Source: a virus
Lineage: Duplodnaviria; Caudoviricetes
Reading direction: 5' to 3' (one strand)
Length of the DNA stretch: 56,536 bases
IMG/VR virus record: IMGVR_UViG_3300036901_000031
Span: 1-56,536 of that record
Shown here: positions 1 through 56,536 of the stretch, one piece after another
Layout: each line of letters begins with the position of its first letter
Position numbering within the stretch: position 1 is the first letter of the stretch
Program-made: the position numbers and the translations under genes
Notes under the pieces: model-generated
The model's database searches: none
What the model saw: the letters and a program-made list of their open reading frames with translations, nothing else
Told to the model about the DNA's origin: nothing

Positions 1-161
1 GTAATCGATCCTAAAGGGCTTCCACCTGTCTCGGCGGCATAGACATTAACAGCGCCTCCTGTTGGGCGACTGGTAATTGTAACGGTTGCCCCAACAACAG
101 GCTGAAGATCGCTGGAAACGATCTTCGAAACTACATACGGAATAAAAACACGAAAAGCCAT
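1..161 (-). CDS. partial gene (5' end only), possibly a virion/tail-associated protein
   Basis: Hand-translated ATG at 161: MAFRVFIPYVVSKIVSSDLQPVVGATVTITSRPTGGAVNVYAAETGG..., open to the window edge; beta-rich, Gly/Thr-rich. Confidence 0.5.
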   Translation of the reverse strand, partial: MAFRVFIPYVVSKIVSSDLQPVVGATVTITSRPTGGAVNVYAAETGGSPLGSI

Positions 162-179
162 ATCAACGATTACTCGTCG

Positions 180-698
180 CTAATACCAATTACAGACCCC
201 GGTAGCAGCTAAAATTCCCACCACGAGGCTTACAAAGGAGAAAATTGCGGCAATAGTTGCAAATATTATCTGATGCCGAGTAAGGCGACGGCCACGTAAT
301 GCAGCAGCAACCTGTTCTGATGTTGCCAAGTTACCTTCCATTCGTACGAGGGTCACATTTGCCTCGGCTACTTCTTTAGCTAAATCTGCGACCGATCCAT
401 TGATGGTTGCCAAGTGTGCTCCGTGCTCCTCAAGGACATGATCTACGTGTTGCTCGCGTAGGGCGGTAGAGACTGCGATCTTTACAGCAGCACTCTGATT
501 TTCGGCGGCGAGTACAGCAGCTTTTGCAGTAGCCTCAGCAGCTAAACGGGTTGCTTCCGTGGCAGCACCCGCAGCCACATTGGCTGCGGTCTTAGCCGCA
601 TCAGTTTCATAGACTTTGTTCTTATCTTCTAGGGCGACAACAGCATCGTGATCAAGACCCACCTCGTTGCCCTGAGAATCTACGGGGGTAGCAATCAT
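180..698 (-). CDS. coiled-coil membrane protein with C-terminal TM helix
   Basis: Ala-rich helical body and hydrophobic C-terminus IIFATIAAIFSFVSLVVGILAA. Confidence 0.6.
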   Translation of the reverse strand: MIATPVDSQGNEVGLDHDAVVALEDKNKVYETDAAKTAANVAAGAATEATRLAAEATAKAAVLAAENQSAAVKIAVSTALREQHVDHVLEEHGAHLATINGSVADLAKEVAEANVTLVRMEGNLATSEQVAAALRGRRLTRHQIIFATIAAIFSFVSLVVGILAATGVCNWY

Positions 699-700
699 GT

Positions 701-1114
701 TTACTTTGCTGAAGAGGCCGTTTTTGCCTCTATAGCTTGACAGTTTAGAGCCTTAAGCCTGTATGGATCAAGGACGAGGACACCCGGAGACTTGTTAATC
801 AGATTAATTATGAGGGCTTGGTATTCCTTGATGAATACGGTTTGCTGGGGGGTTAAGTTGCCGTCCTTCAAAACAATATCGATAGCCGCTGATCGAGCAG
901 CTTGCATCGCTTTTGTTTTGGTTAGGTAAGTTTTGTCGTACTCTCTATTCTCGTTGATGGCCGTACACCATGTAGCCACATTGGCCACACGATTATGTAG
1001 TTGGTTTGCACTAAGCTGGTCCACTCGATTAATCGAGTAGAGCACGGCGACAACCAAAATCACATAGCCAACTATGGACTTGAATCGATTGAGGTAATTG
1101 AGGAGTTTCTTCAT
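701..1114 (-). CDS. membrane-anchored hypothetical protein
   Basis: Likely start MKKLLNYL at 1114 within ORF 701..1201; N-terminal TM IVGYVILVVAVLYSI. Confidence 0.55.
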   Translation of the reverse strand: MKKLLNYLNRFKSIVGYVILVVAVLYSINRVDQLSANQLHNRVANVATWCTAINENREYDKTYLTKTKAMQAARSAAIDIVLKDGNLTPQQTVFIKEYQALIINLINKSPGVLVLDPYRLKALNCQAIEAKTASSAK

Positions 1115-1210
1115 TATATAACGTGGCTCACAATGATGGCCAACTGCGTAACAATTAAACCAAGGTAGGGAATGAATAGAATATGATGACTTCCCACCCA
1201 CCCAACTAAT

Positions 1211-1429
1211 TTAGTCTTCATCGTCATCTTTGTCGTTCTTTTTGTTGTATGGGTTCTGATAACCAGCCGGATTAAAGAAGGCCGGAAGTCCCATCATTGA
1301 AGCAAAGAGAATCAATAGCTCCAAATTTGGGGTATGAATAACGAAAGTCTCGAATGCAACGCCAACCAGTCCCCCGACAAATAGGACATTTGCTTTGTTG
1401 AATATCTTTTTGAGTGTTCTTAAATTCAT
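1211..1429 (-). CDS. small two-TM membrane protein (holin-like)
   Basis: Two hydrophobic segments and a highly charged C-terminal tail. Confidence 0.5.
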   Translation of the reverse strand: MNLRTLKKIFNKANVLFVGGLVGVAFETFVIHTPNLELLILFASMMGLPAFFNPAGYQNPYNKKNDKDDDED

Positions 1430-1529
1430 TCATGTTTGTTCGTGAAGGTTTTTTCTGAACATTGGTTACATCAATTATTTGTTAGCTAACGTCGATCTTA
1501 AAGTAAGATCACCGTCCGTAGCCTAATGT

Positions 1530-2168
1530 ATGATGTCAACCTCTACTCAAACTCCTACATTACAAACATTTACTCTTGATGAGTTAGCTCAATTCACGGC
1601 TGAAGGGGTATTTGGGCCATCAGCTAGTCCAGACCTTCGAGGATTCTATGTAGGCCGCGATAACGTTCATGGCGTGCTCGCCTATCTCTTGAGCGCCGTT
1701 ACTCTTAGCGTCAAAATAAATATGTTTGGATATGATGATGATCAGCTAGCCCAGATCCTAACGGGCCTCGTTGAAGACCCCAAGGTATTTGTCCAAGTTA
1801 CGCTCGATAAGTCTCAATCGGGCGGCGTTCACGAGAAGACAATCCTCGCCTCCCAAGCTGCTGCTGACCCTGCCGGATTCGCTGCCGACTTTGCTATTGG
1901 TGAGAGCGCTACACATCAGATCTCCCATACCAAAGGAGGCGTACTCGATGGATTGGTCGGATTTGAAGGATCAACCAATTGGAGCGCCTCTGGAGAGGGC
2001 ACAGGCATAGGTTTGCGGGGTACAGCCAACCAGCCTGGATTCAAAGCACAGAACAATACGCTTTGGGTCACAACCAACCCATATGAGATTGCAAAGTTCA
2101 GCGCTCGATTAGACTATGAGCACGCTGTGGCCAAGGCTCAGCAAGCTAAAGCTCAATCGGCTCCCTAG
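1530..2168 (+). CDS. phospholipase D/Nuc-family (HKD) nuclease
   Basis: HxKx4Dx6GSxN motif: HTKGGVLDGLVGFEGSTN. Confidence 0.85.
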   Translation: MMSTSTQTPTLQTFTLDELAQFTAEGVFGPSASPDLRGFYVGRDNVHGVLAYLLSAVTLSVKINMFGYDDDQLAQILTGLVEDPKVFVQVTLDKSQSGGVHEKTILASQAAADPAGFAADFAIGESATHQISHTKGGVLDGLVGFEGSTNWSASGEGTGIGLRGTANQPGFKAQNNTLWVTTNPYEIAKFSARLDYEHAVAKAQQAKAQSAP

Positions 2169-2616
2169 CCACGCAACCCGAGAGGTACCAGAACGTCACG
2201 CTCAAAGAGTCGAATACGGCAACGTGTACGCGATACATCTATTCTCCCTCGTCATAACGAAAGCGGCCATAATCATTCCAGACTTCAATCTCTCGCCACT
2301 TTTCAAGAAATAAAACTTCTTGTTCAATCGTCATCAAACCCGCATGTCTCAATGAGGCAGTCAAACCGGGTGCCCAATATACTGGTAATTTTGGTTTCCT
2401 AAGTGGTCGTTTTGTGGAAAATTTCATTTTGGTAATCATCCCTCATTCACAAATTGTCTATATTGTTCAAAATCGAATTTCTCACTGGTTAGCTGGCTCT
2501 GCAAATTCTCGTTAGTCAAATATAGTTGCTCAATCTCGCGCCGAGCATAGTTAAGTTGAGATTGGAGCCGCTTGATCTCATCTTCCTGTTCTTTACTCAT
2601 TAATTCTCAGCCTCAT

Positions 2617-3093
2617 TCAACCAACGCTCCACCAATCTGAATACTCGTCGGGAGCAAGACGATGGAGAACATGCTGCTTCACAAACGATTGAAGAACGTG
2701 AATCGCCCCAATCAACTCGTCATCGTTATATTTAAGTTGAGTGCCATGCTCATCCATATTTTGAATGGCAAACATCGCCTCGATGATTAAATTCCAAGCT
2801 TTGGTTTCCCTCTCAGTGTGAAAGTTCGAGGATGCCACAAGACGGCTGGGATAATGCTCCCGCCAGTCGGCCTCATCCCAAGACGGCTGGAGTACCTGTT
2901 CGTTGAAGGGATTCTTGATCGAATCGGCCTTCTTCACCAAATCCTTTTCGTTAATAGCCCAATAGTCCACCCCACCAGCAGGATCATCAAAGTCAATTAG
3001 GTATTGGTGTTTGATTTCTCTCACGGTACCAACATTCGCCCCATGATAGGGATGATGCCAAACTACCCGTTCTCCCTCTTTGAATTCAGTCAT
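2617..3093 (-). CDS. hypothetical protein (N-terminal SH3-like beta domain)
   Basis: ORF in minus-strand operon; FKEGERVVW...GTV pattern. Confidence 0.55.
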   Translation of the reverse strand: MTEFKEGERVVWHHPYHGANVGTVREIKHQYLIDFDDPAGGVDYWAINEKDLVKKADSIKNPFNEQVLQPSWDEADWREHYPSRLVASSNFHTERETKAWNLIIEAMFAIQNMDEHGTQLKYNDDELIGAIHVLQSFVKQHVLHRLAPDEYSDWWSVG

Positions 3094-3096
3094 TCT

Positions 3097-3444
3097 CTAC
3101 TCCTCATATTTAAACGGCTCAAAGCCCACAAAAATAGATCCTTTATGAGCCGCAATGATAAGCTCGCCAACACCACTATCGCAATTATCGCAAAATAGAC
3201 CAATGCTAATCCATTCGTTTCGTGTTCCTAGTGGACACTCATACTCGGAAGCCGGGTAAAGATGTTCGCATCCCTCTTCCTTCTTGAAATCCATATAAGG
3301 GGTGTGATAAGCGGGCATCTCAAAAGTAAGAGATGGCGTGCCACAGTAAGGACAAACAATCATTGAGCCGGGAAAGCCCGATCCCCCAAAACCTATTTTC
3401 TCCTGCCGCACAGCAATATCTGTTATATTGATAATTTTTGTCAT
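3097..3444 (-). CDS. zinc-ribbon hypothetical protein
   Basis: CPYC and CDNC motifs. Confidence 0.55.
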   Translation of the reverse strand: MTKIINITDIAVRQEKIGFGGSGFPGSMIVCPYCGTPSLTFEMPAYHTPYMDFKKEEGCEHLYPASEYECPLGTRNEWISIGLFCDNCDSGVGELIIAAHKGSIFVGFEPFKYEE

Positions 3445-3680
3445 TACTCTCCTTTTGTAAACTGTATCACAATCACATTGTCGCCCTTAAACTTAGTGCG
3501 AGCCGATAGGCCACGAGACTTCTTGGTACGATGAACAAGAGTACGAAATGATCGAGGATCACAATCGAAGTCTTCGCCACGAGTCAACTCATGAACTTCG
3601 CCATTGGTCCACTTTGCCCAGTCATAAACTGGTGGACGACCACGATGCTTAGGAAATTCTGTAAGTATCTTAGACATCAA
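3444..3680 (-). CDS. small basic hypothetical protein
   Basis: GRPPVYDWAKW motif; translationally coupled to neighbours. Confidence 0.55.
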   Translation of the reverse strand: MMSKILTEFPKHRGRPPVYDWAKWTNGEVHELTRGEDFDCDPRSFRTLVHRTKKSRGLSARTKFKGDNVIVIQFTKGE

Positions 3681-3859
3681 ACTTCTTCTTCCTTATTCTC
3701 TGGAACGTTTATGATTTTGGACACGGGCTGGGCTGGTGTCGGTCGCGCGTTGGGATTCGCAGCGATGCCAGCGAGGTATGCGCGTTTGGCTTGCCGGTAC
3801 TCGCTGTCGATGCCGTTCGCGAGTCCTCGTAGCCATCTGGCGAGTAGGTGACGCATCAC
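3677..3859 (-). CDS. hypothetical protein
   Basis: ATGA overlaps at both ends. Confidence 0.45.
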   Translation of the reverse strand: MMRHLLARWLRGLANGIDSEYRQAKRAYLAGIAANPNARPTPAQPVSKIINVPENKEEEV

Positions 3860-4230
3860 GAATCCTTTAATTGAAATGGCTTATATCTTGCTGGCTCATC
3901 ATATGGGCCTCTATCGTCTATTGTAGCACACATTCTTTTAGCAGCCGTAGAATTCCACGAATGAATCTCAGGGGGAGCGCTAGGCCACACATTATGCTCA
4001 ACCATCCAGTTCACAAAATCCATGCCGGAGCCATCTCGTGAATCACCAACGATCCATGCAGCTTGATCGGGCGTCCAATTTTCAGGAATAATCGCCCCGA
4101 GATCATGATCGAGCGACATGTAATTAATCTTATTTGCCCGTGCATATTTGATAGCCTGAGCTACAGTCTTAGCCCAATACCAAGAGTTGTTAGGCGGCTG
4201 CCTAACGTCATCTAACCATAGCTTTTTCAT
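3856..4230 (-). CDS. cyclic-phosphate processing receiver-domain protein
   Basis: Family-typical KLWLDDVRQPP ... SLDHDLG ... IHSWN motifs. Confidence 0.75.
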   Translation of the reverse strand: MKKLWLDDVRQPPNNSWYWAKTVAQAIKYARANKINYMSLDHDLGAIIPENWTPDQAAWIVGDSRDGSGMDFVNWMVEHNVWPSAPPEIHSWNSTAAKRMCATIDDRGPYDEPARYKPFQLKDS

Positions 4231-4478
4231 ATCAGTTTTTTCTCAATCTTTTGTATAGTTTTACTTTGAATCAAAAGGACGGTCCATAAAGCTGCTGTAA
4301 CGGCTCCGGCAATGGTTGAAAACGTATAGTGCAAATCAATATAGCAGATCACGAATGCCCACAACCAAAAGGCCGTCAAAGCACAAGTAAACGATGGTGG
4401 CGGCTGTCGCTTAAGAATTGCCGGAAGCAAAGCTAGCGAGAAGCAAATTGAGCCTATTCCAAAGATGATGTTAACCAT
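4227..4478 (-). CDS. small 3-TM membrane protein
   Basis: MVNIIFGIGSICFSLALLPAILK...; the real part of ORF 4227..4850. Confidence 0.55.
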   Translation of the reverse strand: MVNIIFGIGSICFSLALLPAILKRQPPPSFTCALTAFWLWAFVICYIDLHYTFSTIAGAVTAALWTVLLIQSKTIQKIEKKLI

Positions 4479-5262
4479 TTCGAGCCACAATTGATAGCAG
4501 GTGTTTACCCTGCCATTGACCCTCAGCATTAGCAGCATTAGCAGCATAAGCAGCAGCATTAGCAGCAGCATTAGCAGCATCAGCATTAGCAGCAGCATTA
4601 GCATCAGCAGCATAAGCATAAGCAGCAGCATAAGCAGCAGCATAAGCAGCATTAGCAGCATTAGCAGCAGCATCAGCAACAGCAGCATAAGCATAAGCAG
4701 CAGCATTAGCAGCAGCATTAGCAGCATTAGCAGCATCAGCACGAGCAGCAGCATCAGCATCAGCAACAGCAGCATAAGCATCAGCAACAGCATCAGCAAC
4801 AGCAGCATAAGCAGCATTAGCAGCATTAGCAGCAGCATTAGCATTAGCATTATTGCGCGCTGCTACTATCGCATTGCGGGGCCGCTTATCATCGGGAAAA
4901 CAATCCTCGAAAAGATATAACACCCGCTCTGCAACATCACATGCAAACGTTACTAACGCCACTCGATCTAGTACACCAATCTTATGTACAAGTCGTATCT
5001 GTTCCCACGCAGATTTATCGCTTTGGGAAACATTCGCACCCCGAACCTCAACCTCATATAGTGCTAGTGGATATTGCGTAAGATGTGATGAAATCTGTGA
5101 AATTGTCGCAACATGATAGCCGCGTTTACATATCCTTGGATTAGCGATCTTAGGCGACCACTTGCCTGGGCGCTTTCCCTTTGGAAGGTGATCAGAATAA
5201 TTACCAAAACCATAAGCTCCCAGGTTATTCTGATCTAACCATTTGTAATAAATCTCGGTCAT
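4471..5262 (-). CDS. Imm5-like/Ala-rich repeat phage protein
   Basis: FACDVAERVL...PDDKRPRNAIVAAR motif followed by a long AAYA/AANA/ADAA tract. Confidence 0.7.
   Translation of the reverse strand: MTEIYYKWLDQNNLGAYGFGNYSDHLPKGKRPGKWSPKIANPRICKRGYHVATISQISSHLTQYPLALYEVEVRGANVSQSDKSAWEQIRLVHKIGVLDRVALVTFACDVAERVLYLFEDCFPDDKRPRNAIVAARNNANANAAANAANAAYAAVADAVADAYAAVADADAAARADAANAANAAANAAAYAYAAVADAAANAANAAYAAAYAAAYAYAADANAAANADAANAAANAAAYAANAANAEGQWQGKHLLSIVARNG
4524..4850. repeat. low-complexity GCA-based tandem repeat encoding the Ala-rich tract
   Basis: Repeated agcagcatt/agcataagc units. Confidence 0.85.
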
Positions 5263-5267
5263 TTCTA

Positions 5268-5450
5268 CTACCTCCTCTTCAATTCGAGATTACAGACGTT
5301 CTCCATAGCCTGTGCTGCAAGCCCTATGCCTACAAGGGCTAGAACGTGATCGGTAAAGCCGTGGTGGATGTACCCGATTATCGCAAGAATCCAAGCCACG
5401 GTAGCTAGGGTGCCATAGAAGATCACCCAAACAAGGAGAAACCATTTCAT
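5268..5450 (-). CDS. small membrane protein
   Basis: Two hydrophobic segments. Confidence 0.45.
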   Translation of the reverse strand: MKWFLLVWVIFYGTLATVAWILAIIGYIHHGFTDHVLALVGIGLAAQAMENVCNLELKRR

Positions 5451-5764
5451 TACTCATCCTCTTTCTGTACATACATTCCAAGGCCCGTAGTAAAGCCTCC
5501 ACGCTCTTTGGCCTTTGCTGTAGCCACGTATTCTAGATCAGCAAACGTCTTCTTAAGATCCCAATCGAGGAGGGCCAGCACCACCTCATACACATCGGCC
5601 AATTCCTCTAATGACGGGTCTAGAATGTACTCAAGAGCCTCCTCAACAAGCTTCTTGCGGAGATCTTTCTTTACCTCATCCTGTGGCACAAAGTCATAGA
5701 CCAAACTCCCGCCTTCTAAACCACCCATCTTGTCTCGGATGACCTTCACAAGGTATCTAGCCAT
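5450..5764 (-). CDS. MazG/HisE-like NTP pyrophosphohydrolase
   Basis: KVIRD...LRKKLVEEALE...LEELADVYEV...KAKERGGF. Confidence 0.75.
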   Translation of the reverse strand: MARYLVKVIRDKMGGLEGGSLVYDFVPQDEVKKDLRKKLVEEALEYILDPSLEELADVYEVVLALLDWDLKKTFADLEYVATAKAKERGGFTTGLGMYVQKEDE

Positions 5765-6020
5765 GAGAACTCTCCACAACATCGCCCCATGCAGTCAAGA
5801 CATAGTTGAGCACGGCATCCCTACGCTCGCGCCACTGGGTAGCCTCATCAGCTTCATGGTCCTTAGCAAGGCCATGAGCTTGCTGATGTTCGAAGAGAAG
5901 CGTTACGGCCTCTTCCAGGATCACATCATGCTCTTGTAACTTGGAGGCAAGATAGTGAACTCGATTCACGAGTCGCCCTGCACTCTGGAATGCCCCAACA
6001 AGATCCTCAGTATTAGCCAT
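5757..6020 (-). CDS. hypothetical protein
   Basis: Likely start MANTEDL within ORF 5757..6128. Confidence 0.45.
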   Translation of the reverse strand: MANTEDLVGAFQSAGRLVNRVHYLASKLQEHDVILEEAVTLLFEHQQAHGLAKDHEADEATQWRERRDAVLNYVLTAWGDVVESSHG

Positions 6021-6220
6021 CAGCCAGCCACCAATGGAGTCAGCAGTCCCCAGTGAGTCACGGTCCACCAATAGGACCAGTTCTCTGCGTGTGCCCAATG
6101 AACACCCAAGGTCAGCCAAATGCTCCACCAGAGATCAGACAAAACGTAAGCGCCGATAAGGGTAAAGATGAACCCCAACACTACGCTACCACCAATTGAA
6201 AAGCTACGTACACGTTTCAT
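6020..6220 (-). CDS. small membrane protein
   Basis: Hydrophobic, Trp-rich. Confidence 0.45.
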   Translation of the reverse strand: MKRVRSFSIGGSVVLGFIFTLIGAYVLSDLWWSIWLTLGVHWAHAENWSYWWTVTHWGLLTPLVAG

Positions 6221-6239
6221 TGTTTGCCTTAAGATTGAA

Positions 6240-6267
6240 AAGGCTAGGGGATTTCTCCCCTAGCCTT
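6240..6267 (-). terminator. intrinsic terminator after rIIB
   Basis: aaggctagggg-atttct-cccctagcctt inverted repeat with T run on the minus strand. Confidence 0.65.
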
Positions 6268-6273
6268 TGTTTA

Positions 6274-7314
6274 CTAGACGGTCCAGCTTGTCCGACTCTT
6301 TGGCTCATCATCGTTGATAAGCCTCCAACCCTGTGCCTGTGCGAGCTTTACATGAGACTGCTTGCGGGACTTCACGCGGGCCTCAAGAGCTTCCCATTCG
6401 GCCTTTGTGGGATAACCAGCAATTACCTCATTATCCTCGATCTCCTCGGTATCGTCCTCATCATCACCAAAGAGGTACTCGTAGACTTCCTCATCGGTGG
6501 GTAGGTCTTCGCTATCGCTGAAGAGAACCGAGGTGTCATATGCTGCATCGACAACCTGGATCACTTCGTAGCGGCAGACACGGACCTTCTCCCAATCGCT
6601 GTCAGTCGGGACCGAAACCACGTCACGCGGGTTGATCCAAACCTCCAGGACGATGTTCGCAAAGCTTCTGGCATAACGCCAGTTGCCAGCATGGAGTCCA
6701 GTCGAGCAGCCCGTCGATGGGTCATGATGAACCTCAAGACGGGGCATCTCGACAATAGAGCCGGGGTTGGTGGGAATCCTTCCCGAAACAACCTCGCCAT
6801 CTACGATAGCCTTTCCCCTGTGGATACTCTCATATCCGCCGTTCTCGCTTACCTGGACACCCTTGTAAGCCACGATATAGCCCTCATCTGTGATCGTGAA
6901 ATCACGCTTTGCGAGCCAATCGTAAAGCTGCTCACGCGAATGGGGATGCGGGTTGTTTGCCACGTTCTCCATGAACTTCACGAGCGGCTGCCAATCCGAG
7001 ACACCCTCGTTGATGAAACGAACAACCTGCTTTGCCAGCGAGTTATCAACCTCGTCGTTGTCGAAGTACAGACGACCGTTGGCGACGCTGACACGCTCTG
7101 ACAGCGGCGCGAAATACTTAGCCGCAGTTGCAGCCACATCGAACAGCCCGATCAGATACTCATCATCACCCTCTGCGAGATCGAAAACAACCACATCCTT
7201 GATCTCTGCGTAATTCGGATGAGAATCATCTGCTACTAGCGGGTAAGGATGGCCCGAGATATACACCGTGATGTTGGTGTTCTCCCCATCGCTTACGATT
7301 GAATACTGGGGCAT
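6274..7314 (-). CDS. rIIB: rIIB-like protein
   Basis: FMENVANNP..SREQLYDWL..ITDEGYIVAYKGV..CSTGLH..INPRDVVSVP..KVRVCRYEV; adjacent to rIIA. Confidence 0.9.
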   Translation of the reverse strand: MPQYSIVSDGENTNITVYISGHPYPLVADDSHPNYAEIKDVVVFDLAEGDDEYLIGLFDVAATAAKYFAPLSERVSVANGRLYFDNDEVDNSLAKQVVRFINEGVSDWQPLVKFMENVANNPHPHSREQLYDWLAKRDFTITDEGYIVAYKGVQVSENGGYESIHRGKAIVDGEVVSGRIPTNPGSIVEMPRLEVHHDPSTGCSTGLHAGNWRYARSFANIVLEVWINPRDVVSVPTDSDWEKVRVCRYEVIQVVDAAYDTSVLFSDSEDLPTDEEVYEYLFGDDEDDTEEIEDNEVIAGYPTKAEWEALEARVKSRKQSHVKLAQAQGWRLINDDEPKSRTSWTV

Positions 7315-9255
7315 TTAGTTGCTCTCCTGTTCTGCCATGTAAGTGGCGTTGATATAGATTACCGAATGTGTTAGGTGGCTTGTGTTCAGTAGCGGGTACT
7401 TCTCCAGGGGGTTAACCCAGTCATTGTATTGTATCACACGATGGCCGGGGACATACTGGAGAACTTTGTTAAGGTTATCCAGATCATTAACAACGGTCTG
7501 ATCCAGAGGAAGCGTAGCAATCTTGATCGCCTCCACAACATCAGGGTCCTCGATGTAGTCTTCAATCGGGCACCCAGCCAGATCCTTGAGAGACTGAATC
7601 TCCCACTGGCGAGTTGAGCGAAGAGCATATGCCTGCTTCTCTTCCTCGGTGAGCTTAGCTGCGACCTCCTGATAAGCGTTGATAGCTGCCTTTTCTACCT
7701 TGACGGCACCGGGGAAGTCTCGGCAGAACTTGTTGATCCGGTTGGGAGATAGCTCAACAACCGTCGCCGTTGGATAGTTAGTCTTCACATAATTAATAAC
7801 CCTGTTCATAGCTGACTGGCGGTTATACCAGAAGACATCCTCCGACGTGTCGATATCCTTGGCTAGGAGTTCATCGTGGTAGCTCTGCTTCACCCATGCC
7901 TTGTAAGAACCGGTGAGCCGACCCGATACGAATGAGCGGGCTGTCTCCAGCTTGATCGAGCGGATATCCTCCCAGCTAACCATGTTCGAGGTATCGACCC
8001 AGCTAACCTTCATCGGCTGATTCGTCAGAACGTAGTAGGTCGGCATGAGTCCATTATCCTCAGAGTACTTGATGAGCTTCTTCTTGTGGCTCGGGGTAAA
8101 GGAATCATGGTCGTAGCCATGAATCAGAAGCCCGTCCACAAGAGTCTCCGCAGTCAGTGAGGGATAACGGCTAGCTGAGTTGAGCTTATGTGAGTCACGG
8201 GGAGCCACAATGATCCGCTCGCCAGCAGGGGCATCAATTGACTCGGGGATATCCTGCTTCTTGTAGCTAAAGGCAACCTTCTGGCCCTTGATGATGTTCT
8301 GCCATTCGAATGCCTTCTTGAAAGCTTCTACCGGGGTAGCAGCGGTATCAACGTCGGCCTGTGCGACAGCCACAAGGCTCTGAGTGATCTGATCCTTGAG
8401 GGCGTCAAGAGTAGCCTTCGTCTTCCTCGTGTACTGGAGATCCTCACGCGAGGGAGTGAAGTTGACATCACCAATGTTCACGTAGGCGATGACACTGTAG
8501 GAGGTGTTGAGGTTATCAAGGTTGAAGTAGGCGTCGTTTACCTTGTAAGGGACGCCACCCATGACAACAATATGCTCACGGGTGTAGTAACGGTCGTTCT
8601 TCTTGATGATCAGGGAGTCAGAGATCCTCATCCCCTCGATGCCCGTGGGGTCTTCCCCGTTCAGCAGAACCGTACCGGACTTCCAGTACTTGAAGAAGTT
8701 CTCTGCCTTCTCCTGAATGCTGTTGTAGGTCTTGGTGGGGATGATGATCTCGACACCGTTTGGCTCAACGGTCAAGTTCTCCTCAATCACTGTCATCGAG
8801 CCTGCCCCATCCTCATCCCGGCCAATGCTGACCATCGTGCGGACGCCATCCTTGATGCCAACGAGAGAGAACTGTGAGGTGTAAGTAAGGGCCGACTTGC
8901 AGCCAAGACCAAGGACACCGACCTGCTCGTTTGTCTCACGCTTAGTAGAAGCGCCGTACTTCGAGTAGGTGTTCACGATGTCATCGCGGTCCATTCCCAC
9001 GCCGTAGTCCTTGACCTTGAGGTAAGGGGACAGAGTGGTAGGAGTAGTCACCTCAATCGGGCGAATCTGACCGGCCTCAACGTGAGAGTCGTAGGCGTTG
9101 GTGCTGTACTCACGGATGATTGCAAGCTCCTGATCCGAGTAAAGATCGGTAAGGACGCTCATCAGGTGGACGAGAGAGTTCTCATCGAACTTCATCCCGA
9201 TCTTCTCGCCTGAGATGGTCCCTTGGACTTCAATATCGGAGCGGTCTGTGATCAT
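7315..9255 (-). CDS. rIIA: rIIA-like protein (GHKL/HATPase N-terminus)
   Basis: LYSDQELAIIREYSTNAYDSH, DYGVGM, YGASTK, GLGCKS, FTPSREDL motifs. Confidence 0.9.
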   Translation of the reverse strand: MITDRSDIEVQGTISGEKIGMKFDENSLVHLMSVLTDLYSDQELAIIREYSTNAYDSHVEAGQIRPIEVTTPTTLSPYLKVKDYGVGMDRDDIVNTYSKYGASTKRETNEQVGVLGLGCKSALTYTSQFSLVGIKDGVRTMVSIGRDEDGAGSMTVIEENLTVEPNGVEIIIPTKTYNSIQEKAENFFKYWKSGTVLLNGEDPTGIEGMRISDSLIIKKNDRYYTREHIVVMGGVPYKVNDAYFNLDNLNTSYSVIAYVNIGDVNFTPSREDLQYTRKTKATLDALKDQITQSLVAVAQADVDTAATPVEAFKKAFEWQNIIKGQKVAFSYKKQDIPESIDAPAGERIIVAPRDSHKLNSASRYPSLTAETLVDGLLIHGYDHDSFTPSHKKKLIKYSEDNGLMPTYYVLTNQPMKVSWVDTSNMVSWEDIRSIKLETARSFVSGRLTGSYKAWVKQSYHDELLAKDIDTSEDVFWYNRQSAMNRVINYVKTNYPTATVVELSPNRINKFCRDFPGAVKVEKAAINAYQEVAAKLTEEEKQAYALRSTRQWEIQSLKDLAGCPIEDYIEDPDVVEAIKIATLPLDQTVVNDLDNLNKVLQYVPGHRVIQYNDWVNPLEKYPLLNTSHLTHSVIYINATYMAEQESN

Positions 9256-9288
9256 GCAATTCCTTTCTAGTGGTTGCCTTGTAAGTAC

Positions 9289-9300
9289 ATTATATCATAC
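9289..9300 (-). promoter_or_regulatory. extended -10 promoter (TGnTATAAT) upstream of rIIA
   Basis: Minus strand GTATGATATAAT; the same motif recurs at about 9509-9520 and a TGATATAAT copy at about 40152-40161. Confidence 0.55.
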
Positions 9301-9514
9301 ATTACGTCACGGCGTACTACCGAACTGCAAAGTTCCCGTGGTAAATCTCACGCATCTCTCCGCCTTCAGCAAGGAGATAGTCTCGAAAGATAAGGTAGTC
9401 CCGAAGATGCTTCCCCGGACGAAGAGGATTCATTGCAATCTGATTTGCCGCTTCCTGCATAGCGACACGATACTCTTTAATACGCTGCTCTTTGGTTTTC
9501 ATGACCACATTATA

Positions 9515-10396
9515 TCATACTTTTAGTGATATCCCATCGGGGAGATCATAAAGCAACATCATATTGTCATACAGCGAGCAGAGAAGGGCCATACGAAGAA
9601 ATAAACCATTCTTGGCTTGTTGGAAATAATATGCTCGTGGATCGTCATCAACGGCAAGTTCAATCTCATCGAGTCTTGGCAATGGATGCAAAATGATTGC
9701 ATCCTCCTTCATCTGGTTTACAAGATCTAAGGTCAGAATAAAATCATGCTCGGTGGCTGTATCGGGACGCCGCTCCTTTTGAAAGCGAGTTACGTATAAA
9801 ACGTCTAGGGTTAGAAGACCAGAATAATCTGGACCTCGAACTACATTCACATCATAATTTGCCAAAAGAGTCATTAACGAATTAACGGTTCGGCTGTAGA
9901 GGAAATCCCCAGCAAAGCCAATTTTGAGGCCATCGATTTGTCCTTTTGCCCGCCAGATAGAATAGAGATCAAGAAGCGCTTGAGTCGGATGTTCGGCTGC
10001 TCCGTCTCCGGCATTGATGATTGGCACATCAGAAACTTTGGCTGCCCGTTCTGCCGAGCCTGCTTCAGGATGACGAAGTATTATGCCCTGAGCATAACCG
10101 CCAATTACCCGAATAGTATCCTCCAAACTTTCTCCCTTAACGTGAGATGAAAACTCTCCGGCGTGCTCTGTGCTAATTACATGACCGCCGAGATTCTGAA
10201 TAGCAGCTTCGAAAGATAGTCGCGTCCTCGTGCTTGGCTCATAGAAAAGAGTAGCCAAAGTGAGATCCTTAAGCGGCTTTAGAGTATTGATCTGATCTGG
10301 AAAAGTCTGTATTGTATCCGTCAGACTAAACAAATGGCGAAGATACAATTTATTGCTAAATTGGCTGGCTGACAAAATATGATTTTTTTTAATCAC
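9515..10396 (-). CDS. pyrB: aspartate carbamoyltransferase catalytic subunit
   Basis: FYEPSTRTRLSF, KGESLEDT, NAGDG..HPTQ, RFQKER, HPLPR motifs. Confidence 0.95.
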   Translation of the reverse strand: MIKKNHILSASQFSNKLYLRHLFSLTDTIQTFPDQINTLKPLKDLTLATLFYEPSTRTRLSFEAAIQNLGGHVISTEHAGEFSSHVKGESLEDTIRVIGGYAQGIILRHPEAGSAERAAKVSDVPIINAGDGAAEHPTQALLDLYSIWRAKGQIDGLKIGFAGDFLYSRTVNSLMTLLANYDVNVVRGPDYSGLLTLDVLYVTRFQKERRPDTATEHDFILTLDLVNQMKEDAIILHPLPRLDEIELAVDDDPRAYYFQQAKNGLFLRMALLCSLYDNMMLLYDLPDGISLKV

Positions 10397-10668
10397 GTAG
10401 ATTTGGTGTCAACAAATTCCTGATCGGCCTGAACAGATTCGGCCGTTTCGAGCACGACATTCTCTGGCGTTTCCTCTCTTGGTCTTTGCCAGTATGGCGT
10501 ATGCAATAATTCGATTTGACCATCCTCATATCCTTCCCGGTGGCCCTCATCCCAACCATCTTGTTTGCCGTCTTCGTAACCTTCTTCGTAACCCTGATCG
10601 TAGCCAGAATGATATTCATCGTCTACAACTTGATAAAGAGCTTGTGTTGTGATAACTAAATCAGACAT
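10393..10668 (-). CDS. hypothetical protein with GY(D/E)xG repeats
   Basis: GYDQGYEEGYEDG tract (FliH/Yae1-like pattern). Confidence 0.55.
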   Translation of the reverse strand: MSDLVITTQALYQVVDDEYHSGYDQGYEEGYEDGKQDGWDEGHREGYEDGQIELLHTPYWQRPREETPENVVLETAESVQADQEFVDTKST

Positions 10669-10671
10669 ACT

Positions 10672-11136
10672 TTACCTTACCACATTAAGGGGATAAATAT
10701 CAATAGGAATTCCCTTCTTGCGTGCCCGACGTATTGTGGCCCACGTACCGGAGCGCAATACCTCTTTAGATGTCTCGGGAAACGCGATAAGATGATCTGC
10801 CAATTCGATCATCTTATCGTTGCGAGCCATGTAGTTTGGGGAATTTCCTCCAGGGACAGAATCGAGTCTAATGATCTCAAAGAAATGCTCATGAGCGAAT
10901 TTAACTATCTCTAGGTTATGGGGAGCAGCAGGGACAACAAGAACGTTGTGTCCCGGCGCATATGCATATGCGTAATAGGCGGCTAGGGTATCGACTCCTT
11001 TAGCTGCTCCGGTTACGACATTGAAAAGAACAGCGGTGCCCAAATTACGAATAACCTCGGAAACCAATTCGGAATGGCTCCTGCTCGTAGGCCAATTTGC
11101 TGTCCCCGTAAAGGCTATTGTCTGGGCATCAATCAT
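10672..11136 (-). CDS. SLOG-superfamily (DprA/YspA-like) nucleotide-binding protein
   Basis: IAFTG..VTGAAKGVD..YMARNDKMI..RSGTWATIRRA. Confidence 0.75.
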   Translation of the reverse strand: MIDAQTIAFTGTANWPTSRSHSELVSEVIRNLGTAVLFNVVTGAAKGVDTLAAYYAYAYAPGHNVLVVPAAPHNLEIVKFAHEHFFEIIRLDSVPGGNSPNYMARNDKMIELADHLIAFPETSKEVLRSGTWATIRRARKKGIPIDIYPLNVVR

Positions 11137-11154
11137 CCAACAAGTGTAGCATAC

Positions 11155-12426
11155 CTATCGACGCTTAACAGCAGGACCCGGCTTCTTAAGTTCGGGCCTC
11201 AAAACTAGATCGTTTCTCCAATGCCAAGCTGATACTCCGTGAGGTTCCATCGGGCCATTTTGTTTTGCGGGACCGGTGTAATACACGTTAACCAATCCTG
11301 TGGGATCGGTTCCAAGAATCTCTCCTACGCTACCTGCCGGGATGTTCATTGGTTGCCCTGCCCCGTGAGCTTCTGATCGACCCAAAGCCGTGCCAACATC
11401 ATCGTATCTAAGGGACACGAGATTGCCATTGGCCCATGGATCTTCTGTGGAGACATCTGTATCACCAAATCTCCAAGAGGAAAAGGTCCCACCTGGCCAT
11501 TGAATCGGGTTAAGCGGACTTGGTTGTTTTAATCCTGGTACCGAAATAGGATTGACCGGAGGAAGAAGAGGATTAGGAAATTGAGGAAGAATCTCATTGC
11601 CCGGAGGAGCAGGATAGTTAAGGGGTTGCTCTGGCTGAATAAGTTGAGGTGGTTCTAATCCTTCTCCAGGAGCCACTTGCATAGCAGGAGGAGCAGAATC
11701 AAATCCTCCTGGTCCACCTTGAGTAGGATCGGCTGTTCCTGGCGGAGCATTGAACGGAGTTGGCTGCGTGGGGAGACTAGGATTAGATGGATCAAACTCC
11801 TCATCGAGCGGAGTAGAAAGAGCCTTCCAATACGCAGCCAATGCGTGACTACATACACGATCTTCATACTTCTTCCATTGACGGGTTCTACCGTGACTGA
11901 ATTGTGCCCATGGGCAGTCACAAAGCCATTGAGTGATGACAGACGAGTTAGGATCGTCACGCGAAAACTCTGTTTGGTGGCTACCATGATCCCCCTGTAC
12001 TTGGGCTACCACATTGTTGACGCTATTGCGAAGGATCTGGACAGCACCAGATTGTATGAGTCGCTTGGCTTTGGCCATAACGTCTGTCCAACTTCCATAC
12101 TTAAGTGCAGCCGTGTGAAACTCCTCATCTTCAAACATGTCGATAGGCTCATCAGGATCTCGATCCATATCATGAGCGAGACAGACGTATCGATCAGCCA
12201 ATTGAGAACGAACTACACAATGAGCGAGATAACGATCATCAATCGTTCCCCCTTCAGTAGCAATTATGACTTTCCCCGGCTCTATCTCAAACCACTCGGT
12301 TTCTGTTGAGCCGATCTTCTGGTGAGTAGGCGGCAACTGAGGTGGCTCAGATGCGATCACTAATTGAACATAATCATCAAACCATGCTTCCTCGTTTTGT
12401 GTCGCGGTTATATTGCTGAAATCCAT
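11155..12426 (-). CDS. SWIM zinc-finger protein with Pro-rich linker
   Basis: WLCDCPW...RVCSHALA (CxC..CxH). Confidence 0.65.
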   Translation of the reverse strand: MDFSNITATQNEEAWFDDYVQLVIASEPPQLPPTHQKIGSTETEWFEIEPGKVIIATEGGTIDDRYLAHCVVRSQLADRYVCLAHDMDRDPDEPIDMFEDEEFHTAALKYGSWTDVMAKAKRLIQSGAVQILRNSVNNVVAQVQGDHGSHQTEFSRDDPNSSVITQWLCDCPWAQFSHGRTRQWKKYEDRVCSHALAAYWKALSTPLDEEFDPSNPSLPTQPTPFNAPPGTADPTQGGPGGFDSAPPAMQVAPGEGLEPPQLIQPEQPLNYPAPPGNEILPQFPNPLLPPVNPISVPGLKQPSPLNPIQWPGGTFSSWRFGDTDVSTEDPWANGNLVSLRYDDVGTALGRSEAHGAGQPMNIPAGSVGEILGTDPTGLVNVYYTGPAKQNGPMEPHGVSAWHWRNDLVLRPELKKPGPAVKRR

Positions 12427-12445
12427 ACATTCCTTAAGATGTAGA

Positions 12446-12480
12446 AAGCCCGTGCCATCAAAGAATCATAGCACGGGCTT
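12446..12480. terminator. hairpin / probable terminator
   Basis: aagcccgtgc...gcacgggctt inverted repeat. Confidence 0.5.
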
Positions 12481-12874
12481 AACTACAAGTAGGGATGGGT
12501 ATTTGGATCATATCCCTTCATAGGCATCACCTCCTAGAATTCGTCGTCTAGATATCCTTCGTCTTCGTCATCGTCGGCAAAAACATCTTCGAGATAGTCC
12601 ACATCCTCGGATTCAATCTCGCCATACTCGCCATCCTCTTGGGCGCGGGTAAGCCAAGCATCAAGCTCATCTCGATCTCGTTGACTATCGCCCCATCTAT
12701 CGCTCATTCGTAAACTCCTTTTCATGATGTTTTACCCATGCAAGCACAGCAAAGAGAGAGGTGTTGCTGTGGACCACCCTTTCCTTGCCATACCAGTCAG
12801 CCAAAACAACCCAATGATTATTGTATCTATTGGCCATCGTTACAATCTTCATAGCCACATTATACCAAATCTAG

Positions 12875-13380
12875 TTAATTGGCGTAATCCTTCATATGAT
12901 CAATTATCCACTTGTTAATTCGCTTTAGCGCTGCTGACCTCGCTGCTGACTCCGCTGCTGACCTATTCTTCTCGCTAGGATCAGCTAAATATGCTTTGGT
13001 CGCTTCAATGGCCTTACGTGGTCGATCATCGTCGGGATACAAATTTTCGTAATTCTTTAGCACCAACTCGGCGGCGAAGATTGACAAGGCTACACTATCC
13101 TTTTGCTGCCACTCATACGCCTCAATAATACGCATATCGGAGGAAACTTCCTTATCGCCTCCCTCAATAATCTTCCCTTTGATCTCAACCTTGGCTAAAA
13201 CTTTACCACATACATAAGTTAGTGCATCCAGGGGGACTCTTTGAGCTATGCAAACCGTTTTGGCACAAAAATATCTCGCCATCAACGTGCTCCCATTTCC
13301 CAATTTCCCAAGTTAAATCACCACTCTTTGAAACAATCTTTCCGTCCTTTCAGGTTTAGAAACTTATATCTAGTTTTCAT
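12875..13380 (-). pseudogene. frameshifted paralog of the Imm5-like gene at 4471..5262
   Basis: Coherent protein spread over three frames: MKTRYKFLNLK / GKIVSKSGDLTWEIGKWEHVDGEIFLCQNGLHSSKSP / LDALTYVCG...YPDDDRPRKAIEA. Confidence 0.6.
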
Positions 13381-13392
13381 CCTCTTTGTATA

Positions 13393-13986
13393 TCACACAT
13401 GGATGCCGCATTCTGTTTTGTCTATTCCGGCCCATCTTCCCTCTCGACCCAAACCAGGGATAGTACATGGGACGCAACCAATTGAGTCATAGCCGCGATC
13501 ATGGAGAACGTTGTAAGGAAGATCGTGTTCATGGATGTAATCCCAAACATTTTGCTCCGTCCAATCAGCTAAGGGAGCCGCCTTCCAAATGCCCCGGCTA
13601 TCGACATCAAGGAGTTGGATATCTGATCGTGTTGGCCCCTGTTCTCTTCTCAACCCGGTAATCCAGCCGTCTACGTTTTCGAGAGCTAGATCCAATGCGG
13701 CAACCTTCCCTAGAGAGCAACAATGATCCTTGTCCCATTTGCCTGCGGCCATATAATCTTTAATCCTAATATCGTATCGGGCCTCAATTTCTGTCCAGAC
13801 TTGGTAAGTCTCGGGAAATAGCTTGCCCGTGTCAATAGTAAAAACGGAAATCTTTGGATCGATTGATAGAACCAAATCAATGAGAACAGAATCCTCTTTC
13901 TGAAACGAGCAGGCCAGCACAAGACGAGGGGCACAATACCTCGCCTCTTGAATAACCTCCTGTGCTGATTCAACCTTGTTCGTCAT
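13393..13986 (-). CDS. cysH: PAPS/APS reductase
   Basis: SFQKED, DTG, CC, WITGLRREQ, GYDSIGCVPCT, ECGIH motifs. Confidence 0.93.
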   Translation of the reverse strand: MTNKVESAQEVIQEARYCAPRLVLACSFQKEDSVLIDLVLSIDPKISVFTIDTGKLFPETYQVWTEIEARYDIRIKDYMAAGKWDKDHCCSLGKVAALDLALENVDGWITGLRREQGPTRSDIQLLDVDSRGIWKAAPLADWTEQNVWDYIHEHDLPYNVLHDRGYDSIGCVPCTIPGLGREGRWAGIDKTECGIHV

Positions 13987-15178
13987 AATAAGTATGGAGA
14001 TCCTTTAATGGTCCTACATCAAATTGTAGACCAGGATGCTCCATTTGTACAGCCTCGGGTGAATGTGCCACAGTAATATGGGGTTTATACCCTCCTTCAA
14101 ATCTAGATACCGGAAGGCCACGAGCTTCAGCCTCATCCATTAGTGCCTCTGTATGCTTTATGAGATCGTCATTGTGAACTCGGAGCACTACAGGGTGGGG
14201 ACGCCCTTGTTCCATCGGGGTAAAGGCATCCACGCTTTGAGTAGCAACCGGATAGGTTAAGCCACTTCTTTGTTGAACCCATTGCTGATGCTCGGGATTA
14301 GAATATCCACTGGGACTATAGATGCCCGTTACATGATAACGGTCTGGTCGAGCAAATTGTGTTTGTTCTGGCCATTGTTGATTATGAGTCCACTCGTTGA
14401 TTTGTTGTTTAATATCGTCGGGTACCATGTAACTTGGGGCAAACCAATCTCCCTTTGATTGCTTAGCAGAAGCAATGTGAGTCCCTGTTAACTCGGCCAT
14501 CTTCTCTAGAAGTCCACGTTGGGCCAAGAACTTATAGAGCACATTAGATTCGGAAAAGTCCCCCTTACCAGCAGCTTGATCTCGTTGTCTCTTAGCATGA
14601 ATCTGATGGTAGAACTGGATTGCCTTATCCGGCTCATAACGAATCAATCGCTCAAGCTTATCAGCACTGAGGAGCGCCCAAGTATAGAATGCATTCTCTT
14701 CTTGCTCTACATTGTGGACTCGGGCGTGCTCAGGAGGCACAATCCACTTGTTAGCATCTAGATCGTAGCCCGATCTCAATCCCGGCTTGTACAAATCCTC
14801 AGGAGTAATCCCCTTGGGTACAACATAGTCCTGCATAGGAAATGGTGTACCGGGGAGTTTGGTGCCGTCTACCTTTCCCACCATTACCCCAATCATCTCA
14901 GCTCTAGACCATTCGGGAAGGACCTCATGATTGACGAATAACGAAACATCTACATCGGACTCATCCGAATACTGAAACGTAGTAAGTGAGCCTGTTAAAA
15001 CAAGGTGTAGCCATTTCTCAATGTCAGTGTAACCCGCATCTTTGAGAGCGGCGTAGATCGTTCTCTTGATCCAGTTCAGGTGTTGGGGCTTCAGCTTTGG
15101 CTCAGGGGACTCTGGATCATCGAAGACGCGAGGATCTAAACCAGCATGAGCCGGGTCGAGAATGTTAGCTATCTTCAT
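13970..15178 (-). CDS. Pol-beta-like nucleotidyltransferase fused to C-terminal 2H phosphoesterase
   Basis: LTGS..YSDESDVDV (GS..DxD); two Hx(T/S) motifs RYHVTG and YKPHITV. Confidence 0.75.
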   Translation of the reverse strand: MKIANILDPAHAGLDPRVFDDPESPEPKLKPQHLNWIKRTIYAALKDAGYTDIEKWLHLVLTGSLTTFQYSDESDVDVSLFVNHEVLPEWSRAEMIGVMVGKVDGTKLPGTPFPMQDYVVPKGITPEDLYKPGLRSGYDLDANKWIVPPEHARVHNVEQEENAFYTWALLSADKLERLIRYEPDKAIQFYHQIHAKRQRDQAAGKGDFSESNVLYKFLAQRGLLEKMAELTGTHIASAKQSKGDWFAPSYMVPDDIKQQINEWTHNQQWPEQTQFARPDRYHVTGIYSPSGYSNPEHQQWVQQRSGLTYPVATQSVDAFTPMEQGRPHPVVLRVHNDDLIKHTEALMDEAEARGLPVSRFEGGYKPHITVAHSPEAVQMEHPGLQFDVGPLKDLHTYYDEQG

Positions 15179-15300
15179 CTAAGTTTTTGTTGTAGTAGGT
15201 GATCTTCCTATTACTCTTTATGACGCCGACACACAAAACGTTATCAGGTAAAGCAACCGAATATACATACTTCCCTTCTGGAAGGGCAGATATCAAATTC

Positions 15301-15585
15301 TTATCGGACATATGAATGCTCTCCGCGACACGTAGTAATTTTCTCCCACACATATAGTTTATGTGATACGGCTCCTCGACCACGACATTGAATACCGGCC
15401 TCTTCTACAGCATCTCGCCACGAAGGAAAGTGTTGTCGAACAAGCCATACAGAAGGATGATCTCCTGTTATAACACTCCAGTCTTTAATGAACGGTCCCT
15501 CTCCATATAGTTTATTCCATCTGCGCATAGCATTTAGAATTCCCTCTTTAGACCACTCCTTGCTGTACTGGTTGTGCATTTGCAT
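15301..15585 (-). CDS. homing-endonuclease-associated repeat protein
   Basis: WSKEGIL...P...W......PS...V..HFPSW..AVEEAG pattern. Confidence 0.55.
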   Translation of the reverse strand: MQMHNQYSKEWSKEGILNAMRRWNKLYGEGPFIKDWSVITGDHPSVWLVRQHFPSWRDAVEEAGIQCRGRGAVSHKLYVWEKITTCRGEHSYVR

Positions 15586-18500
15586 ATTCCTTGGCTCGTT
15601 GGAGCAACGTATCTCGTTGATTTAAGGTGGGATCATCAATCACATCATTTGTTAAGTTTCTTAACACTTGACCCACCTGTGGTCCAGGTGGCACACCTAA
15701 TCCAAGTATATCATTTCCATTAATGGATAGGGCAGATTGTTGAGTTGGATCTTGAGCGGATCGAGACTGTTCTACCAATCCTCGCATCCTCTCCACATCC
15801 GTTATCCCGCCATCGGGAGCTATGACACCAATGTCATTTCCCTTGCCGTCAACGTCAGCATTACGAAGAGCGAGAAGATCGTCAGCGTTATCCCCTACTC
15901 GATTGAGAAACTTGCGTGCCCCCTTGGGTGTATTAAATGCTGGCCACATATGCTGCTCGACAAGCGATTGAATTCTGTGAATGCGAGAGTTAGGGTAACG
16001 AAGCTGTCGCAAACGATCCCCAACCATTTGGGCACCCAATGTTTCGTGATCGGCTCCCTGATGATTTGGTCCCTCATAGTAATGGTTGTATCCCGTAACC
16101 GGATCTACCCATGCACTATTGGGCTTACCCACATCATGAAGTAGGGCGGCCAATCTAAGATCGGGATCGGTTGAATTGCGGCTTATATGATCGAGCACAT
16201 TGAGTGAATGATCTCCAAGCGAGAAATTGTGATGAGGATTATTCTGATCAAAATCAAAGTTGTGTGCTAGCTCAGGAAGTAGCTGATGAAGCACTCCTGT
16301 CTCTTGGGCTAGACGAATGGCTCCAGCCGGATTAGGAGACTGAAAAAGCTTATCTAGCTCTCGCCCTGTGATGTCAGGAGACTCGCCACCAAGCTTAGAT
16401 GCGTTCTCTGTCATCTCTCGACGGGTACGCTCATCCGGAACAAGTCCGTGTCGAGAGGATGCTACCAAAGCACGCACTAAACGAGTAGGGTCCTCTTCAA
16501 ACGAAGAGGGATGGGTCGTTCGCAGAGTCTTACGCTCAATGTCCTTAGCTCCACCAAACGGATCAATTAACTGACCGTTATCTAGGTTAACGGCCATTGA
16601 ATTGACCGTGAAGTCTCGACGCTCAAGATCCTTCTTAATTGGCAGCGTATGATCGACTGTAATCTGTCCCTCTCCACGGCGACCACTCTCGTACTTGTCT
16701 TGTCGTGGCAGAGCGATCTCCACTTCCGATCCACCCGTGTTGTATCGGTAGACACCAAACTTCTTACCCGTGAGGTTAACAGAACCCTTGACCTTACTTA
16801 GAGCGTGTTCAACCTCTTCTGGAGGAAGTCCCGCAACCATAAGGTCGATATCCTTAGGCTCTCGCTGAAGTAGAGCATCTCGAACAGCCCCACCTACAAC
16901 ATAGACTTGACCACCGGCCTTCTTAAGGGTTTGGTAGGCACTCCAAGCAGCAGGATCGGTGGTTGCCAAAGTACGGATATATTGACCAACGCTCTGTGAA
17001 GCGGCAACCTTGGTTGTATTTCCTGCGGCATCTCTAAGTTCTACGCTTGTAACCTCCATTTGTGGATGTGAATGATACCATAGATCGAGCATGTGTCGCA
17101 CCGAGTAAGGTTGATCCGTCATATTCTGAATCGAAACCTTTCCTCCCGGAGCATAATATCCCTCTACGATTCCACCAGGAGTAAACCGGCCACTAATCGG
17201 ATGAGTAATATCTGATGTCTTTGTTCCGGGGTGGCCAATTGTGATGTGATCTTGTTGAACATCAAAGATGAAGGGAATCTCGGCCTCGATCATGTCCTTA
17301 GGATCTGAGCCAGCCGAGTAAACCCACTTCTGGCCTTTGACATTAACAAAGCCCAATCGCCGCATCACTCGTTCCCCTCCTTCCGAACCAGCATGAGAGT
17401 AGACGTTTGGGTGATACTCGATTACCTTCTGGGTCATCGTCAATCCAAGTCCTCGTCCAGGGACGGCATGGATCATGATGATCTCGGTCTTGTCACCATC
17501 TGGTCGGACACAAGTGTAGCCTAATAGCTCACCATTATCATAGCCTCCGTAAAAGATTAGGCCGTCATCTCTATCGTATCCCCATAGTTTTGCGTACAAT
17601 TCAAATCCAGGGACGACAGAAGCCTCACGGAAGCTAGCAAGCGGAATTGCTACAGGCTCGGAATTGTGTCGATGTGCTGGAAGCGGATCATCTATTTCTC
17701 CCGGTCGAGGGAAGTGTCCATCCTCGATTGGATCAACATCAGGATGATGGTTCTGAACGTGCAACATATACTCGCCAAACGAGTCTAGAGGAATGTTGCA
17801 AGCGGGACAGCTAAAGTTTGTATCAGGAGGAAGATCTGTTTTCTTCTCGGGTTCCCAATTAGGATCAATACGATTGAAAGTCTCAAGACCCTCTTCGTTC
17901 TTGATCTTATCGTTAAAGTCTGTCTCCGTTCCAGGATACTCGGCTAATTTGTATCCAAAGTCCTTGGCCCAATCCCTAAGTCCCTCGGAGTAATTATCGT
18001 CGGCCAATGATCCCGAGCGTATTTTTGCCACTCCTCCTGCCACGTCAATAATTCCTGCAAACCTCTGTAGGGGTCTTTCGGAAAGAACCAAACCCTTGTT
18101 CCACGAGTAATACATTCGCCGCTTAGGGCCGAAAAGATCTTGTCCTTCGATTCCATCAAATTGCCAGCCGACTTTTTCTCCGTAGTCTGTGAAGATACTT
18201 GCGAGTCCTCTAAGCCCCGTATTAGTTGCAACGGTCCATCTGGCTCGTCCTCCTCGTACAACAAGTAATCCCGTGGCAAGCGGCCCATTATAATCGGCCG
18301 AAACTCGCGCCAAGTTGTGTAACTCCTCGATTGAGTGGATAGGGGAGACGTGTAGTTTACCGTTTGCCCAGAAGTATTTGTACTGTTTGATTTCGTCGTC
18401 ATTTTCAGGTACCCATGGTTCATCGTGAAAGAATTTTTGATTCATGTCCTCTACCGATTGAGGGGTCGAACCAGGATACGGATCGGCTCCCATCAGATCG

Positions 18501-18904
18501 GCAGTCTTATGACCGGCAAGAATATTGTCTGCTCGCTTTGAAAACAGTTTAGCACGCGGAGTCTCCGGTGTGTCGGTTTTCACTCGCAGATCTTTGAAGA
18601 GACTATGAGAGGTTCGCTTATAGAGAACTGGCCCCGGCTCAGATCCATGCGGATGGGCATCGCCAGTAAGATCTACGGCGTATGTCTTGTCAGGAGACAC
18701 CCAGAAATAGTGACCGTTCTTCACGCCAACATAGCCACCCCAATGCTTTGTCAACCACTTGCTCGTGACAAAGCATTGGCCATGAGCCAGATTAGGATGA
18801 CCGGCAAACTTCTCGTGCCTAGTATCATCGCCCCAGGCAGCCTCAGCAGCCTTACGAAAGGTTGTTAGTTTATCTTGGCTGAGAGAGGTTGGATCAAAAG
18901 ACAT
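15548..18904 (-). CDS. cca: multidomain protein: YunG-like / C2H2 zinc finger / GNAT-like / CCA-adding tRNA nucleotidyltransferase with HD domain
   Basis: C-terminal VGGAVRD..DIDL, DLERRDFTVN, SFEEDPTRLVR, HH..LLHDVGKP; N-terminal GQCFVTS..HYFW; CPAC..H..H; central GYTCV..HAVPGRGLG. Start placed at MSFDPT just after TATAAT (ORF is open to 18976). Confidence 0.85.
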   Translation of the reverse strand: MSFDPTSLSQDKLTTFRKAAEAAWGDDTRHEKFAGHPNLAHGQCFVTSKWLTKHWGGYVGVKNGHYFWVSPDKTYAVDLTGDAHPHGSEPGPVLYKRTSHSLFKDLRVKTDTPETPRAKLFSKRADNILAGHKTADLMGADPYPGSTPQSVEDMNQKFFHDEPWVPENDDEIKQYKYFWANGKLHVSPIHSIEELHNLARVSADYNGPLATGLLVVRGGRARWTVATNTGLRGLASIFTDYGEKVGWQFDGIEGQDLFGPKRRMYYSWNKGLVLSERPLQRFAGIIDVAGGVAKIRSGSLADDNYSEGLRDWAKDFGYKLAEYPGTETDFNDKIKNEEGLETFNRIDPNWEPEKKTDLPPDTNFSCPACNIPLDSFGEYMLHVQNHHPDVDPIEDGHFPRPGEIDDPLPAHRHNSEPVAIPLASFREASVVPGFELYAKLWGYDRDDGLIFYGGYDNGELLGYTCVRPDGDKTEIIMIHAVPGRGLGLTMTQKVIEYHPNVYSHAGSEGGERVMRRLGFVNVKGQKWVYSAGSDPKDMIEAEIPFIFDVQQDHITIGHPGTKTSDITHPISGRFTPGGIVEGYYAPGGKVSIQNMTDQPYSVRHMLDLWYHSHPQMEVTSVELRDAAGNTTKVAASQSVGQYIRTLATTDPAAWSAYQTLKKAGGQVYVVGGAVRDALLQREPKDIDLMVAGLPPEEVEHALSKVKGSVNLTGKKFGVYRYNTGGSEVEIALPRQDKYESGRRGEGQITVDHTLPIKKDLERRDFTVNSMAVNLDNGQLIDPFGGAKDIERKTLRTTHPSSFEEDPTRLVRALVASSRHGLVPDERTRREMTENASKLGGESPDITGRELDKLFQSPNPAGAIRLAQETGVLHQLLPELAHNFDFDQNNPHHNFSLGDHSLNVLDHISRNSTDPDLRLAALLHDVGKPNSAWVDPVTGYNHYYEGPNHQGADHETLGAQMVGDRLRQLRYPNSRIHRIQSLVEQHMWPAFNTPKGARKFLNRVGDNADDLLALRNADVDGKGNDIGVIAPDGGITDVERMRGLVEQSRSAQDPTQQSALSINGNDILGLGVPPGPQVGQVLRNLTNDVIDDPTLNQRDTLLQRAKEYANAQPVQQGVV

Positions 18905-18920
18905 ACCATATATTATACGT

Positions 18921-19700
18921 CTAGAATGGCGCGTCTGGATGTATTTGACCGAATGACGACTCGGGAACTCCCTCACTAACTCCTACCGGGGAAGGATTAT
19001 GTGGGTCCATATACGGGTTTTTGAAGGGAACCTCAGCTATTAGGTGCTGTGCCATATTCGACCGAAACGTCTGCACCTTAGGCATCTCACGAACATAAAT
19101 GTCGGCTAAGTTGTTGCGAAAATTAAGTAGAACGAGAATGCCTAGAACTCCCTTTGTGCCGAGAGTAGCTGCGTGCTCATCTTTTCGTGCCTTCTCATAT
19201 ACGTCACCGGGAATCCAACGATGATTTTTAGCATCCATCGAGAGGGTCTTTACCTCAATGCCCCAGTCCTTTGTTGCCCCATCTAGAGGGGACTGACCGG
19301 TTGACCCGCCAGAATGCCACCAGACGATTGGACCGTACCCAGGAAGCTCACCCATATGTTCGACTAGATCCTCTCCGATCTGCCCAATCTCGCCCACCGT
19401 CAACCCAGAAATGGAGGTCCCTCCACGGTACTCGTCGTAGTTGTGTTGAGCCACTTCCTCAGGGACAGCTAGAGAAGGAAGCTCGTGAACTAGGTTATAG
19501 GACTTGTGACAAACGGGACACGTATAGTAGCCACTAGAATCCTCGGCTATCTTGACCTGAGCCTCGGGACTGATCCAAAAGGTACACGGACCCGTACCAC
19601 GATTGTTCTGAGTGTAGCAATGGACGTAGCCCTCTCGCTCAATCAGTTGCTCCGTTGTGGGGTCAGTTGCGTTAATCCCGTCTTGTAACGTCAGAATCAT
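18921..19700 (-). CDS. zinc ribbon + PD-(D/E)xK nuclease-like protein
   Basis: CPVC; GQIGEDLV...PLDG...GIEVKT. Confidence 0.6.
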   Translation of the reverse strand: MILTLQDGINATDPTTEQLIEREGYVHCYTQNNRGTGPCTFWISPEAQVKIAEDSSGYYTCPVCHKSYNLVHELPSLAVPEEVAQHNYDEYRGGTSISGLTVGEIGQIGEDLVEHMGELPGYGPIVWWHSGGSTGQSPLDGATKDWGIEVKTLSMDAKNHRWIPGDVYEKARKDEHAATLGTKGVLGILVLLNFRNNLADIYVREMPKVQTFRSNMAQHLIAEVPFKNPYMDPHNPSPVGVSEGVPESSFGQIHPDAPF

Positions 19701-19884
19701 TTTTGCTCTCTTGATATTGGGGCATCTGGTCACCGTCACAGAACGGGCAAAAGACAATCGTAAGCTTGTGATTTAGCGTCCGCATAGGAAGCGCGACTAG
19801 AGTAATTGGCGGCTTATCTCGCTTTATCCACCTACCCTTGCAACTTGGACACGGTTCTCCTGCTTTAGGAAAATTACTCGTCAT
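19672..19884 (-). CDS. small zinc-finger protein
   Basis: CPSC and CPFC motifs. Confidence 0.5.
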   Translation of the reverse strand: MTSNFPKAGEPCPSCKGRWIKRDKPPITLVALPMRTLNHKLTIVFCPFCDGDQMPQYQESKNDSDVTRRD

Positions 19885-20461
19885 TGAGCGTCTTTCGCGT
19901 TAACGTTTCCATGTTTTGAGCCGCTAAATAGGCCACCTGTAAATTGAGAATAGCCCTCAACTTTTCTTCCTTCTCCAGAGTGATAACGTTGGGGACAATT
20001 ATATCTCCCCGGTGCTCTAGGGAGAGAATGATGAGAGCGTCTGTATCCTCAAGCTCCTTGGCAATCTCTCGAACCTTCTCTAGGTATTCGGAGTTGATCA
20101 CATCCTCTTTAGGAGCCTCTATTTGGGGTTGTTCACCGCCCTTTATGGCAGCAACAATGTTCTGAGTAAAACCGGCGACTAGCTCTTGAATTTTGTCTTC
20201 GTTATTTTTTTCTGTCATCGCTTTCTCCACTATATCAAAGTGTGATTCAAAGGTCCAGACATTATCTAAACCGTTGTATGCCCAATGGTCTTTGTCCCAT
20301 TCGATAAAGACCTGGGGATAGCCAAATTTGGGATCTCTTTGTCGGCCCCTGATCCATCCCTGATTCCCTGCACAAGCCAAACCACCATAAAGGGTTCCGT
20401 CAATTGAATCTTTCAACTTGACCTTTGAATCGATTGGAATTTCGAAGTTCATCTCATCCAT
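19874..20461 (-). CDS. hypothetical protein
   Basis: 195-aa ORF with SD (AAGGAG) upstream. Confidence 0.6.
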   Translation of the reverse strand: MDEMNFEIPIDSKVKLKDSIDGTLYGGLACAGNQGWIRGRQRDPKFGYPQVFIEWDKDHWAYNGLDNVWTFESHFDIVEKAMTEKNNEDKIQELVAGFTQNIVAAIKGGEQPQIEAPKEDVINSEYLEKVREIAKELEDTDALIILSLEHRGDIIVPNVITLEKEEKLRAILNLQVAYLAAQNMETLTRKTLNDE

Positions 20462-20538
20462 AATCAGGCTCCTTTATTGGTTTATAGGGCTAATCTCCCT
20501 CACACTTTTTGAAAGAGATACCGCGTATAAAAGAGGTC

Positions 20539-20724
20539 CTAGAAGTCGAACTCTGGAATATCATCGTCCCCCAAAGCAACGTCCCTCAAGTCGGCCCAAT
20601 CTTCTCCGCATTGGCGTCGTAACTTCCTCTCCTCTACGGCTTGATGATCACTTAGAATCCTTGCAAACCTGCGGTCCATATCCGCAATGAAAGAAGGATC
20701 GAAGTCATCCTCAAATATGCTCAT
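20539..20724 (-). CDS. small acidic hypothetical protein
   Basis: ATGA overlap with the kinase gene. Confidence 0.45.
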   Translation of the reverse strand: MSIFEDDFDPSFIADMDRRFARILSDHQAVEERKLRRQCGEDWADLRDVALGDDDIPEFDF

Positions 20725-21188
20725 TGTGTCTCTCCTATGTAAGTAACGCTATGATAACCCTCCAACGGGATATCCGCCAGAGCCTTCTCGTACTTTGCGA
20801 TCATCCTAACCATTACGCTGCCAGGAACCGGCTGTATTCTCGCCGCGTTCCTAGTAACAGCCTGAGCAAGATTTGTAAAGACCACAAGATGCTTCTCGGC
20901 ATCATTCTTCTCGGCCACATTTCGAAGCTGCTTCCTAGCATCAGAATCGAGAGCCGTTGAGTCAGCTACAGCGATTCCGTCTTCCCTGTTGCGAAGAAAC
21001 ATCCCCAACAAAGTATGGAAGATATCAAACACCTCGTCATTGAGGGTCTGATCATGCTGGTTGCCCGAGAGCGACTTACGAATGGCGTCGGTAGATACTT
21101 GAGCCTCCGGATACCAGAGGTTTGCCCAAGTGCTCTTGCCACACCCCGGCAGGCCAACCAGTATGATTAGCTTACGATCTGCGTGCAT
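20721..21188 (-). CDS. polynucleotide kinase-like P-loop protein (AAA_33)
   Basis: GLPGCGKST, STDAIR, ADST...R, RNAAR. Confidence 0.85.
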   Translation of the reverse strand: MHADRKLIILVGLPGCGKSTWANLWYPEAQVSTDAIRKSLSGNQHDQTLNDEVFDIFHTLLGMFLRNREDGIAVADSTALDSDARKQLRNVAEKNDAEKHLVVFTNLAQAVTRNAARIQPVPGSVMVRMIAKYEKALADIPLEGYHSVTYIGETQ

Positions 21189-21205
21189 AGCTATAGTCTA
21201 GCAGA

Positions 21206-21526
21206 TTACTTCCGGATGTATTCGCCAATTGAGTCTCGAAGGCGATATAGGATCTCAATATCCGGCGATTCTGAAGCGGATGCGCCCATTCGCTTTGCGC
21301 GAGCACTACGAGAATCGTTCCTCATCTCCTGAATCTCAGGGATCAAGCCGTTGATCTCAGCATACCAATTCTCAAGGTCGGCAGCAGCTACGGGAGTGCC
21401 GTGCGTTTTGGGATCAATCGCGGCCCTACGTAGGTCGTTTCCAATTTGTGTCAACCTATCTCGAAGCCGATCGTTATCGAAAGAACTGTTAGGGGGAAAG
21501 GTGCTCATCCTTCCCCCCCATACCAA
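21206..21526 (-). CDS. hypothetical protein
   Basis: ORF in operon. Confidence 0.45.
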   Translation of the reverse strand: MVWGGRMSTFPPNSSFDNDRLRDRLTQIGNDLRRAAIDPKTHGTPVAAADLENWYAEINGLIPEIQEMRNDSRSARAKRMGASASESPDIEILYRLRDSIGEYIRK

Positions 21527-21574
21527 TCAACCCCTTGGGGATCTCCCCGGCTATCGATGATCGTAATTGTCTCG

Positions 21575-21796
21575 TCAGCCATCCTTGTTTTCCTCTTCTA
21601 CTAGATATCCAGAAATGTGACCCAATCCTCGATTAATATTCACGAGAAGCCGTGTATCCCGCGATTCATCTTTACATTCTCTAGCCGCCTGATGTACCTG
21701 ATCGGCAGTTATATAAATTCGACACCAATCTAGGGCGTTATACACCTCTTCAAGGTGCTGTCTTAAAACTACTATTCTGTCAAGTGGATCGGCCAT
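21575..21796 (-). CDS. hypothetical protein
   Basis: Likely start MADPLD overlapping the upstream stop. Confidence 0.45.
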   Translation of the reverse strand: MADPLDRIVVLRQHLEEVYNALDWCRIYITADQVHQAARECKDESRDTRLLVNINRGLGHISGYLVEEENKDG

Positions 21797-22545
21797 TAGA
21801 GACTCCCCTCGATATAAGGTGGCTCCAAAAGTAAACCCTTCTTGACCAACCAATCTGCAAGTCCTCTCCAAGTTGGAGCAAGAAAGATGTTCTTGACATC
21901 CGTGAGTGCCCGATTATATTCATACATCAAGGCTAGTCCCCATCGTCGTTCGCCATGCCAATCGGGATCATACACAAACTCAATCAGTGTACGGGGCCGA
22001 TCATCAATGATGTACTGACACTCTCTAAGGAACGGCACCTTAGAATCCATCTGACAGTGGACCTGTACGCCGTCATGAATAGGAAATCCGCTCTTTTCCA
22101 ACCATTCACGAGTAGCTACGGCGGCTTCAGGATCACGGTTGGACACATAGACCAAAGGATATCCCTCACTATGAAGAGCTTGAAGTGTTTCAACCGATCC
22201 GGCGAATGGCGTTTGTTGAAGGATGACTTCTGGCTGATGGCATATAGCAATGACATCCATCCAGACATCGATACCGCAAACATCAGCCGGGGACCGCCAC
22301 TCTACCCAAGAATGATATGCGCCCTTTTTTAATTCCTTATTGCCCGTTTCTTGGGCCAATTGTAAATAGGCATTACGAGCAGCAGATTCGAAATCGTAGA
22401 GAATCGAGTCCACATCGATAGCGAATTGTGGACGGTCCTTTACAACCGAAAGATGTCGCGCCTTAGGCAAGGAGTTGTTGGAGGGATCGCTTAAGGGTCC
22501 CGCGAAGATCCCTAATTGTTCCGTCGTTGCTAATGACATAATCAA
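21796..22545 (-). CDS. HAD-family 5'(3')-deoxyribonucleotidase-like
   Basis: IDVDSIL (DxD), VSNR, IIDDRP motifs. Confidence 0.75.
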   Translation of the reverse strand: MIMSLATTEQLGIFAGPLSDPSNNSLPKARHLSVVKDRPQFAIDVDSILYDFESAARNAYLQLAQETGNKELKKGAYHSWVEWRSPADVCGIDVWMDVIAICHQPEVILQQTPFAGSVETLQALHSEGYPLVYVSNRDPEAAVATREWLEKSGFPIHDGVQVHCQMDSKVPFLRECQYIIDDRPRTLIEFVYDPDWHGERRWGLALMYEYNRALTDVKNIFLAPTWRGLADWLVKKGLLLEPPYIEGSL

Positions 22546-23098
22546 CTAACTCCCTTGGTAGTGGTTTTTCTGATACATGTGTATCATCGTGTTCTATTCC
22601 GGGCCTTTGAATCTCCCAAACTCGACCTCCAGCATATCTTATCGCTTCTGCCTCATTGGGGAAGCGACAATCGGTTATGACAAGAATCGGGTTCAAGCCC
22701 TGAATTCCTAATTCGGCAAGATCCTTGCGGCCGTAATAGTGGTCTGTATGAGGATCGGGAATTACCGCATCGATCCAAAAATCGTTATTGAAGACGTCTC
22801 GATGAGCCTCAGTTCCATAGAACTGAAGATACTCGCGGCCCGTTATTTCCGTATACTGGTCCCCTACGGTTATCCCGATTGATCCATGTTCCTTCAACAC
22901 ATTCGCAAAAGCAATTGCGGACATTTCATCCGGAAAATACGAACCACATATAGCCCGAATTGCACTGATCTTTAGCCGATCAGCAAAGGCATCTCGAACG
23001 GCTACAAAGGGATACTTACCTTCTGTCAAGATGTCGCGTATCTGTTGATAAGACGTATCCTTGCCGCTTTGAGCAAGTCCACTTAAACCGATAATCAT
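22463..23098 (-). CDS. deoxynucleoside monophosphate kinase
   Basis: IIGLSGLAQSGKDT, FADRLK, REYLQFYGTE, ITDCRFPNE, HVSE. Confidence 0.9.
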   Translation of the reverse strand: MIIGLSGLAQSGKDTSYQQIRDILTEGKYPFVAVRDAFADRLKISAIRAICGSYFPDEMSAIAFANVLKEHGSIGITVGDQYTEITGREYLQFYGTEAHRDVFNNDFWIDAVIPDPHTDHYYGRKDLAELGIQGLNPILVITDCRFPNEAEAIRYAGGRVWEIQRPGIEHDDTHVSEKPLPRELVDYVISNDGTIRDLRGTLKRSLQQLLA

Positions 23099-23276
23099 AC
23101 TTCCTCCTCAAGGGGAACGACCAGACGTGTTACTTCGCGCCCGGATTTTGCAATTCTAGTTACTTCTTCAAACCCACAAGATTTGCGAGCCGGATGTTTG
23201 TGCCCACAATAACGGCACCACTTGACTGGTCCCCACTTTGGAAACAACGATCTATTATCAAATAGGTCAAAAATTT

Positions 23277-23648
23277 TCATACTGATCCTATCGTAACGAG
23301 TGCGGGATTTCCAACAGCGTCAGCATCAAGAATTCCTCGAACTACGCTATGCGCACATCCCCACTGGAAGCCGGTAATACCACCAAGCCAATCGCCAAGA
23401 CCAGGAAAACGCTCGTTCGCAGCATCCCAAAGCTTTCGATTATCAGCAGCCTCAAAACTATCTAAACCCGTTGTATCGAGCAATTCTGGACGTTCTTCTG
23501 CGACTACCAACAACGCTTGTGCAAGCGCATCAACTGCCCCATCATAATCAGAAATTTTACCAACTCCCGGCAATGGTGCCTTAGCCAATCGCTCGCGCCA
23601 ACCAATCTTATTCACGGCACTCATTTGTGTAAAACCGTCTTGTTTCAT
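23277..23648 (-). CDS. hypothetical protein
   Basis: Likely start MKQDGF overlapping the upstream stop. Confidence 0.5.
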   Translation of the reverse strand: MKQDGFTQMSAVNKIGWRERLAKAPLPGVGKISDYDGAVDALAQALLVVAEERPELLDTTGLDSFEAADNRKLWDAANERFPGLGDWLGGITGFQWGCAHSVVRGILDADAVGNPALVTIGSV

Positions 23649-23956
23649 TAGAATACCCTCGCAGCCATTCGCAGATCTCGCTCTTCCTGAAGAATCGGCT
23701 CGACCGTTTCTTTCAATTCTAACACCTTTGCCATCTGAAATGCCAGCGCCTCTTCTTCTGACCAAGAGGCCGGAATAGCATATCGCTGAGATAGGGACAT
23801 GCTATAGCCCGAACTTTCCTTGCCATAATCCTCGATGGCTACCTTGCCATCGCCGCCATAATGAACGTTCACTTCAATTATCTGCGGTTGCGGTTGCGAC
23901 GGAGAATGCTCACGAGGTTGTCCGTAAACCGAGTCGATTTCATTATTCTCAGACAT
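23648..23956 (-). CDS. hypothetical protein
   Basis: ORF in operon. Confidence 0.55.
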   Translation of the reverse strand: MSENNEIDSVYGQPREHSPSQPQPQIIEVNVHYGGDGKVAIEDYGKESSGYSMSLSQRYAIPASWSEEEALAFQMAKVLELKETVEPILQEERDLRMAARVF

Positions 23957-24157
23957 TTACACCTTCTCTACAGTTGAATATAACGGTATCTCGCCATTCC
24001 TTCAAAAGATCAGGAGGAATCGGGAGATTCTCCCGATGGCACACTTTAATTACCTCAGCCTTTGCTCTTTGCTGAGCCAAAGTGTTTTCTTTTACTTCGT
24101 TCCAATAATCTTGATCTTCGATCTCTTCTTTGTATCCACAAACAGGACAGTCATCTT

Positions 24158-24388
24158 CTAAATGTTGTGCCATGTTGTCTTGATATCTTTCTTGTCTCGT
24201 GCCTGAGCACTTACCGAGATGATTTCCCATAAGCGCTCGGGATCTATTGAATCCTTTAACGTAATACTATTCTTGGGCTTGAGGCCCGGAACATCTTCAA
24301 CATAGGTTGTAAGAAATATTGTACCATGCTCCGATGGGGCCGTCAACTGCACCTGTCTCATTTTAACTGACTTAGCCATCGACCGCAA
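24158..24388 (-). CDS. hypothetical protein
   Basis: ORF in operon. Confidence 0.45.
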   Translation of the reverse strand: MRSMAKSVKMRQVQLTAPSEHGTIFLTTYVEDVPGLKPKNSITLKDSIDPERLWEIISVSAQARDKKDIKTTWHNI

Positions 24389-24683
24389 ATCCTATATCAG
24401 AAAGCTTGATTTCTCCAGCCCTATCTAGTTCAACGAAATCGGTAAATCCTTGACTATTCCATACTTCGTCGGTAACACCAGCCCGTGTTCCCGTTTCTAA
24501 CTTCCATAGGCATTTCCCAATAGGTTGAAAGAAAATGACATCCGCCGAATAATCGCTCTCTTTTGTCGTATCAATACCACGCAGGGCTTTCTTAGACAAA
24601 AGTAGTTGAATGATTACTTTGTCGTCATCGTCTACAAAATCCACACCCAAATCCTTAGCCTCATTGCGATCAATATACTTCAT
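24372..24683 (-). CDS. hypothetical protein
   Basis: ORF in operon. Confidence 0.5.
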   Translation of the reverse strand: MKYIDRNEAKDLGVDFVDDDDKVIIQLLLSKKALRGIDTTKESDYSADVIFFQPIGKCLWKLETGTRAGVTDEVWNSQGFTDFVELDRAGEIKLSDIGFAVDG

Positions 24684-24831
24684 GTTTACACCTTACAAAG
24701 GCCGCAGTCGCAACTCAACGAGTGGCCTCCACATGGACCCGGAACAATACGACGCCAACGACCACGCACAAAATTCCAACGCAATATCTCAACATAATGA
24801 TCTGGAGTATATAGCTTGTTCAATAACTTAA

Positions 24832-25023
24832 TCATGTTATCGCAATCGAAATTAGTAGTTTATTTGCAAGGGCCACATTGAAGACAGAATCCTCAATTTC
24901 CTTCCTTACCGCAGAAGGAATGTTCTGCCCCTGTGGATCATATACTGTAACCGAAATGGCATTCTTATGCCAACGGTATGTTGTCTGCTGTGGTTTACGT
25001 CGCTTCTTTTTGGGTTCAGCCAT
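24832..25023 (-). CDS. small hypothetical protein
   Basis: GGAG SD upstream; basic N-terminus. Confidence 0.55.
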   Translation of the reverse strand: MAEPKKKRRKPQQTTYRWHKNAISVTVYDPQGQNIPSAVRKEIEDSVFNVALANKLLISIAIT

Positions 25024-25037
25024 TACTCCTCCCCTCT

Positions 25038-26366
25038 TTACTGATAGATTTCGTCACGCCACAAGAGCGCACCATTTACATACGTCGCATGATCGATACG
25101 GAAGTACCCGTTGGGATGGGTTGTAACGGTGCAAAACCCGTTTACCCAGTCGGGAGCTACAGTATAGTTCGGCCACTTTCTTCCCTCAATGGGTGTCTGA
25201 TTGATTCTACACATACAACCGGCTTCTGCTGCCGTCAAGGTTGACGGCTCCCCATCGATATCGTGCTTAGTGTGATAAACAAGCGACTGTCGATGGCTGT
25301 GACCGATGATAACAGAGTAACCCAAATGCTCCAAAGTTGCCAGGGCAGAGTTTCCCGATCCTTGTCGGGCAATCCAACCGTGGCGCACAGCCAACTTAGG
25401 AGTCAAGTTAATCTGGGCCAAATCATATGGTCCCTCGGGGTCAACATAATTGATGCCCAACTCATCGAGACGAACCAAATAAGGGAAGATCAAAACTTTC
25501 TCGTCTTGTGTCTCTTCTGTATCAGCCCTCTTTATGTCGTAAAGCTGGGGAGCCTTGTCGATAAGAATATCTCGCAAACGTTGCTGATCGTGATTTCCAG
25601 CTAGTAGATCGATTTCGGCGTGTAGAGCAGAAGTGCGGATATCTCGAAGAAGATCATATCCGCTTTGCGTACATTCGTTCACGGTGGCAACATTCTCCGG
25701 ATCTAAACGGTGGCGAGAAATGTTCGGGTAGTCAACTGTATCCCCCAAGATCACAATTCGATCAGGATCGTTTTCCTCTAAGAAGCTACAGAATAGACCA
25801 TGAAGCTTCTTATCGTGGAATGGGGCCTGATGATCTCCCGCAACAACGATAAGCTGACTTCCATATGCGGGTTCTACACGGGGCGGTGCAACCCAGCCAT
25901 CACTACGAGCCGGGAGAATTTCCAACTCAGGCCGTTTACGTCTAAGGTTTAGCTTCGCCTGGTGATATGTGATTACCGATCCGCCAGCTTGTGGGCCATC
26001 CCACTCGTTAACAGTTGCACCAAGGATTGACCATTCCTCGGGATTCAATCCACGCTCACGTAGCATCGAGTCAGGATCATCTAGATGGGGATATGGTTTA
26101 GAACTAGCTGGGGTTTGTGGTCCTACTATTTCCGCCTCATCACCCTTAATTGTTACTCCACCAGAATTCTGAGTTGGAATACTCAAACGGTGTCGCTCGC
26201 GGAATCTCCCGATAGAGCGCTCTGAAGTTACCTGGAAGAAACGTGTAGCAATTGTCCCAACTATACTAGAATTGGTTTCTCCTTTACCTACTTCCTCGAT
26301 AATAAAGCTTCTATATGGTTCTTCGTCCAGCCAACTACTTTGTTGCGTCGCCTTCTGTTGACTCAT
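25038..26366 (-). CDS. calcineurin-like metallophosphoesterase
   Basis: GDHQ, LGDTVD, GNHD, RHG, GHSHR motifs. Confidence 0.88.
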   Translation of the reverse strand: MSQQKATQQSSWLDEEPYRSFIIEEVGKGETNSSIVGTIATRFFQVTSERSIGRFRERHRLSIPTQNSGGVTIKGDEAEIVGPQTPASSKPYPHLDDPDSMLRERGLNPEEWSILGATVNEWDGPQAGGSVITYHQAKLNLRRKRPELEILPARSDGWVAPPRVEPAYGSQLIVVAGDHQAPFHDKKLHGLFCSFLEENDPDRIVILGDTVDYPNISRHRLDPENVATVNECTQSGYDLLRDIRTSALHAEIDLLAGNHDQQRLRDILIDKAPQLYDIKRADTEETQDEKVLIFPYLVRLDELGINYVDPEGPYDLAQINLTPKLAVRHGWIARQGSGNSALATLEHLGYSVIIGHSHRQSLVYHTKHDIDGEPSTLTAAEAGCMCRINQTPIEGRKWPNYTVAPDWVNGFCTVTTHPNGYFRIDHATYVNGALLWRDEIYQ

Positions 26367-28782
26367 CCGTATCTTCAGACTCCTCGATTTGTGCTAATGG
26401 GTCAATAATGGAATACTTCTTCTCTGCTTCAAAAGAGACTTTCCGTTTAGTCGGCGTCTCTAGAATACTTTGCTCTGCTGTTTGTATCTTACCATGAATC
26501 TTCCAACTTACACTACTGTCTCTGAGTTCCTGATTATCCTTTAATTCAAACTCTTCATCTACTATATCAGACTCGTTAGGCGTGTCAACCTTATTTGCAT
26601 CTAGTGCAAGATATTCCTTAGCTAGTCTAGCACGCTCATGGTAAGCTGACTTTAACATCTCTACGTTGCCTACTGATGAACCATATTCGAGTCCCGGACG
26701 ACGTTCATTTGAAACCTCAGGAACGTTACCTGGAGGACCACCCTGGATAGGACTGGTTGGTGGTGGGCCACCTCCTGGGGGAGCCGTACCAGGACCCGAT
26801 CCTAGATCTGCTGGTGGAGGCGGCATTACAACCGGAGCACCAGGAGGACCACCGGCACCTGGGCCTCCCGCACCAGGAGCGGGAAGAGCAGCAGAACCAG
26901 CGCCCTGGACTAGGACAGATTCGACCTCTGCCTTTAGGTCGGCAGGAACAGGAAGGCCCTGAATCGTAAGGGCGATGTAAGTGTCCATCTTTGCTCGCTG
27001 CTGGGAGATTGTCTTCTTCTCAAGCTCGCGGTTGAACTCGCCATCGATATCCTTGATGTCCCACTCAATACCAACCATGAGACGGCTATCTGGAATCGGC
27101 ACACCGATCTGTCGAAGCTCCATGAGATACTGACGTTCAGTAGCCTCATCTCGAAGGTCGAAGGTCTGGAAGTTCAATTCTGGGACAGTGTACTTAGGAA
27201 CCTCTTTGAGAGTCTTGTTGCCTTCCTCATCGTATATGACAACCGTTTCGTAGAGCGGAATTCGGGTCTGTCCCTTTCGCTCATAATCTTGGTGGCCCTG
27301 TGCTTCAGCAACAACCAAGGCTCGTTCTCGATAGTGCTTCTTGAGTTGCTTCTGGAAGGTACGGAGAACCTGATTCATGAATTCGGCTTGAAGAGCCGAA
27401 CTAGCATATGGCTGTGAGTTTGAGCCTGCCGATAGGAGTGATGGGTTAACGCCGAATACCTGCATCAGTCGGCGTTCTACTCGATCAAAGTCATCGCCCA
27501 ATCGAGGCATCTGCTCTCGACCAAAGACAGACGATAACTCAAGTCCAAAGTGGTGGACCATAACGCGGAAGTCAGATGCCATAGCGATATCAAGATCATC
27601 TCGGACAGCTTCAAGTTCCTCTGGTGTAGGGAGAAATGGAGGAAGACCATCGCCCATGTCCATGATTCCCAACTTAGCTAAGATGAGCGGCGAGTAAAGG
27701 CGCTCTGCAATAGCATCCTGGGATGCCAAAAGCTTCTCTTCATGGAGGAGAGTACGAAGACCACGAAGGAGAATTGGCGTACCGTGATCATCCCAATCAT
27801 TAAGCTTGTTTGCTACCTGTCGAAGCATGACCGGCGAAATTGGAATGTGCTCGCCCTTAAGGAGGTACGGAATTAGCTCCTTGTAGTTCTCCTGGAGCAT
27901 GTACCACTCACGAGCAGGCTGCTTAGTCTGCACAATGCGACGGAGATAATCGGGCGGCACGATCTTAAGTTGCTGCGAATCAAGAAGGGGGAAGTTGTCG
28001 ATAACGATGTCTTCCGGATTGATTAGCTCTTCATGTGTCCAAACACCAAGATCCTCATCGAACTGACCGAGAGGGAATGCCTCTCCTACCGTCCATACCT
28101 CTCGCCCCATCGAAACAAAGAACTCGTCATACTCAAGGCTTCCCAAAAAGATGTCCTCATAGATGGACTTGAGGCCAGCATCCTTGTGCTCCAACTCCAT
28201 CCCAATTAGAGGGAATCGAGTAAAGATGTCAATAAGGCTCGGAACCAAATAGTGAGTCGCGTAGTAAAGGCGGAGCCACTTGTGAAGCTTATGGCGGTGT
28301 CCTTCATCTGCGATGTTCCATGGGAGTCCGGAGAGATCCCAGTATTCGAGCGGGTCATAGAAACGAGGAATGGCGTTATAAACGTCTCCTCCCATTCCGC
28401 TACTGCCATAACCGGTTCCAATCGAACCAAAGTGTTGACCAGCTAGAGAGGGATAATTCTGATCGTGAATAGCCTGTCGTTTAGCTTCAAAGGAACCTCG
28501 TCTGTTACCTAATCCTCGCTTATCAGCCATAGCGCTCATAAGCGCAGCATTCTCCTGACGAATTCTCCCTACTTCGGTAGAATCGTAATTAGCCTGAGTA
28601 ATCGGGCGACCTAAACGGACACTGAGGTTACGAAGATCAGCTTCAGCCGCTCTATTGAGTTGATAGTCGGTACTGACCATCTCACCAACTGCGTTTATTG
28701 CTCTTCCTGTATGTCGAGGCAGGACTAAACCGCGATTTCGTAACCCTGCTAATTCGGCATTGAGTTTATCTGTGTCTGCCAT
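26335..28782 (-). CDS. portal protein
   Basis: LIDIFTRFPL, GEAFPLG, LINPEDI, GTPILLR, ERLYSPLILAKLG; Pro/Gly-rich C-terminus; near terminase. Confidence 0.75.
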   Translation of the reverse strand: MADTDKLNAELAGLRNRGLVLPRHTGRAINAVGEMVSTDYQLNRAAEADLRNLSVRLGRPITQANYDSTEVGRIRQENAALMSAMADKRGLGNRRGSFEAKRQAIHDQNYPSLAGQHFGSIGTGYGSSGMGGDVYNAIPRFYDPLEYWDLSGLPWNIADEGHRHKLHKWLRLYYATHYLVPSLIDIFTRFPLIGMELEHKDAGLKSIYEDIFLGSLEYDEFFVSMGREVWTVGEAFPLGQFDEDLGVWTHEELINPEDIVIDNFPLLDSQQLKIVPPDYLRRIVQTKQPAREWYMLQENYKELIPYLLKGEHIPISPVMLRQVANKLNDWDDHGTPILLRGLRTLLHEEKLLASQDAIAERLYSPLILAKLGIMDMGDGLPPFLPTPEELEAVRDDLDIAMASDFRVMVHHFGLELSSVFGREQMPRLGDDFDRVERRLMQVFGVNPSLLSAGSNSQPYASSALQAEFMNQVLRTFQKQLKKHYRERALVVAEAQGHQDYERKGQTRIPLYETVVIYDEEGNKTLKEVPKYTVPELNFQTFDLRDEATERQYLMELRQIGVPIPDSRLMVGIEWDIKDIDGEFNRELEKKTISQQRAKMDTYIALTIQGLPVPADLKAEVESVLVQGAGSAALPAPGAGGPGAGGPPGAPVVMPPPPADLGSGPGTAPPGGGPPPTSPIQGGPPGNVPEVSNERRPGLEYGSSVGNVEMLKSAYHERARLAKEYLALDANKVDTPNESDIVDEEFELKDNQELRDSSVSWKIHGKIQTAEQSILETPTKRKVSFEAEKKYSIIDPLAQIEESEDTDESTEGDATK

Positions 28783-28826
28783 CTTACTTTAACCTCTTGT
28801 TTTACCCTGATTTTCGGGTTACTTGA

Positions 28827-30353
28827 CTATTCTGATGCTTTTGTTACTGGATCCGTCTGATCACCCTTAGGAAACGTTTTTGTGTGCGGTCCCTTGGATT
28901 CCCCGCCATCAGCAAAACCAGAATCATCTAGTCCTTTAGCTGTCGGCAATGTTTCGTGCTTGATGTCCCCAATTTCCTCTAGAGCGTCTTCATTTTGAGG
29001 GATAATCGGCTCAAGAATATCCTTTTCTTTTGTGTCATCAAACTTAATTTTCTCTAGATTCTTTGGCGTCCATAGGCGCTTATCAATCTTTGGCTCAGGT
29101 CCGCCTAGACCAGTATTATTCTGGCTATCGGCTACCTTGTCGAGAGTAGATTCTCCCCAATCAGCAACCTTTCCTTTACCGTGACAACGAGAGCACTTTG
29201 AATTCTTGCCTCCACAAAGAGGACAACTTACTTCCTTCCCCTCATCGGGGTCTTTATCTTCCGCTGGATTAAACTCTTTTGGGGCTGCCGTTCGGCTATC
29301 CGGGGTATTATCCCCTGACTCCAAGATCGGTCGAATATCTCGTGGAGTCCAACTAGCGGTAAGACCACCGGCCATTAGTCCTTGAATCTGTCCCAATAGT
29401 CCTTGAAGCTGCTGTGTTCGCTGATGATTCGTTCCTCCACTAGCCTGTCCAGCTTGCTGAAGAGTCATAATGGCATTCTGAATAGCCTCTGGATTAGCCT
29501 GAGGAGTAGGCGGCGCATCAGTAGGAACGCCACCCTGAGAATTAGGGTCCATGGGAGCTTGAGAATTTGGATCTAGAGAAGCCGGATCGGTAGGACCGGC
29601 TACGAATTGCACGCCATTTGACACATCGGCTGTTCGTGTGCTAGCAGCAACAGCCAAAGGAGCCTCTGTGAGGCCCGCAGAATCACCAGAAAGGTCATCC
29701 GATCCGGAATCAGGGGATTCTGCCGCTGGTGATGGGAAATCAATTACGTTGTCTGGGAGAGCGTCAGTTGTTTCGTTAACTTGCTCGACATTTTGATCTG
29801 GCACATCAAGGACCAAAGGAGCTTCCTGAGTCGGCTGCTGCTCCTTCTTCTCTTCTCGTGCTTTAGCACGATCATCCCAATAGGACTGAGTTACCATTTC
29901 CTTCTTGAAGTTACACTTGCCTTCCCAAGCACCCTGACAATGATTGTCCGACCAAGCGTGCTGAGACATTGCGTTAAATCCTGCTTCTGGATTTCCAGAA
30001 GCTAGAGAAATATCTGTAACCTCAGAATGATATGGGCACATCTTCACTCGTGACTCACGTACAAATTCTGGCTGAGATCGTGCGACGGGTCGATAATGAT
30101 CTCGAAGGGTCTGAGCAATATTAGCCGGGGACTTATGACCAACCTCATCACAAGCGACTAGAACAACTCCGTTGAAATCGTCCTCAACATACGAAAATCG
30201 AGCATCGTATTCCTCTGGTGTTGCGGCCTGCTTGAGAAAGCTTCCGAACATAGCGTCTGTACGAGCTTCAGCAACCAATAGAGCTTGGCGTGCTGCCAAG
30301 CGTGGATTTTCATCTTCTGCTGCTATGACTTCAAATAAACCTGTTTCAGTCAT
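28827..30353 (-). CDS. head-associated (scaffold/internal) protein
   Basis: Between terminase and portal; acidic low-complexity linkers, small Zn-finger, repeated [KR]xA motifs. Confidence 0.5.
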   Translation of the reverse strand: MTETGLFEVIAAEDENPRLAARQALLVAEARTDAMFGSFLKQAATPEEYDARFSYVEDDFNGVVLVACDEVGHKSPANIAQTLRDHYRPVARSQPEFVRESRVKMCPYHSEVTDISLASGNPEAGFNAMSQHAWSDNHCQGAWEGKCNFKKEMVTQSYWDDRAKAREEKKEQQPTQEAPLVLDVPDQNVEQVNETTDALPDNVIDFPSPAAESPDSGSDDLSGDSAGLTEAPLAVAASTRTADVSNGVQFVAGPTDPASLDPNSQAPMDPNSQGGVPTDAPPTPQANPEAIQNAIMTLQQAGQASGGTNHQRTQQLQGLLGQIQGLMAGGLTASWTPRDIRPILESGDNTPDSRTAAPKEFNPAEDKDPDEGKEVSCPLCGGKNSKCSRCHGKGKVADWGESTLDKVADSQNNTGLGGPEPKIDKRLWTPKNLEKIKFDDTKEKDILEPIIPQNEDALEEIGDIKHETLPTAKGLDDSGFADGGESKGPHTKTFPKGDQTDPVTKASE

Positions 30354-30361
30354 ATCTTTCC

Positions 30362-31369
30362 TTAAATGAATAGTGCTTCGTCTGGAGCGTCAGTTTCTTT
30401 TTGGTCTTCGGTTGCTGCTTCCTTTGCAAGGGAATCCTGTCGATCTGCCAATTCTGCTCGGCGTGCTAGCTCAACCTGTGCGACAAAGGCGTCTCGATAG
30501 TCATCGACCTTTTCGCCACTAAATCCGGCTGTCTTCGAGGTAATATGGGAATATGCCATTTCTCTAGTAATTCCGGCATCCGCCAAAGTCCCGGTTTCAA
30601 GTTCAGAAGCAAAAATTCTCGGCTCCTCGGTGAGGAGCTTGTCGAAGTCCTGTCCTTCCGATTCAGCAATGATCTCCGAAGAAACAACGTCTAGCCAATT
30701 GTCTCCCTTAGCTCGGCCAAGGTCTGCCTGATCTGCGACTCCATAATCAAAGGTTGCAGGAGGAGCAAATGCCTCTGCGTCGGATGCCTGGAGGTGGTCA
30801 AGAGCCTCTTTGATTTCAAGCTGCTCATTCTGGGCTTCGAGAGCAATTCTATGGAGAACCGTTTCCTCCAAATATGAAGCGCCCTTAACAATTAGATTCT
30901 GTGCCTCTACCTGGATCTCATTAAGCTTGCTGATACGATTTGCGAGGGATCGCTTGTCCTTCTCGTAAGGTGCATCAAGCTCTGTTCGAATGCGCTCGAC
31001 GGGATTGGTCGTAACCGACGCCAAATGCTCATTGTGATAAACAAGGTTGTCATCCTCGGAGGCATGAGTCTCAAACTTAGAAATTCGTCCGTTTTCAAAT
31101 CGAATGGTAACCTGGCTGCCCCAAACGGTCGGCACACGACTAAGGATTTCACCCTTTAGACCACTAGGGGTAGTGATATGGGTGGCTGTTTTCTTAGTCT
31201 CTTCGCGCTCCTTTTGCTTGCGCTCTCGTTCTACAGTGTCAAGGTAGTCAACCGCAGTCTTCTCAACGTCGCCAAAATTATCTCCCTGGGCAATTTTGCG
31301 GCCTTCAAAGACGGCAGTAACGATATCGCCCTCAAAAGTGTATGTTGGAATTAATTCGGACATCGACAA
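30362..31369 (-). CDS. head-associated acidic helical protein
   Basis: Position in head module; repeated KTA motifs. Confidence 0.45.
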   Translation of the reverse strand: MSMSELIPTYTFEGDIVTAVFEGRKIAQGDNFGDVEKTAVDYLDTVERERKQKEREETKKTATHITTPSGLKGEILSRVPTVWGSQVTIRFENGRISKFETHASEDDNLVYHNEHLASVTTNPVERIRTELDAPYEKDKRSLANRISKLNEIQVEAQNLIVKGASYLEETVLHRIALEAQNEQLEIKEALDHLQASDAEAFAPPATFDYGVADQADLGRAKGDNWLDVVSSEIIAESEGQDFDKLLTEEPRIFASELETGTLADAGITREMAYSHITSKTAGFSGEKVDDYRDAFVAQVELARRAELADRQDSLAKEAATEDQKETDAPDEALFI

Positions 31370-31408
31370 TTATTATCTAGATACAATAAGAATACAGGTA
31401 TAAAAATC

Positions 31409-33550
31409 TTAGCGACTTCTACGGCGTCCTGCCCAATTGCCTCTGGCTCGACCCACAGCCGAACCATAACGCATTGCTCGATTAGCTTCGGTCTGTTCGC
31501 GGGAACGATAAAAGTCATGAATATTAACAGGACCCACACCTGAAACTGGCGGAGAATGTGAGCCACCAATAGGATACCCGCCTGCTGCACCACCAATTAG
31601 TGAGCTATTGGCTAGTCTATCTCGCATACGATTAACCATAAGGTTCCCAATTAGGGTATAAGTAACCTCAGCTACACAATCGGCCCGGTCCTTCAACTGA
31701 ACTGGACCAATATCTTGCTTGTCCACACGCGGATATTTGCTTCCTGTGTTCTGCTGCTGGAGGAACTTAAGCTCTTGATCGACCCCAAACGGTTTCTGCT
31801 CACGAGCATCATAGGGAGCATGGACAAGTCCCTGATAAAGGGCCGTCCTGAAGACCTCCCAACGCTTCCAGTTTAGTTCATTGGTAGCCGTCTTCATGTA
31901 TACCCGAGTAGCAATATTTCGCATTTGAAGGCGTTCTGATAGGTCCTGAATAGGATCGACCGATTCGTGTTGGTCGAAGGTAATCTCAAACGGGCGGTAA
32001 ATGTCGGCAAAAGTCTCTAGCTCTCGAAGGATTGGTGCCCATCGAATAACGCTGCCAGGAAAGTCCTTGGGGTTCCAGCTTTTGATCAGATCAAATACAA
32101 CGTGCTCTTCACTTACCCCGTCCCACTGTGTAAAGGTTTCGAGGTGGCCTAGAGCGAATCCAAATCCGGCTGTCGTGGATGAGGGGTCAACATGAATCTT
32201 ATATCGGAAAACGTTAAGAGCGCCTTCACCAGCCAAATCAGAACTATATAGTTGACGCCTGATAATCGGCATACCCTCTGCATTAGTCTCATAGTGGGTA
32301 GGCTTTCCTTCAAACATCTGATCCACCATTCGAGGGATCAAGAAAGCGTCTACAACTTCAGCAAACTTACCCCGACGTTCCACTCGATAGGACTCGGGGT
32401 TTTCTGCCTCTTTTGCTCGTGCCTGAAATATACGTCGGATATCCTCATCGCTATAGACCGGTTCTCCTTTTGCATCTAGTTCGTTCTCGTCCCAGTCAGG
32501 AGAGGCCGTAATAACATAATCGAACTTATGCTTTGGCATCCACTTACTCTTGTATCTCTTGTAATTCTCAAATAGTGCCCATGACGGATACATGAAGGCC
32601 ATAAGTCGGGGATTTCCATTACCTTCCGATGGGTCATCACCTTCTCCCATATCTTTTGAAAAGGATATTGGCTTAGTAGGGTCGAATGGCCGCATCATGG
32701 CTACATAGCGATCATAAAAAGCCCCAACCTTGGTATAAGGGGAACTATTACAGAACATCATCCCGTCCACACCAAACTGGTCCAGAGACGGGTCGGCAGC
32801 CTGATATACCTCGCTTGCCGACGCCTTGGATTGTCCCGGAATCATGTGGGCCATCTCGTCTATTACGCAAACCATCGTTGCCGATCCTCGAAGGGTACCG
32901 GCGTTAGCAGCCAAAGCTTTTCCTCTTAATCTGGCAATGGCTCTTGTTACTTTGCCCTGACGAGCCTGGACAATATCGATCTTGCGAAGATCGGCCTCCG
33001 TAGAAATGCGAATTTCGGTTTCCAAAGTGGGGAATACCCGAAATCGTTCCATTGCTTTACAGGACTCAACGATGGATACAAGATCGGCATACTGGAATTC
33101 CTTAGCCTGAGCTTCTGAACCAGCTACGCATGAAAAATAAATTTCTCGATCAGGGTCGATTCCATAATGTTCACCAGGATCGCCCAATTGAACAGTTTCG
33201 TACATGACCTTTCCTGTTGCGGCGGCAGTCATCCATCCCTTTGAAGAACGCCGTCCCCCTACAAGTCCTACCTCCCGAAAGTGCTTATAGCCATCAGCTC
33301 GAAGAAAATCAACTCGTTCCCGAATATCGGGGGAAATCTGAATCTCTGTACCGTTTCGACCACCAGCAATCCAGTAATCAAGGGTGTCCTCTTCTTCGCC
33401 GCTTAGCTCCTCAAGAAAGATTAACTTAAGGAATGTCTTCTGAGCCGGATAGAGAGCCTTGTTACAAAACTGATCCGACTCTACAAATTCCTCTATTCCT
33501 ACATGCCTTGGAACTAAGCTAGTTTCAATGGTGTCAAGAAGATTGGTCAT
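31409..33550 (-). CDS. terL: terminase large subunit
   Basis: Walker A GGRRSSKG, Walker B VCVIDEMAH, SSP motif, RNase H-like HVDPSS and KDRAD. Confidence 0.88.
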   Translation of the reverse strand: MTNLLDTIETSLVPRHVGIEEFVESDQFCNKALYPAQKTFLKLIFLEELSGEEEDTLDYWIAGGRNGTEIQISPDIRERVDFLRADGYKHFREVGLVGGRRSSKGWMTAAATGKVMYETVQLGDPGEHYGIDPDREIYFSCVAGSEAQAKEFQYADLVSIVESCKAMERFRVFPTLETEIRISTEADLRKIDIVQARQGKVTRAIARLRGKALAANAGTLRGSATMVCVIDEMAHMIPGQSKASASEVYQAADPSLDQFGVDGMMFCNSSPYTKVGAFYDRYVAMMRPFDPTKPISFSKDMGEGDDPSEGNGNPRLMAFMYPSWALFENYKRYKSKWMPKHKFDYVITASPDWDENELDAKGEPVYSDEDIRRIFQARAKEAENPESYRVERRGKFAEVVDAFLIPRMVDQMFEGKPTHYETNAEGMPIIRRQLYSSDLAGEGALNVFRYKIHVDPSSTTAGFGFALGHLETFTQWDGVSEEHVVFDLIKSWNPKDFPGSVIRWAPILRELETFADIYRPFEITFDQHESVDPIQDLSERLQMRNIATRVYMKTATNELNWKRWEVFRTALYQGLVHAPYDAREQKPFGVDQELKFLQQQNTGSKYPRVDKQDIGPVQLKDRADCVAEVTYTLIGNLMVNRMRDRLANSSLIGGAAGGYPIGGSHSPPVSGVGPVNIHDFYRSREQTEANRAMRYGSAVGRARGNWAGRRRSR

Positions 33551-34034
33551 TTGCCCGTTTCTTGGTCTTTGTCTGTCGGTTGGGATCTTCCTTCTGCCCG
33601 AGGAATGCTTCTCCTCTTTCCTTAGCCTTTACTACCTCATATCCCTTGCGCTCATGATCGAAACCGTACTTAAGAACCTCGTGACTCGGAAGTACCCCGT
33701 CAAAGGAAATAACGATTCCTTGACCCTCTAGAAGAGGAGTAACGTCTACGCTGACAATAAGCTGACACGTTTCCATCAGTCGATACTTGATCTCCTCTTC
33801 CATCTGATCAACTAGCTCCATGGCCCTATCTACATCAAAGCGGGCATCTAGAGCAAATCGAGACACAAACTTCTCTCGCCACTTGTTGATTATGGGGATT
33901 AGAGTTCTCCAAGCCAAAGAGATTTGCTCGTCGGTAAGATCCAGCGTCAGAGCATTTGAGAACTCTACGGAGGATTTAACAATTCCGTCTTTGACGGAGA
34001 GGTTTGGAGATGTTACAGCAAAGTCGTCGGTCAT
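33534..34034 (-). CDS. hypothetical protein upstream of terminase
   Basis: Overlaps the terL start. Confidence 0.55.
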   Translation of the reverse strand: MTDDFAVTSPNLSVKDGIVKSSVEFSNALTLDLTDEQISLAWRTLIPIINKWREKFVSRFALDARFDVDRAMELVDQMEEEIKYRLMETCQLIVSVDVTPLLEGQGIVISFDGVLPSHEVLKYGFDHERKGYEVVKAKERGEAFLGQKEDPNRQTKTKKRANDQSS

Positions 34035-34079
34035 AACTATCCTTTATTTGTTTACTTTTCTACCCCTTACAACGCAGAA

Positions 34080-34098
34080 AGGCCACTAAAAGTGGCCT
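34080..34098 (-). terminator. intrinsic terminator
   Basis: aggccact-aaa-agtggcct hairpin followed by TTT on the minus strand. Confidence 0.55.
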
Positions 34099-34121
34099 CT
34101 CAAGCGTTTGCCCGCCGAAAA

Positions 34122-35360
34122 TTACGGTCTTGGTGCAAAGACTACTGGGGCAGCGAAGGAGGTTGCCGCCGTGTTGTTTACGAGGTAAATTGCCAACGGG
34201 GCAACGTTGGTGAACGTTGCCGTAACCGTTGCCGATGCCGTAGCCTGGCCCGATCCTGGTCCCCATAGGGTAACCGATCCTGCCTGGTTCGCATACGCCG
34301 GAGTAACGGCTGTAACGTAGAAGTAGCTTCCAGAAACGGCAGCCAATCCCGTTGCAGTTACAACCGATCCAACCTGAATTCCCGTTGTATTAGCTACAGA
34401 GAGAACGTTACTGCCGCTCACCGTTGTTACAGGGGTCTGGGTAATAACCCCGGTATTTGCTGGGTTAATTACAGGAAGAACCGCTGTTCCTACTGTCGTC
34501 GTAACCGGCCCCGTTAGATTGATAACCAATCCGCTCGGAAGAGCCGCAACGACATCAAATCGTTCTGAACCGGATGCTGGCTTTGTAGCCAAAACAGTAG
34601 TTGTGGTAAGTAGAAGCGTATACTGACCGATTGAGCGATTCTTTATCTCTCCACCAGACGGGGTAATCGTCAAGGTTGAAAGAGAAAGAGTCGGCAATGT
34701 GTTGAATACCAAGTCGTAGTTGGACTTAGAGATTCCTCCGACTACGTAATATGCCCCAATTGCAGAAGACTGGGAGAGTTCCTTACGGAGGTTTCGATTG
34801 TTCTCTGAAGGAGTATATGTGTTATTGACCACATTTGGTGTGGTATCAGGTACCGCTACACCCGCCGAAGTAGCAGCAGGCTGATCTGTCGGGTTAACCG
34901 TACTAACTGTCGTTCCCCATCCTGCCGTCTGAGTAGCAAGACCGTCTGCATAAATTGTTCCACCAGTAACGTTAACCAAGAAGGTTTCTGCACCGGAAGC
35001 TGTTCCTCGATAGATGTTGTATCCGCCAACAGGCTCAGTAAAGTTACCGTTTTCGTCTACAATTGGCAACCAACGAAGAGTTAAGTACGAGGTAGTGTCG
35101 GCACTCGTTGTGGCAGTAACTTCAGCCGATGCAGGAGTTTCTCCACCATTACCATCAACCGCCGTGATAACGTAGTAATATGCTGTAGCAGAGCCGAGTC
35201 CCGTACCACCGGTAGTAGTTTCAACGGGGGTTTGTACTCCTATCGGAATAGGAAGCTGTCCTAAATCAATATAGGAAGTGGTGTTAGGGCCGATCTTGAA
35301 GCCGCCGATACGAAGGTTTTGACTGCGGTTAAAAGCTCGAATTGGTAGATATGCTGGCAT
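34122..35360 (-). CDS. virion structural protein with Fn3/Ig-like domains
   Basis: YYYVITAVDGNGGET..S..V, LRW, GYNIYRG; Thr/Gly-rich. Confidence 0.7.
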   Translation of the reverse strand: MPAYLPIRAFNRSQNLRIGGFKIGPNTTSYIDLGQLPIPIGVQTPVETTTGGTGLGSATAYYYVITAVDGNGGETPASAEVTATTSADTTSYLTLRWLPIVDENGNFTEPVGGYNIYRGTASGAETFLVNVTGGTIYADGLATQTAGWGTTVSTVNPTDQPAATSAGVAVPDTTPNVVNNTYTPSENNRNLRKELSQSSAIGAYYVVGGISKSNYDLVFNTLPTLSLSTLTITPSGGEIKNRSIGQYTLLLTTTTVLATKPASGSERFDVVAALPSGLVINLTGPVTTTVGTAVLPVINPANTGVITQTPVTTVSGSNVLSVANTTGIQVGSVVTATGLAAVSGSYFYVTAVTPAYANQAGSVTLWGPGSGQATASATVTATFTNVAPLAIYLVNNTAATSFAAPVVFAPRP

Positions 35361-35468
35361 TTTGTGTCCTTTTGTCGCCTACTTATTCGGCAACGATAGT
35401 TAGGGATCATAACCTACTTTATTCGGTTATCAATTTTTATATAGATAGAAGACCCTATAAATAAGGGT

Positions 35469-36170
35469 TTACGTCCAAGCACCCGTAGCATCGGTTAACG
35501 TCCAACCATCAAGGGCAACGCCCTTACCATAAACTAATGTTTGTTGCGGTCGTAATACTACAGCTAATCCGCTACAAGCAAGGTAAAGTGTAAAATCACC
35601 TGATGAGCCATTTAGCACTGTACTAGGGAACGGAACATCGGGTGGATTTATTGTATATGCTACTCCTTCGCCAGTAGGGATCGTAGCAAGGATTGAAGTT
35701 GTCGTGGTAGTAGTAATAGCCGAGCCACTATTATTATAAAGTTCTCCTCTAAATCGTAATACACCACCAGGATCTAATCTTACTGCGGGGACACCCGTTT
35801 GGGTTTGGCCCCCAGGAAAACTACCAATTATTCCACTTGTTAATATCAAAGATACCCAAGGAGTTGGGGTAACATTGATCCAACTCGATACTTGATCAAG
35901 CCATAAGACTTCGGTATCCGTTGCATAATATAGACGCCCCGCTGTCGCGGGGACCGGTATCGCAGAATATACTCCCTCTAAATAGAAAGAGGTCTGAGCG
36001 AATCCAACAGCCCCATTAGCTATTCCAGCCGTTGAAATCGGCACCCCCCGACCCGAAGAGTGGTCGTGATAATCAATCTTTGTAAAGTTCCCGGATAATT
36101 GTTTGTTGCTATAGGGGTCACTTAATTGATCCCACAGAACCAAAGACATTTTTGGACTATTTCTGGCCAT
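35469..36170 (-). CDS. minor tail / fibre-associated protein
   Basis: DYHDHSSGRG, GRLYYATDT, LRFRG patterns typical of phage tail proteins. Confidence 0.6.
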   Translation of the reverse strand: MARNSPKMSLVLWDQLSDPYSNKQLSGNFTKIDYHDHSSGRGVPISTAGIANGAVGFAQTSFYLEGVYSAIPVPATAGRLYYATDTEVLWLDQVSSWINVTPTPWVSLILTSGIIGSFPGGQTQTGVPAVRLDPGGVLRFRGELYNNSGSAITTTTTTSILATIPTGEGVAYTINPPDVPFPSTVLNGSSGDFTLYLACSGLAVVLRPQQTLVYGKGVALDGWTLTDATGAWT

Positions 36171-36207
36171 CGTTGATTATGGCGTTGTTTATCCCTAGAA
36201 ACCAAAA

Positions 36208-36226
36208 AACCCCCATAAAGGGGGTT
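36208..36226 (-). terminator. intrinsic terminator after lysis genes
   Basis: aaccccc-ataaa-gggggtt hairpin followed by T run on the minus strand. Confidence 0.6.
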
Positions 36227-36249
36227 CTCTGGTCATGCGACTGTCCAAA

Positions 36250-36600
36250 CTATGCGGCCTTTAGAATTGCAACAAACTTAGCTACCGTTCGAGCAATTGC
36301 ATAAGTTCCAGCCAAGGCAGCAACAACGATCTTGCTTTCCTTACTTTCACCATTTGCTAGAGCAGCATTCAAGGCTGCAACAACGACCCCATAAAACTCA
36401 GTTGTCTTATAACCGGCTTTGACTTCTCCTACTACTCCGGGAAGCAGCTTGATAATGGCCGATCCGTCTACCCCACCGAGTTGGAGAATCTCTGAAATAT
36501 TCTTCTCCTTAATAGCCTTAACTAACGGATCAACGTCCTGCTTTACGTCAGTAATTACTGACTGAAAAATGTCTGGGTCCTGCGTTGGTTTTGTCCCCAT
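36250..36600 (-). CDS. holin-like protein
   Basis: GYKTTEFY motif and C-terminal hydrophobic helices (YAIAR); follows two hydrolases. Confidence 0.6.
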   Translation of the reverse strand: MGTKPTQDPDIFQSVITDVKQDVDPLVKAIKEKNISEILQLGGVDGSAIIKLLPGVVGEVKAGYKTTEFYGVVVAALNAALANGESKESKIVVAALAGTYAIARTVAKFVAILKAA

Positions 36601-36616
36601 AAGGGTTCTCCTTTTG

Positions 36617-37063
36617 TTATGTGTTTCGTTGATGTCTTGGCTTGAAACCCGTAACGGTTTCTTTAGTTAGCCACCAACAATTTTCCCCTGTATGGGGTGC
36701 TTCACAATAAGTGTGATTCGGGTTGGCCCGTTTCTTAAACTCTAGGAAGCAATGATGTTGAACATTATCATCTCTTACCCATAATGTCAAGAGTTGACCT
36801 TCACCTTCTTCCCCCCATGTCAAAAATTCGGTTGTATCGAGTGCTATTTTAGATCCTAAAAGATTCCCGGCATGAAGGACGGCTGAAGCAAATCCTGAGC
36901 AATCATATCCCGCAGGTTCCTTAGATCCCGGAGGAGTGGATGGCTCGAAACCAGGATGGCCCCCTCCATAGGTGTAACGTGTCGGATAAGCGATAATTGC
37001 TTCTGCCTGATGGTATGCCTTCTCAACTTCAAAGCTAACCTTCAGATTGTTATTTAGCTGCAT
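36617..37063 (-). CDS. NlpC/P60-family peptidoglycan peptidase
   Basis: YTYGGGH...GYDCSGF...H. Confidence 0.8.
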   Translation of the reverse strand: MQLNNNLKVSFEVEKAYHQAEAIIAYPTRYTYGGGHPGFEPSTPPGSKEPAGYDCSGFASAVLHAGNLLGSKIALDTTEFLTWGEEGEGQLLTLWVRDDNVQHHCFLEFKKRANPNHTYCEAPHTGENCWWLTKETVTGFKPRHQRNT

Positions 37064-37691
37064 CTAGTTTTCTTTGCCACTCGGTATAAAGGGCATAGGC
37101 ATCCTCACCATATCGAATAGCCGCCGGTCCACTCCCATTATAATGCTGAAAAGCCAATCGAACATTTCCATCAACTTCTTTAAGAAGTTGGCTCATAAAT
37201 ACAGCCCCTACTTTGCCGTTGGGCAACGGTAACCAACAACCCCCAATACTATTTGCAGCTTCCTGCAACGATTTATCCGTTAGCTGACTGCGACCGCAAC
37301 CATTAACATGTAGACCACGTTCAACGTTGGCCCAATAAACCTTCCACTTAGGGTAAGTAACAGGACTTTCAAACCATTGAACTGGAAGGGCATCTCCTCC
37401 AGGATCGCCTCCCCAAATGTTCTTTCCTCCCCAAGATTCCATATCCAAAGAAGTAGCCACAATCGACGTATGAATATGAGCATAATCAGCCGATTCAAGA
37501 GCTACAGAGGAATCAACAATTCCATGTTCATTGAGAACATTAATTACCTTATATTCGTAAGTCGAGAAAAAGTAATTTTTTAGAGAAGATTTGATCTTAG
37601 GATTGTCCGCAACGTAGGCTATAGTCGAAGTAATAGCCCGAGAGACTATTGCATCACGTTCCTTATCACCTATGACTGTTGGACATCCCAT
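37050..37691 (-). CDS. lysozyme-like/lytic transglycosylase endolysin
   Basis: ES catalytic-like motif, GRSQLT, YNGSG..A..Y. Confidence 0.65.
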   Translation of the reverse strand: MGCPTVIGDKERDAIVSRAITSTIAYVADNPKIKSSLKNYFFSTYEYKVINVLNEHGIVDSSVALESADYAHIHTSIVATSLDMESWGGKNIWGGDPGGDALPVQWFESPVTYPKWKVYWANVERGLHVNGCGRSQLTDKSLQEAANSIGGCWLPLPNGKVGAVFMSQLLKEVDGNVRLAFQHYNGSGPAAIRYGEDAYALYTEWQRKLDAAK

Positions 37692-37802
37692 TATTTCTTA
37701 CCATCCCGATTCAAGACTTTTCTTGCGCCCGGATTTTCTAACCTGCGTAATTAAATACGAAGGCGTCTGAAGATTTACTATGTGACAGAAGTTCGACAAA
37801 AA

Positions 37803-37871
37803 TTGCGATAGGCAGAATCGAACTGCCTCCTACACCGTATGAAAGTGTATGTCAGCCATAGACTTACCGCA
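37803..37871 (-). tRNA. tRNA-Met/Ile2 (CAT), compact
   Basis: ACACT-TTCATAC-GGTGT; T arm GGCAG TTCGATT CTGCC. Confidence 0.7.
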
Positions 37872-37979
37872 TTGGATTTCCCCCTACCGCCTATCCTCGG
37901 TCATTGGGGTACTCAAATGTCGTGAAGTTCACTCTCCCTAATCCGGGGTGCGGAGTGTACGATAGGTGTCACGCTCGGT

Positions 37980-38141
37980 TTAGTGGCGTCGGTTACCTTC
38001 CATCCCTGGTCCGCGAGGCTTTCCCACGCGGAGACGATAGCGAGCGCACTTAATTTTGTTGCGTCCGTACTTTCGGTTCTTGCGTCCCTCCTTCTTCTTT
38101 TTCTTTGGAGGGGTGACAAGACGAACTACTGGTACAGCCAT
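37980..38141 (-). CDS. 53-aa very basic protein
   Basis: AAGGAG SD; MAVPVVRLVTPPKKKKKEGRKNRKYGRNKIKCARYRLRVGKPRGPGMEGNRRH (hand translated; below ORF-track cutoff). Confidence 0.6.
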   Translation of the reverse strand: MAVPVVRLVTPPKKKKKEGRKNRKYGRNKIKCARYRLRVGKPRGPGMEGNRRH

Positions 38142-38163
38142 GGATTTCTCCTTCGTTTAGGGG

Positions 38164-38178
38164 TCATATCCTAAACAT
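38164..38178 (-). other. 4-codon minigene MFRI with perfect SD
   Basis: TAAGGAGGTATTGCC ATG TTT AGG ATA TGA. Confidence 0.45.
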
Positions 38179-38209
38179 GGCAATACCTCCTTAGTTTGTT
38201 GTTGATAAA

Positions 38210-38281
38210 AGCGGATGGAGGGAATCGAACCCTCATCTCAGGTGTGGAAGACCGGCATAATAACCATTATACTACACCCGC
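38210..38281 (-). tRNA. tRNA-Gly(TCC)
   Basis: Loop CTTCCAC; cloverleaf. Confidence 0.9.
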
Positions 38282-38339
38282 GTAAGACCTTTTAGAACCC
38301 ATGTCCAGGGGCTTGCTAGCAATAGGGAATGACCCTACA

Positions 38340-38413
38340 AGCTCATTTAGGGAATCGAACCCTATCTATTCCGCTTTACAAGAGCGACGCAGCACCATTT
38401 CTGCATAATGAGC
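38340..38413 (-). tRNA. tRNA-Thr(TGT)
   Basis: Loop CTTGTAA. Confidence 0.85.
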
Positions 38414-38417
38414 GATA

Positions 38418-38894
38418 TTACAGTTTGTAGCCGGGGTTCTGTTTATCCAGGTCAGGAAGCTTATCCTCCCTAAATTAACGATCATCTGTCTCAGGAGATA
38501 GTTAGTCTCCTGGCGGATTCTTGACGAGTTGCCCGCTGCCCTCTACCTGCTATGTCCATAGGTTTCCCCTTAGGATTCGCGTCTTGAGGTTGCATCCTCA
38601 ACGTTCGTATGTGGTCCAAACGCAGCAACAAGAACCGGATCGGTTTTCCATAATGATGAATCCTTTTCCGCTTGCTTTACGAGATACAAAAGAACAAATG
38701 GAAACATTGCTTCCCGTTGTTCTTTTGTCGTGATAGATTTAGCTATCGCTTCAGCCGTTTTATACGACATTGCTGCTCCCACTACTACGTCGCTTATTTA
38801 CTGGGTTGATTAAGCCCATAACCGGATTTCCCCGGCCAGGATGCCCCGAACTTCCTCTACGCATACCTTCTGCGCAGCAATCGTCTAACTGTAA
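38418..38894 (-). ncRNA. rnpB: RNase P RNA
   Basis: P1 TTACAGTT/AACTGTAA; 5' GAGGAAGTTCGGGGC pairs with 3' AACAGAACCCCGGCTAC (P4); AGATGATCG conserved region. Confidence 0.85.
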
Positions 38895-38900
38895 ATTTTA

Positions 38901-38984
38901 AGAATACCCTCCTGCCCGGAGTCGAACCGGGGACGCCACCCCTGGGGGATGCGCTCTGTCCTCTGAGCTACAGGACGGTATTCT
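38901..38984 (-). ncRNA. tRNA-like RNA lacking a canonical anticodon loop
   Basis: Normal D arm (GCTC AGAGGACA GAGC) and T arm (CCCGG TTCGACT CCGGG); CCCCCAGGGG in the anticodon position; extended terminal stem. Confidence 0.6.
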
Positions 38985-38987
38985 AAA

Positions 38988-39058
38988 AGCGGATAGAGGA
39001 AATCGAATCCTCACATCTTCCATGGCAAGGAAGTAGGCTGCCACTACATCATATCCGC
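38988..39058 (-). tRNA. tRNA-Gly(GCC)
   Basis: CTTCC-TTGCCAT-GGAAG. Confidence 0.88.
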
Positions 39059-39067
39059 AAGCTTGAG

Positions 39068-39110
39068 TGCCCCTGGACGGATTTGAACCGCCGACACCCG
39101 GTTTCGAAAC
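39068..39110 (-). pseudogene. 3' half of a tRNA (TCG loop remnant, T arm, acceptor 3' strand)
   Basis: TTTCGAAACCGGGTGTCGGCGGTTCAAATCCGTCCAGGGGCA with no 5' half. Confidence 0.6.
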
Positions 39111-39115
39111 TTTAG

Positions 39116-39188
39116 TGCCCCCGCAGGGAATCGAACCCCGTATCTCTTGTTTCGAAGACAAGCGTATTTTCCGTCTTACTCCGAGGGC
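39116..39188 (-). tRNA. tRNA-Arg(TCG)
   Basis: CTTGT-CTTCGAA-ACAAG. Confidence 0.85.
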
Positions 39189-39248
39189 ATAATTGAGCCG
39201 TTTCATTCCTCGTTACTCAGGAGTTAGGCAATTAGGTTGCCATCCAAG

Positions 39249-39322
39249 TGCCCCCTCTGGGATTCGAACCCAGGATTTTCGGATTAAGAGTCCGCTGCCT
39301 TAGGCCGCTTAGCTAAGGAGGC
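39249..39322 (-). tRNA. tRNA-Lys(CTT)
   Basis: Loop CTCTTAA. Confidence 0.9.
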
Positions 39323-39380
39323 AAGTTAGCTAGTTTGCCCTTAGTAATCCCTTCGCAGGGTCATAGCGGGCGCTCGCTAG

Positions 39381-39449
39381 TCCCCGTAGTCGGAGTTGAA
39401 CCGACCATCCAGCCTTCGCAGGGCCAGCACTAGATCCGCTAGTACGGAG
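39381..39449 (-). tRNA. tRNA-Arg(GCG), short D arm
   Basis: TGGCC-CTGCGAA-GGCTG. Confidence 0.75.
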
Positions 39450-39464
39450 TTATTGAGTGAGAAT

Positions 39465-40136
39465 TTAGCCCTCACTCACGGCTCTGAACATCTGGCTGCT
39501 AACGTCTTCAAAGACAAACGAGTTTTTGTCTCTTGCAAACTCTCCCAAAGTATAGTCCCTAAGGAGGGTGTACTCGTAGGAGTGCTCATCCCCGCCGAGG
39601 ATCAGTTCCCAAATTGCAGGACGCTGTTCCTTAAACTCGGTGAGCATCTTCTGCGCAAACTTTCGTTCGTCCGTGGTCATCGAAGGACCAATGCTTTTTG
39701 ATTCAAGTTCCCCAATCCTTAGGTGAAGGTCCCGATGGGAACCAACACAAATTGGGATCGTACACTTGGACCGAGAAGCATATGCCTGATAGTTCTCAAG
39801 CAGGAGCATCATCCATCGCGGAACGTAATGGTGCCGAGTGATTCTTCCCTCGCACTCAAGTCCATGGATGGAGCAGATTCGACAGACCGGCTCAATTCCA
39901 GCTAGACGGATTCGCTCTTGACGACGAGCCAAAACATGGGCCGGAACTATGCTGCCATCGGATGCTACTCGACAACGATAGAGAACCTGACGCTGGGAGA
40001 GATCTTCGTCAAGAAGATCGTCCAAATCCACGTCTTCAAGGTCTGCAAGAAGCTCAAGTTGAGCCGCAGTAGCCTTGGATCTCTGGTCGAACCAAAGAGT
40101 CTGATCGTTGATATGAAAGGGTCTAGCTCTAGACAT
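39465..40136 (-). CDS. HNH-like zinc-binding protein
   Basis: CRIC...ITRHHYVPR...ICVGSHRDLH. Confidence 0.6.
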   Translation of the reverse strand: MSRARPFHINDQTLWFDQRSKATAAQLELLADLEDVDLDDLLDEDLSQRQVLYRCRVASDGSIVPAHVLARRQERIRLAGIEPVCRICSIHGLECEGRITRHHYVPRWMMLLLENYQAYASRSKCTIPICVGSHRDLHLRIGELESKSIGPSMTTDERKFAQKMLTEFKEQRPAIWELILGGDEHSYEYTLLRDYTLGEFARDKNSFVFEDVSSQMFRAVSEG

Positions 40137-40269
40137 AATTCTTCTCCTCTCATTATATCATGGATATAAGCCGCGAATATTTTGCCCGTTAAACTATTGA
40201 TCTCTTATGGCTACAAGCTGTCTTGCAATCCGGGACCAAGCAGGACTCGAACCTGCAACTTTTGCGAAG

Positions 40270-40341
40270 TAGCGATACGGGGAATCGAACCCCGATTTTT
40301 ACCGTGAGAGGGTAACGTCCTAACCGTTAGACGATATCGCC
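40270..40341 (-). tRNA. tRNA-Glu(CTC)
   Basis: TTACC-CTCTCAC-GGTAA. Confidence 0.9.
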
Positions 40342-40342
40342 T

Positions 40343-40385
40343 TGGTGCGGGCCGGAAACCTCCGTAGGTGGAGGACCGTACCCGC
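40343..40385 (-). ncRNA. minihelix-like hairpin ending in ACCA
   Basis: GCGGGT ACGG TCCTCC ACCTAC GGAGG TTT CCG GCCCGC ACCA. Confidence 0.4.
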
Positions 40386-40404
40386 ATGTACTGCTGCCCG
40401 CAAG

Positions 40405-41853
40405 CTACAATGCCGCCCTCTCACGAATGTCGGCAAACGTTTGATGCCTTGTAATCTTCCCATTCTCAAATACCGTTTCGAGGATATCCTGCTTCACATC
40501 ACGTTGATCATGGGGGCCTCGATAATCGGCAGTAATACCAACTTTCAAACCCTCTTCTAGGGTCCTATACGAAACCTCGCCGTGCTCACCAACGAAACGA
40601 CTAAGCTGAAGACGACCCGCCTTGCTCTTCTTTGAAGAGTCGAGAGGATTCTTCGAGACATCATGCCAAATTCCATCGCGCTCTTGAGCCGAGCACTTGA
40701 AGGCAAATCTCTGGGTGTCGCGGTTGACCTTCTGGAGAAGACCACCGCCCATTCCAAAGACCATATTCTCTGCCGAGTATCCAGCAAGCTGAAGACGACC
40801 GAGAATGTTTGCAATGCCGTGAGGATCGATCCCATCGCCCCAGAGGACCCTTACATGGGGGTCTAGGACCTTGAAACCCTTAGAGTTAGTGGTTGTCCCA
40901 AACGCCTCCCCAAGACTCGTTACAATCCACTCCGTAAGAGTCTCAGGAGTAGGATGCTGAGGGGTTGTCGAATCGGGACGGACCACAAAGACCCCATCTC
41001 GCTCTAGGATCTCGGTTCTCAACCATGTGTCGTTTGAGATTTCCTCTACGAATCGATAGATGTTGTAAGAATCAGCAACCACCGAAAGGATTCCCGTAGG
41101 ATGATCTTGGAGTAGCTGATGCACAATTGAGTATTCTCCCTCGCTACCGAGAGCCGTCATTACTGAGTGCTCTGTAGCAGGAACCGAGAATGCAAGACTC
41201 TCATAGTCCGCATCGTAGGTTTCGTGTGCCAGCAACATAGCCGGAAGTGTATCCGTCCCCATGAAGTTGACTAGATGGGCTGCTCCACCGATAGCTGCTG
41301 TCTCGTCACTTGAAGCTCCGCGATAACCAAAGTCGTGAAGCATGAACGGAAGAGAGTCCTGCGAATCTGCTGTATTCGTCAAGAACTGGGCGATTGTCTC
41401 TTTGACCGCTCGACTGACGGTAGCAACCGTTGACGGGTACCAAACGTGAGTCAACAGGGACTCAACGAAGTTGGTCAACCAGTAACACTTAGGATCGGTG
41501 TTCTCGACCGTCATTAGGGCATTCCCCGTAGGAATGACAGAACCCTCAGGAACAGCCTTAATACGGAGTGGAAGCATTCCGACGTGCGCTTGATAGATGT
41601 ACTCCCAACCCTTCCGGTTGAAAAGTTCATCGTTACCGAAGTGAATCGCAGCAAGTTCGCTGGCCTCTTCGATATCGGCGTATCTTATCGGCGTTGCTAG
41701 CTTCTCCAGGATCTTCTGCAATCCGAAAAACACCGTGTAGGGATATGTTGCCCCCTCTCGGCTTTCAAAATATGAGTAAACTCCTGTCGTCCCTTTCGGG
41801 TACTGGTTCCAGTGAGTTAGCTTGTATGAGTCTGTACTGAGAATTGTATTCAT
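40405..41853 (-). CDS. nadV: nicotinamide phosphoribosyltransferase
   Basis: TDSYKLTH, LHDFGYRG, GTDT, SVPATEHS, VADSY, VRPDS, GMGGGLLQKVNRDT. Confidence 0.95.
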   Translation of the reverse strand: MNTILSTDSYKLTHWNQYPKGTTGVYSYFESREGATYPYTVFFGLQKILEKLATPIRYADIEEASELAAIHFGNDELFNRKGWEYIYQAHVGMLPLRIKAVPEGSVIPTGNALMTVENTDPKCYWLTNFVESLLTHVWYPSTVATVSRAVKETIAQFLTNTADSQDSLPFMLHDFGYRGASSDETAAIGGAAHLVNFMGTDTLPAMLLAHETYDADYESLAFSVPATEHSVMTALGSEGEYSIVHQLLQDHPTGILSVVADSYNIYRFVEEISNDTWLRTEILERDGVFVVRPDSTTPQHPTPETLTEWIVTSLGEAFGTTTNSKGFKVLDPHVRVLWGDGIDPHGIANILGRLQLAGYSAENMVFGMGGGLLQKVNRDTQRFAFKCSAQERDGIWHDVSKNPLDSSKKSKAGRLQLSRFVGEHGEVSYRTLEEGLKVGITADYRGPHDQRDVKQDILETVFENGKITRHQTFADIRERAAL

Positions 41854-41898
41854 GACCTTATCCTTGTATAGGCGTTGAATGTTTCTTTGTATTATACG

Positions 41899-42804
41899 CT
41901 ACTTGGTCCACCAACGTCGTTCCAGAACTTGTTCGAGGAGAATCTTGTGATTCTCCACGACCTGATCCTTTAGACGCGGCTCTAGTTCGAACCACCTGAC
42001 CTCAGCAATATCGTCCGCCGCCTTGGGGTGACCATACATATGGAACGCCTCAAAGAGGAGTGTCTTGATTGCCCGATCTGGCTCATTTCGATAGCGCCAA
42101 TCATCGATCAGAAAGCTGCCGATGTAGACCGGATCAGTGACTTCGATATTGGCCTCTTCCATTACCTCTCTACGAGCATCTGCCTCGTAGCTAGGAGAAC
42201 CAGGATCAGCGAATCCCCCGATCAAGCGGAACTTCTTCTCATTCGGCTTGCGCCCAAGAAGAATCTTTGTCTTCCCGCCATTGAGAATTGCAACGTCAAC
42301 TGTTGGGAAACACTGAGGAAATTGGCTAAATGCCGACCACACTACCCCGGCTCGGAAATCCGGGGTTCCCCGAACGCTTGTACGAGAAACCTCTTTGCGG
42401 ATTTCGCTCCCCGAGACATAAACCGATGACTCAAGTTCTTCTGTCGGATGCCTGCCGCTGTAATGCGAGATGAATGAGTCCCGTCCTCCATATAGGCGGA
42501 CCGACTGAGAGGGAGTAATGACATCCTCGATTTGCTTATCGAGATTCAAACTCCACCCCTCATCATCCGGCTGATCCTTGATGTAGAGCACGTTCACATT
42601 TGGAAACCGGGCTAGAATCATCTGCTTGCGGGCTTCGAAGTCCAGAGGATTCTCCCGCGTCACCATCAACGGCGACAAGCCAAGGAAGATGATTACCTTC
42701 CCGTGGCGATCACAAACAGTCTGAATAAGCTCTAGATGAGCATCGTGCAACTCTGGGACTTGAAAGCGCCCTACAATGACGCCAACATCTTCATTGATTT
42801 TCAT
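41899..42804 (-). CDS. nadM: bifunctional NMN adenylyltransferase / Nudix ADP-ribose pyrophosphatase
   Basis: VGRFQVPELHDAH, NPL, SGSEIR; Nudix box GGF..E.DARREVMEE. Confidence 0.9.
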   Translation of the reverse strand: MKINEDVGVIVGRFQVPELHDAHLELIQTVCDRHGKVIIFLGLSPLMVTRENPLDFEARKQMILARFPNVNVLYIKDQPDDEGWSLNLDKQIEDVITPSQSVRLYGGRDSFISHYSGRHPTEELESSVYVSGSEIRKEVSRTSVRGTPDFRAGVVWSAFSQFPQCFPTVDVAILNGGKTKILLGRKPNEKKFRLIGGFADPGSPSYEADARREVMEEANIEVTDPVYIGSFLIDDWRYRNEPDRAIKTLLFEAFHMYGHPKAADDIAEVRWFELEPRLKDQVVENHKILLEQVLERRWWTK

Positions 42805-42849
42805 TTTGTTCCTTTCAATTCCATCGATAACGAATTGTATGAACTACAG

Positions 42850-42921
42850 TACCCCCGGTGGGAGTCGAACCCACAACATTCGCCTTAAAAGGGCGCTACT
42901 TTGCCTTTCAGTTTCGGAGGC
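42850..42921 (-). tRNA. tRNA-Lys(TTT)
   Basis: Loop CTTTTAA. Confidence 0.85.
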
Positions 42922-42992
42922 AGGTACTAATAGCTTCTATGATCTCACCTGGACACGCAGGGTGTGTCGATCTTCAATAACCTTCCCGCAAG

Positions 42993-43066
42993 TACTCCAT
43001 CTTGGACTCGAACCAAGGACACGCAGCGTATAAGACTGCTGCTCTTACCGACTGAGCTAATGGAGC
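42993..43066 (-). tRNA. tRNA-Ile(TAT)
   Basis: GCAGT-CTTATAC-GCTGC; canonical D and T arms. Confidence 0.85.
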
Positions 43067-43235
43067 AAGACAAATAATCGGCTGTCAATAGCCACGAGTG
43101 GCGAACCTCGCGTTTGGGCCTGACATTTTGGCCTGGGCCGACCGTGCCACAGTCTAGATCCAGTTTGCCCGGTGCGTACAACCAATGCCGCTAAGCAGGT
43201 TGAAGTGGTCCGGTTACCGACTATAAGATTTTCAA

Positions 43236-43311
43236 GGGTGTATGACCGGATTCGAACCGGCATTGACTACCTTCACAGGGTAGGGCATTGACCAATTATG
43301 CTACACACACC
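43236..43311 (-). tRNA. tRNA-His(GTG)
   Basis: CTACC-CTGTGAA-GGTAG; G-1 present. Confidence 0.9.
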
Positions 43312-43600
43312 ATGATGTGCTCGCGTATATACCAAAACGCGCGTGGGCGATATCGCATATACACTAGAGCACGGATACTATACCAGAGGACGCTTGTTAT
43401 CGTACAATCGTCAAACGCTCGACCACCAAGCTGCCAGGTGGTACCTACCGAGTCAACCGCTACCGAGTCGCCACTGGATACGCTCAACCCCTGCTCTCGG
43501 CCAATATCGCGTTCATCCCGACATTCTCATCCACAGCCACTTGCTAGGCGACTGCCTCTACCGTAAAACAACCTCTACCGTTATGTAAATTAGTAGAAAG

Positions 43601-43684
43601 TAGCGGTGGAGGGACTCGAACCCTCAATCTCTCACGAGCGGAGGTTTTTAAGACCGCCGTGTATACCAATTCCACCACACCGCC
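43601..43684 (-). tRNA. tRNA-Leu(TAA)
   Basis: Loop CTTAAAA; long variable arm. Confidence 0.9.
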
Positions 43685-43689
43685 AGATA

Positions 43690-44187
43690 ATGACCAAATC
43701 AAGAAAATATAAAGATTCTGATCTAATCGGTGCTGTTGAAACTTCAGTTTCAATCCGACAAGTCCTAAATCAATTAGGTCTAAAACCCGCTGGAGGCAAC
43801 TATACCACAATCAAAAATCGTGTACGGGAGCTAAGTCTAAATACCTCACACTGGAAGGGCCAAGCTTGGAATAAGGGTCTGAGCGTTTCGTCCTACACTA
43901 AACGTGATCTCAAGGATATTTTAGTTGAAAACAGTCCTCATAAGCAAAGTCATAGCCTAAAAATTCGCCTTCTTAAGGAGGGCATATTACAAGCCATATG
44001 CGACGAGTGTACCATCATCAATTGGCAAGACAAGCCCCTATCATTTCACCTTGAACATATTAACGGAATTCATGATGATAATCGTCTTGATAACCTACGA
44101 CTTTTGTGCCCTAATTGTCACTCCCAAACCCCAACCTATTGCGGAAAGAACATCGGCAAAAGCCGAATCCCTCTGCCATTGGGGTAG
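43690..44187 (+). CDS. free-standing HNH homing endonuclease
   Basis: Start MTKSRKY; CDEC, HLEHINGIHDDNRLDNLRLLCPNCHSQT. Confidence 0.9.
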   Translation: MTKSRKYKDSDLIGAVETSVSIRQVLNQLGLKPAGGNYTTIKNRVRELSLNTSHWKGQAWNKGLSVSSYTKRDLKDILVENSPHKQSHSLKIRLLKEGILQAICDECTIINWQDKPLSFHLEHINGIHDDNRLDNLRLLCPNCHSQTPTYCGKNIGKSRIPLPLG

Positions 44188-44268
44188 TCCTACAAACTCG
44201 TTCTTCTTGACTGTTTCAAATTCCATAACTACAGTATATCATACCCGTCCGATTGTTGGCGGTTGTCG

Positions 44269-44616
44269 TCAATACCCCAAAGCTTCTTCAATGAATTTCC
44301 AATCATCCTCAGTTCCATATGCTATGGGATCTTCTTCGCCAGAGGCATCACGAGCCATCACAATGATGAAATCGTGGGGGTAATCAAGACTGTAATCCGC
44401 CATCTCTTGAGTAATATTTCCTCGTTCTACATGCTTTTTTAGGGCATGACGTGCCCCACGCTCTGTCGTCGGGATAATCACAACTGGACCAGTTTGATAA
44501 ACCATCGCTACTCGTTCGTGACGAAAATCCTCGCCGGTAATTCCAGCATTTTTCATGAGAGTAATAAGATCTTCTCTTTCCTTATCGGATAACGCATATT
44601 GCTTTACTATACCCAT
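44269..44616 (-). CDS. hypothetical protein
   Basis: 115-aa ORF within the tRNA island. Confidence 0.55.
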   Translation of the reverse strand: MGIVKQYALSDKEREDLITLMKNAGITGEDFRHERVAMVYQTGPVVIIPTTERGARHALKKHVERGNITQEMADYSLDYPHDFIIVMARDASGEEDPIAYGTEDDWKFIEEALGY

Positions 44617-44737
44617 TTTTAACTCACTTTATAGAAATTTTGAGCGATCTAGGCTTCCAGTTATTCATTGGCTTGGGAAGCTCCACGAAATGCCAATCAA
44701 GATGTTCCCGCGTCAATCGCTCTGGGGAACCCACGAG

Positions 44738-44812
44738 TTGCAGAGGTAGGAATCGAACCCACGGCTTCCTGGTTCAAAGCCAGGCGAACATGCCAGCATA
44801 TTCTACTCTGCA
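44738..44812 (-). tRNA. tRNA-Gln(TTG)
   Basis: CCTGG-CTTTGAA-CCAGG. Confidence 0.85.
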
Positions 44813-44910
44813 ATAGCCCCGACTCACACGGGAAATCGAATGCATAGTTGAATCCACATTCCATACACGGCTCATCCGTGCTTGGTCATCCTCGATGACG
44901 ATGTATTAAG

Positions 44911-44982
44911 CTGCGGAAGTAGGATTCGAACCTACATCAGACGGCTTCAGAGGCCGCTATCTTGCCATTAGACCACTCCGCA
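44911..44982 (-). tRNA. tRNA-Gln(CTG)
   Basis: GCGGC-CTCTGAA-GCCGT. Confidence 0.9.
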
Positions 44983-45044
44983 TTGTTTACCTCAAAATCC
45001 AAATGTCGGAGTTTGACTATAACAATTGGGACACAAAAACCGCA

Positions 45045-45116
45045 AATCGGGACTGAGAATCGAACTCAGGAGACAGACCTTATGAAAGTCTGCGGGATAC
45101 CAACATCCTTCCCGAA
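45045..45116 (-). tRNA. tRNA-Met/Ile2 (CAT)
   Basis: AGACT-TTCATAA-GGTCT. Confidence 0.75.
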
Positions 45117-45120
45117 CAAG

Positions 45121-45190
45121 GAGCGGACCCGGACTCGAACCGGAACGGGAGGTTATGAGTCTCCAATGATACCAATTTCACTAATCCGCA
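45121..45190 (-). tRNA. tRNA-Met(CAT), possibly initiator-like (1:72 mismatch)
   Basis: Loop CTCATAA. Confidence 0.75.
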
Positions 45191-45212
45191 CATACACTTA
45201 CAATAATTTTGA

Positions 45213-45296
45213 TACCCCTCACCAGATTCGAACTGGTACGCTCTTCCAAGCAACGGGACTTGAATCCGTCGAGTCTGCCTATTTCTCCAGAGGGGC
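45213..45296 (-). tRNA. tRNA-Leu(CAA)
   Basis: Loop TTCAAGT; long variable arm. Confidence 0.85.
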
Positions 45297-45409
45297 GAAT
45301 ATTTTTACCACAATAGGTATCTGTTTGGGAATGACAATTTGGGGCAAAGGCAAGTAACACCTTTGTTTATATGGTCTAAAACCATCCTAGCAGAGTGACA
45401 ACTGCTTAG

Positions 45410-45481
45410 TAGCTCGACGGGGAATCGAACCCCGCCTACAAGGGTGAAAACCTTGCGTTCTAGCCGCTAAACTATCGAGCC
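45410..45481 (-). tRNA. tRNA-Glu(TTC)
   Basis: CAAGG-TTTTCAC-CCTTG. Confidence 0.9.
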
Positions 45482-45577
45482 AGATATACTTCGGAACTTC
45501 AAATTTCGTGCAACACCCTAACCACCTGAACGTGGCCCGCCTTTCAAGGTCGAGCCGTAGTCTCAGATGTTACACAA

Positions 45578-45649
45578 TCGGAATACTGGGAATCGAACCC
45601 AGACGACCACCGTATCAGAGTGGCAGGCTAACCATTACATCATACTCCA
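45578..45649 (-). tRNA. tRNA-Ile(GAT)
   Basis: CCACT-CTGATAC-GGTGG. Confidence 0.85.
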
Positions 45650-45650
45650 G

Positions 45651-45723
45651 TGGAGCCGTTAGAAGGATTCGGACCTTCAACTCCCCGCTCATTGGCCGGG
45701 CGTTTTACTTAAACTATATCGGC
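45651..45723 (-). ncRNA. degenerate tRNA-like RNA with encoded CCA
   Basis: GCCG..CGGC TCCA; T loop GTCCGAAT; irregular anticodon arm. Confidence 0.5.
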
Positions 45724-45728
45724 ATGTG

Positions 45729-45798
45729 TTCCGCAAGAGGATCTGAGTCTCTACCTCCGACATTATGGGCCGGAATGCTTCAATTACACCATACGGAA
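45729..45798 (-). ncRNA. degenerate tRNA-like RNA
   Basis: TTCCGTA/TGCGGAA acceptor; TCCGGC-CCATAAT-GTCGGA; no TTC in the T loop. Confidence 0.45.
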
Positions 45799-45799
45799 G

Positions 45800-45871
45800 T
45801 GGCGATTCTCGGAATCGAACCGAGTGCGCGCACGGCTTCAACGTGCCGCTCTACCATTGAGCTAAATCGCC
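45800..45871 (-). tRNA. tRNA-Phe(GAA)
   Basis: GCACG-TTGAAGC-CGTGC. Confidence 0.9.
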
Positions 45872-45892
45872 AGAACTACCTATACAACATAG

Positions 45893-45975
45893 CGGAAGAC
45901 AAGGGATTTGAACCCTCAACGGTTATCCCGCAACTGCTTTCGAAGCAGCTTCCTCAACCAGTTCGGATATCTTCC
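45893..45975 (-). tRNA. tRNA-Ser(CGA)
   Basis: Loop TTCGAAA; long variable arm. Confidence 0.85.
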
Positions 45976-46207
45976 TTACCTTCTAGTGGTCCATTGGGCC
46001 TTGAGAATGCTCTCAATCCAGGCATCCCAAACAGAAAGCTGCTTAGGGTTATTTTGCGAGGATGACATTGCCCAATGGCCTTGGATCATCTATCTGAATA
46101 CTTGTTAAAACTGCTATTTTCTTTATCTTCTGCATACTATTTATAGTAGTCATTTTAGTGATTTTATATTTGTACATATGTACAAGATTTGGAGGCCACA
46201 AACCTCA

Positions 46208-46292
46208 CGGATAGAACAGGAGTCGAACCTGCAAGGCTGTTATGCTCGCTTCCTTTCCAGGGAAGTCCCGTCACCAATCGGGTTGCCTATCC
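46208..46292 (-). tRNA. tRNA-Ser(GGA)
   Basis: CTTCC-CTGGAAA-GGAAG. Confidence 0.88.
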
Positions 46293-46769
46293 TTTAACCT
46301 CAAAGTCATACTTCATCGGCAAATTAAGTCGATACTTCTTTCCTAGACGATTTAGATGACCAAAAGCAGCCACAGTGTTGTATGTGATCTGAAGATCAAC
46401 CGGACGAGGAAGATCCTTATAGGTTTTAAAGCCTTCGAACGAAGCCTGAACATGAGGATCGTCCTTATCGACAATCTCGATGCCGAGAGCCGTGTAGGAA
46501 TATGGCTTGATCTCGGTGCGGCCTTCATCAATGATGATAGCTGTCTTGAATCCTCGTTCTTTAAGATAGCGCTCAATCACCAGGAGTTGGTCCGCATCCT
46601 CGGCTAGCATAACTAGCTTTGTGTAGTGCTTTCCGTACTCCCAGTGGTCGATCATCTTGGTAGATGAAACCTTATATGCTTCAACAGCAGCATGGGCTAC
46701 CTGAGCAGCCGATTTTCCTGTTGACATCCCCAAATCTCGATTTAGGAACAAATACATGGCAGGTCGCAT
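46287..46769 (-). CDS. pth2: peptidyl-tRNA hydrolase, Pth2 family
   Basis: RDLGMSTGKSAAQVAHA, KLV, IDEGRTEI..TALG. Confidence 0.9.
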   Translation of the reverse strand: MRPAMYLFLNRDLGMSTGKSAAQVAHAAVEAYKVSSTKMIDHWEYGKHYTKLVMLAEDADQLLVIERYLKERGFKTAIIIDEGRTEIKPYSYTALGIEIVDKDDPHVQASFEGFKTYKDLPRPVDLQITYNTVAAFGHLNRLGKKYRLNLPMKYDFEVKG

Positions 46770-46778
46770 AACTCTCCT

Positions 46779-46964
46779 TTATGAATCAAGTTTTGAATAA
46801 ACTCCTAGCACGTCGAATAGTTTATCTACGGCCCAAGCCAGTAGTCCCAATACGACCCAGATCTTCCACGCAGCACCCAAAATAAGTGCAGGAGCAAGAA
46901 GGGTATACAGAGCAAATGCTAGAAAAACGACCGCCGCAACGATCAGGATTTTCTTTAGTATCAT
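46779..46964 (-). CDS. small membrane protein
   Basis: Two hydrophobic segments. Confidence 0.5.
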   Translation of the reverse strand: MILKKILIVAAVVFLAFALYTLLAPALILGAAWKIWVVLGLLAWAVDKLFDVLGVYSKLDS

Positions 46965-47016
46965 GTGTTCCTTTGTGTTTCAACGACTATTTGTTTATTC
47001 ATTTATTCGTTAAAAG

Positions 47017-47097
47017 CGGAAGGCCAGGGAATCGAACCCAGTACGGTTTTACCCGCGACGGCTTTCAAGACCGTTTGCCACCATTTGCCTACCTTCC
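47017..47097 (-). tRNA. tRNA-Ser(TGA)
   Basis: Loop CTTGAAA; long variable arm. Confidence 0.88.
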
Positions 47098-47140
47098 AAA
47101 GCGGATCGTAGCCCCATTTCAGGTCCGCTACGATCCTAAG

Positions 47141-47212
47141 AGGCAATGACTGGATTCGAACCAGCATTGAAACGCTTTGCAGGCGCACACGTAACCGTTC
47201 CGTCACATTGCC
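47141..47212 (-). tRNA. tRNA-Cys(GCA)
   Basis: Loop CTGCAAA; U73. Confidence 0.85.
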
Positions 47213-47483
47213 TTGGTCACAGCCGACACCTTCCGATGCCGACCGTGAGAGTGAAATAGGGATTGCCTACCCTAAACTTCCGCCCAATATCGGTTTATGA
47301 TATTACAGAAGTACCTTTTGTTAGCTGCTAAGCACACCTGCCATCCGCTGCTAACGGACGCCACTAACTTTCTCAGGGACTTCCCCGTTGATGCGTTAGC
47401 TTAGCGATGCCAAAATTGCCTTATCCCCTACTGGGTAAGAGATTATTCAGCCATTTCTAGGTATGACCGTCGCCACACCATAG

Positions 47484-47555
47484 CTCCTGAGACTGGATTC
47501 GAACCAGTATGTCATGCCTTAACAGGGCACCGAATTGCCTATCTCCCACTCAGGA
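47484..47555 (-). tRNA. tRNA-Asn(GTT)
   Basis: GTGCC-CTGTTAA-GGCAT. Confidence 0.85.
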
Positions 47556-47697
47556 AAGTGGTACTACAAGATCCTATGTGAGAACCATAGGATAAATAAA
47601 CGTAGGCTCGGATATCCACGATCCCTAGTGATCTTCAATGTCACCGGAATGACCGGGCTATAGAGAAGTTATATTAGTCTCGTCTTCTACCTACGAG

Positions 47698-47780
47698 CGG
47701 AATACACGGGACTCGAACCCGCAGGGCTGTTACACCGTAAGAGTTTAGCAAACTCTCTGCTTTCCATTCGCATATATTCC
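47698..47780 (-). tRNA. tRNA-Ser(GCT)
   Basis: AGAGT-TTGCTAA-ACTCT. Confidence 0.88.
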
Positions 47781-47783
47781 AAA

Positions 47784-47855
47784 CGTCCCTAGTGGGAATC
47801 GAACCCACAATCGCGCTTTAGGAAAGCGCTGCCTTATCCATCTGGCCCTAGAGAC
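47784..47855 (-). tRNA. tRNA-Arg(CCT)
   Basis: GCGCT-TTCCTAA-AGCGC. Confidence 0.88.
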
Positions 47856-47903
47856 TTAAAACCTCCGCACCCACCCGAGAGCTACAAACTCACTTGGAGA
47901 TTA

Positions 47904-47996
47904 ATGAAGTAACAGGATTCGAACCTGTACCCGTATGCCTACGGTTATCCGTGCGGGAATATAGGTGCCAACCCTCGAATGATATTCCTCACTTCA
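47904..47996 (-). ncRNA. atypical tRNA-like RNA
   Basis: Acceptor TGAAGTG/TACTTCA and perfect T arm, but D and anticodon arms replaced by GGAATAT..ATATTCC and CCGTAGGCATACGG hairpins. Confidence 0.5.
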
Positions 47997-47998
47997 AG

Positions 47999-48067
47999 TG
48001 GTAAGTCTAGAATCGAACTAGAATCTCTGGCGTTTACCAGCGAGGTTTCCAAAATCTCTTCATTACC
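47999..48067 (-). ncRNA. tRNA-like RNA with shortened anticodon loop
   Basis: CTGG-TAAACG-CCAG; T arm TCTAG TTCGATT CTAGA. Confidence 0.5.
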
Positions 48068-48100
48068 TCTCCAGTACCCATGCATTGGTGTTGGAGTTAG

Positions 48101-48502
48101 TGGATCTGGTCGGACTTGAACCGACGTTCTCGATACGCTTACTAGGTTACTTATATCAGCTTAGGGGCAGGCTTTAACCCGCCTCCACCAAAGAGTTTAT
48201 ACGATACTCATAAACGGCCCCGCTACCAATCTAGCTTTTATTCTGGTCATTCTAGACGTGCTAGACAACGCTAGAAGACCGACTCTTATTCTGGTTCCAG
48301 GTCAGAGTTGACCCATGCATTGATTTCTATATCAAGGCTAGGAGTGAATCACCAGCGGTGATACCCTCGGGACGAGTCCCGAAAAGGCTTGCTGGAATGT
48401 TCACGAGTGAATCGTCGTCAGTTATTGACTTGTTTGGTTTAAGGTGACCAACCGCTGAATAACACTAATCGCTTCTTATCGAGTCGAATGCCTGTCAGAC
48501 CC
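48101..48502 (-). ncRNA. ssrA: tmRNA
   Basis: 5' GGGTCTGACAGGCATTCGAC; 3' GTCGGTTCAAGTCCGACCAGATCCA with G3:U70; ATAACTG resume context; tag ORF 48327..48419. Confidence 0.9.
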
Positions 48503-48506
48503 GTAT

Positions 48507-48586
48507 CGATGGACTAGGATTTCCGGCGATCTGCCGTTACCTAGACTTGATTCCCTTTCGGGCTGTCTCTATTTGGACTACCCATC
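48507..48586 (-). ncRNA. tRNA-like RNA with hairpin inserted in the T loop
   Basis: GATGG..CCATC ends, D-like TAGTCCAAATAGAGAC, CTAGGT-AA-CGGC AGATC GCCG-GAAAT-CCTAG. Confidence 0.4.
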
Positions 48587-48588
48587 TA

Positions 48589-48660
48589 TGCCCAATGTTG
48601 GAATCGAACCAACTACTTTCACGTTGTCACCGTGACACTCTCCCAGTGAGTTAATCGGGC
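48589..48660 (-). tRNA. tRNA-Val(GAC)
   Basis: TCACG-GTGACAA-CGTGA. Confidence 0.88.
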
Positions 48661-48692
48661 GGGCATACTAAGCTGTCAGTCATTCTGCCAAG

Positions 48693-48766
48693 TACTCAAT
48701 CTCGGATTCGAACCGAGGATCTTCTGCGTGTAAAACAGACGCTTTCGGCCTCTAAGCTAATCGAGT
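48693..48766 (-). tRNA. tRNA-Val(TAC)
   Basis: TCTGT-TTTACAC-GCAGA. Confidence 0.88.
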
Positions 48767-48783
48767 AGGTCCCCTCAGCCGAT

Positions 48784-49383
48784 TTATTGGCTGCCGTTAC
48801 GGACAAGGGGAGGAATTTTGACACTGTAGTATTGCGCCAAATCTGCTGGCGCTATTGAATCTGGAAGCCGATTGAAGTAGGCTCCCATGCGTTCCATAGC
48901 TCTGGCAACCAGAGCCGAGCACATAATCTGTCCTTGAAATCCAAAGTTTAGTTTGTTGCCGGTTAGGTAGCCGACAAAGACACAGAAGTCGTTGAGGTAA
49001 CCATACTTCTCACCCACAACTCTGTCGGCGTAGTAAATGATCTGTGTCTGATCCAGAGGAGCGGCATGAGTACTTACTAGCGTGTACTCCACGTTCTTAT
49101 ACTTGCTGATGTGAGAACGAGTTGCCCCGGTTCTGGTTAGGGCCTCTACAAGGTCACCCTGATCAGAGACAATCAAAGCCGCATGATTCCAAAAGGTATA
49201 GGCCCTCTTGTCGCCACGGAAACGTATTCCTTGGCACCAGCGGATTGCTGCCCCAATCCATCTACCATGATGGGTAAGGATAAAATCCCCAACCCTGTAC
49301 TTGGGAGCCTCGACACCGGCTGGATATGACTTTGATGTTTCCATGCTTTTTACGTAATAGAACCAGAGAGAATCTGCGTTCAC
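48784..49383 (-). CDS. permuted papain-like amidase (YiiX/YaeF, C92-like)
   Basis: GDFIL, WNHAALI, VGEKYG, IMCSALVA, IAPADL; start uncertain. Confidence 0.75.
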   Translation of the reverse strand: MNADSLWFYYVKSMETSKSYPAGVEAPKYRVGDFILTHHGRWIGAAIRWCQGIRFRGDKRAYTFWNHAALIVSDQGDLVEALTRTGATRSHISKYKNVEYTLVSTHAAPLDQTQIIYYADRVVGEKYGYLNDFCVFVGYLTGNKLNFGFQGQIMCSALVARAMERMGAYFNRLPDSIAPADLAQYYSVKIPPLVRNGSQ

Positions 49384-49540
49384 ATCATCTGGAATCGGGC
49401 CTATCCCTCACGCTGCGCAAGGTGAGGGGGACCGCCAGATGGCTGACTGTCATTCGGGGACTAGATCTTTGGTCCCTGTTTCTCTGGGTAAGATCCGGCC
49501 CTTACTAGGTTGACCAGGTGACCAACCGTTCGGGGCGAAG

Positions 49541-49614
49541 CGAAGTTGAGGGGATTCGAACCCCCGATCTCTACCGTGACAGGGTAGCGCTTTAAGCCAC
49601 TAAGCTACAACTCC
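49541..49614 (-). tRNA. tRNA-Asp(GTC)
   Basis: CTACC-CTGTCAC-GGTAG. Confidence 0.92.
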
Positions 49615-49740
49615 AGAAGCCCCGATGCCGTCTGTCGGCTGCTTGATCACGCTCCCTCAGGGCTTGAGGAGCGACAGCACAGTGAGACAGTTCCTATAGC
49701 AGCATGTCCGGGCTGCGGTGGGGTTCTCTCCCACCCAGAA

Positions 49741-49817
49741 CAGGAGTACAAGGAGTCGAACCTTGCTGTTATTTCCAAGAGTTTTGGAGACTCTTCGCCG
49801 CCCAGCGGCACACTCCC
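49741..49817 (-). tRNA. tRNA-Trp(CCA)
   Basis: AGAGT-CTCCAAA-ACTCT; enlarged variable region, short D arm. Confidence 0.75.
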
Positions 49818-49976
49818 AATTATGGATCACAAGGGCCGTAGGAACCACCCGCATCCATCTTAGTAGGGGCTACCTACCAACACTTTCCAACAAAATAGGC
49901 TCGCACGGGGGATCTCGACCATTCCTCTGGCTCCCCAGCCGGGGTTTGGTTTTTACGAGTAAGCAATGTCCGCCTA

Positions 49977-50048
49977 AGCCAATATTCGGAATCGAACCGA
50001 ATCCTCACCCTTACGAGGGGCGCACACCACCATTTGTGTTTTACTGGC
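49977..50048 (-). tRNA. tRNA-Thr(CGT)
   Basis: CGCCC-CTCGTAA-GGGTG. Confidence 0.85.
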
Positions 50049-50062
50049 GCTACTTAGGTTTA

Positions 50063-50133
50063 ATCCCTCATCGAGAATCGAACTCGAACGGCATCCTTAC
50101 CACGGATGCAGGCTACCATTACATCATAAGGGA
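50063..50133 (-). tRNA. tRNA-Thr(GGT)
   Basis: CATCC-GTGGTAA-GGATG. Confidence 0.82.
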
Positions 50134-50235
50134 AAGACTGGGAGTTGCCCGGAGCTACCCGATGTGGCCGCTTAAGCTTATAGCGGCTCTCAACTCCCTA
50201 TTTTGATCAACCTCCTTAACTAGGGGCCAATAAAG

Positions 50236-50307
50236 TCCGGGTGCGGAGGGTCGAACTCCGGCTTCCTCGTTCCAAGCGAGGGGTGCATCCGCCAACACTT
50301 CACCCAG
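50236..50307 (-). tRNA. tRNA-Pro(TGG)
   Basis: CCTCG-CTTGGAA-CGAGG. Confidence 0.82.
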
Positions 50308-50358
50308 GAAATCAAGACGGGGGAACCCCTATGAGGGCCGGATGTACATTCCGTCTAA

Positions 50359-50432
50359 TCAGGATAGGAGGATTTGAACCTCCGACAACTCGCTTCCAAG
50401 GCGAGGACTCTACCAGACTGAGCTATACCCTG
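50359..50432 (-). tRNA. tRNA-Pro(TGG)
   Basis: CTCGC-CTTGGAA-GCGAG. Confidence 0.9.
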
Positions 50433-50579
50433 TAGAGCGGCGAGAGGCTTTGACACCCAACACCGCAAGTCTATTCGGTACCGGCTCTGCCGCCTCTGCG
50501 GTGATCACCAGTAGGCAGACGGGTCATGACTCCCGCTCCCTCTTACGTCTAGCTAGGTCCGTAAGTCCGAAAAGTTACA

Positions 50580-50651
50580 TGGAGAATAGGGGAGTCGAAC
50601 CCCTAATTCCTGCGTGCAAAGCAGGTGTGTTCCCATTAGCACTAATTCCCC
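50580..50651 (-). tRNA. tRNA-Ala(TGC)
   Basis: CCTGC-TTTGCAC-GCAGG; G3:U70. Confidence 0.9.
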
Positions 50652-50783
50652 GTGACCCAGAAGTGATTGGCCCCTCTGGGTTTACTATCATATTTACCGG
50701 TACGTTCACCAACCGAACGATAGAGCAGGGCTAGACCCCTCTATGATGAAGAACCTTTCTAGCAAGGCTTGTTGGTCCAACAG

Positions 50784-50857
50784 TGCCTCTCCTGGGATTC
50801 GAACCCAGACTGATACGCTTCTAAGGCGTAGTCCTCTACCAATTGGGATAGAGAGGC
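50784..50857 (-). tRNA. tRNA-Leu(TAG), short variable loop
   Basis: TACGC-CTTAGAA-GCGTA. Confidence 0.85.
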
Positions 50858-51035
50858 AAATTGTCGATCACGGCATTCTGTGCCTATCGACCCTCCTATA
50901 CGCCGATTGCTTCTCGTCGTATAGAAGCCGCTGCGATATATTAGGAAACTACTCTGTACTTGGAAACCCGATCTTGGCCGGGACTTTTATGTTTCATAGT
51001 ATCATGACAGCGCTTCTGACCACCGCTGAGGTGGA

Positions 51036-51117
51036 TGCGACCAAAGGGACTCGAACCCTTATATCCGAAGACACACGCCTCTCAAACGTGCCTGTATACC
51101 AATTCCAGCATGGTCGC
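51036..51117 (-). tRNA. tRNA-Leu(GAG)
   Basis: CACGT-TTGAGAG-GCGTG; long variable arm. Confidence 0.88.
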
Positions 51118-51194
51118 GTCATTCGGGATTTGAGAGTCTAAATCTTCATTTCCCTAAACGAGTATCAAAGTTATCGCTCGTTCTAATCGATTAG

Positions 51195-51269
51195 TGGACC
51201 AGATGGGATTCGAACCCACATCCTCCTGAGTGCAAAACAGGCGCTCTACCAATTAGGAGCTACAAGCCC
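51195..51269 (-). tRNA. tRNA-Ala(TGC)
   Basis: Loop TTTGCAC; G3:U70. Confidence 0.85.
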
Positions 51270-51420
51270 AGACTACTCTTAGAGGGGATCGGTCTAAGAG
51301 GTACGGCTAGATTATATGTAACGGAAGATCCCAACCGCCGAAATGTCTGTTAAGTTCTTTTCGGACAAAGATAATCCCAACTTAACTGGGATTCTGATGA
51401 CCTTGCAAGTATCATCATAG

Positions 51421-51507
51421 TGCTGGCCGAGGGATTCGAACCCCCATGGATTGTTTTGCCCGCTCGGGTTACAGCCGAGTGCAGCTAACCGTATCTGCGT
51501 GACCAGC
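51421..51507 (-). tRNA. tRNA-Tyr(GTA)
   Basis: CTCGG-CTGTAAC-CCGAG; long variable arm. Confidence 0.85.
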
Positions 51508-51699
51508 ATGATATAGATGACCGGGCGCATAACCCAGTAAGTTCCTTTTCCGTGTCACAGGCCGATATGTGGTGCCTGCCAGATTGACGGTAAAGTCATC
51601 GCCGTCCAGGAGCTTATTGGGCCTTACGGTCATTTCTGCCGTGCCTGGTTGGGCTGCGGATTGGCTACCGCCTGGTTCATCTATGTTTGCTACAAGACA

Positions 51700-51729
51700 A
51701 GTCTACCACACTTCTGGTTTTCCTGTCAA
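51700..51729 (-). promoter_or_regulatory. sigma70/SigA-type promoter inside the tRNA island
   Basis: TTGACA-18nt-TAGACT with TG extension. Confidence 0.7.
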
Positions 51730-51730
51730 G

Positions 51731-51799
51731 TGCCCCTGCTCGGAGTCGAACCGAGTAGCAGAGTTTAGAAGACTCCGCGCCAATTCCGTTGGCAAGGAC
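51731..51799 (-). tRNA. tRNA-Arg(TCT), short D arm
   Basis: GGAGT-CTTCTAA-ACTCT. Confidence 0.8.
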
Positions 51800-51864
51800 T
51801 GGTTGGTGGTTTATATTTGACGGCCCTTCCATACCGCTTGCTGATTGTATCACACCTTGTATTT

Positions 51865-51900
51865 CAAAAACAAGACCCCGGAAATCTTTCCGAGGCCCCT
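51865..51900 (-). terminator. terminator/attenuator hairpin ahead of the tRNA array
   Basis: GGGGCCTCGGAAA-GA-TTTCCGGGGTCTT followed by GTTTTT. Confidence 0.65.
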
Positions 51901-51927
51901 GGTCCTATCTTATGTAGGCCAAGGGAT

Positions 51928-51990
51928 TTAGATGGTGCTTCCACCTCTTGCAAATTGATTATACGTCGGGTTTAAAATCAGTTCTTTCAT
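51928..51990 (-). CDS. putative leader peptide (20 aa)
   Basis: MKELILNPTYNQFARGGSTI* between the promoter and the terminator. Confidence 0.45.
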   Translation of the reverse strand: MKELILNPTYNQFARGGSTI

Positions 51991-52004
51991 GTCCATCTAT
52001 TATC

Positions 52005-52034
52005 ATTATAGCATACTCTATTTTGTAGTGTCAA
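52005..52034 (-). promoter_or_regulatory. consensus sigma70/SigA promoter heading the tRNA island
   Basis: TTGACA-18nt-TATAAT with TG extension. Confidence 0.85.
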
Positions 52035-52049
52035 CTAGAAAGTTTTAAT

Positions 52050-52595
52050 CTAAGGGGCTGGCACTTCGAATGTCCATCCGTTGGCAGGTGCATTGACCTT
52101 CAACCAATGGCGTTCATACCGGGTCAAATGACGACGACCGAGATAATAAGCTGCGCAGAGTGGTTGCTGTCTTTGCTTGATCCAATTCGTGTTCATCATG
52201 TCCGGGCCGGTATCATCCGGCCATCCGAGTGAGTGACCATCCTCATGCGTAATCGTAGCACACAAGAAATATTCACCATCAAGACCCGGATAAGTCCATA
52301 GATCTGGAGAAATATCGATATCGCACGAAGAGGGAACAGTCTCGGCCCAAATATCTGAAGGGGGAAGAATGGTCCCGTCCCCAGCTAGGGCCGGGAGCAT
52401 CACTTGTTCTGTGATAACGAGAGAACCACAAGTCGGGACAGAAGGAATATATCCGCTCTGTTGCCAGTACTCGTTAGCCAGCGATACATCAATAGCCAAC
52501 TGGGAGGGCAGCGGATCGGCCTTGACTCCGACGCACCAGAGATTGAAAGTTATCAGTGTCAGCCCACAGAGGACCCACATTAGACGCTCTCTCAT
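52050..52595 (-). CDS. secreted/membrane zinc metalloprotease-like protein
   Basis: N-terminal hydrophobic signal; HEDGHSLG (HExxHxxG) and Met-turn-like DMM. Confidence 0.6.
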   Translation of the reverse strand: MRERLMWVLCGLTLITFNLWCVGVKADPLPSQLAIDVSLANEYWQQSGYIPSVPTCGSLVITEQVMLPALAGDGTILPPSDIWAETVPSSCDIDISPDLWTYPGLDGEYFLCATITHEDGHSLGWPDDTGPDMMNTNWIKQRQQPLCAAYYLGRRHLTRYERHWLKVNAPANGWTFEVPAP

Positions 52596-52843
52596 GACCA
52601 ATCCTCCATCGCCATCTCTTCCTCTCGACGCATCTCAAGGAACAGGGCATCAAGATCAATTTCTGGTTCGTCGGTCCAAGATTCTGCATAGACGAAGCGG
52701 CCTTGAAGATCATTGCCATCAAGACCGTTCCACCTAGAGAGGGGTCCACACACCTTCTCAATAGCTACGCGGGGATTAAGAGCCGTGACGATTCCAACTT
52801 CTACGTCATCGGCGTACACGCTATATGTCTCAGGAGCACTCAT
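52592..52843 (-). CDS. hypothetical protein
   Basis: ATGA overlaps. Confidence 0.55.
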   Translation of the reverse strand: MSAPETYSVYADDVEVGIVTALNPRVAIEKVCGPLSRWNGLDGNDLQGRFVYAESWTDEPEIDLDALFLEMRREEEMAMEDWS

Positions 52844-53139
52844 CGACCAATGCCCCTACTCTCATAATAATCCATGCGCTCTTCGAAATCGGGAAAAGCT
52901 TGAACCTCACGAGCGGCCTCAACATCATCGTAAGGGCGATCCGTCGTGTAGTTATCAAGCGTAGTAAGTGTTGCGGGGTCGTACATGCGAACGAAGTACA
53001 TGTTGGCCGGTTCGTCAGGCTCAGGGTTAGCCGTGATCTCGAAAGCGAAATCGGCTGGGAATTGAGCCTCATAACGAGCCTCCATCATGGGGATTCCTGC
53101 TGCGACCAGTTCATTGAAGCGAATCTCAGTGGTTGTCAT
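52840..53139 (-). CDS. hypothetical acidic protein
   Basis: Preceded by TGCTATACT extended -10; probably leaderless. Confidence 0.55.
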   Translation of the reverse strand: MTTTEIRFNELVAAGIPMMEARYEAQFPADFAFEITANPEPDEPANMYFVRMYDPATLTTLDNYTTDRPYDDVEAAREVQAFPDFEERMDYYESRGIGR

Positions 53140-53177
53140 GACTTAAGTATAGCATATGTTAGGACGAATTACCACAT

Positions 53178-53435
53178 CTAACGGTTGAGATCGGCACGGA
53201 TGAGATTCTGAGCTTGTATGCGGGCAGGCGTGAAGCCCTTCTCTCCATAGGCCAGTTCGTGAACGACTCGCTCAATCGCTTCGTCGCTCAGTAGCTCGTC
53301 TACCCGGACAACCTCAACCTCATCGACCGGCGAATCGCAGAGGCGACAGTTCAGCCCAGCGAGAGTCGTCAACGATAGGGCCGAGTCCGAGCAGTGTTTC
53401 TCTGGTCCTTGACAGATGTAGACCTTGAAGATCAT
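53178..53435 (-). CDS. hypothetical protein
   Basis: Cys motifs; ATGA overlap. Confidence 0.5.
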   Translation of the reverse strand: MIFKVYICQGPEKHCSDSALSLTTLAGLNCRLCDSPVDEVEVVRVDELLSDEAIERVVHELAYGEKGFTPARIQAQNLIRADLNR

Positions 53436-53869
53436 CGCCGGACGAACACGCTGATCGTTCGGATGCGGTCAATGGTCATATCCTGATCTGGGTGCGGGTC
53501 GTGAACGATCTCGCCTCCGTGCATCACGACCGCATGATCGACACCGCGTGCTGATTCGCCGCCGCCGACGTAGTACGCGACCGGCGGATAGGGCCACATG
53601 AAGTTCGCTGGCGAAGTCGTGCCGTCCTGATGGTGGGTGATGCCCCGGCGTAGATCGTTCGTCAGTGCATCGAGTGACCATTCCACAAGGCCGCGTTCTT
53701 TCAGCCACTCGTTGAGAATGTTGTGCTGGTTGTCGAGGTCGGTGGTGTCCGGCGCGTCTTCCCAGTCGATCTCGAAGACGCTGGCGATGCAGGCCCGCAG
53801 GCAGTCGCTCTTTTCTCGCTGCATAATGGGCTTCATCTCTCTGGTCCTTGACAGATGTAGACCTTGAAG
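53399..53869. repeat. 32-bp direct repeat flanking gene 53432..53836
   Basis: tctctggtccttgacagatgtagaccttgaag at 53399-53430 and 53838-53869. Confidence 0.9.
53432..53836 (-). CDS. peptidase C39-like protein
   Basis: Q...DCLRACIAS...HAVV...HDP (Cys-His-Asp). Confidence 0.6.
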   Translation of the reverse strand: MKPIMQREKSDCLRACIASVFEIDWEDAPDTTDLDNQHNILNEWLKERGLVEWSLDALTNDLRRGITHHQDGTTSPANFMWPYPPVAYYVGGGESARGVDHAVVMHGGEIVHDPHPDQDMTIDRIRTISVFVRR

Positions 53870-53881
53870 GAGATCGGAGAC

Positions 53882-54115
53882 TCAGGCATCGGCATGTGCT
53901 CGGTCGATTTCTTCAGGGTCGAGCCGGAGCCGGAAGTGCTCCAGCACGGCGAGCGGCTTGTAGTCGTGCCATGCATCCGCCCACGGTGCCTCATCGCTCG
54001 ACGCCTTCCACTGTGCGCCGTGCTCGTGGTCTAGAACAATCTCGCAACACAGCCCAAGCGATCCCAAGAACTCCTGATTGCTCTCTTTGATTTCGATGCG
54101 GCCAATCTCGCTCAT
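53882..54115 (-). CDS. hypothetical protein (cassette gene)
   Basis: Start MSE within the junction repeat. Confidence 0.55.
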   Translation of the reverse strand: MSEIGRIEIKESNQEFLGSLGLCCEIVLDHEHGAQWKASSDEAPWADAWHDYKPLAVLEHFRLRLDPEEIDRAHADA

Positions 54116-54384
54116 GTCTTCTCCGGCCGCCAGACCACAATGACTTCCTCGAAGCTGCCCCGGTAGATCGTCCGCTCAGTTGGCCCTGGCTCGCGCCCGT
54201 CACAGACACGCAGACACACCACCTCGGCGTCTTCACCGAACCATCCGAGGGCACCCACAACTCGCTCAGGGCCGAAGCGCGAATCGAACAGGCACCACCA
54301 CCCGTTCTCGACCTCGTGGACCGGCACAATCGGGATCAACGGCAGTGTTGTTACGGCCATTTCTTTCTCCCTTGGTTCGCTCAT
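54112..54384 (-). CDS. hypothetical protein ending WRPEKT
   Basis: Start MSEPREK in the repeat. Confidence 0.55.
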   Translation of the reverse strand: MSEPREKEMAVTTLPLIPIVPVHEVENGWWCLFDSRFGPERVVGALGWFGEDAEVVCLRVCDGREPGPTERTIYRGSFEEVIVVWRPEKT

Positions 54385-54548
54385 GTCTTCTCCGGCCATC
54401 GCTTGCGATCCCAGATGATCGACGGTTGGATGACGATGCGGTCGGGACTCGTCGAGTAGGTGTGCCGGTAGAACTGAATCTCCAGCCGCAGCCTACCTAG
54501 CCGCCACTTCCAGAATCGGTGAACACTCCCATCAGCCTGTCCGCTCAT
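54381..54548 (-). CDS. hypothetical protein ending WPEKT
   Basis: Start MSGQADG in the repeat. Confidence 0.5.
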   Translation of the reverse strand: MSGQADGSVHRFWKWRLGRLRLEIQFYRHTYSTSPDRIVIQPSIIWDRKRWPEKT

Positions 54549-54949
54549 GTCTTCTCCGGCCAGTTGGCTAGTAGCTCCCGAGCACACTCATCGAGAGGGA
54601 CGTTCATCACTTCTTTTATGAGCCGCCAGCCGATATTGGCTTCGCGGAGTGTGATGCCCGAACACATGACGCCGCCGTCTGGATGCACCAACAACTCAAT
54701 AGCCAGCCCTTCGGCTCGGGCGCGTTCGATCACGGCCAAGACCGGAGATGGCTCGGCTGCGCGGCGCAGGGTTCTATCAGCAATCCATCCCTGGGCAGCG
54801 TGCCTCGCCTCCTCAACGCCTAGCAAGTAGCCTTCCCATTTATCGTCTGAACCCTTCAGACAGTCACGGTCCGGTGGTTGGCCGTGGGTCTGCTGCTCGA
54901 TGAAATCCGGCAACGTAGTTATGTCGATCGCTTCCTTTGGGTCGCTCAT
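54545..54949 (-). CDS. hypothetical protein ending LDECARELLANWPEKT
   Basis: Start MSDPKEA in the repeat. Confidence 0.55.
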   Translation of the reverse strand: MSDPKEAIDITTLPDFIEQQTHGQPPDRDCLKGSDDKWEGYLLGVEEARHAAQGWIADRTLRRAAEPSPVLAVIERARAEGLAIELLVHPDGGVMCSGITLREANIGWRLIKEVMNVPLDECARELLANWPEKT

Positions 54950-55320
54950 GTCTTCTCCGGCCAGTTGGCTAGTAGCTCCCGAGCACACTCATCGAGAGAG
55001 ACACCTGCCGAGCTAGCGATTCGATTGCGGCCTCGCCAGAGATTGATCCCGAACGTCCCGGCAGAACCACCGCTCATCGTCCAGTTGATGCGGTCTTCTC
55101 GGGCGCGTTCGATTACGGCCAAGACCGGGGAAGACTCGGCGGTCAGTTCTCCTTCGAGTTCTTCTCTAATCTGCTGATAGAGAGCCTGAGCGCTTGGATC
55201 GTTGCCGTCGAGGCCGGACTTGAGGATCGTCCAGGCGTCACCGAGTGAGACGACTCCGCGCAGGGCTTCCTCGATCGACTCGCGCCGGAACACAACGAAG
55301 TCGCTAGGTGGTTCGTTCAC
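54946..55320 (-). CDS. hypothetical protein, paralog of 54545..54949
   Basis: Shares SPVLAVIERAR and LDECARELLANWPEKT. Confidence 0.55.
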   Translation of the reverse strand: MNEPPSDFVVFRRESIEEALRGVVSLGDAWTILKSGLDGNDPSAQALYQQIREELEGELTAESSPVLAVIERAREDRINWTMSGGSAGTFGINLWRGRNRIASSAGVSLDECARELLANWPEKT

Positions 55321-55508
55321 GACACAACCCCCGACCCAAGACCGGATTCCTCGATCTGGGACTTAGCGAACATTCCGACAACGCCGTGCGGCAATGGGTC
55401 GCCGGAGCGCATCGCTGCGTGAACCTCCGCGACCATGTTGGCGCTCACACCCGAGTAGCCGAACTCTCGAAGGTTGCGAGCGATGGCTATGTAGATTAGC
55501 TTTCTCAT
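55317..55508 (-). CDS. hypothetical protein
   Basis: AAGGAGGAG SD upstream. Confidence 0.55.
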   Translation of the reverse strand: MRKLIYIAIARNLREFGYSGVSANMVAEVHAAMRSGDPLPHGVVGMFAKSQIEESGLGSGVVS

Positions 55509-55753
55509 TTCTCCTCCTTGGTTTTTTCCGGTCGATACAGAAGAAGCCCGCTACATCAATTCCTAGACGCTCAGCCACGTCGCGGTCCCAAACAATCCAG
55601 CGAAACCGAATCGGCAGGCAGGGGAACACACAGACAAAGACCGACCATCTACTGCACTTCCATCCACCGAGGCGTTCCCGCTTGACGTACGCGCCAAGCC
55701 ACAGGTCGCCCGGCACGACGCCGAACCGAACGCTCGGCATACTCACGCGCAGG

Positions 55754-56014
55754 TCAGGCATCCTCAACGAACCGATCGCCAACGAGCAGCCGAACCTCAT
55801 CGTCACCGTCGCCGCAAAGCGAGACGGGAACCTCCATCGAGACGGTGCCGTGGATCAAGTCCTCGGGGTGGCAGTTATCGACCCAGCCCTGCGCCCAGCA
55901 CTCGATGTCGCCTTGGATCGCGTCACGCGCCGGGACACAGCCAGCCTCCGGGTGCAGTAGTTCCATACTCACGTAGCCGTCTCGCACGGTGATCTTCAGG
56001 CGATGGTCGCTCAT
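55754..56014 (-). CDS. hypothetical protein
   Basis: GGAGAATG start context. Confidence 0.5.
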   Translation of the reverse strand: MSDHRLKITVRDGYVSMELLHPEAGCVPARDAIQGDIECWAQGWVDNCHPEDLIHGTVSMEVPVSLCGDGDDEVRLLVGDRFVEDA

Positions 56015-56044
56015 TCTCCTTCCCCTTCTCCTGTAACCGGAGGA

Positions 56045-56302
56045 TCAACCACGGAGAGCCTTCGCTAAATTTTGAAGCTCGTTGCTCGCCCGCCCCAGCC
56101 CAGTCGAGTAGCCCGTCGCGAACCTGGCCTCGTCCGTGAAGTTCGTCCATTCCTCCAACTTCTCAGGGTCGCCAGCGATCACGTCAGCTTCGGCCCCGAA
56201 CCTTTCCGCTCGGCGACTGCTCTCCCTACTCTCGTCGTCAAACCACTTGGCAAGCCGCTCGATTGAGTAGAGGACAAGCTTCTCGGTCGTCGGTTCAGCC
56301 AT
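56045..56302 (-). CDS. hypothetical protein
   Basis: Likely start MAEPTTE after AAGGAG. Confidence 0.5.
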   Translation of the reverse strand: MAEPTTEKLVLYSIERLAKWFDDESRESSRRAERFGAEADVIAGDPEKLEEWTNFTDEARFATGYSTGLGRASNELQNLAKALRG

Positions 56303-56510
56303 CTGTTTCTCCTTCGCTAACCAGAGGATCAAGAGCACGCCGGGCTACATCGACTACATCGCCGGGGAACCTTGACTCGCACCCGGCTATCGCTTGGAGG
56401 GCTTCTCTTAGTCGGTCCCGTTCAACCCGACACTCGGCAAGCTCAGGTGCGCCGAACAGCCACCGGGCCAGACGATCAAGGGCCTCGGCTGAGACTTCCT
56501 CGACGCTCAA
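56295..56510 (-). CDS. hypothetical protein
   Basis: ORF in operon. Confidence 0.4.
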   Translation of the reverse strand: MSVEEVSAEALDRLARWLFGAPELAECRVERDRLREALQAIAGCESRFPGDVVDVARRALDPLVSEGETDG

Positions 56511-56536
56511 GCCCTCGCCGTCGAACCAGTCCTCAA

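Follow-up and report, generated by a model that had tools for sequence, protein, structure and literature searches.

The phage sequence described here brings much, but not all, of a tRNA-processing machinery, and the reading preferred is that it carries a translation-supply module depending on host proteins. A probability of roughly 0.6 is given jointly to this explanation as a whole, including the placement of the window (the entire stretch of DNA analysed, 56,536 nt) in a ~160-kb myovirus-like phage, a distant relative of the cluster C actinobacteriophages. What is observed directly is the set of genes with its conservation and synteny, together with the covarying core of an RNase P RNA; the activities and protein partners discussed below are predicted.

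The Phage and its Relatives

The window is a complete IMG/VR phage record, amounts to about 35% of the ~160-kb genome and encodes a portal protein, a large terminase, RIIA and RIIB, which identify it as phage DNA. The portal matches 228 deposited phage records at about 41% identity, 209 of them Mycobacterium phages. Compared with the cluster C mycobacteriophages (Bixzunavirus, e.g. Tonenili), Rhodococcus phage E3 and Gordonia phage Skog, the portal is ~37-43% identical and the genome is of similar size (142-161 kb in those phages). These phages are known for large tRNA sets with a tmRNA. They differ from the clade of the window in that RF00010 matches none of the three genomes, and the GC content of the window (~48%) was counted as a further difference. 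A megablast search of positions 37000-52000 and a tblastn search with the window's Pth2 protein gave no match among deposited phages. The features of the window are collected in Table 1.

Table 1. Features of the window belonging to, or considered for, the translation-supply module
Feature	Position	Strand	Basis
cREC domain protein (cyclic-phosphate processing receiver)	3856..4230	-	Pfam PF20274, 79.8 bits
Two-domain protein	13970..15178	-	N-terminal Pol-beta-like nucleotidyltransferase (residues 1-235), C-terminal 2H phosphoesterase (~250-400)
Fusion protein, 1118 aa	15548..18904	-	Starts at Met25 of ORF 15548-18976(-)
P-loop kinase, polynucleotide kinase-like	20721..21188	-	AAA_33, 65.2 bits; PHROG polynucleotide kinase
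Weak HAD-like phosphatase candidate	21796..22545	-	Pfam HAD families, 22-25 bits, all under cut-offs
Metallophosphoesterase	25038..26366	-	PHROG metallo-phosphoesterase, 111 bits; Pfam Metallophos, 17.8 bits, under cut-off
tRNA array	37803..51507	-	41 credible tRNA genes and one aberrant tRNA-like gene; ARAGORN, Rfam, folds
Divergent bacterial-type RNase P RNA, 470 nt	38423..38892	-	RF00011, 38.5 bits, E 4.2e-7, model positions 1-365
Branched stem extension, RNase P RNA specificity-domain region	38612..38790	-	Alignment; fold -56.1 kcal/mol, z-score -3.92
Pth2-type peptidyl-tRNA hydrolase	46287..46769	-	Pfam PTH2, 82.3 bits (cut-off 23); inside the tRNA array
tmRNA	48098..48502	-	Rfam RF00023, 55 bits (cut-off 47); ARAGORN

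The tRNA Array, tmRNA and Pth2

The array runs in a single orientation throughout and covers all 20 amino acids. ARAGORN called 40 tRNAs and the tmRNA, which without exception lie on the minus strand, from 37803 to 51507, and Rfam added two tRNAs, at 42850-42921 and 44738-44812, which by folding are Lys(UUU) and Gln(UUG). The "Trp" called at 38906-38978 is rich in GC and only tRNA-like, and is treated as aberrant. The count of 41 tRNAs in the first-pass annotation, made from the DNA alone, was thus reproduced, and its statement that essentially none encodes CCA was borne out as well: a CCA follows the discriminator base in one of 42 genes, Ile(AAT) at 45651-45723. Interspersed with the tRNA genes are the RNase P RNA, the tmRNA, the Pth2 gene, NAD-salvage genes (NAMPT and a NadM-like enzyme) and a manA-like RNA. 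The closest complete relative, G001, has a syntenic array with 34 tRNAs and a tmRNA.

The tmRNA, also claimed at first pass, passed the covariance-model check. Its 3' end has no encoded CCA, and the last nine residues of its tag are likely AGDSLLALI, which the AGDSLLALV of the G001 tmRNA matches. The Pth2 assignment likewise held at the Pfam level, with 69 bits to the NCBIfam Pth2 equivalog, under its cut-off of 126. Pth2 was found in five of the seven RNase P-bearing records of the clade versus none of the 28 other related records.

Contigs from the RNA libraries of four runs align on parts of the array, a weak hint of expression, as such contigs may derive from DNA and give no RNA ends, strand or level. 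Over the tmRNA gene, the X6 contig spans 48115-48535 and the X11 contig 48136-48417. No contig of X6, X7 or X8 covers the bin 38755-39305, in which the 5' part of the RNase P RNA lies. Runs X9-X15 were small-share runs and are uninformative on habitat.

The RNase P RNA

The RNase P RNA begins 13 nt after the aberrant tRNA-like gene and ends 9 nt before tRNA-Thr(TGT) at 38340-38413. Its score lies well under the curated RF00011 cut-off of 97 bits, so that this part of the first-pass claim failed the Rfam test; the best model is that of class B, and the copies of the relatives match class A. The gene is nevertheless judged to be real, on sequence evidence, because it occupies the same slot of the array in six relatives, keeps invariant core motifs, shows covariation in P3 and P4, and has a counterpart of 280 bits in a relative. 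The MFE z-score of the window RNA was -4.31. A separate RF00011 search gave no match in the window or in five relatives, although cmscan detects the window copy, and the discrepancy is treated as a difference in sensitivity between the two routes. Blastn in "distant" mode with the window and G003 copies found no match in deposited phages, at a sensitivity too low for so divergent an RNA.

Homologues were found in 6 of 34 related records as full-length RF00010 matches (38.6-63.4 bits, cut-off 100); four of the seven related records that are at least 90% complete have the RNA. RF00010 had no match in the other 28 of the 34, among them three of the seven at least 90% complete. In G001 the RNA lies in the same slot adjoining tRNA-Thr(TGT). 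Copy length in the clade ranges from 272 to 470 nt, and an exact 18-mer of the core was found only in G001 and G003. A record with a portal homologous to that of the window (G054; 36% identity, E 1e-126) contains the 280-bit RNA, which is above the cut-off and flanked by tRNAs.

The core motifs (GAGGAA, the bulged U, GA..GATG, ACAGAA) do not vary among the seven copies of the clade and can be aligned with the Rfam consensus. The blocks that we take to be CR-I (GAGGAAAGUCC-like), CR-IV and CR-V (ACAGAA.CCGGCUUA-like) of the catalytic core form invariant columns in 7/7 copies. RNAalifold, applied to the seven copies, recovered P3, P4 and P5 de novo, with compensatory changes in 22 of 48 predicted pairs. 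When P2 and P4 were added by hand, 93.5% of the cells paired, compared with 79.3% in shuffles (none of 500 reached the observed value), and sliding the partner columns lowered pairing to 26-44%; the shuffle control overstates the support, since the structure was derived in part from the same seven sequences. Changes on both sides occurred in 23 of the 50 pairs of this hand-completed structure and, in P3, in six of seven pairs. The eight pairs of P4 are 100% paired and four of them covary; P4 is missing from the nested pairs in cmscan's RF00010 structure line, and its covariation therefore looks independent of the model score. All the covariation rests on only seven related sequences.

Comparison with bacterial class A RNase P RNA (RF00010; rnpB or M1 RNA) showed the same order of helices P1-P5 with the long-range pairing of P4, and the common elements GAGGAA.(G/U)UC.GG, GA..GAUG and ACAGAA.CC, together with GGU in the P15-loop region. 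Unlike the bacterial RNA, the phage copies are phage-encoded, score 38-63 bits, and are embedded in a tRNA array, where the gene adjoins the substrates of the ribozyme; no rnpA adjoins it or occurs elsewhere in the related genomes. The specificity domain is also unlike that of class A: it hardly aligns to the Rfam model, with no alignment of this region in G003, is extended in the window by a 180-nt branched stem that is peculiar to this copy and absent in G001, and is reduced in relatives. The region P7-P14, which in bacterial RNase P RNA binds the tRNA T-loop, is enlarged in the window, whereas a 235-nt copy from another lineage keeps 73 nt of it.

The Predicted CCA-adding Fusion Protein

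The fusion protein comprises, in this order, a YunG-like domain, a beta-rich region, a C2H2 zinc finger, a GNAT-like domain, a class II CCA-adding nucleotidyltransferase and an HD domain. The CCA-adding/HD part makes up the C-terminal third (15548-16906(-); residues 691-1126 of the ORF). It was recognized by Pfam as PF01743 (PolyA_pol head, 103.9 bits, cut-off 23) and PF12627 (RNA-binding neck, 33.6 bits, cut-off 22), and by the PHROG tRNA nucleotidyltransferase at 204 bits. GGxVRD, DxD, RRD and EDxxR, which we take to be the motifs of class II CCA-adding enzymes, are invariant in 16 homologues. Foldseek aligned the nucleotidyltransferase with solved CCA enzymes (E 1e-16 to 1e-15), and PDB searches also support this identity. 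The CCA-adding enzyme with HD domain that had been proposed from the DNA is hence upheld as a prediction from family membership. The best NCBIfam match was the actinobacterial CCA enzyme (199 bits), followed by PcnB (122) and the A-adding type (76), all under their cut-offs; from sequence alone a CCA enzyme and a poly(A) polymerase cannot be told apart.

The head-neck-HD order and the catalytic motifs are those of the multifunctional CCA-adding/repair enzymes with HD domain (NCBIfam NF008137; actinobacterial TIGR02692). Unlike these, the fusion has about 650 preceding residues (YunG-like, zinc finger, GNAT-like) and scores under the equivalog cut-offs. Homologues of the N-terminal module fall into 83 clusters, and the same fusion recurs in nearly all of them; among deposited records, 452 match the CCA part and none of these covers the N-terminal module. 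An Atlas search with the N-terminal part gave one match at 0.77, to a GNAT cluster, which is only a lead.

Candidate Accessory End-processing Proteins

The 2H domain of the two-domain protein scored 19.9 bits in Pfam, under the cut-off of 27, and retains two HxT motifs, HVT and HIT. The AlphaFold2 model of the protein has a pLDDT of 84.5. Foldseek related the 2H domain best to RNA 2',3'-cyclic phosphodiesterases, namely a solved CPDase (E 3.6e-7) and then LigT (~3e-4), and also to the phage anti-CBASS protein Acb1 (E 3.7e-4) and viral 2',5'-phosphodiesterases. The motifs and the fold thus sustain the earlier assignment as a 2H phosphoesterase in spite of the low Pfam score. A PDB sequence search with this protein and a profile search with its N-domain gave no matches. 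The N-domain occurs with interchangeable C-terminal domains, including Fic and methyltransferase. As a lead, PF01909 is present in 23-33% of the members of the nearest Atlas clusters of this N-domain.

The kinase found its best NCBIfam match in the kinase domain of bacterial Pnkp (64 bits), in agreement with the polynucleotide kinase-like enzyme first noted, and the cREC protein was likewise recovered. The HAD-like candidate had no NCBIfam match. The cREC gene lies 10 kb outside the span 13970-52034 to which the system had been assigned, its neighbours carry no RNA-repair domains, and cREC was found in 5 of 35 related records.

Iyer et al. (2021, PMC7824862) describe end-healing and end-restoring parts that include polynucleotide kinase, 2H, cRec, phosphatases and a CCA-adding enzyme. 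The window shares these with phage RNA-repair systems (T4 Pnkp with Rnl; jumbo phages), from which it differs in that the sealing enzyme is missing and the end-healing genes are scattered over 20 kb and not arranged as an operon.

Missing Partners and Proposed Function

The first-pass annotation saw no RNA ligase, RnpA or SmpB in the window, and the profile searches agree. RnpA (PF00825) and SmpB (PF01668) were absent from the window and from all 35 related phage records, including seven at least 90% complete. Neither RtcB (PF01139) nor the PF09414 RNA ligase matched in the window, and tblastn with the long open frames around the ligase genes of relatives found nothing there; the PF09511 (T4 Rnl1) profile matched nowhere, its control included, and gives no information on a ligase. 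Three of the seven RNase P-bearing records of the clade have a ligase. The RtcB hit in G001 was rejected as a fragment ORF of only 65 aa beside a ThyX-like gene. Since RnpA is not encoded, any holoenzyme would have to use a host protein; the partner of the tmRNA is presumed to be host SmpB.

In the proposed explanation, one long array in a single orientation would give rise to a full set of tRNAs, almost all CCA-less, and a tmRNA. The RNase P RNA, apparently derived from the bacterial type, is situated between two tRNA-type genes, so that ordinary tRNA processing, its own activity included, would free its ends. It probably pairs with host RnpA, which would increase or secure the removal of 5' leaders from polycistronic phage pre-tRNAs. 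The CCA-adding/HD part of the fusion, judging from its family, would add CCA to the 3' ends of the phage's tRNAs and tmRNA. In E. coli, the HD domain of the CCA-adding enzyme has phosphatase and 2',3'-cyclic phosphodiesterase activity. HD, 2H, cREC, the kinase and the phosphoesterase could clear cyclic-phosphate and phosphate ends, so that damaged 3' tails might be rebuilt without a ligase. The tmRNA with host SmpB, and Pth2, would recycle stalled ribosomes and peptidyl-tRNA, as members of their families do.

Alternative Explanations

The first-pass annotation had gone further and proposed that the phage system is self-contained and restores an entire tRNA pool without relying on host processing, for example after defence-triggered tRNA destruction. 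All the tRNA types, the 5' ribozyme, the CCA enzyme with HD, the kinase, 2H, cREC, tmRNA and Pth2 are indeed present, and tRNA tails and anticodon loops are known targets of defence according to PMC12851939; the link to such destruction is nonetheless one that we infer. The missing RnpA, SmpB and window ligase, the fragmentary RtcB of G001 and the patchy ligase of the clade contradict self-containment, and this proposal is considered unlikely. It is more conceivable, though still doubtful, that the 2H, cREC, nucleotidyltransferase, kinase and NAD genes serve counter-defence against immunity based on nucleotide signals or NAD depletion and are chance neighbours of the tRNA machinery. The resemblance of 2H to Acb1 and the 2',5'-phosphodiesterases, the isolated position of cREC, the NAD-salvage genes inside the array and the exchangeable partners of the 2H protein's N-domain all point in this direction, and the paper naming cRec ties it not to RNA ligases alone but also to NAD/ADP-ribose systems (PMC7824862). 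The closest matches of 2H and of the kinase, on the other hand, are RNA-end enzymes. Roles in counter-signalling would suit the 2H, cREC and NAD genes just as well; this alternative covers the accessory enzymes only and is compatible with the host-dependent module as the explanation of the RNAs and the CCA enzyme.

The RNase P-like RNA might also not be a working ribozyme, being either a gene captured from a host and now in decay, or a decoy that titrates the host's RnpA and so stops host tRNA maturation. The sub-threshold scores of all seven clade copies, their uneven length, the divergent or reduced specificity domain and the lack of a cognate protein would agree with this, whereas the core motifs are unchanged in every copy and compensatory changes maintain helices P2 to P5, which a decaying gene would have lost. 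A decoy, too, would require the core that binds RnpA, and the conservation of the core is therefore compatible with that version; taken together, a non-working RNA is regarded as quite improbable. Still far less probable is bacterial DNA placed on a viral contig by misassembly or binning. Many small IMG/VR records with RNase P matches above 300 bits are classed as provirus or have the match close to the end of a contig, and these are likely host DNA. In the clade, by contrast, the RNA is found mid-contig at the same array position in seven independent records, lies within 9-13 nt of phage tRNA-type genes and diverges among relatives in parallel with the phage proteins.

RNase P RNA in Other Viral Records and its Significance

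A motif scan extended the RNase P RNA matches to 40 further IMG/VR records; the RNA was embedded in a tRNA array at seven of nine inspected loci, and some copies were only 209-243 nt long. The terminase family phrog_2, the only one used, matched two of five large RNase P-bearing records. The joint presence of a 5' ribozyme and a 3' enzyme, described as unusual at first pass, is so among deposited phages and is not unique, as 7 of the 21 other viral records with RNase P also have a PolyA_pol-head enzyme. It is tempting to speculate, at somewhat less than even odds, that several unrelated lineages of large phages took up the bacterial RNase P ribozyme into their tRNA arrays, where it is released from the transcript that it processes, and that some shrank or remodelled the specificity domain to reach 209-243 nt; the result would be an RNase P tuned by the phage to tightly packed CCA-less pre-tRNAs, working with host RnpA or alone.

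RNase P RNA is regarded as a ribozyme universal to cells and, beyond them, is not known except from organelle genomes. No description of an RNase P RNA encoded by a phage came up in the literature search. Two broad surveys of gene content in large phages (PMC7162821 and PMC7824862) contain no occurrence of RNase P in the main text, though their supplements might list it. According to the former (Al-Shayeb et al. 2020), whose main text has no occurrence of rnpB either and which annotated RNAs by tRNAscan-SE and ARAGORN only, huge phages carry tRNAs, tmRNA and a CCA-adding enzyme, as the window does, and some carry SmpB, which is missing from the clade of the window.

If the reading of an array-embedded phage RNase P that uses host RnpA or acts autonomously is true, it would be the first viral RNase P and would provide a series of RNase P RNAs minimised by nature. 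A second lead, on the manipulation of tRNA 3' ends by phages, may come from the conserved 1118-aa protein in which GNAT-like and CCA-adding/HD domains are fused. Should the phage RNAs be active, annotation of phage genomes, which usually employs tRNA and tmRNA finders only, would prove to overlook a recurrent gene, structure-function work would gain naturally miniaturised and expanded P RNAs, and phages would control both ends of tRNA maturation.

Genome and identity of the phage

The window, 56,536 bases in length, is a complete linear IMG/VR virus record with an estimated completeness of 35% (CheckV), so that it left no further genome sequence to search. It is a real phage, with genes for a portal protein (PHROG, 492 bits), a large terminase, RIIA and RIIB (PHROG profiles). 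The portal matched 228 deposited phage records, all at less than 60% identity; 209 of these came from Mycobacterium phages (Bixzunavirus, about 41% identity); the others include phages of Gordonia (Skog) and Rhodococcus (E3). Near-identical DNA was present in peat metagenome runs of several studies. The GC content, about 46-52% over the greater part of the window, climbs to 60% at its right end. RII homologues are found here in a phage that is in other respects related to actinobacteriophages, and the CysH-type gene, an auxiliary metabolic gene, is located directly downstream of the 2H gene.

Coordinates and supporting matches of features in the window
Feature	Position	Strand	Evidence
RIIA and RIIB homologues	6274-9255	-	PHROGs, 318 and 198 bits
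CysH-type phosphoadenylyl-sulfate reductase	13393-13986	-	NCBIfam, 210 bits (cut-off 154)
2H protein	13970-15178	-	two HxT motifs
Small ORF with homing-endonuclease-associated repeat	15301-15585	-	HNH_repeat, 27.1 bits
CCA-adding/HD enzyme ORF	15548-18976	-	Pfam domains at residues 691-1126
Kinase	20721-21188	-	Pnkp kinase domain nearest
tRNA array with tmRNA	37803-51507	-	ARAGORN
RNase P RNA	38423-38892	-	RF00011, E-value reporting, 38.5 bits (cut-off 97), E 4.2e-7 (whole window)
tRNA-like gene, called Trp(CCA)	38906-38978	-	ARAGORN; Rfam, 32.6 bits
NAMPT and NadM-like NMN adenylyltransferase/Nudix	40405-41853 and 41899-42804	-	NAMPT, 136.6 and 105.3 bits
tRNA-Lys(UUU)	42850-42921	-	Rfam; anticodon from fold
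tRNA-Ile(TAT)	42992-43066	-
tRNA-Gln(UUG)	44738-44812	-	Rfam; anticodon from fold
tRNA-Ile(AAT)	45651-45723	-	encoded CCA
manA RNA motif	47248-47477	-	RF01745, 51.4 bits (cut-off 55.2), E 2.8e-10
GC-rich right end	54001-56536		GC about 60% (about 48% elsewhere); many overlapping ORFs, both strands

The tRNA array and tmRNA

ARAGORN detected 40 tRNAs and one tmRNA; 31 tRNAs were confirmed by Rfam at the gathering threshold, which also added two missed by ARAGORN, tRNA-Lys(UUU) and tRNA-Gln(UUG). The total of 41 credible tRNAs and one doubtful agrees with the 41 folded by hand in the first-pass annotation, and ARAGORN bore out its statement that all 20 amino acids are covered. An encoded CCA is, as was claimed there, essentially lacking: it follows the discriminator base in 1 of 42 genes and is likewise missing from the tmRNA gene. 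The isoleucine anticodons comprise the unusual TAT and AAT, in addition to GAT and three CAT tRNAs. The gene called Trp, which directly precedes the RNase P RNA, is aberrant (70% GC, shortened anticodon loop) and, instead of decoding, may act as a processing handle.

The tmRNA candidate passed the Rfam cut-off; full-length matches were found in 7 of 35 records, and ARAGORN placed a tmRNA also in G001, the closest complete relative. The 30-residue tag given by ARAGORN is probably over-extended, since the predicted G001 tag is AGDSLLALV and that of the window ends in AGDSLLALI. Metatranscriptome contigs from four libraries overlie parts of the array, covering the tmRNA gene nearly fully and including pieces within 38204-38754; such contigs may be DNA-derived and do not give RNA ends, and they offer a weak hint that the array is expressed. 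The NAMPT and NadM-like genes inside the array make up a two-gene NAD+ salvage pair, which may counter NAD-depleting defence. The manA-like RNA lies between tRNA-Cys and tRNA-Asn, and a contig from the RNA-library run X8 ends at 47245.

RNase P RNA of the window and its relatives

No RNase P family was reported in the window at the Rfam gathering thresholds, and a separate RF00011 profile search of the record did not report the candidate. The match obtained under E-value reporting spans model positions 1-365; in the array it follows the tRNA-like gene after 13 nt and precedes tRNA-Thr(TGT) by 9 nt. The first-pass annotation had named failure of the covariance model as a refuting condition, and on its score alone the RNase P RNA proposed there would fall; it was kept on the comparative evidence.

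Through the CCA enzyme and the whole fusion protein in which it forms the C-terminal third, 34 further viral records were collected. RF00010 (class A) gave full-length matches in 6 of these (4 of 7 records at least 90% complete), with 63.4 bits in G003, 56.9 in G005, 46.2 in G007, 40.2 in G013, 39.2 in G001 and 38.6 in G006; all six stayed below the cut-off of 100, and the other 28 records had no match. G001 (160 kb, CCA part 80% identical) has a syntenic array, with 34 tRNAs and a tmRNA, and in it the RNA fills the same slot adjoining tRNA-Thr(TGT).

In a MAFFT alignment of the seven copies the blocks GAGGAA, (T)C.GG, GA..GATG and ACAGAA were invariant. RNAalifold, used without prior knowledge, recovered P3, the long-range P4 and P5, with compensatory changes in 22 of 48 predicted pairs. 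On a structure in which P2 was added by hand and P4 written as a pseudoknot, 93.5% of the cells pair, compared with 79.3% in column shuffles (observed value reached in 0 of 500), and pairing drops to 26-44% when the partners are slid by 1-3 columns. Both sides change in 23 of 50 pairs, and P4 is 100% paired with four of its eight pairs covarying, in only seven related sequences and on a structure partly derived from the same alignment. Because P4 is absent from the nested pairs of the printed RF00010 structure line, its covariation seems not to depend on the model score. The G003 copy aligns to the model over the catalytic domain, including GGGU in the P15 loop, and hardly at all over the specificity domain; in the corresponding region the window copy carries an additional branched stem of about 180 nt, and its single-sequence fold forms the P3 and P4 pairing (z-score -4.31). 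The window RNase P RNA is judged genuine but divergent.

RNase P RNA in other phages

RNase P RNA genes inside tRNA arrays recur in several large uncultured phage lineages, and some are miniaturised. A scan of IMG/VR with a 15-base motif of CR-V, a conserved core block of RNase P RNA, gave at least 117 loci, 42 of those listed having a same-strand CR-I block no more than 560 nt upstream. Of the records with these 42 loci, 41 were searched with RF00010; 40 matched at E <= 1e-3, 30 of them above the cut-off. Many listed matches lie on small contigs or in proviruses and are probably host DNA. The large near-complete carriers among the matches listed are G044 (463 kb, 100% complete, 208 bits), G054 (162 kb, 100%, 280 bits), G068 (202 kb, 97%, 173 bits) and G070 (203 kb, 96%, 84.9 bits). 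At seven of nine loci examined with ARAGORN the RNA is directly flanked by tRNAs within dense arrays; loci L158 and L074 lack such flanks. A homologue of the window portal was found in G054 (36% identity, E 1e-126) and in none of the other 20 of 21 records tested, which indicates that several phage lineages are involved. A PolyA_pol-head enzyme accompanies the RNA in 7 of 21 listed records.

The shortest copies among the matches listed (209-243 nt in G066, G043, G074, G065 and G070) may represent naturally minimised forms of RNase P RNA. That of G065 (235 nt) keeps the catalytic domain, has 73 nt in place of the specificity domain and lacks the P16-P18 region. The short matches sit in viral tRNA arrays, e.g., at L154, 8917-9151, and retain the whole catalytic domain with a strongly shortened specificity domain.

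RF00010 matched none of three cultured relatives (Tonenili, Skog, E3). The G054 copy matched 11 deposited records by blastn, and no named, cultured phage is represented among them by a complete genome: they are eight unannotated metagenomic 'Bacteriophage sp.', two contigs filed under Acinetobacter phage MD-2021a and one contig from a Salmonella genome, where the annotation gives the RNase P RNA component.

Enzymes of tRNA maturation and repair

The Pfam domains of the fusion ORF, whose real start is probably Met25, are a PolyA_pol head (103.9 bits), an RNA-binding neck, HD (32 bits) and tRNA_NucTran2_2. PDB matches by sequence and by fold were to CCA-adding and related enzymes, and NCBIfam ranked the actinobacterial CCA enzyme (199 bits) above PcnB (122), every score being below its cut-off. 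Of the 83 homologue clusters of the N-terminal 650 residues, almost all are joined to the same enzyme, a few are standalone (about 646 aa) and one carries a Fic domain; in the homologues Pfam finds a YunG-like start followed by a zinc finger of the C2H2 type and a GNAT domain, and the AlphaFold2 model (pLDDT 74) matched the GNAT proteins YhhK and PanZ (E 3e-3). Among deposited phages, 452 records have a CCA-type match, and in none does it extend over this module. The small ORF with the HNH repeat lies between the 2H and fusion genes.

In the 2H protein (confident model, pLDDT 84.5) the C-terminal half matched RNA 2',3'-cyclic phosphodiesterases (E 3.6e-7) and LigT, and also the anti-CBASS enzyme Acb1. 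Its N-terminal 235 residues recur at 60-67% identity over more than 300 clusters, standalone or with swappable C-terminal domains (2H, Fic/DOC, methyltransferase, others), a pattern which resembles a carrier domain with exchangeable effectors; a Pol-beta nucleotidyltransferase assignment is only a lead. The neighbours of the cREC gene lack RNA-repair domains. Pth2 is present in the window, G001, G003, G005 and G006, i.e., in 5 of the 7 records that carry RNase P RNA and in 0 of 28 others, which is not an independent association since the records are related; in G003 and G005 no more than 350 nt separate it from the RNase P RNA.

Probable dependence on the host and significance

The first-pass annotation had noted the lack of a ligase, RnpA and SmpB in the window, and profile searches upheld this. 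None of the 35 records yielded RnpA or SmpB, and the window yielded neither RtcB nor a PF09414 ligase, so that the system would rely on host proteins and cannot be called self-contained, as had been proposed. The components stood; the interpretation was half right. A PF09414 ligase occurs in G003, G005, G007, G027 and G029, and in G001 (L015, 1408-1605) a 65-aa N-terminal RtcB remnant, followed by a ThyX-like gene (1645-2535), suggests that the ligase was lost there. As read from the genes, the system would heal and rebuild 3' ends but would not reseal broken anticodon loops.

The literature search turned up no description of an RNase P RNA encoded by a phage, subscription journals and supplements lying outside the search, and the accessible parts of PMC6582537, PMC12636597 and PMC12851939 hold nothing bearing on it. 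A jumbo-phage survey describes cREC, 2H, PNK and CCA enzyme in phage RNA repair, its accessible text, supplements aside, containing no occurrence of RNase P (PMC7824862). A huge-phage paper reports tRNAs, tmRNA, SmpB and CCA-adding enzymes, with RNAs annotated by tRNAscan-SE and ARAGORN only and no occurrence of RNase P or rnpB in the text available, supplements likewise excepted (PMC7162821).

The window carries a predicted tRNA supply and maturation module of the phage, probably host-dependent and without a ligase. The recurrence of array-embedded RNase P RNA in phages appears to be unreported and is wider than the first-pass annotation saw.

Follow-up and report, generated by a model that had tools for sequence, protein, structure and literature searches.

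The window analysed in this study is the whole 56,536-nucleotide stretch of an IMG/VR viral contig (56.5 kb), for which CheckV estimates a completeness of 35%. Among the genes of the contig are those for a portal protein, a large terminase, RIIA, a PTH2 peptidyl-tRNA hydrolase, and NAMPT with a NUDIX protein. With ARAGORN, 40 tRNA genes and a tmRNA gene were found between positions 37803 and 51507, all of them on the minus strand. Inside this tRNA array, and on the same strand as all the 40 tRNAs and the tmRNA, lies a candidate RNA gene flanked by the genes for tRNA-Trp(CCA) and tRNA-Thr(UGU). Table 1 lists the features of the locus. RNA position n corresponds to window position 38895-n throughout.

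Table 1. Features of the RNase P RNA locus and related genes of the window (RNA positions in parentheses).
Feature	Window positions	Strand	Evidence or remark
Phage RNase P RNA homologue, 477 nt	38418..38894	-	covariance-model match, nhmmer homology, conserved pairs
P1 5′ strand, UUACAGUU (RNA 1-8)	38887..38894	-	8 contiguous pairs with RNA 470-477
P2 5′ strand (RNA 10-16) and P3 hairpin (RNA 18-38)	38857..38885	-	pair alignment
J3/4 and P4 5′ strand, GAGGAAGUUCGGGG (RNA 38-51), bulged U46	38844..38857	-	alignment
P5 5′ strand (RNA 52-57), hairpin A (RNA 58-75), hairpin B (RNA 77-93)	38802..38843	-	pair alignment
Rebuilt specificity core: GUGG/CCAC outer helix, GAG, variable arm, CGUUUGGA (RNA 113-284)	38611..38782	-	
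Hypervariable P12-like arm, 153 nt (RNA 120-272)	38623..38775	-	arm-length comparison
Candidate 66-codon ORF in the arm, AUG at RNA 125 (window 38770), stop included	38570..38770	-	frame conserved in L072
Stretch covered by contigs of three RNA-library runs (RNA 150-313)	38582..38745	.	exact matches
P5 3′ strand, J5/15 GCAA, P15 with P16/P17-like extension	38540..38598	-	alignment
Two post-P15 hairpins (RNA 359-382 and 383-403), J18/2 UGAGACAGAUGA, P2 3′ strand (RNA 412-418)	38477..38539	-	
P2-P4 junction hairpin (P19 position)	38443..38476	-	junction lengths across 4 RNAs
ACAGAA and P4 3′ strand (RNA 453-466)	38429..38442	-	alignment
P1 3′ strand, AACUGUAA (RNA 470-477)	38418..38425	-	pairs with RNA 1-8
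Upstream tRNA-Trp(CCA)	38906..38978	-	11-nt spacer to the RNase P RNA homologue
Downstream tRNA-Thr(UGU)	38340..38413	-	4-nt spacer; same neighbour in L022 and L031
1142-aa ORF with CCA-adding enzyme domain (residues ~690-1126)	15548..18976	-	PHROG and Pfam

A sequence-only reading of the window had proposed this candidate to be an RNase P RNA that the phage encodes within its tRNA array. When the whole window was scanned with Rfam at the default gathering thresholds, 31 tRNAs and the tmRNA were reported and no RNase P RNA. Thus, standard annotation would miss this RNA. A sensitive cmscan of positions 38380-38930 with permissive filters revealed an RNaseP_bact_b match at 38423-38892 on the minus strand, which spans model positions 1-365 of 365 with 38.5 bits (E 4.1e-9 in this 551-base search). 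The match to Rfam clan CL00002 is therefore significant from end to end, yet its score lies far below the class B gathering cut-off of 97 bits. The minimum free energy of the 477-nt RNA has a z-score of -5.8, and none of 100 shuffled sequences folds as well. The length and the divergence from the GAGGAAAGUCC consensus are as the sequence-only reading had described them, and the extra length is that of one arm of about 153 nt. Together with the syntenic homologues and the compensatory changes in the core helices described below, these results confirmed that the RNA is a highly diverged RNase P RNA homologue, for which catalysis is predicted.

Is this RNA found in other phages? The neighbouring 223-aa ORF led to two relatives, L022 (on a 160-kb contig, 80% protein identity) and L023 (41%). 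An invariant 16-mer led to L031 among the viral contigs, and the corresponding 19-mer led to L072 and L073 among metagenome contigs. In nhmmer comparisons, the window RNA matched L072 with an E value of 1e-69 and 77% identity, L022 with 1e-23, and L031 with 2e-11. L031, L022, and L023 match the class A model end to end with 63.4, 39.2, and 25.4 bits, respectively, the cut-off being 100. The word scans also collected spurious loci. The scans of viral contigs with the 16-mers GGATGCAACCTCAAGA and TGAGACAGATGATCGT each gave about 21 stretches, mostly due to chance; the real ones are L026 and L031 only for the former and L026 only for the latter. The 19-mer scan of metagenome contigs gave nine loci. 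L072 and L073 are real, and the RNA sequence of L073 is that of L031; L067 and L071 are GC-rich palindromes without RNase P features, and the remaining five loci have no similarity to the RNA.

More distant phage RNAs were also collected. A 16-mer spanning J3/4 and P4 occurs at 21 loci of viral contigs, and in 10 of them the P4 3′ strand lies downstream on the same strand, 200-794 nt away. Seven of these 10 loci, one per distinct type, were given to Rfam. Five of the seven match class A and lie beside tRNAs and tmRNAs, two of them scoring above the cut-off (L005 with 191 bits and L010 with 124 bits); L008 and L015 have no Rfam match at an E value of 0.01 or better. Together with L012, L009, L020, and L002, these four loci represent phage RNase P-like RNAs in the tRNA arrays of large phages. 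Many such viral-contig RNAs share the GAGGAAGUUCGGGGC variant of P4 and a GG-GAG/CGYUNRNA-CC core. The window RNA is the longest seen among the viral-contig RNAs, apart from the partial relative L072.

Since RNase P RNA genes normally belong to cells, one may suspect that a bacterial rnpB came onto the contig through mis-assembly, or that it was captured from a host very recently. Beyond this general consideration there is no specific support for such an origin. The gene order Arg(UCG)-Gly(GCC)-RNA-Thr(UGU)-Gly(UCC), followed further on by tRNA-Met, is found in the window, in L022, and in L031, so that the RNA has a conserved position between phage tRNA genes in three phage contigs. One contig with the conserved position is 100% complete and 160 kb in length. 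The portal protein, terminase, and RIIA genes of the window also argue against a bacterial origin of the contig, and when representative genomes of 185,579 species were searched, no rnpB was found to contain the exact 20-mer of P4 and P5. Two bacterial loci containing this 20-mer were found to be chance occurrences with no RNase P match. A mis-assembled or freshly captured rnpB is thus extremely improbable. Rather, it is likely that the RNA derives from the bacterial type and has become a fixed member of the phage tRNA array. Among 50,697 deposited phage records, blastn found nothing that matches either the window RNA or the canonical RNA of L005.

The base pairs of the RNA were scored on an alignment of four homologues (80 pairs in 17 helices, with P4 as a pseudoknot). 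Standard pairs fill 95.9% of the cells, and 26 pairs have changes on both sides; sliding the 3′ partners by one to three columns lowers these values to 32-42% and to one to four pairs, respectively. None of 500 shuffles reaches any of the observed measures, although the structure was derived from the same sequences and n is only four. Compensatory changes occur in every core helix, P4 included. P1, P2, P3, P5, and P15 appear in the canonical order, and the helices are 96-100% paired (P1 was tabulated separately). The complementary ends noticed in the sequence-only reading form eight contiguous P1 pairs on the minus strand, and P1 is kept with changed bases at eight of 10 end positions in L022 and nine of 10 in L031. 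P2 has seven pairs, as has P3, three of the latter with both-side changes. Following P5, hairpin A has an invariant GAAA tetraloop and seven pairs (three changed on both sides), and all four pairs of hairpin B have both-side changes.

Both strands of P4, which the sequence-only reading had also pointed out, were located on the minus strand: the 5′ motif GAGGAAGUUCGGGGC at RNA 38-52 and the 3′ motif AACAGAACCCCGGCUAC at RNA 452-468. All eight pairs of P4 are standard in all four homologues, five of them changing on both sides, and in the window RNA the second pair is G-C in place of the canonical A-U. The bulged U is in the same column in all four homologues, and the GAGGAA and ACAGAA flanks of P4 are invariant. 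The invariant single-stranded core comprises AGAGGAA, ACAGAA, GCAA of J5/15, GGU, and UGAGA.AGAUGA of J18/2 in the four homologues. The invariant GGU (RNA 348-350; window 38545-38547) lies just 5′ of the P15 3′ strand, and in the alignment displayed for L031 this region aligns to the class A consensus around CGGGUAggcc (CGGGUA). The GGU in P15 is the element expected to pair with the 3′-CCA of tRNAs, and substrate binding is predicted. As judged from these conserved pairs and strands, the catalytic half is under strong constraint. The predicted catalytic fold would thus consist of P1-P5, P15 with the CCA-pairing GGU, J18/2, and the P4 pseudoknot with the bulged U.

The RNA shows a mixture of class A and class B traits, which explains why the window RNA is closest to class B by score, whereas its relatives are closest to class A. 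With class A (RF00010), typified by the E. coli M1 RNA encoded by rnpB, it shares P1-P5, the P4 pseudoknot with the bulged U, GAGGAA/ACAGAA, GCAA of J5/15, the P15 internal loop with GGU, and J18/2. Class A is the best-scoring model for the closest homologues, all of which remain under its cut-off. In contrast to class A, the P7-P14 set, including P13/P14, and P6 are unrecognizable, the canonical double T-loop is lacking, and additional hairpins follow P5 and P15 and occupy the P2-P4 junction. P13/P14 and a P6 partner were not seen on inspection of the phage RNA alignment, and P16- and P17-like pairs are present, one of them covarying. Class B (RF00011), the Bacillus subtilis type, is the best Rfam match of the window RNA. 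The phage hairpins lie at the positions of P5.1 (with a GAAA loop), P15.1, and P19, which is a match in position only, and the AGAcAGAUG of J18/2 is as in the class B consensus. The RNA differs from class B in the class-A-like P15 extension, in having no identified P10.1, and in the better scores of the relatives against class A. The second post-P15 hairpin has a GNRA loop in L022 and L031, which is absent in the window RNA, and the P2-P4 junction is 35 nt in the window, 20 nt in L072, 15 nt in L022, and 6 nt in L031, the last without a hairpin.

The other half of the RNA is different. In the Rfam alignment of L031, the P7-P14 part of class A is deleted or replaced by unaligned insertions. In this family, P5 is followed by the hairpin with the invariant GAAA loop, the second hairpin, a long stem, and a conserved core. 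The core motif NNGG-GAG-[arm]-CGYUNRNA-CCNN was found by a pattern search in eight of 10 phage RNase P-like RNAs. Its second outer pair covaries (U-A, A-U, or C-G), a G·A pair occurs once in the L031 core, and the core is absent from the near-canonical RNA of L005. A canonical P7-P11 specificity domain with the J11/12-J12/13 double T-loop was not found in the window RNA. The arm inserted in the core varies greatly in length across the family: 6, 9, 13, 28, 48, 108, 153 (window), and 163 (L072) nt, with 6 nt in L022 and about 45 nt in L031. Thus, what looks like an insertion in the window RNA is, on this comparison, a hypervariable P12-like arm at the upper end of its length range. The sequence-only reading had implied insertions in the specificity domain. 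This holds for a single, hugely expanded arm, but the domain is otherwise mostly reduced and rebuilt, without the canonical P7-P14.

According to a published description (PMC3664808), RNase P docks the tRNA elbow with two T-loops that are arranged head to tail and have the cores AG..A and UG..A. The 3′ loop of the phage specificity core was considered as a T-loop for the tRNA elbow, and this assignment was dropped because the loop did not fit the AG..A and UG..A cores given there. Since the specificity core is unlike this double T-loop module, efficient tRNA recognition is not assured. It is probable, from the form of the core, that the recognition of the tRNA elbow is altered or weakened. The substrate-reading half has been rebuilt; at its centre are a small internal loop, which is conserved, and an arm that evolves freely. 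The closest known parallel is the archaeal type T RNA, in which the catalytic domain is kept and the specificity domain is stripped. According to PMC3579882, the type T RNA has a conserved catalytic domain and a drastically reduced specificity domain, its P10-P12 stem is capped by a small loop or absent, it works with several proteins, and it escaped the standard Rfam model and required a covariance model of its own. Compared with that portrayal of type T, the phage RNA retains a core loop and an arm, the latter hugely expanded here.

The non-canonical specificity domain, the score well under the family cut-off, and the deviation of P4 from the consensus at several positions would also fit a catalytically dead relic, or a decoy that binds host RnpA or pre-tRNAs and modulates or shuts down the tRNA processing of the host. 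Nevertheless, every change in P4 is compensated, and the bulged U and the invariant flanking nucleotides are kept in diverged phages. The GGU and J5/15, which are expected to contact the substrate, are invariant, and the whole active-site architecture would be needless for a decoy. In addition, the catalytic domain of the E. coli RNA is reported to be still active by itself with reduced efficiency (PMC5839562). It is therefore unlikely that the RNA is a relic or decoy, and a ribozyme with a conserved catalytic half is the likely reading.

The arm of the window RNA contains an ORF (Table 1). GGGAG is located 5 nt upstream of its AUG. The L072 copy starts with this AUG as well and stays open in this frame for 60 codons (60 aa), although 61 substitutions and a 9-nt indel that preserves the frame separate it from the window copy. 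A 1-nt indel between the window and L072 falls directly before the AUG. Identical residues are found in 34 of 57 aligned codons, and the differences number 19, 12, and 30 at codon positions 1, 2, and 3, respectively. When the differences over codons 2-43 were placed at random, the observed identity was reached in 0 of 5000 trials, and the third-position excess (27 of 56 differences) was reached in 0.08% of permutations. Overall, the dN/dS ratio amounts to 0.29 (0.16 when restricted to codons 2-43), whereas the two control frames give 1.06 and 1.77. All of this coding evidence comes from one independent comparison, that with L072. The window/L072 lineage is the sole one among the compared phage RNAs with a conserved ORF in the arm.

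The AlphaFold (AF2) model of the ORF product, made from just two sequences, is a small helical bundle with a pLDDT of 77.9. The product is acidic, as counted from the sequence; it is thus unlikely to be a stand-in for RnpA. It has no family match in Pfam or PHROGs, no homologue in protein sets of 5.8 billion and 1.84 billion sequences (the L072 copy being its sole relative), and no fold match in PDB or BFVD; the recognition value in the ESM atlas is low. A free-standing copy of the ORF was not found in the records of five relatives. A 3445-aa protein listed for the ORF with an E value of 3.5e-7 was disregarded, as no matched stretch was given. L074, the sole locus from a scan with a 17-mer of the arm, is a chance match; it is an ordinary gene sharing just a 7-residue stretch.

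Expansions of P12-like helices occur in many bacterial RNase P RNAs. The arm may be a fast-evolving RNA expansion of this kind, and the ORF may be fortuitous and untranslated. I give this explanation a considerable chance, somewhat short of even. It agrees with the hypervariable arm length (6-163 nt across the family), with the strong folding of the window arm alone (z-score -5.3), with the lack of any homologue, family, or fold match beyond a single pairwise comparison, and with the 3′ third of the ORF, which overlaps RNA-constrained sequence and thereby inflates the amino-acid identity. However, the frame preserved from the same AUG, the excess of third-position differences, and the low dN/dS ratios are not what a fortuitous ORF predicts. 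Furthermore, the helices of the arm are not conserved between the window and L072. The arm of L072 alone folds with a z-score of -1.95 and a different topology, and the consensus fold of the two arms (-19.9 kcal/mol) has compensatory changes in only two of 33 pairs. Weighing these points on the two sequences, I lean modestly towards the ORF being truly coding. The arm then probably holds a small gene; its product would be an acidic, helical protein of 60-66 residues, the translation of which is presumed from the pattern of substitutions.

The reading frame runs through the specificity stem into P5, and therefore translation and folding into the ribozyme would exclude each other on one molecule. 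It is conceivable, though doubtful, that the RNase P RNA gene doubles as an mRNA, with the conserved GGGAG of the core serving as the ribosome-binding site of the nested gene and with translation and folding being mutually exclusive. If true, the phage could switch between processing tRNAs and synthesizing a small acidic protein, or divide the RNA molecules between the two tasks, and the RNA would be the first of the RNase P kind to code for a protein. Group I and group II intron ribozymes have proteins encoded in their peripheral loops, and tmRNA is an RNA of dual function. The phage RNA resembles them in that a structured RNA, catalytic or tRNA-like, accommodates an ORF in a peripheral part that it can dispense with, but the product of the phage ORF resembles neither homing endonucleases nor maturases. 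To my knowledge, no ORF within an RNase P RNA is known, and the literature search on phage-encoded RNase P RNAs, which was not aimed at coding ones, found no protein-coding RNase P RNA.

Part of the RNA is represented in contigs of three peat metatranscriptome runs, whose three studies may be one campaign. The contigs of run X7 cover 38582-38745 at a word depth of 274, those of X10 cover 38618-38743 at 148, and those of X8 cover 38582-38721 at 3.6. They match the window with zero mismatches and have adapter sequence at their ends, and the depth of the flanks is 0-35. The gaps at RNA 1-149 and 314-477 are uninformative, as contigs drop sequence. Such contigs fit an abundant stable RNA; they demonstrate presence in RNA libraries and are not proof of transcription, since they do not reveal strand, RNA ends, or transcription, and DNA may be present in RNA libraries.

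How would the RNA be made? A search for sigma-70-like promoters in 37000-41000 found none, versus 4.0 expected by chance, and terminator-like sites within the arm are at the chance level (four found versus 3.8 expected). As no promoter was detected for it, the RNA is most likely transcribed as part of a long tRNA precursor. Because it is hemmed in by tRNAs, it is probably excised by the reactions that free its neighbours: the 3′ processing of tRNA-Trp 11 nt upstream and the cleavage by RNase P at tRNA-Thr 4 nt downstream would release it. The ribozyme would then cleave the 5′ leaders of the approximately 40 phage pre-tRNAs and of the tmRNA, and thereby supplement or replace the host RNase P during infection.

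No match to RnpA (PF00825) was found in the window, nor in five of five relatives of 92-100% completeness, the closest relative included. Since neither the window nor these relatives encode RnpA, the RNA would use host RnpA or act without protein, in agreement with the sequence-only reading; the host RnpA is the probable partner. The 1142-aa ORF of the window matches the PHROG of tRNA nucleotidyltransferases (E 9e-60) and has the PolyA_pol head, RNA-binding, and HD domains in Pfam. In a crude check of gene ends, CCA was found to be encoded in only two of the 40 tRNA genes. The CCA-adding enzyme, the GGU-bearing ribozyme, the tmRNA, and PTH2 look like a self-supplied tRNA-maturation kit.

It was also suggested in the sequence-only reading that the RNA suits atypical phage tRNAs with short D arms. 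The ribozyme might indeed be adapted to tRNAs that the host RNase P handles poorly, as the substrate-reading domain has been rebuilt and nine of the 40 ARAGORN tRNAs fall under the Rfam gathering score (31 listed), which hints at unusual tRNAs. However, the T arms are canonical in the displayed Rfam alignments, and the same core is present in phages with different tRNA sets. No link between the RNA and unusual tRNAs was seen, nor a covariation of its form with tRNA features, leaving the suggestion on short D arms unsupported, and the adaptation is in general not likely.

As for the novelty, the sequence-only reading had called such an RNA rare in phages. No paper on a phage-encoded RNase P RNA was found, although supplementary tables of large-phage surveys may list hits; on the other hand, such RNAs recur in IMG/VR contigs. 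Phage RNase P RNAs are thus recurrent in large phages and apparently undescribed. This study adds the family-wide specificity core, the arm at its long end, and the probable nested gene. Because these RNAs are invisible to the default Rfam annotation, they are probably under-counted.

RNase P RNA is regarded as a universal housekeeping ribozyme of cells. An RNase P RNA borne by a virus extends the list of phage translation components, which includes tRNAs, tmRNA, and the CCA-adding enzyme, and implies that infection can make the 5′ maturation of tRNAs limiting or contested. Should the nested ORF prove real, an RNase P RNA would also encode a protein. The phage RNAs may serve as natural experiments in which the substrate-reading half has been stripped or rebuilt while the catalytic half is intact.

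Nine of the 40 tRNAs found by ARAGORN between 37803 and 51507 of the window were not reported by Rfam at the gathering score. Among the set are tRNA-Ile genes with the anticodons AAU and UAU, two tRNA-Trp genes, and three tRNA-Met-like genes. As for the tmRNA (Table), ARAGORN gave it a tag of 30 residues ending in ...AGDSLLALI, while the tmRNA of L022 (1454-1852), the locus of a related 160-kb phage contig, was assigned the short tag AGDSLLALV. Thus, the true tag of the window tmRNA is probably only the last nine residues of the ARAGORN reading.

The window also encodes a PTH2-type peptidyl-tRNA hydrolase and a 1142-aa ORF in which the CCA-adding enzyme domains are confined to residues ~690-1126. 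No PHROG or Pfam family matched the N-terminal ~680 residues of this ORF.

The gap between tRNA-Gly and tRNA-Met in the window is 338 nt long (37872-38209) and may contain another RNA. A tRNA-free stretch downstream of tRNA-Gly(UCC), 38100-38246, is also covered by contigs of the peat metatranscriptomes X7 and X10, with word depths of 34.5 and 9.9, respectively. In the tRNA array of the related phage, positions 2381-2614 (plus strand) of L022 matched the manA RNA motif below threshold (40.2 bits vs the cut-off of 55.2; E 5e-7).

Features of the window and of other viral contig loci
Feature	Location	Strand	Remarks
tmRNA	window 48100-48502	minus	ARAGORN
1142-aa ORF with CCA-adding enzyme domains	window 15548-18976	minus	PolyA_pol head, RNA-binding, HD
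PTH2-type peptidyl-tRNA hydrolase	window 46287-46769	minus	within tRNA array; Pfam E 4e-23
RNase P-like RNA	L008 3245-3522	minus	both P4 strands, conserved specificity core
RNase P-like RNA	L015 4899-5249	minus	both P4 strands, conserved specificity core
Duplicated RNase P 5′ portion and complete RNase P RNA	L010 1500-2400	minus

At an E-value limit of 0.01, the RNase P-like RNAs of the viral loci L008 and L015 were both missed by the RNase P models of Rfam. Since its two P4 strands are only ~200 nt apart, the L008 RNA may be a near-minimal form.

I found that L010 has a second copy of the RNase P 5′ portion (P1 to the P4 5′ strand) near 2338, separated by ~450 nt from the complete RNase P RNA (1862-1515), which scored above threshold. 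L011 has the same arrangement. An in-frame reading by eye revealed that the ~450-nt stretch of L010 encodes a CxxC...CANCH (HNH-like) motif. This stretch may represent an insertion of the homing-endonuclease type, located either next to the ribozyme gene or inside it.
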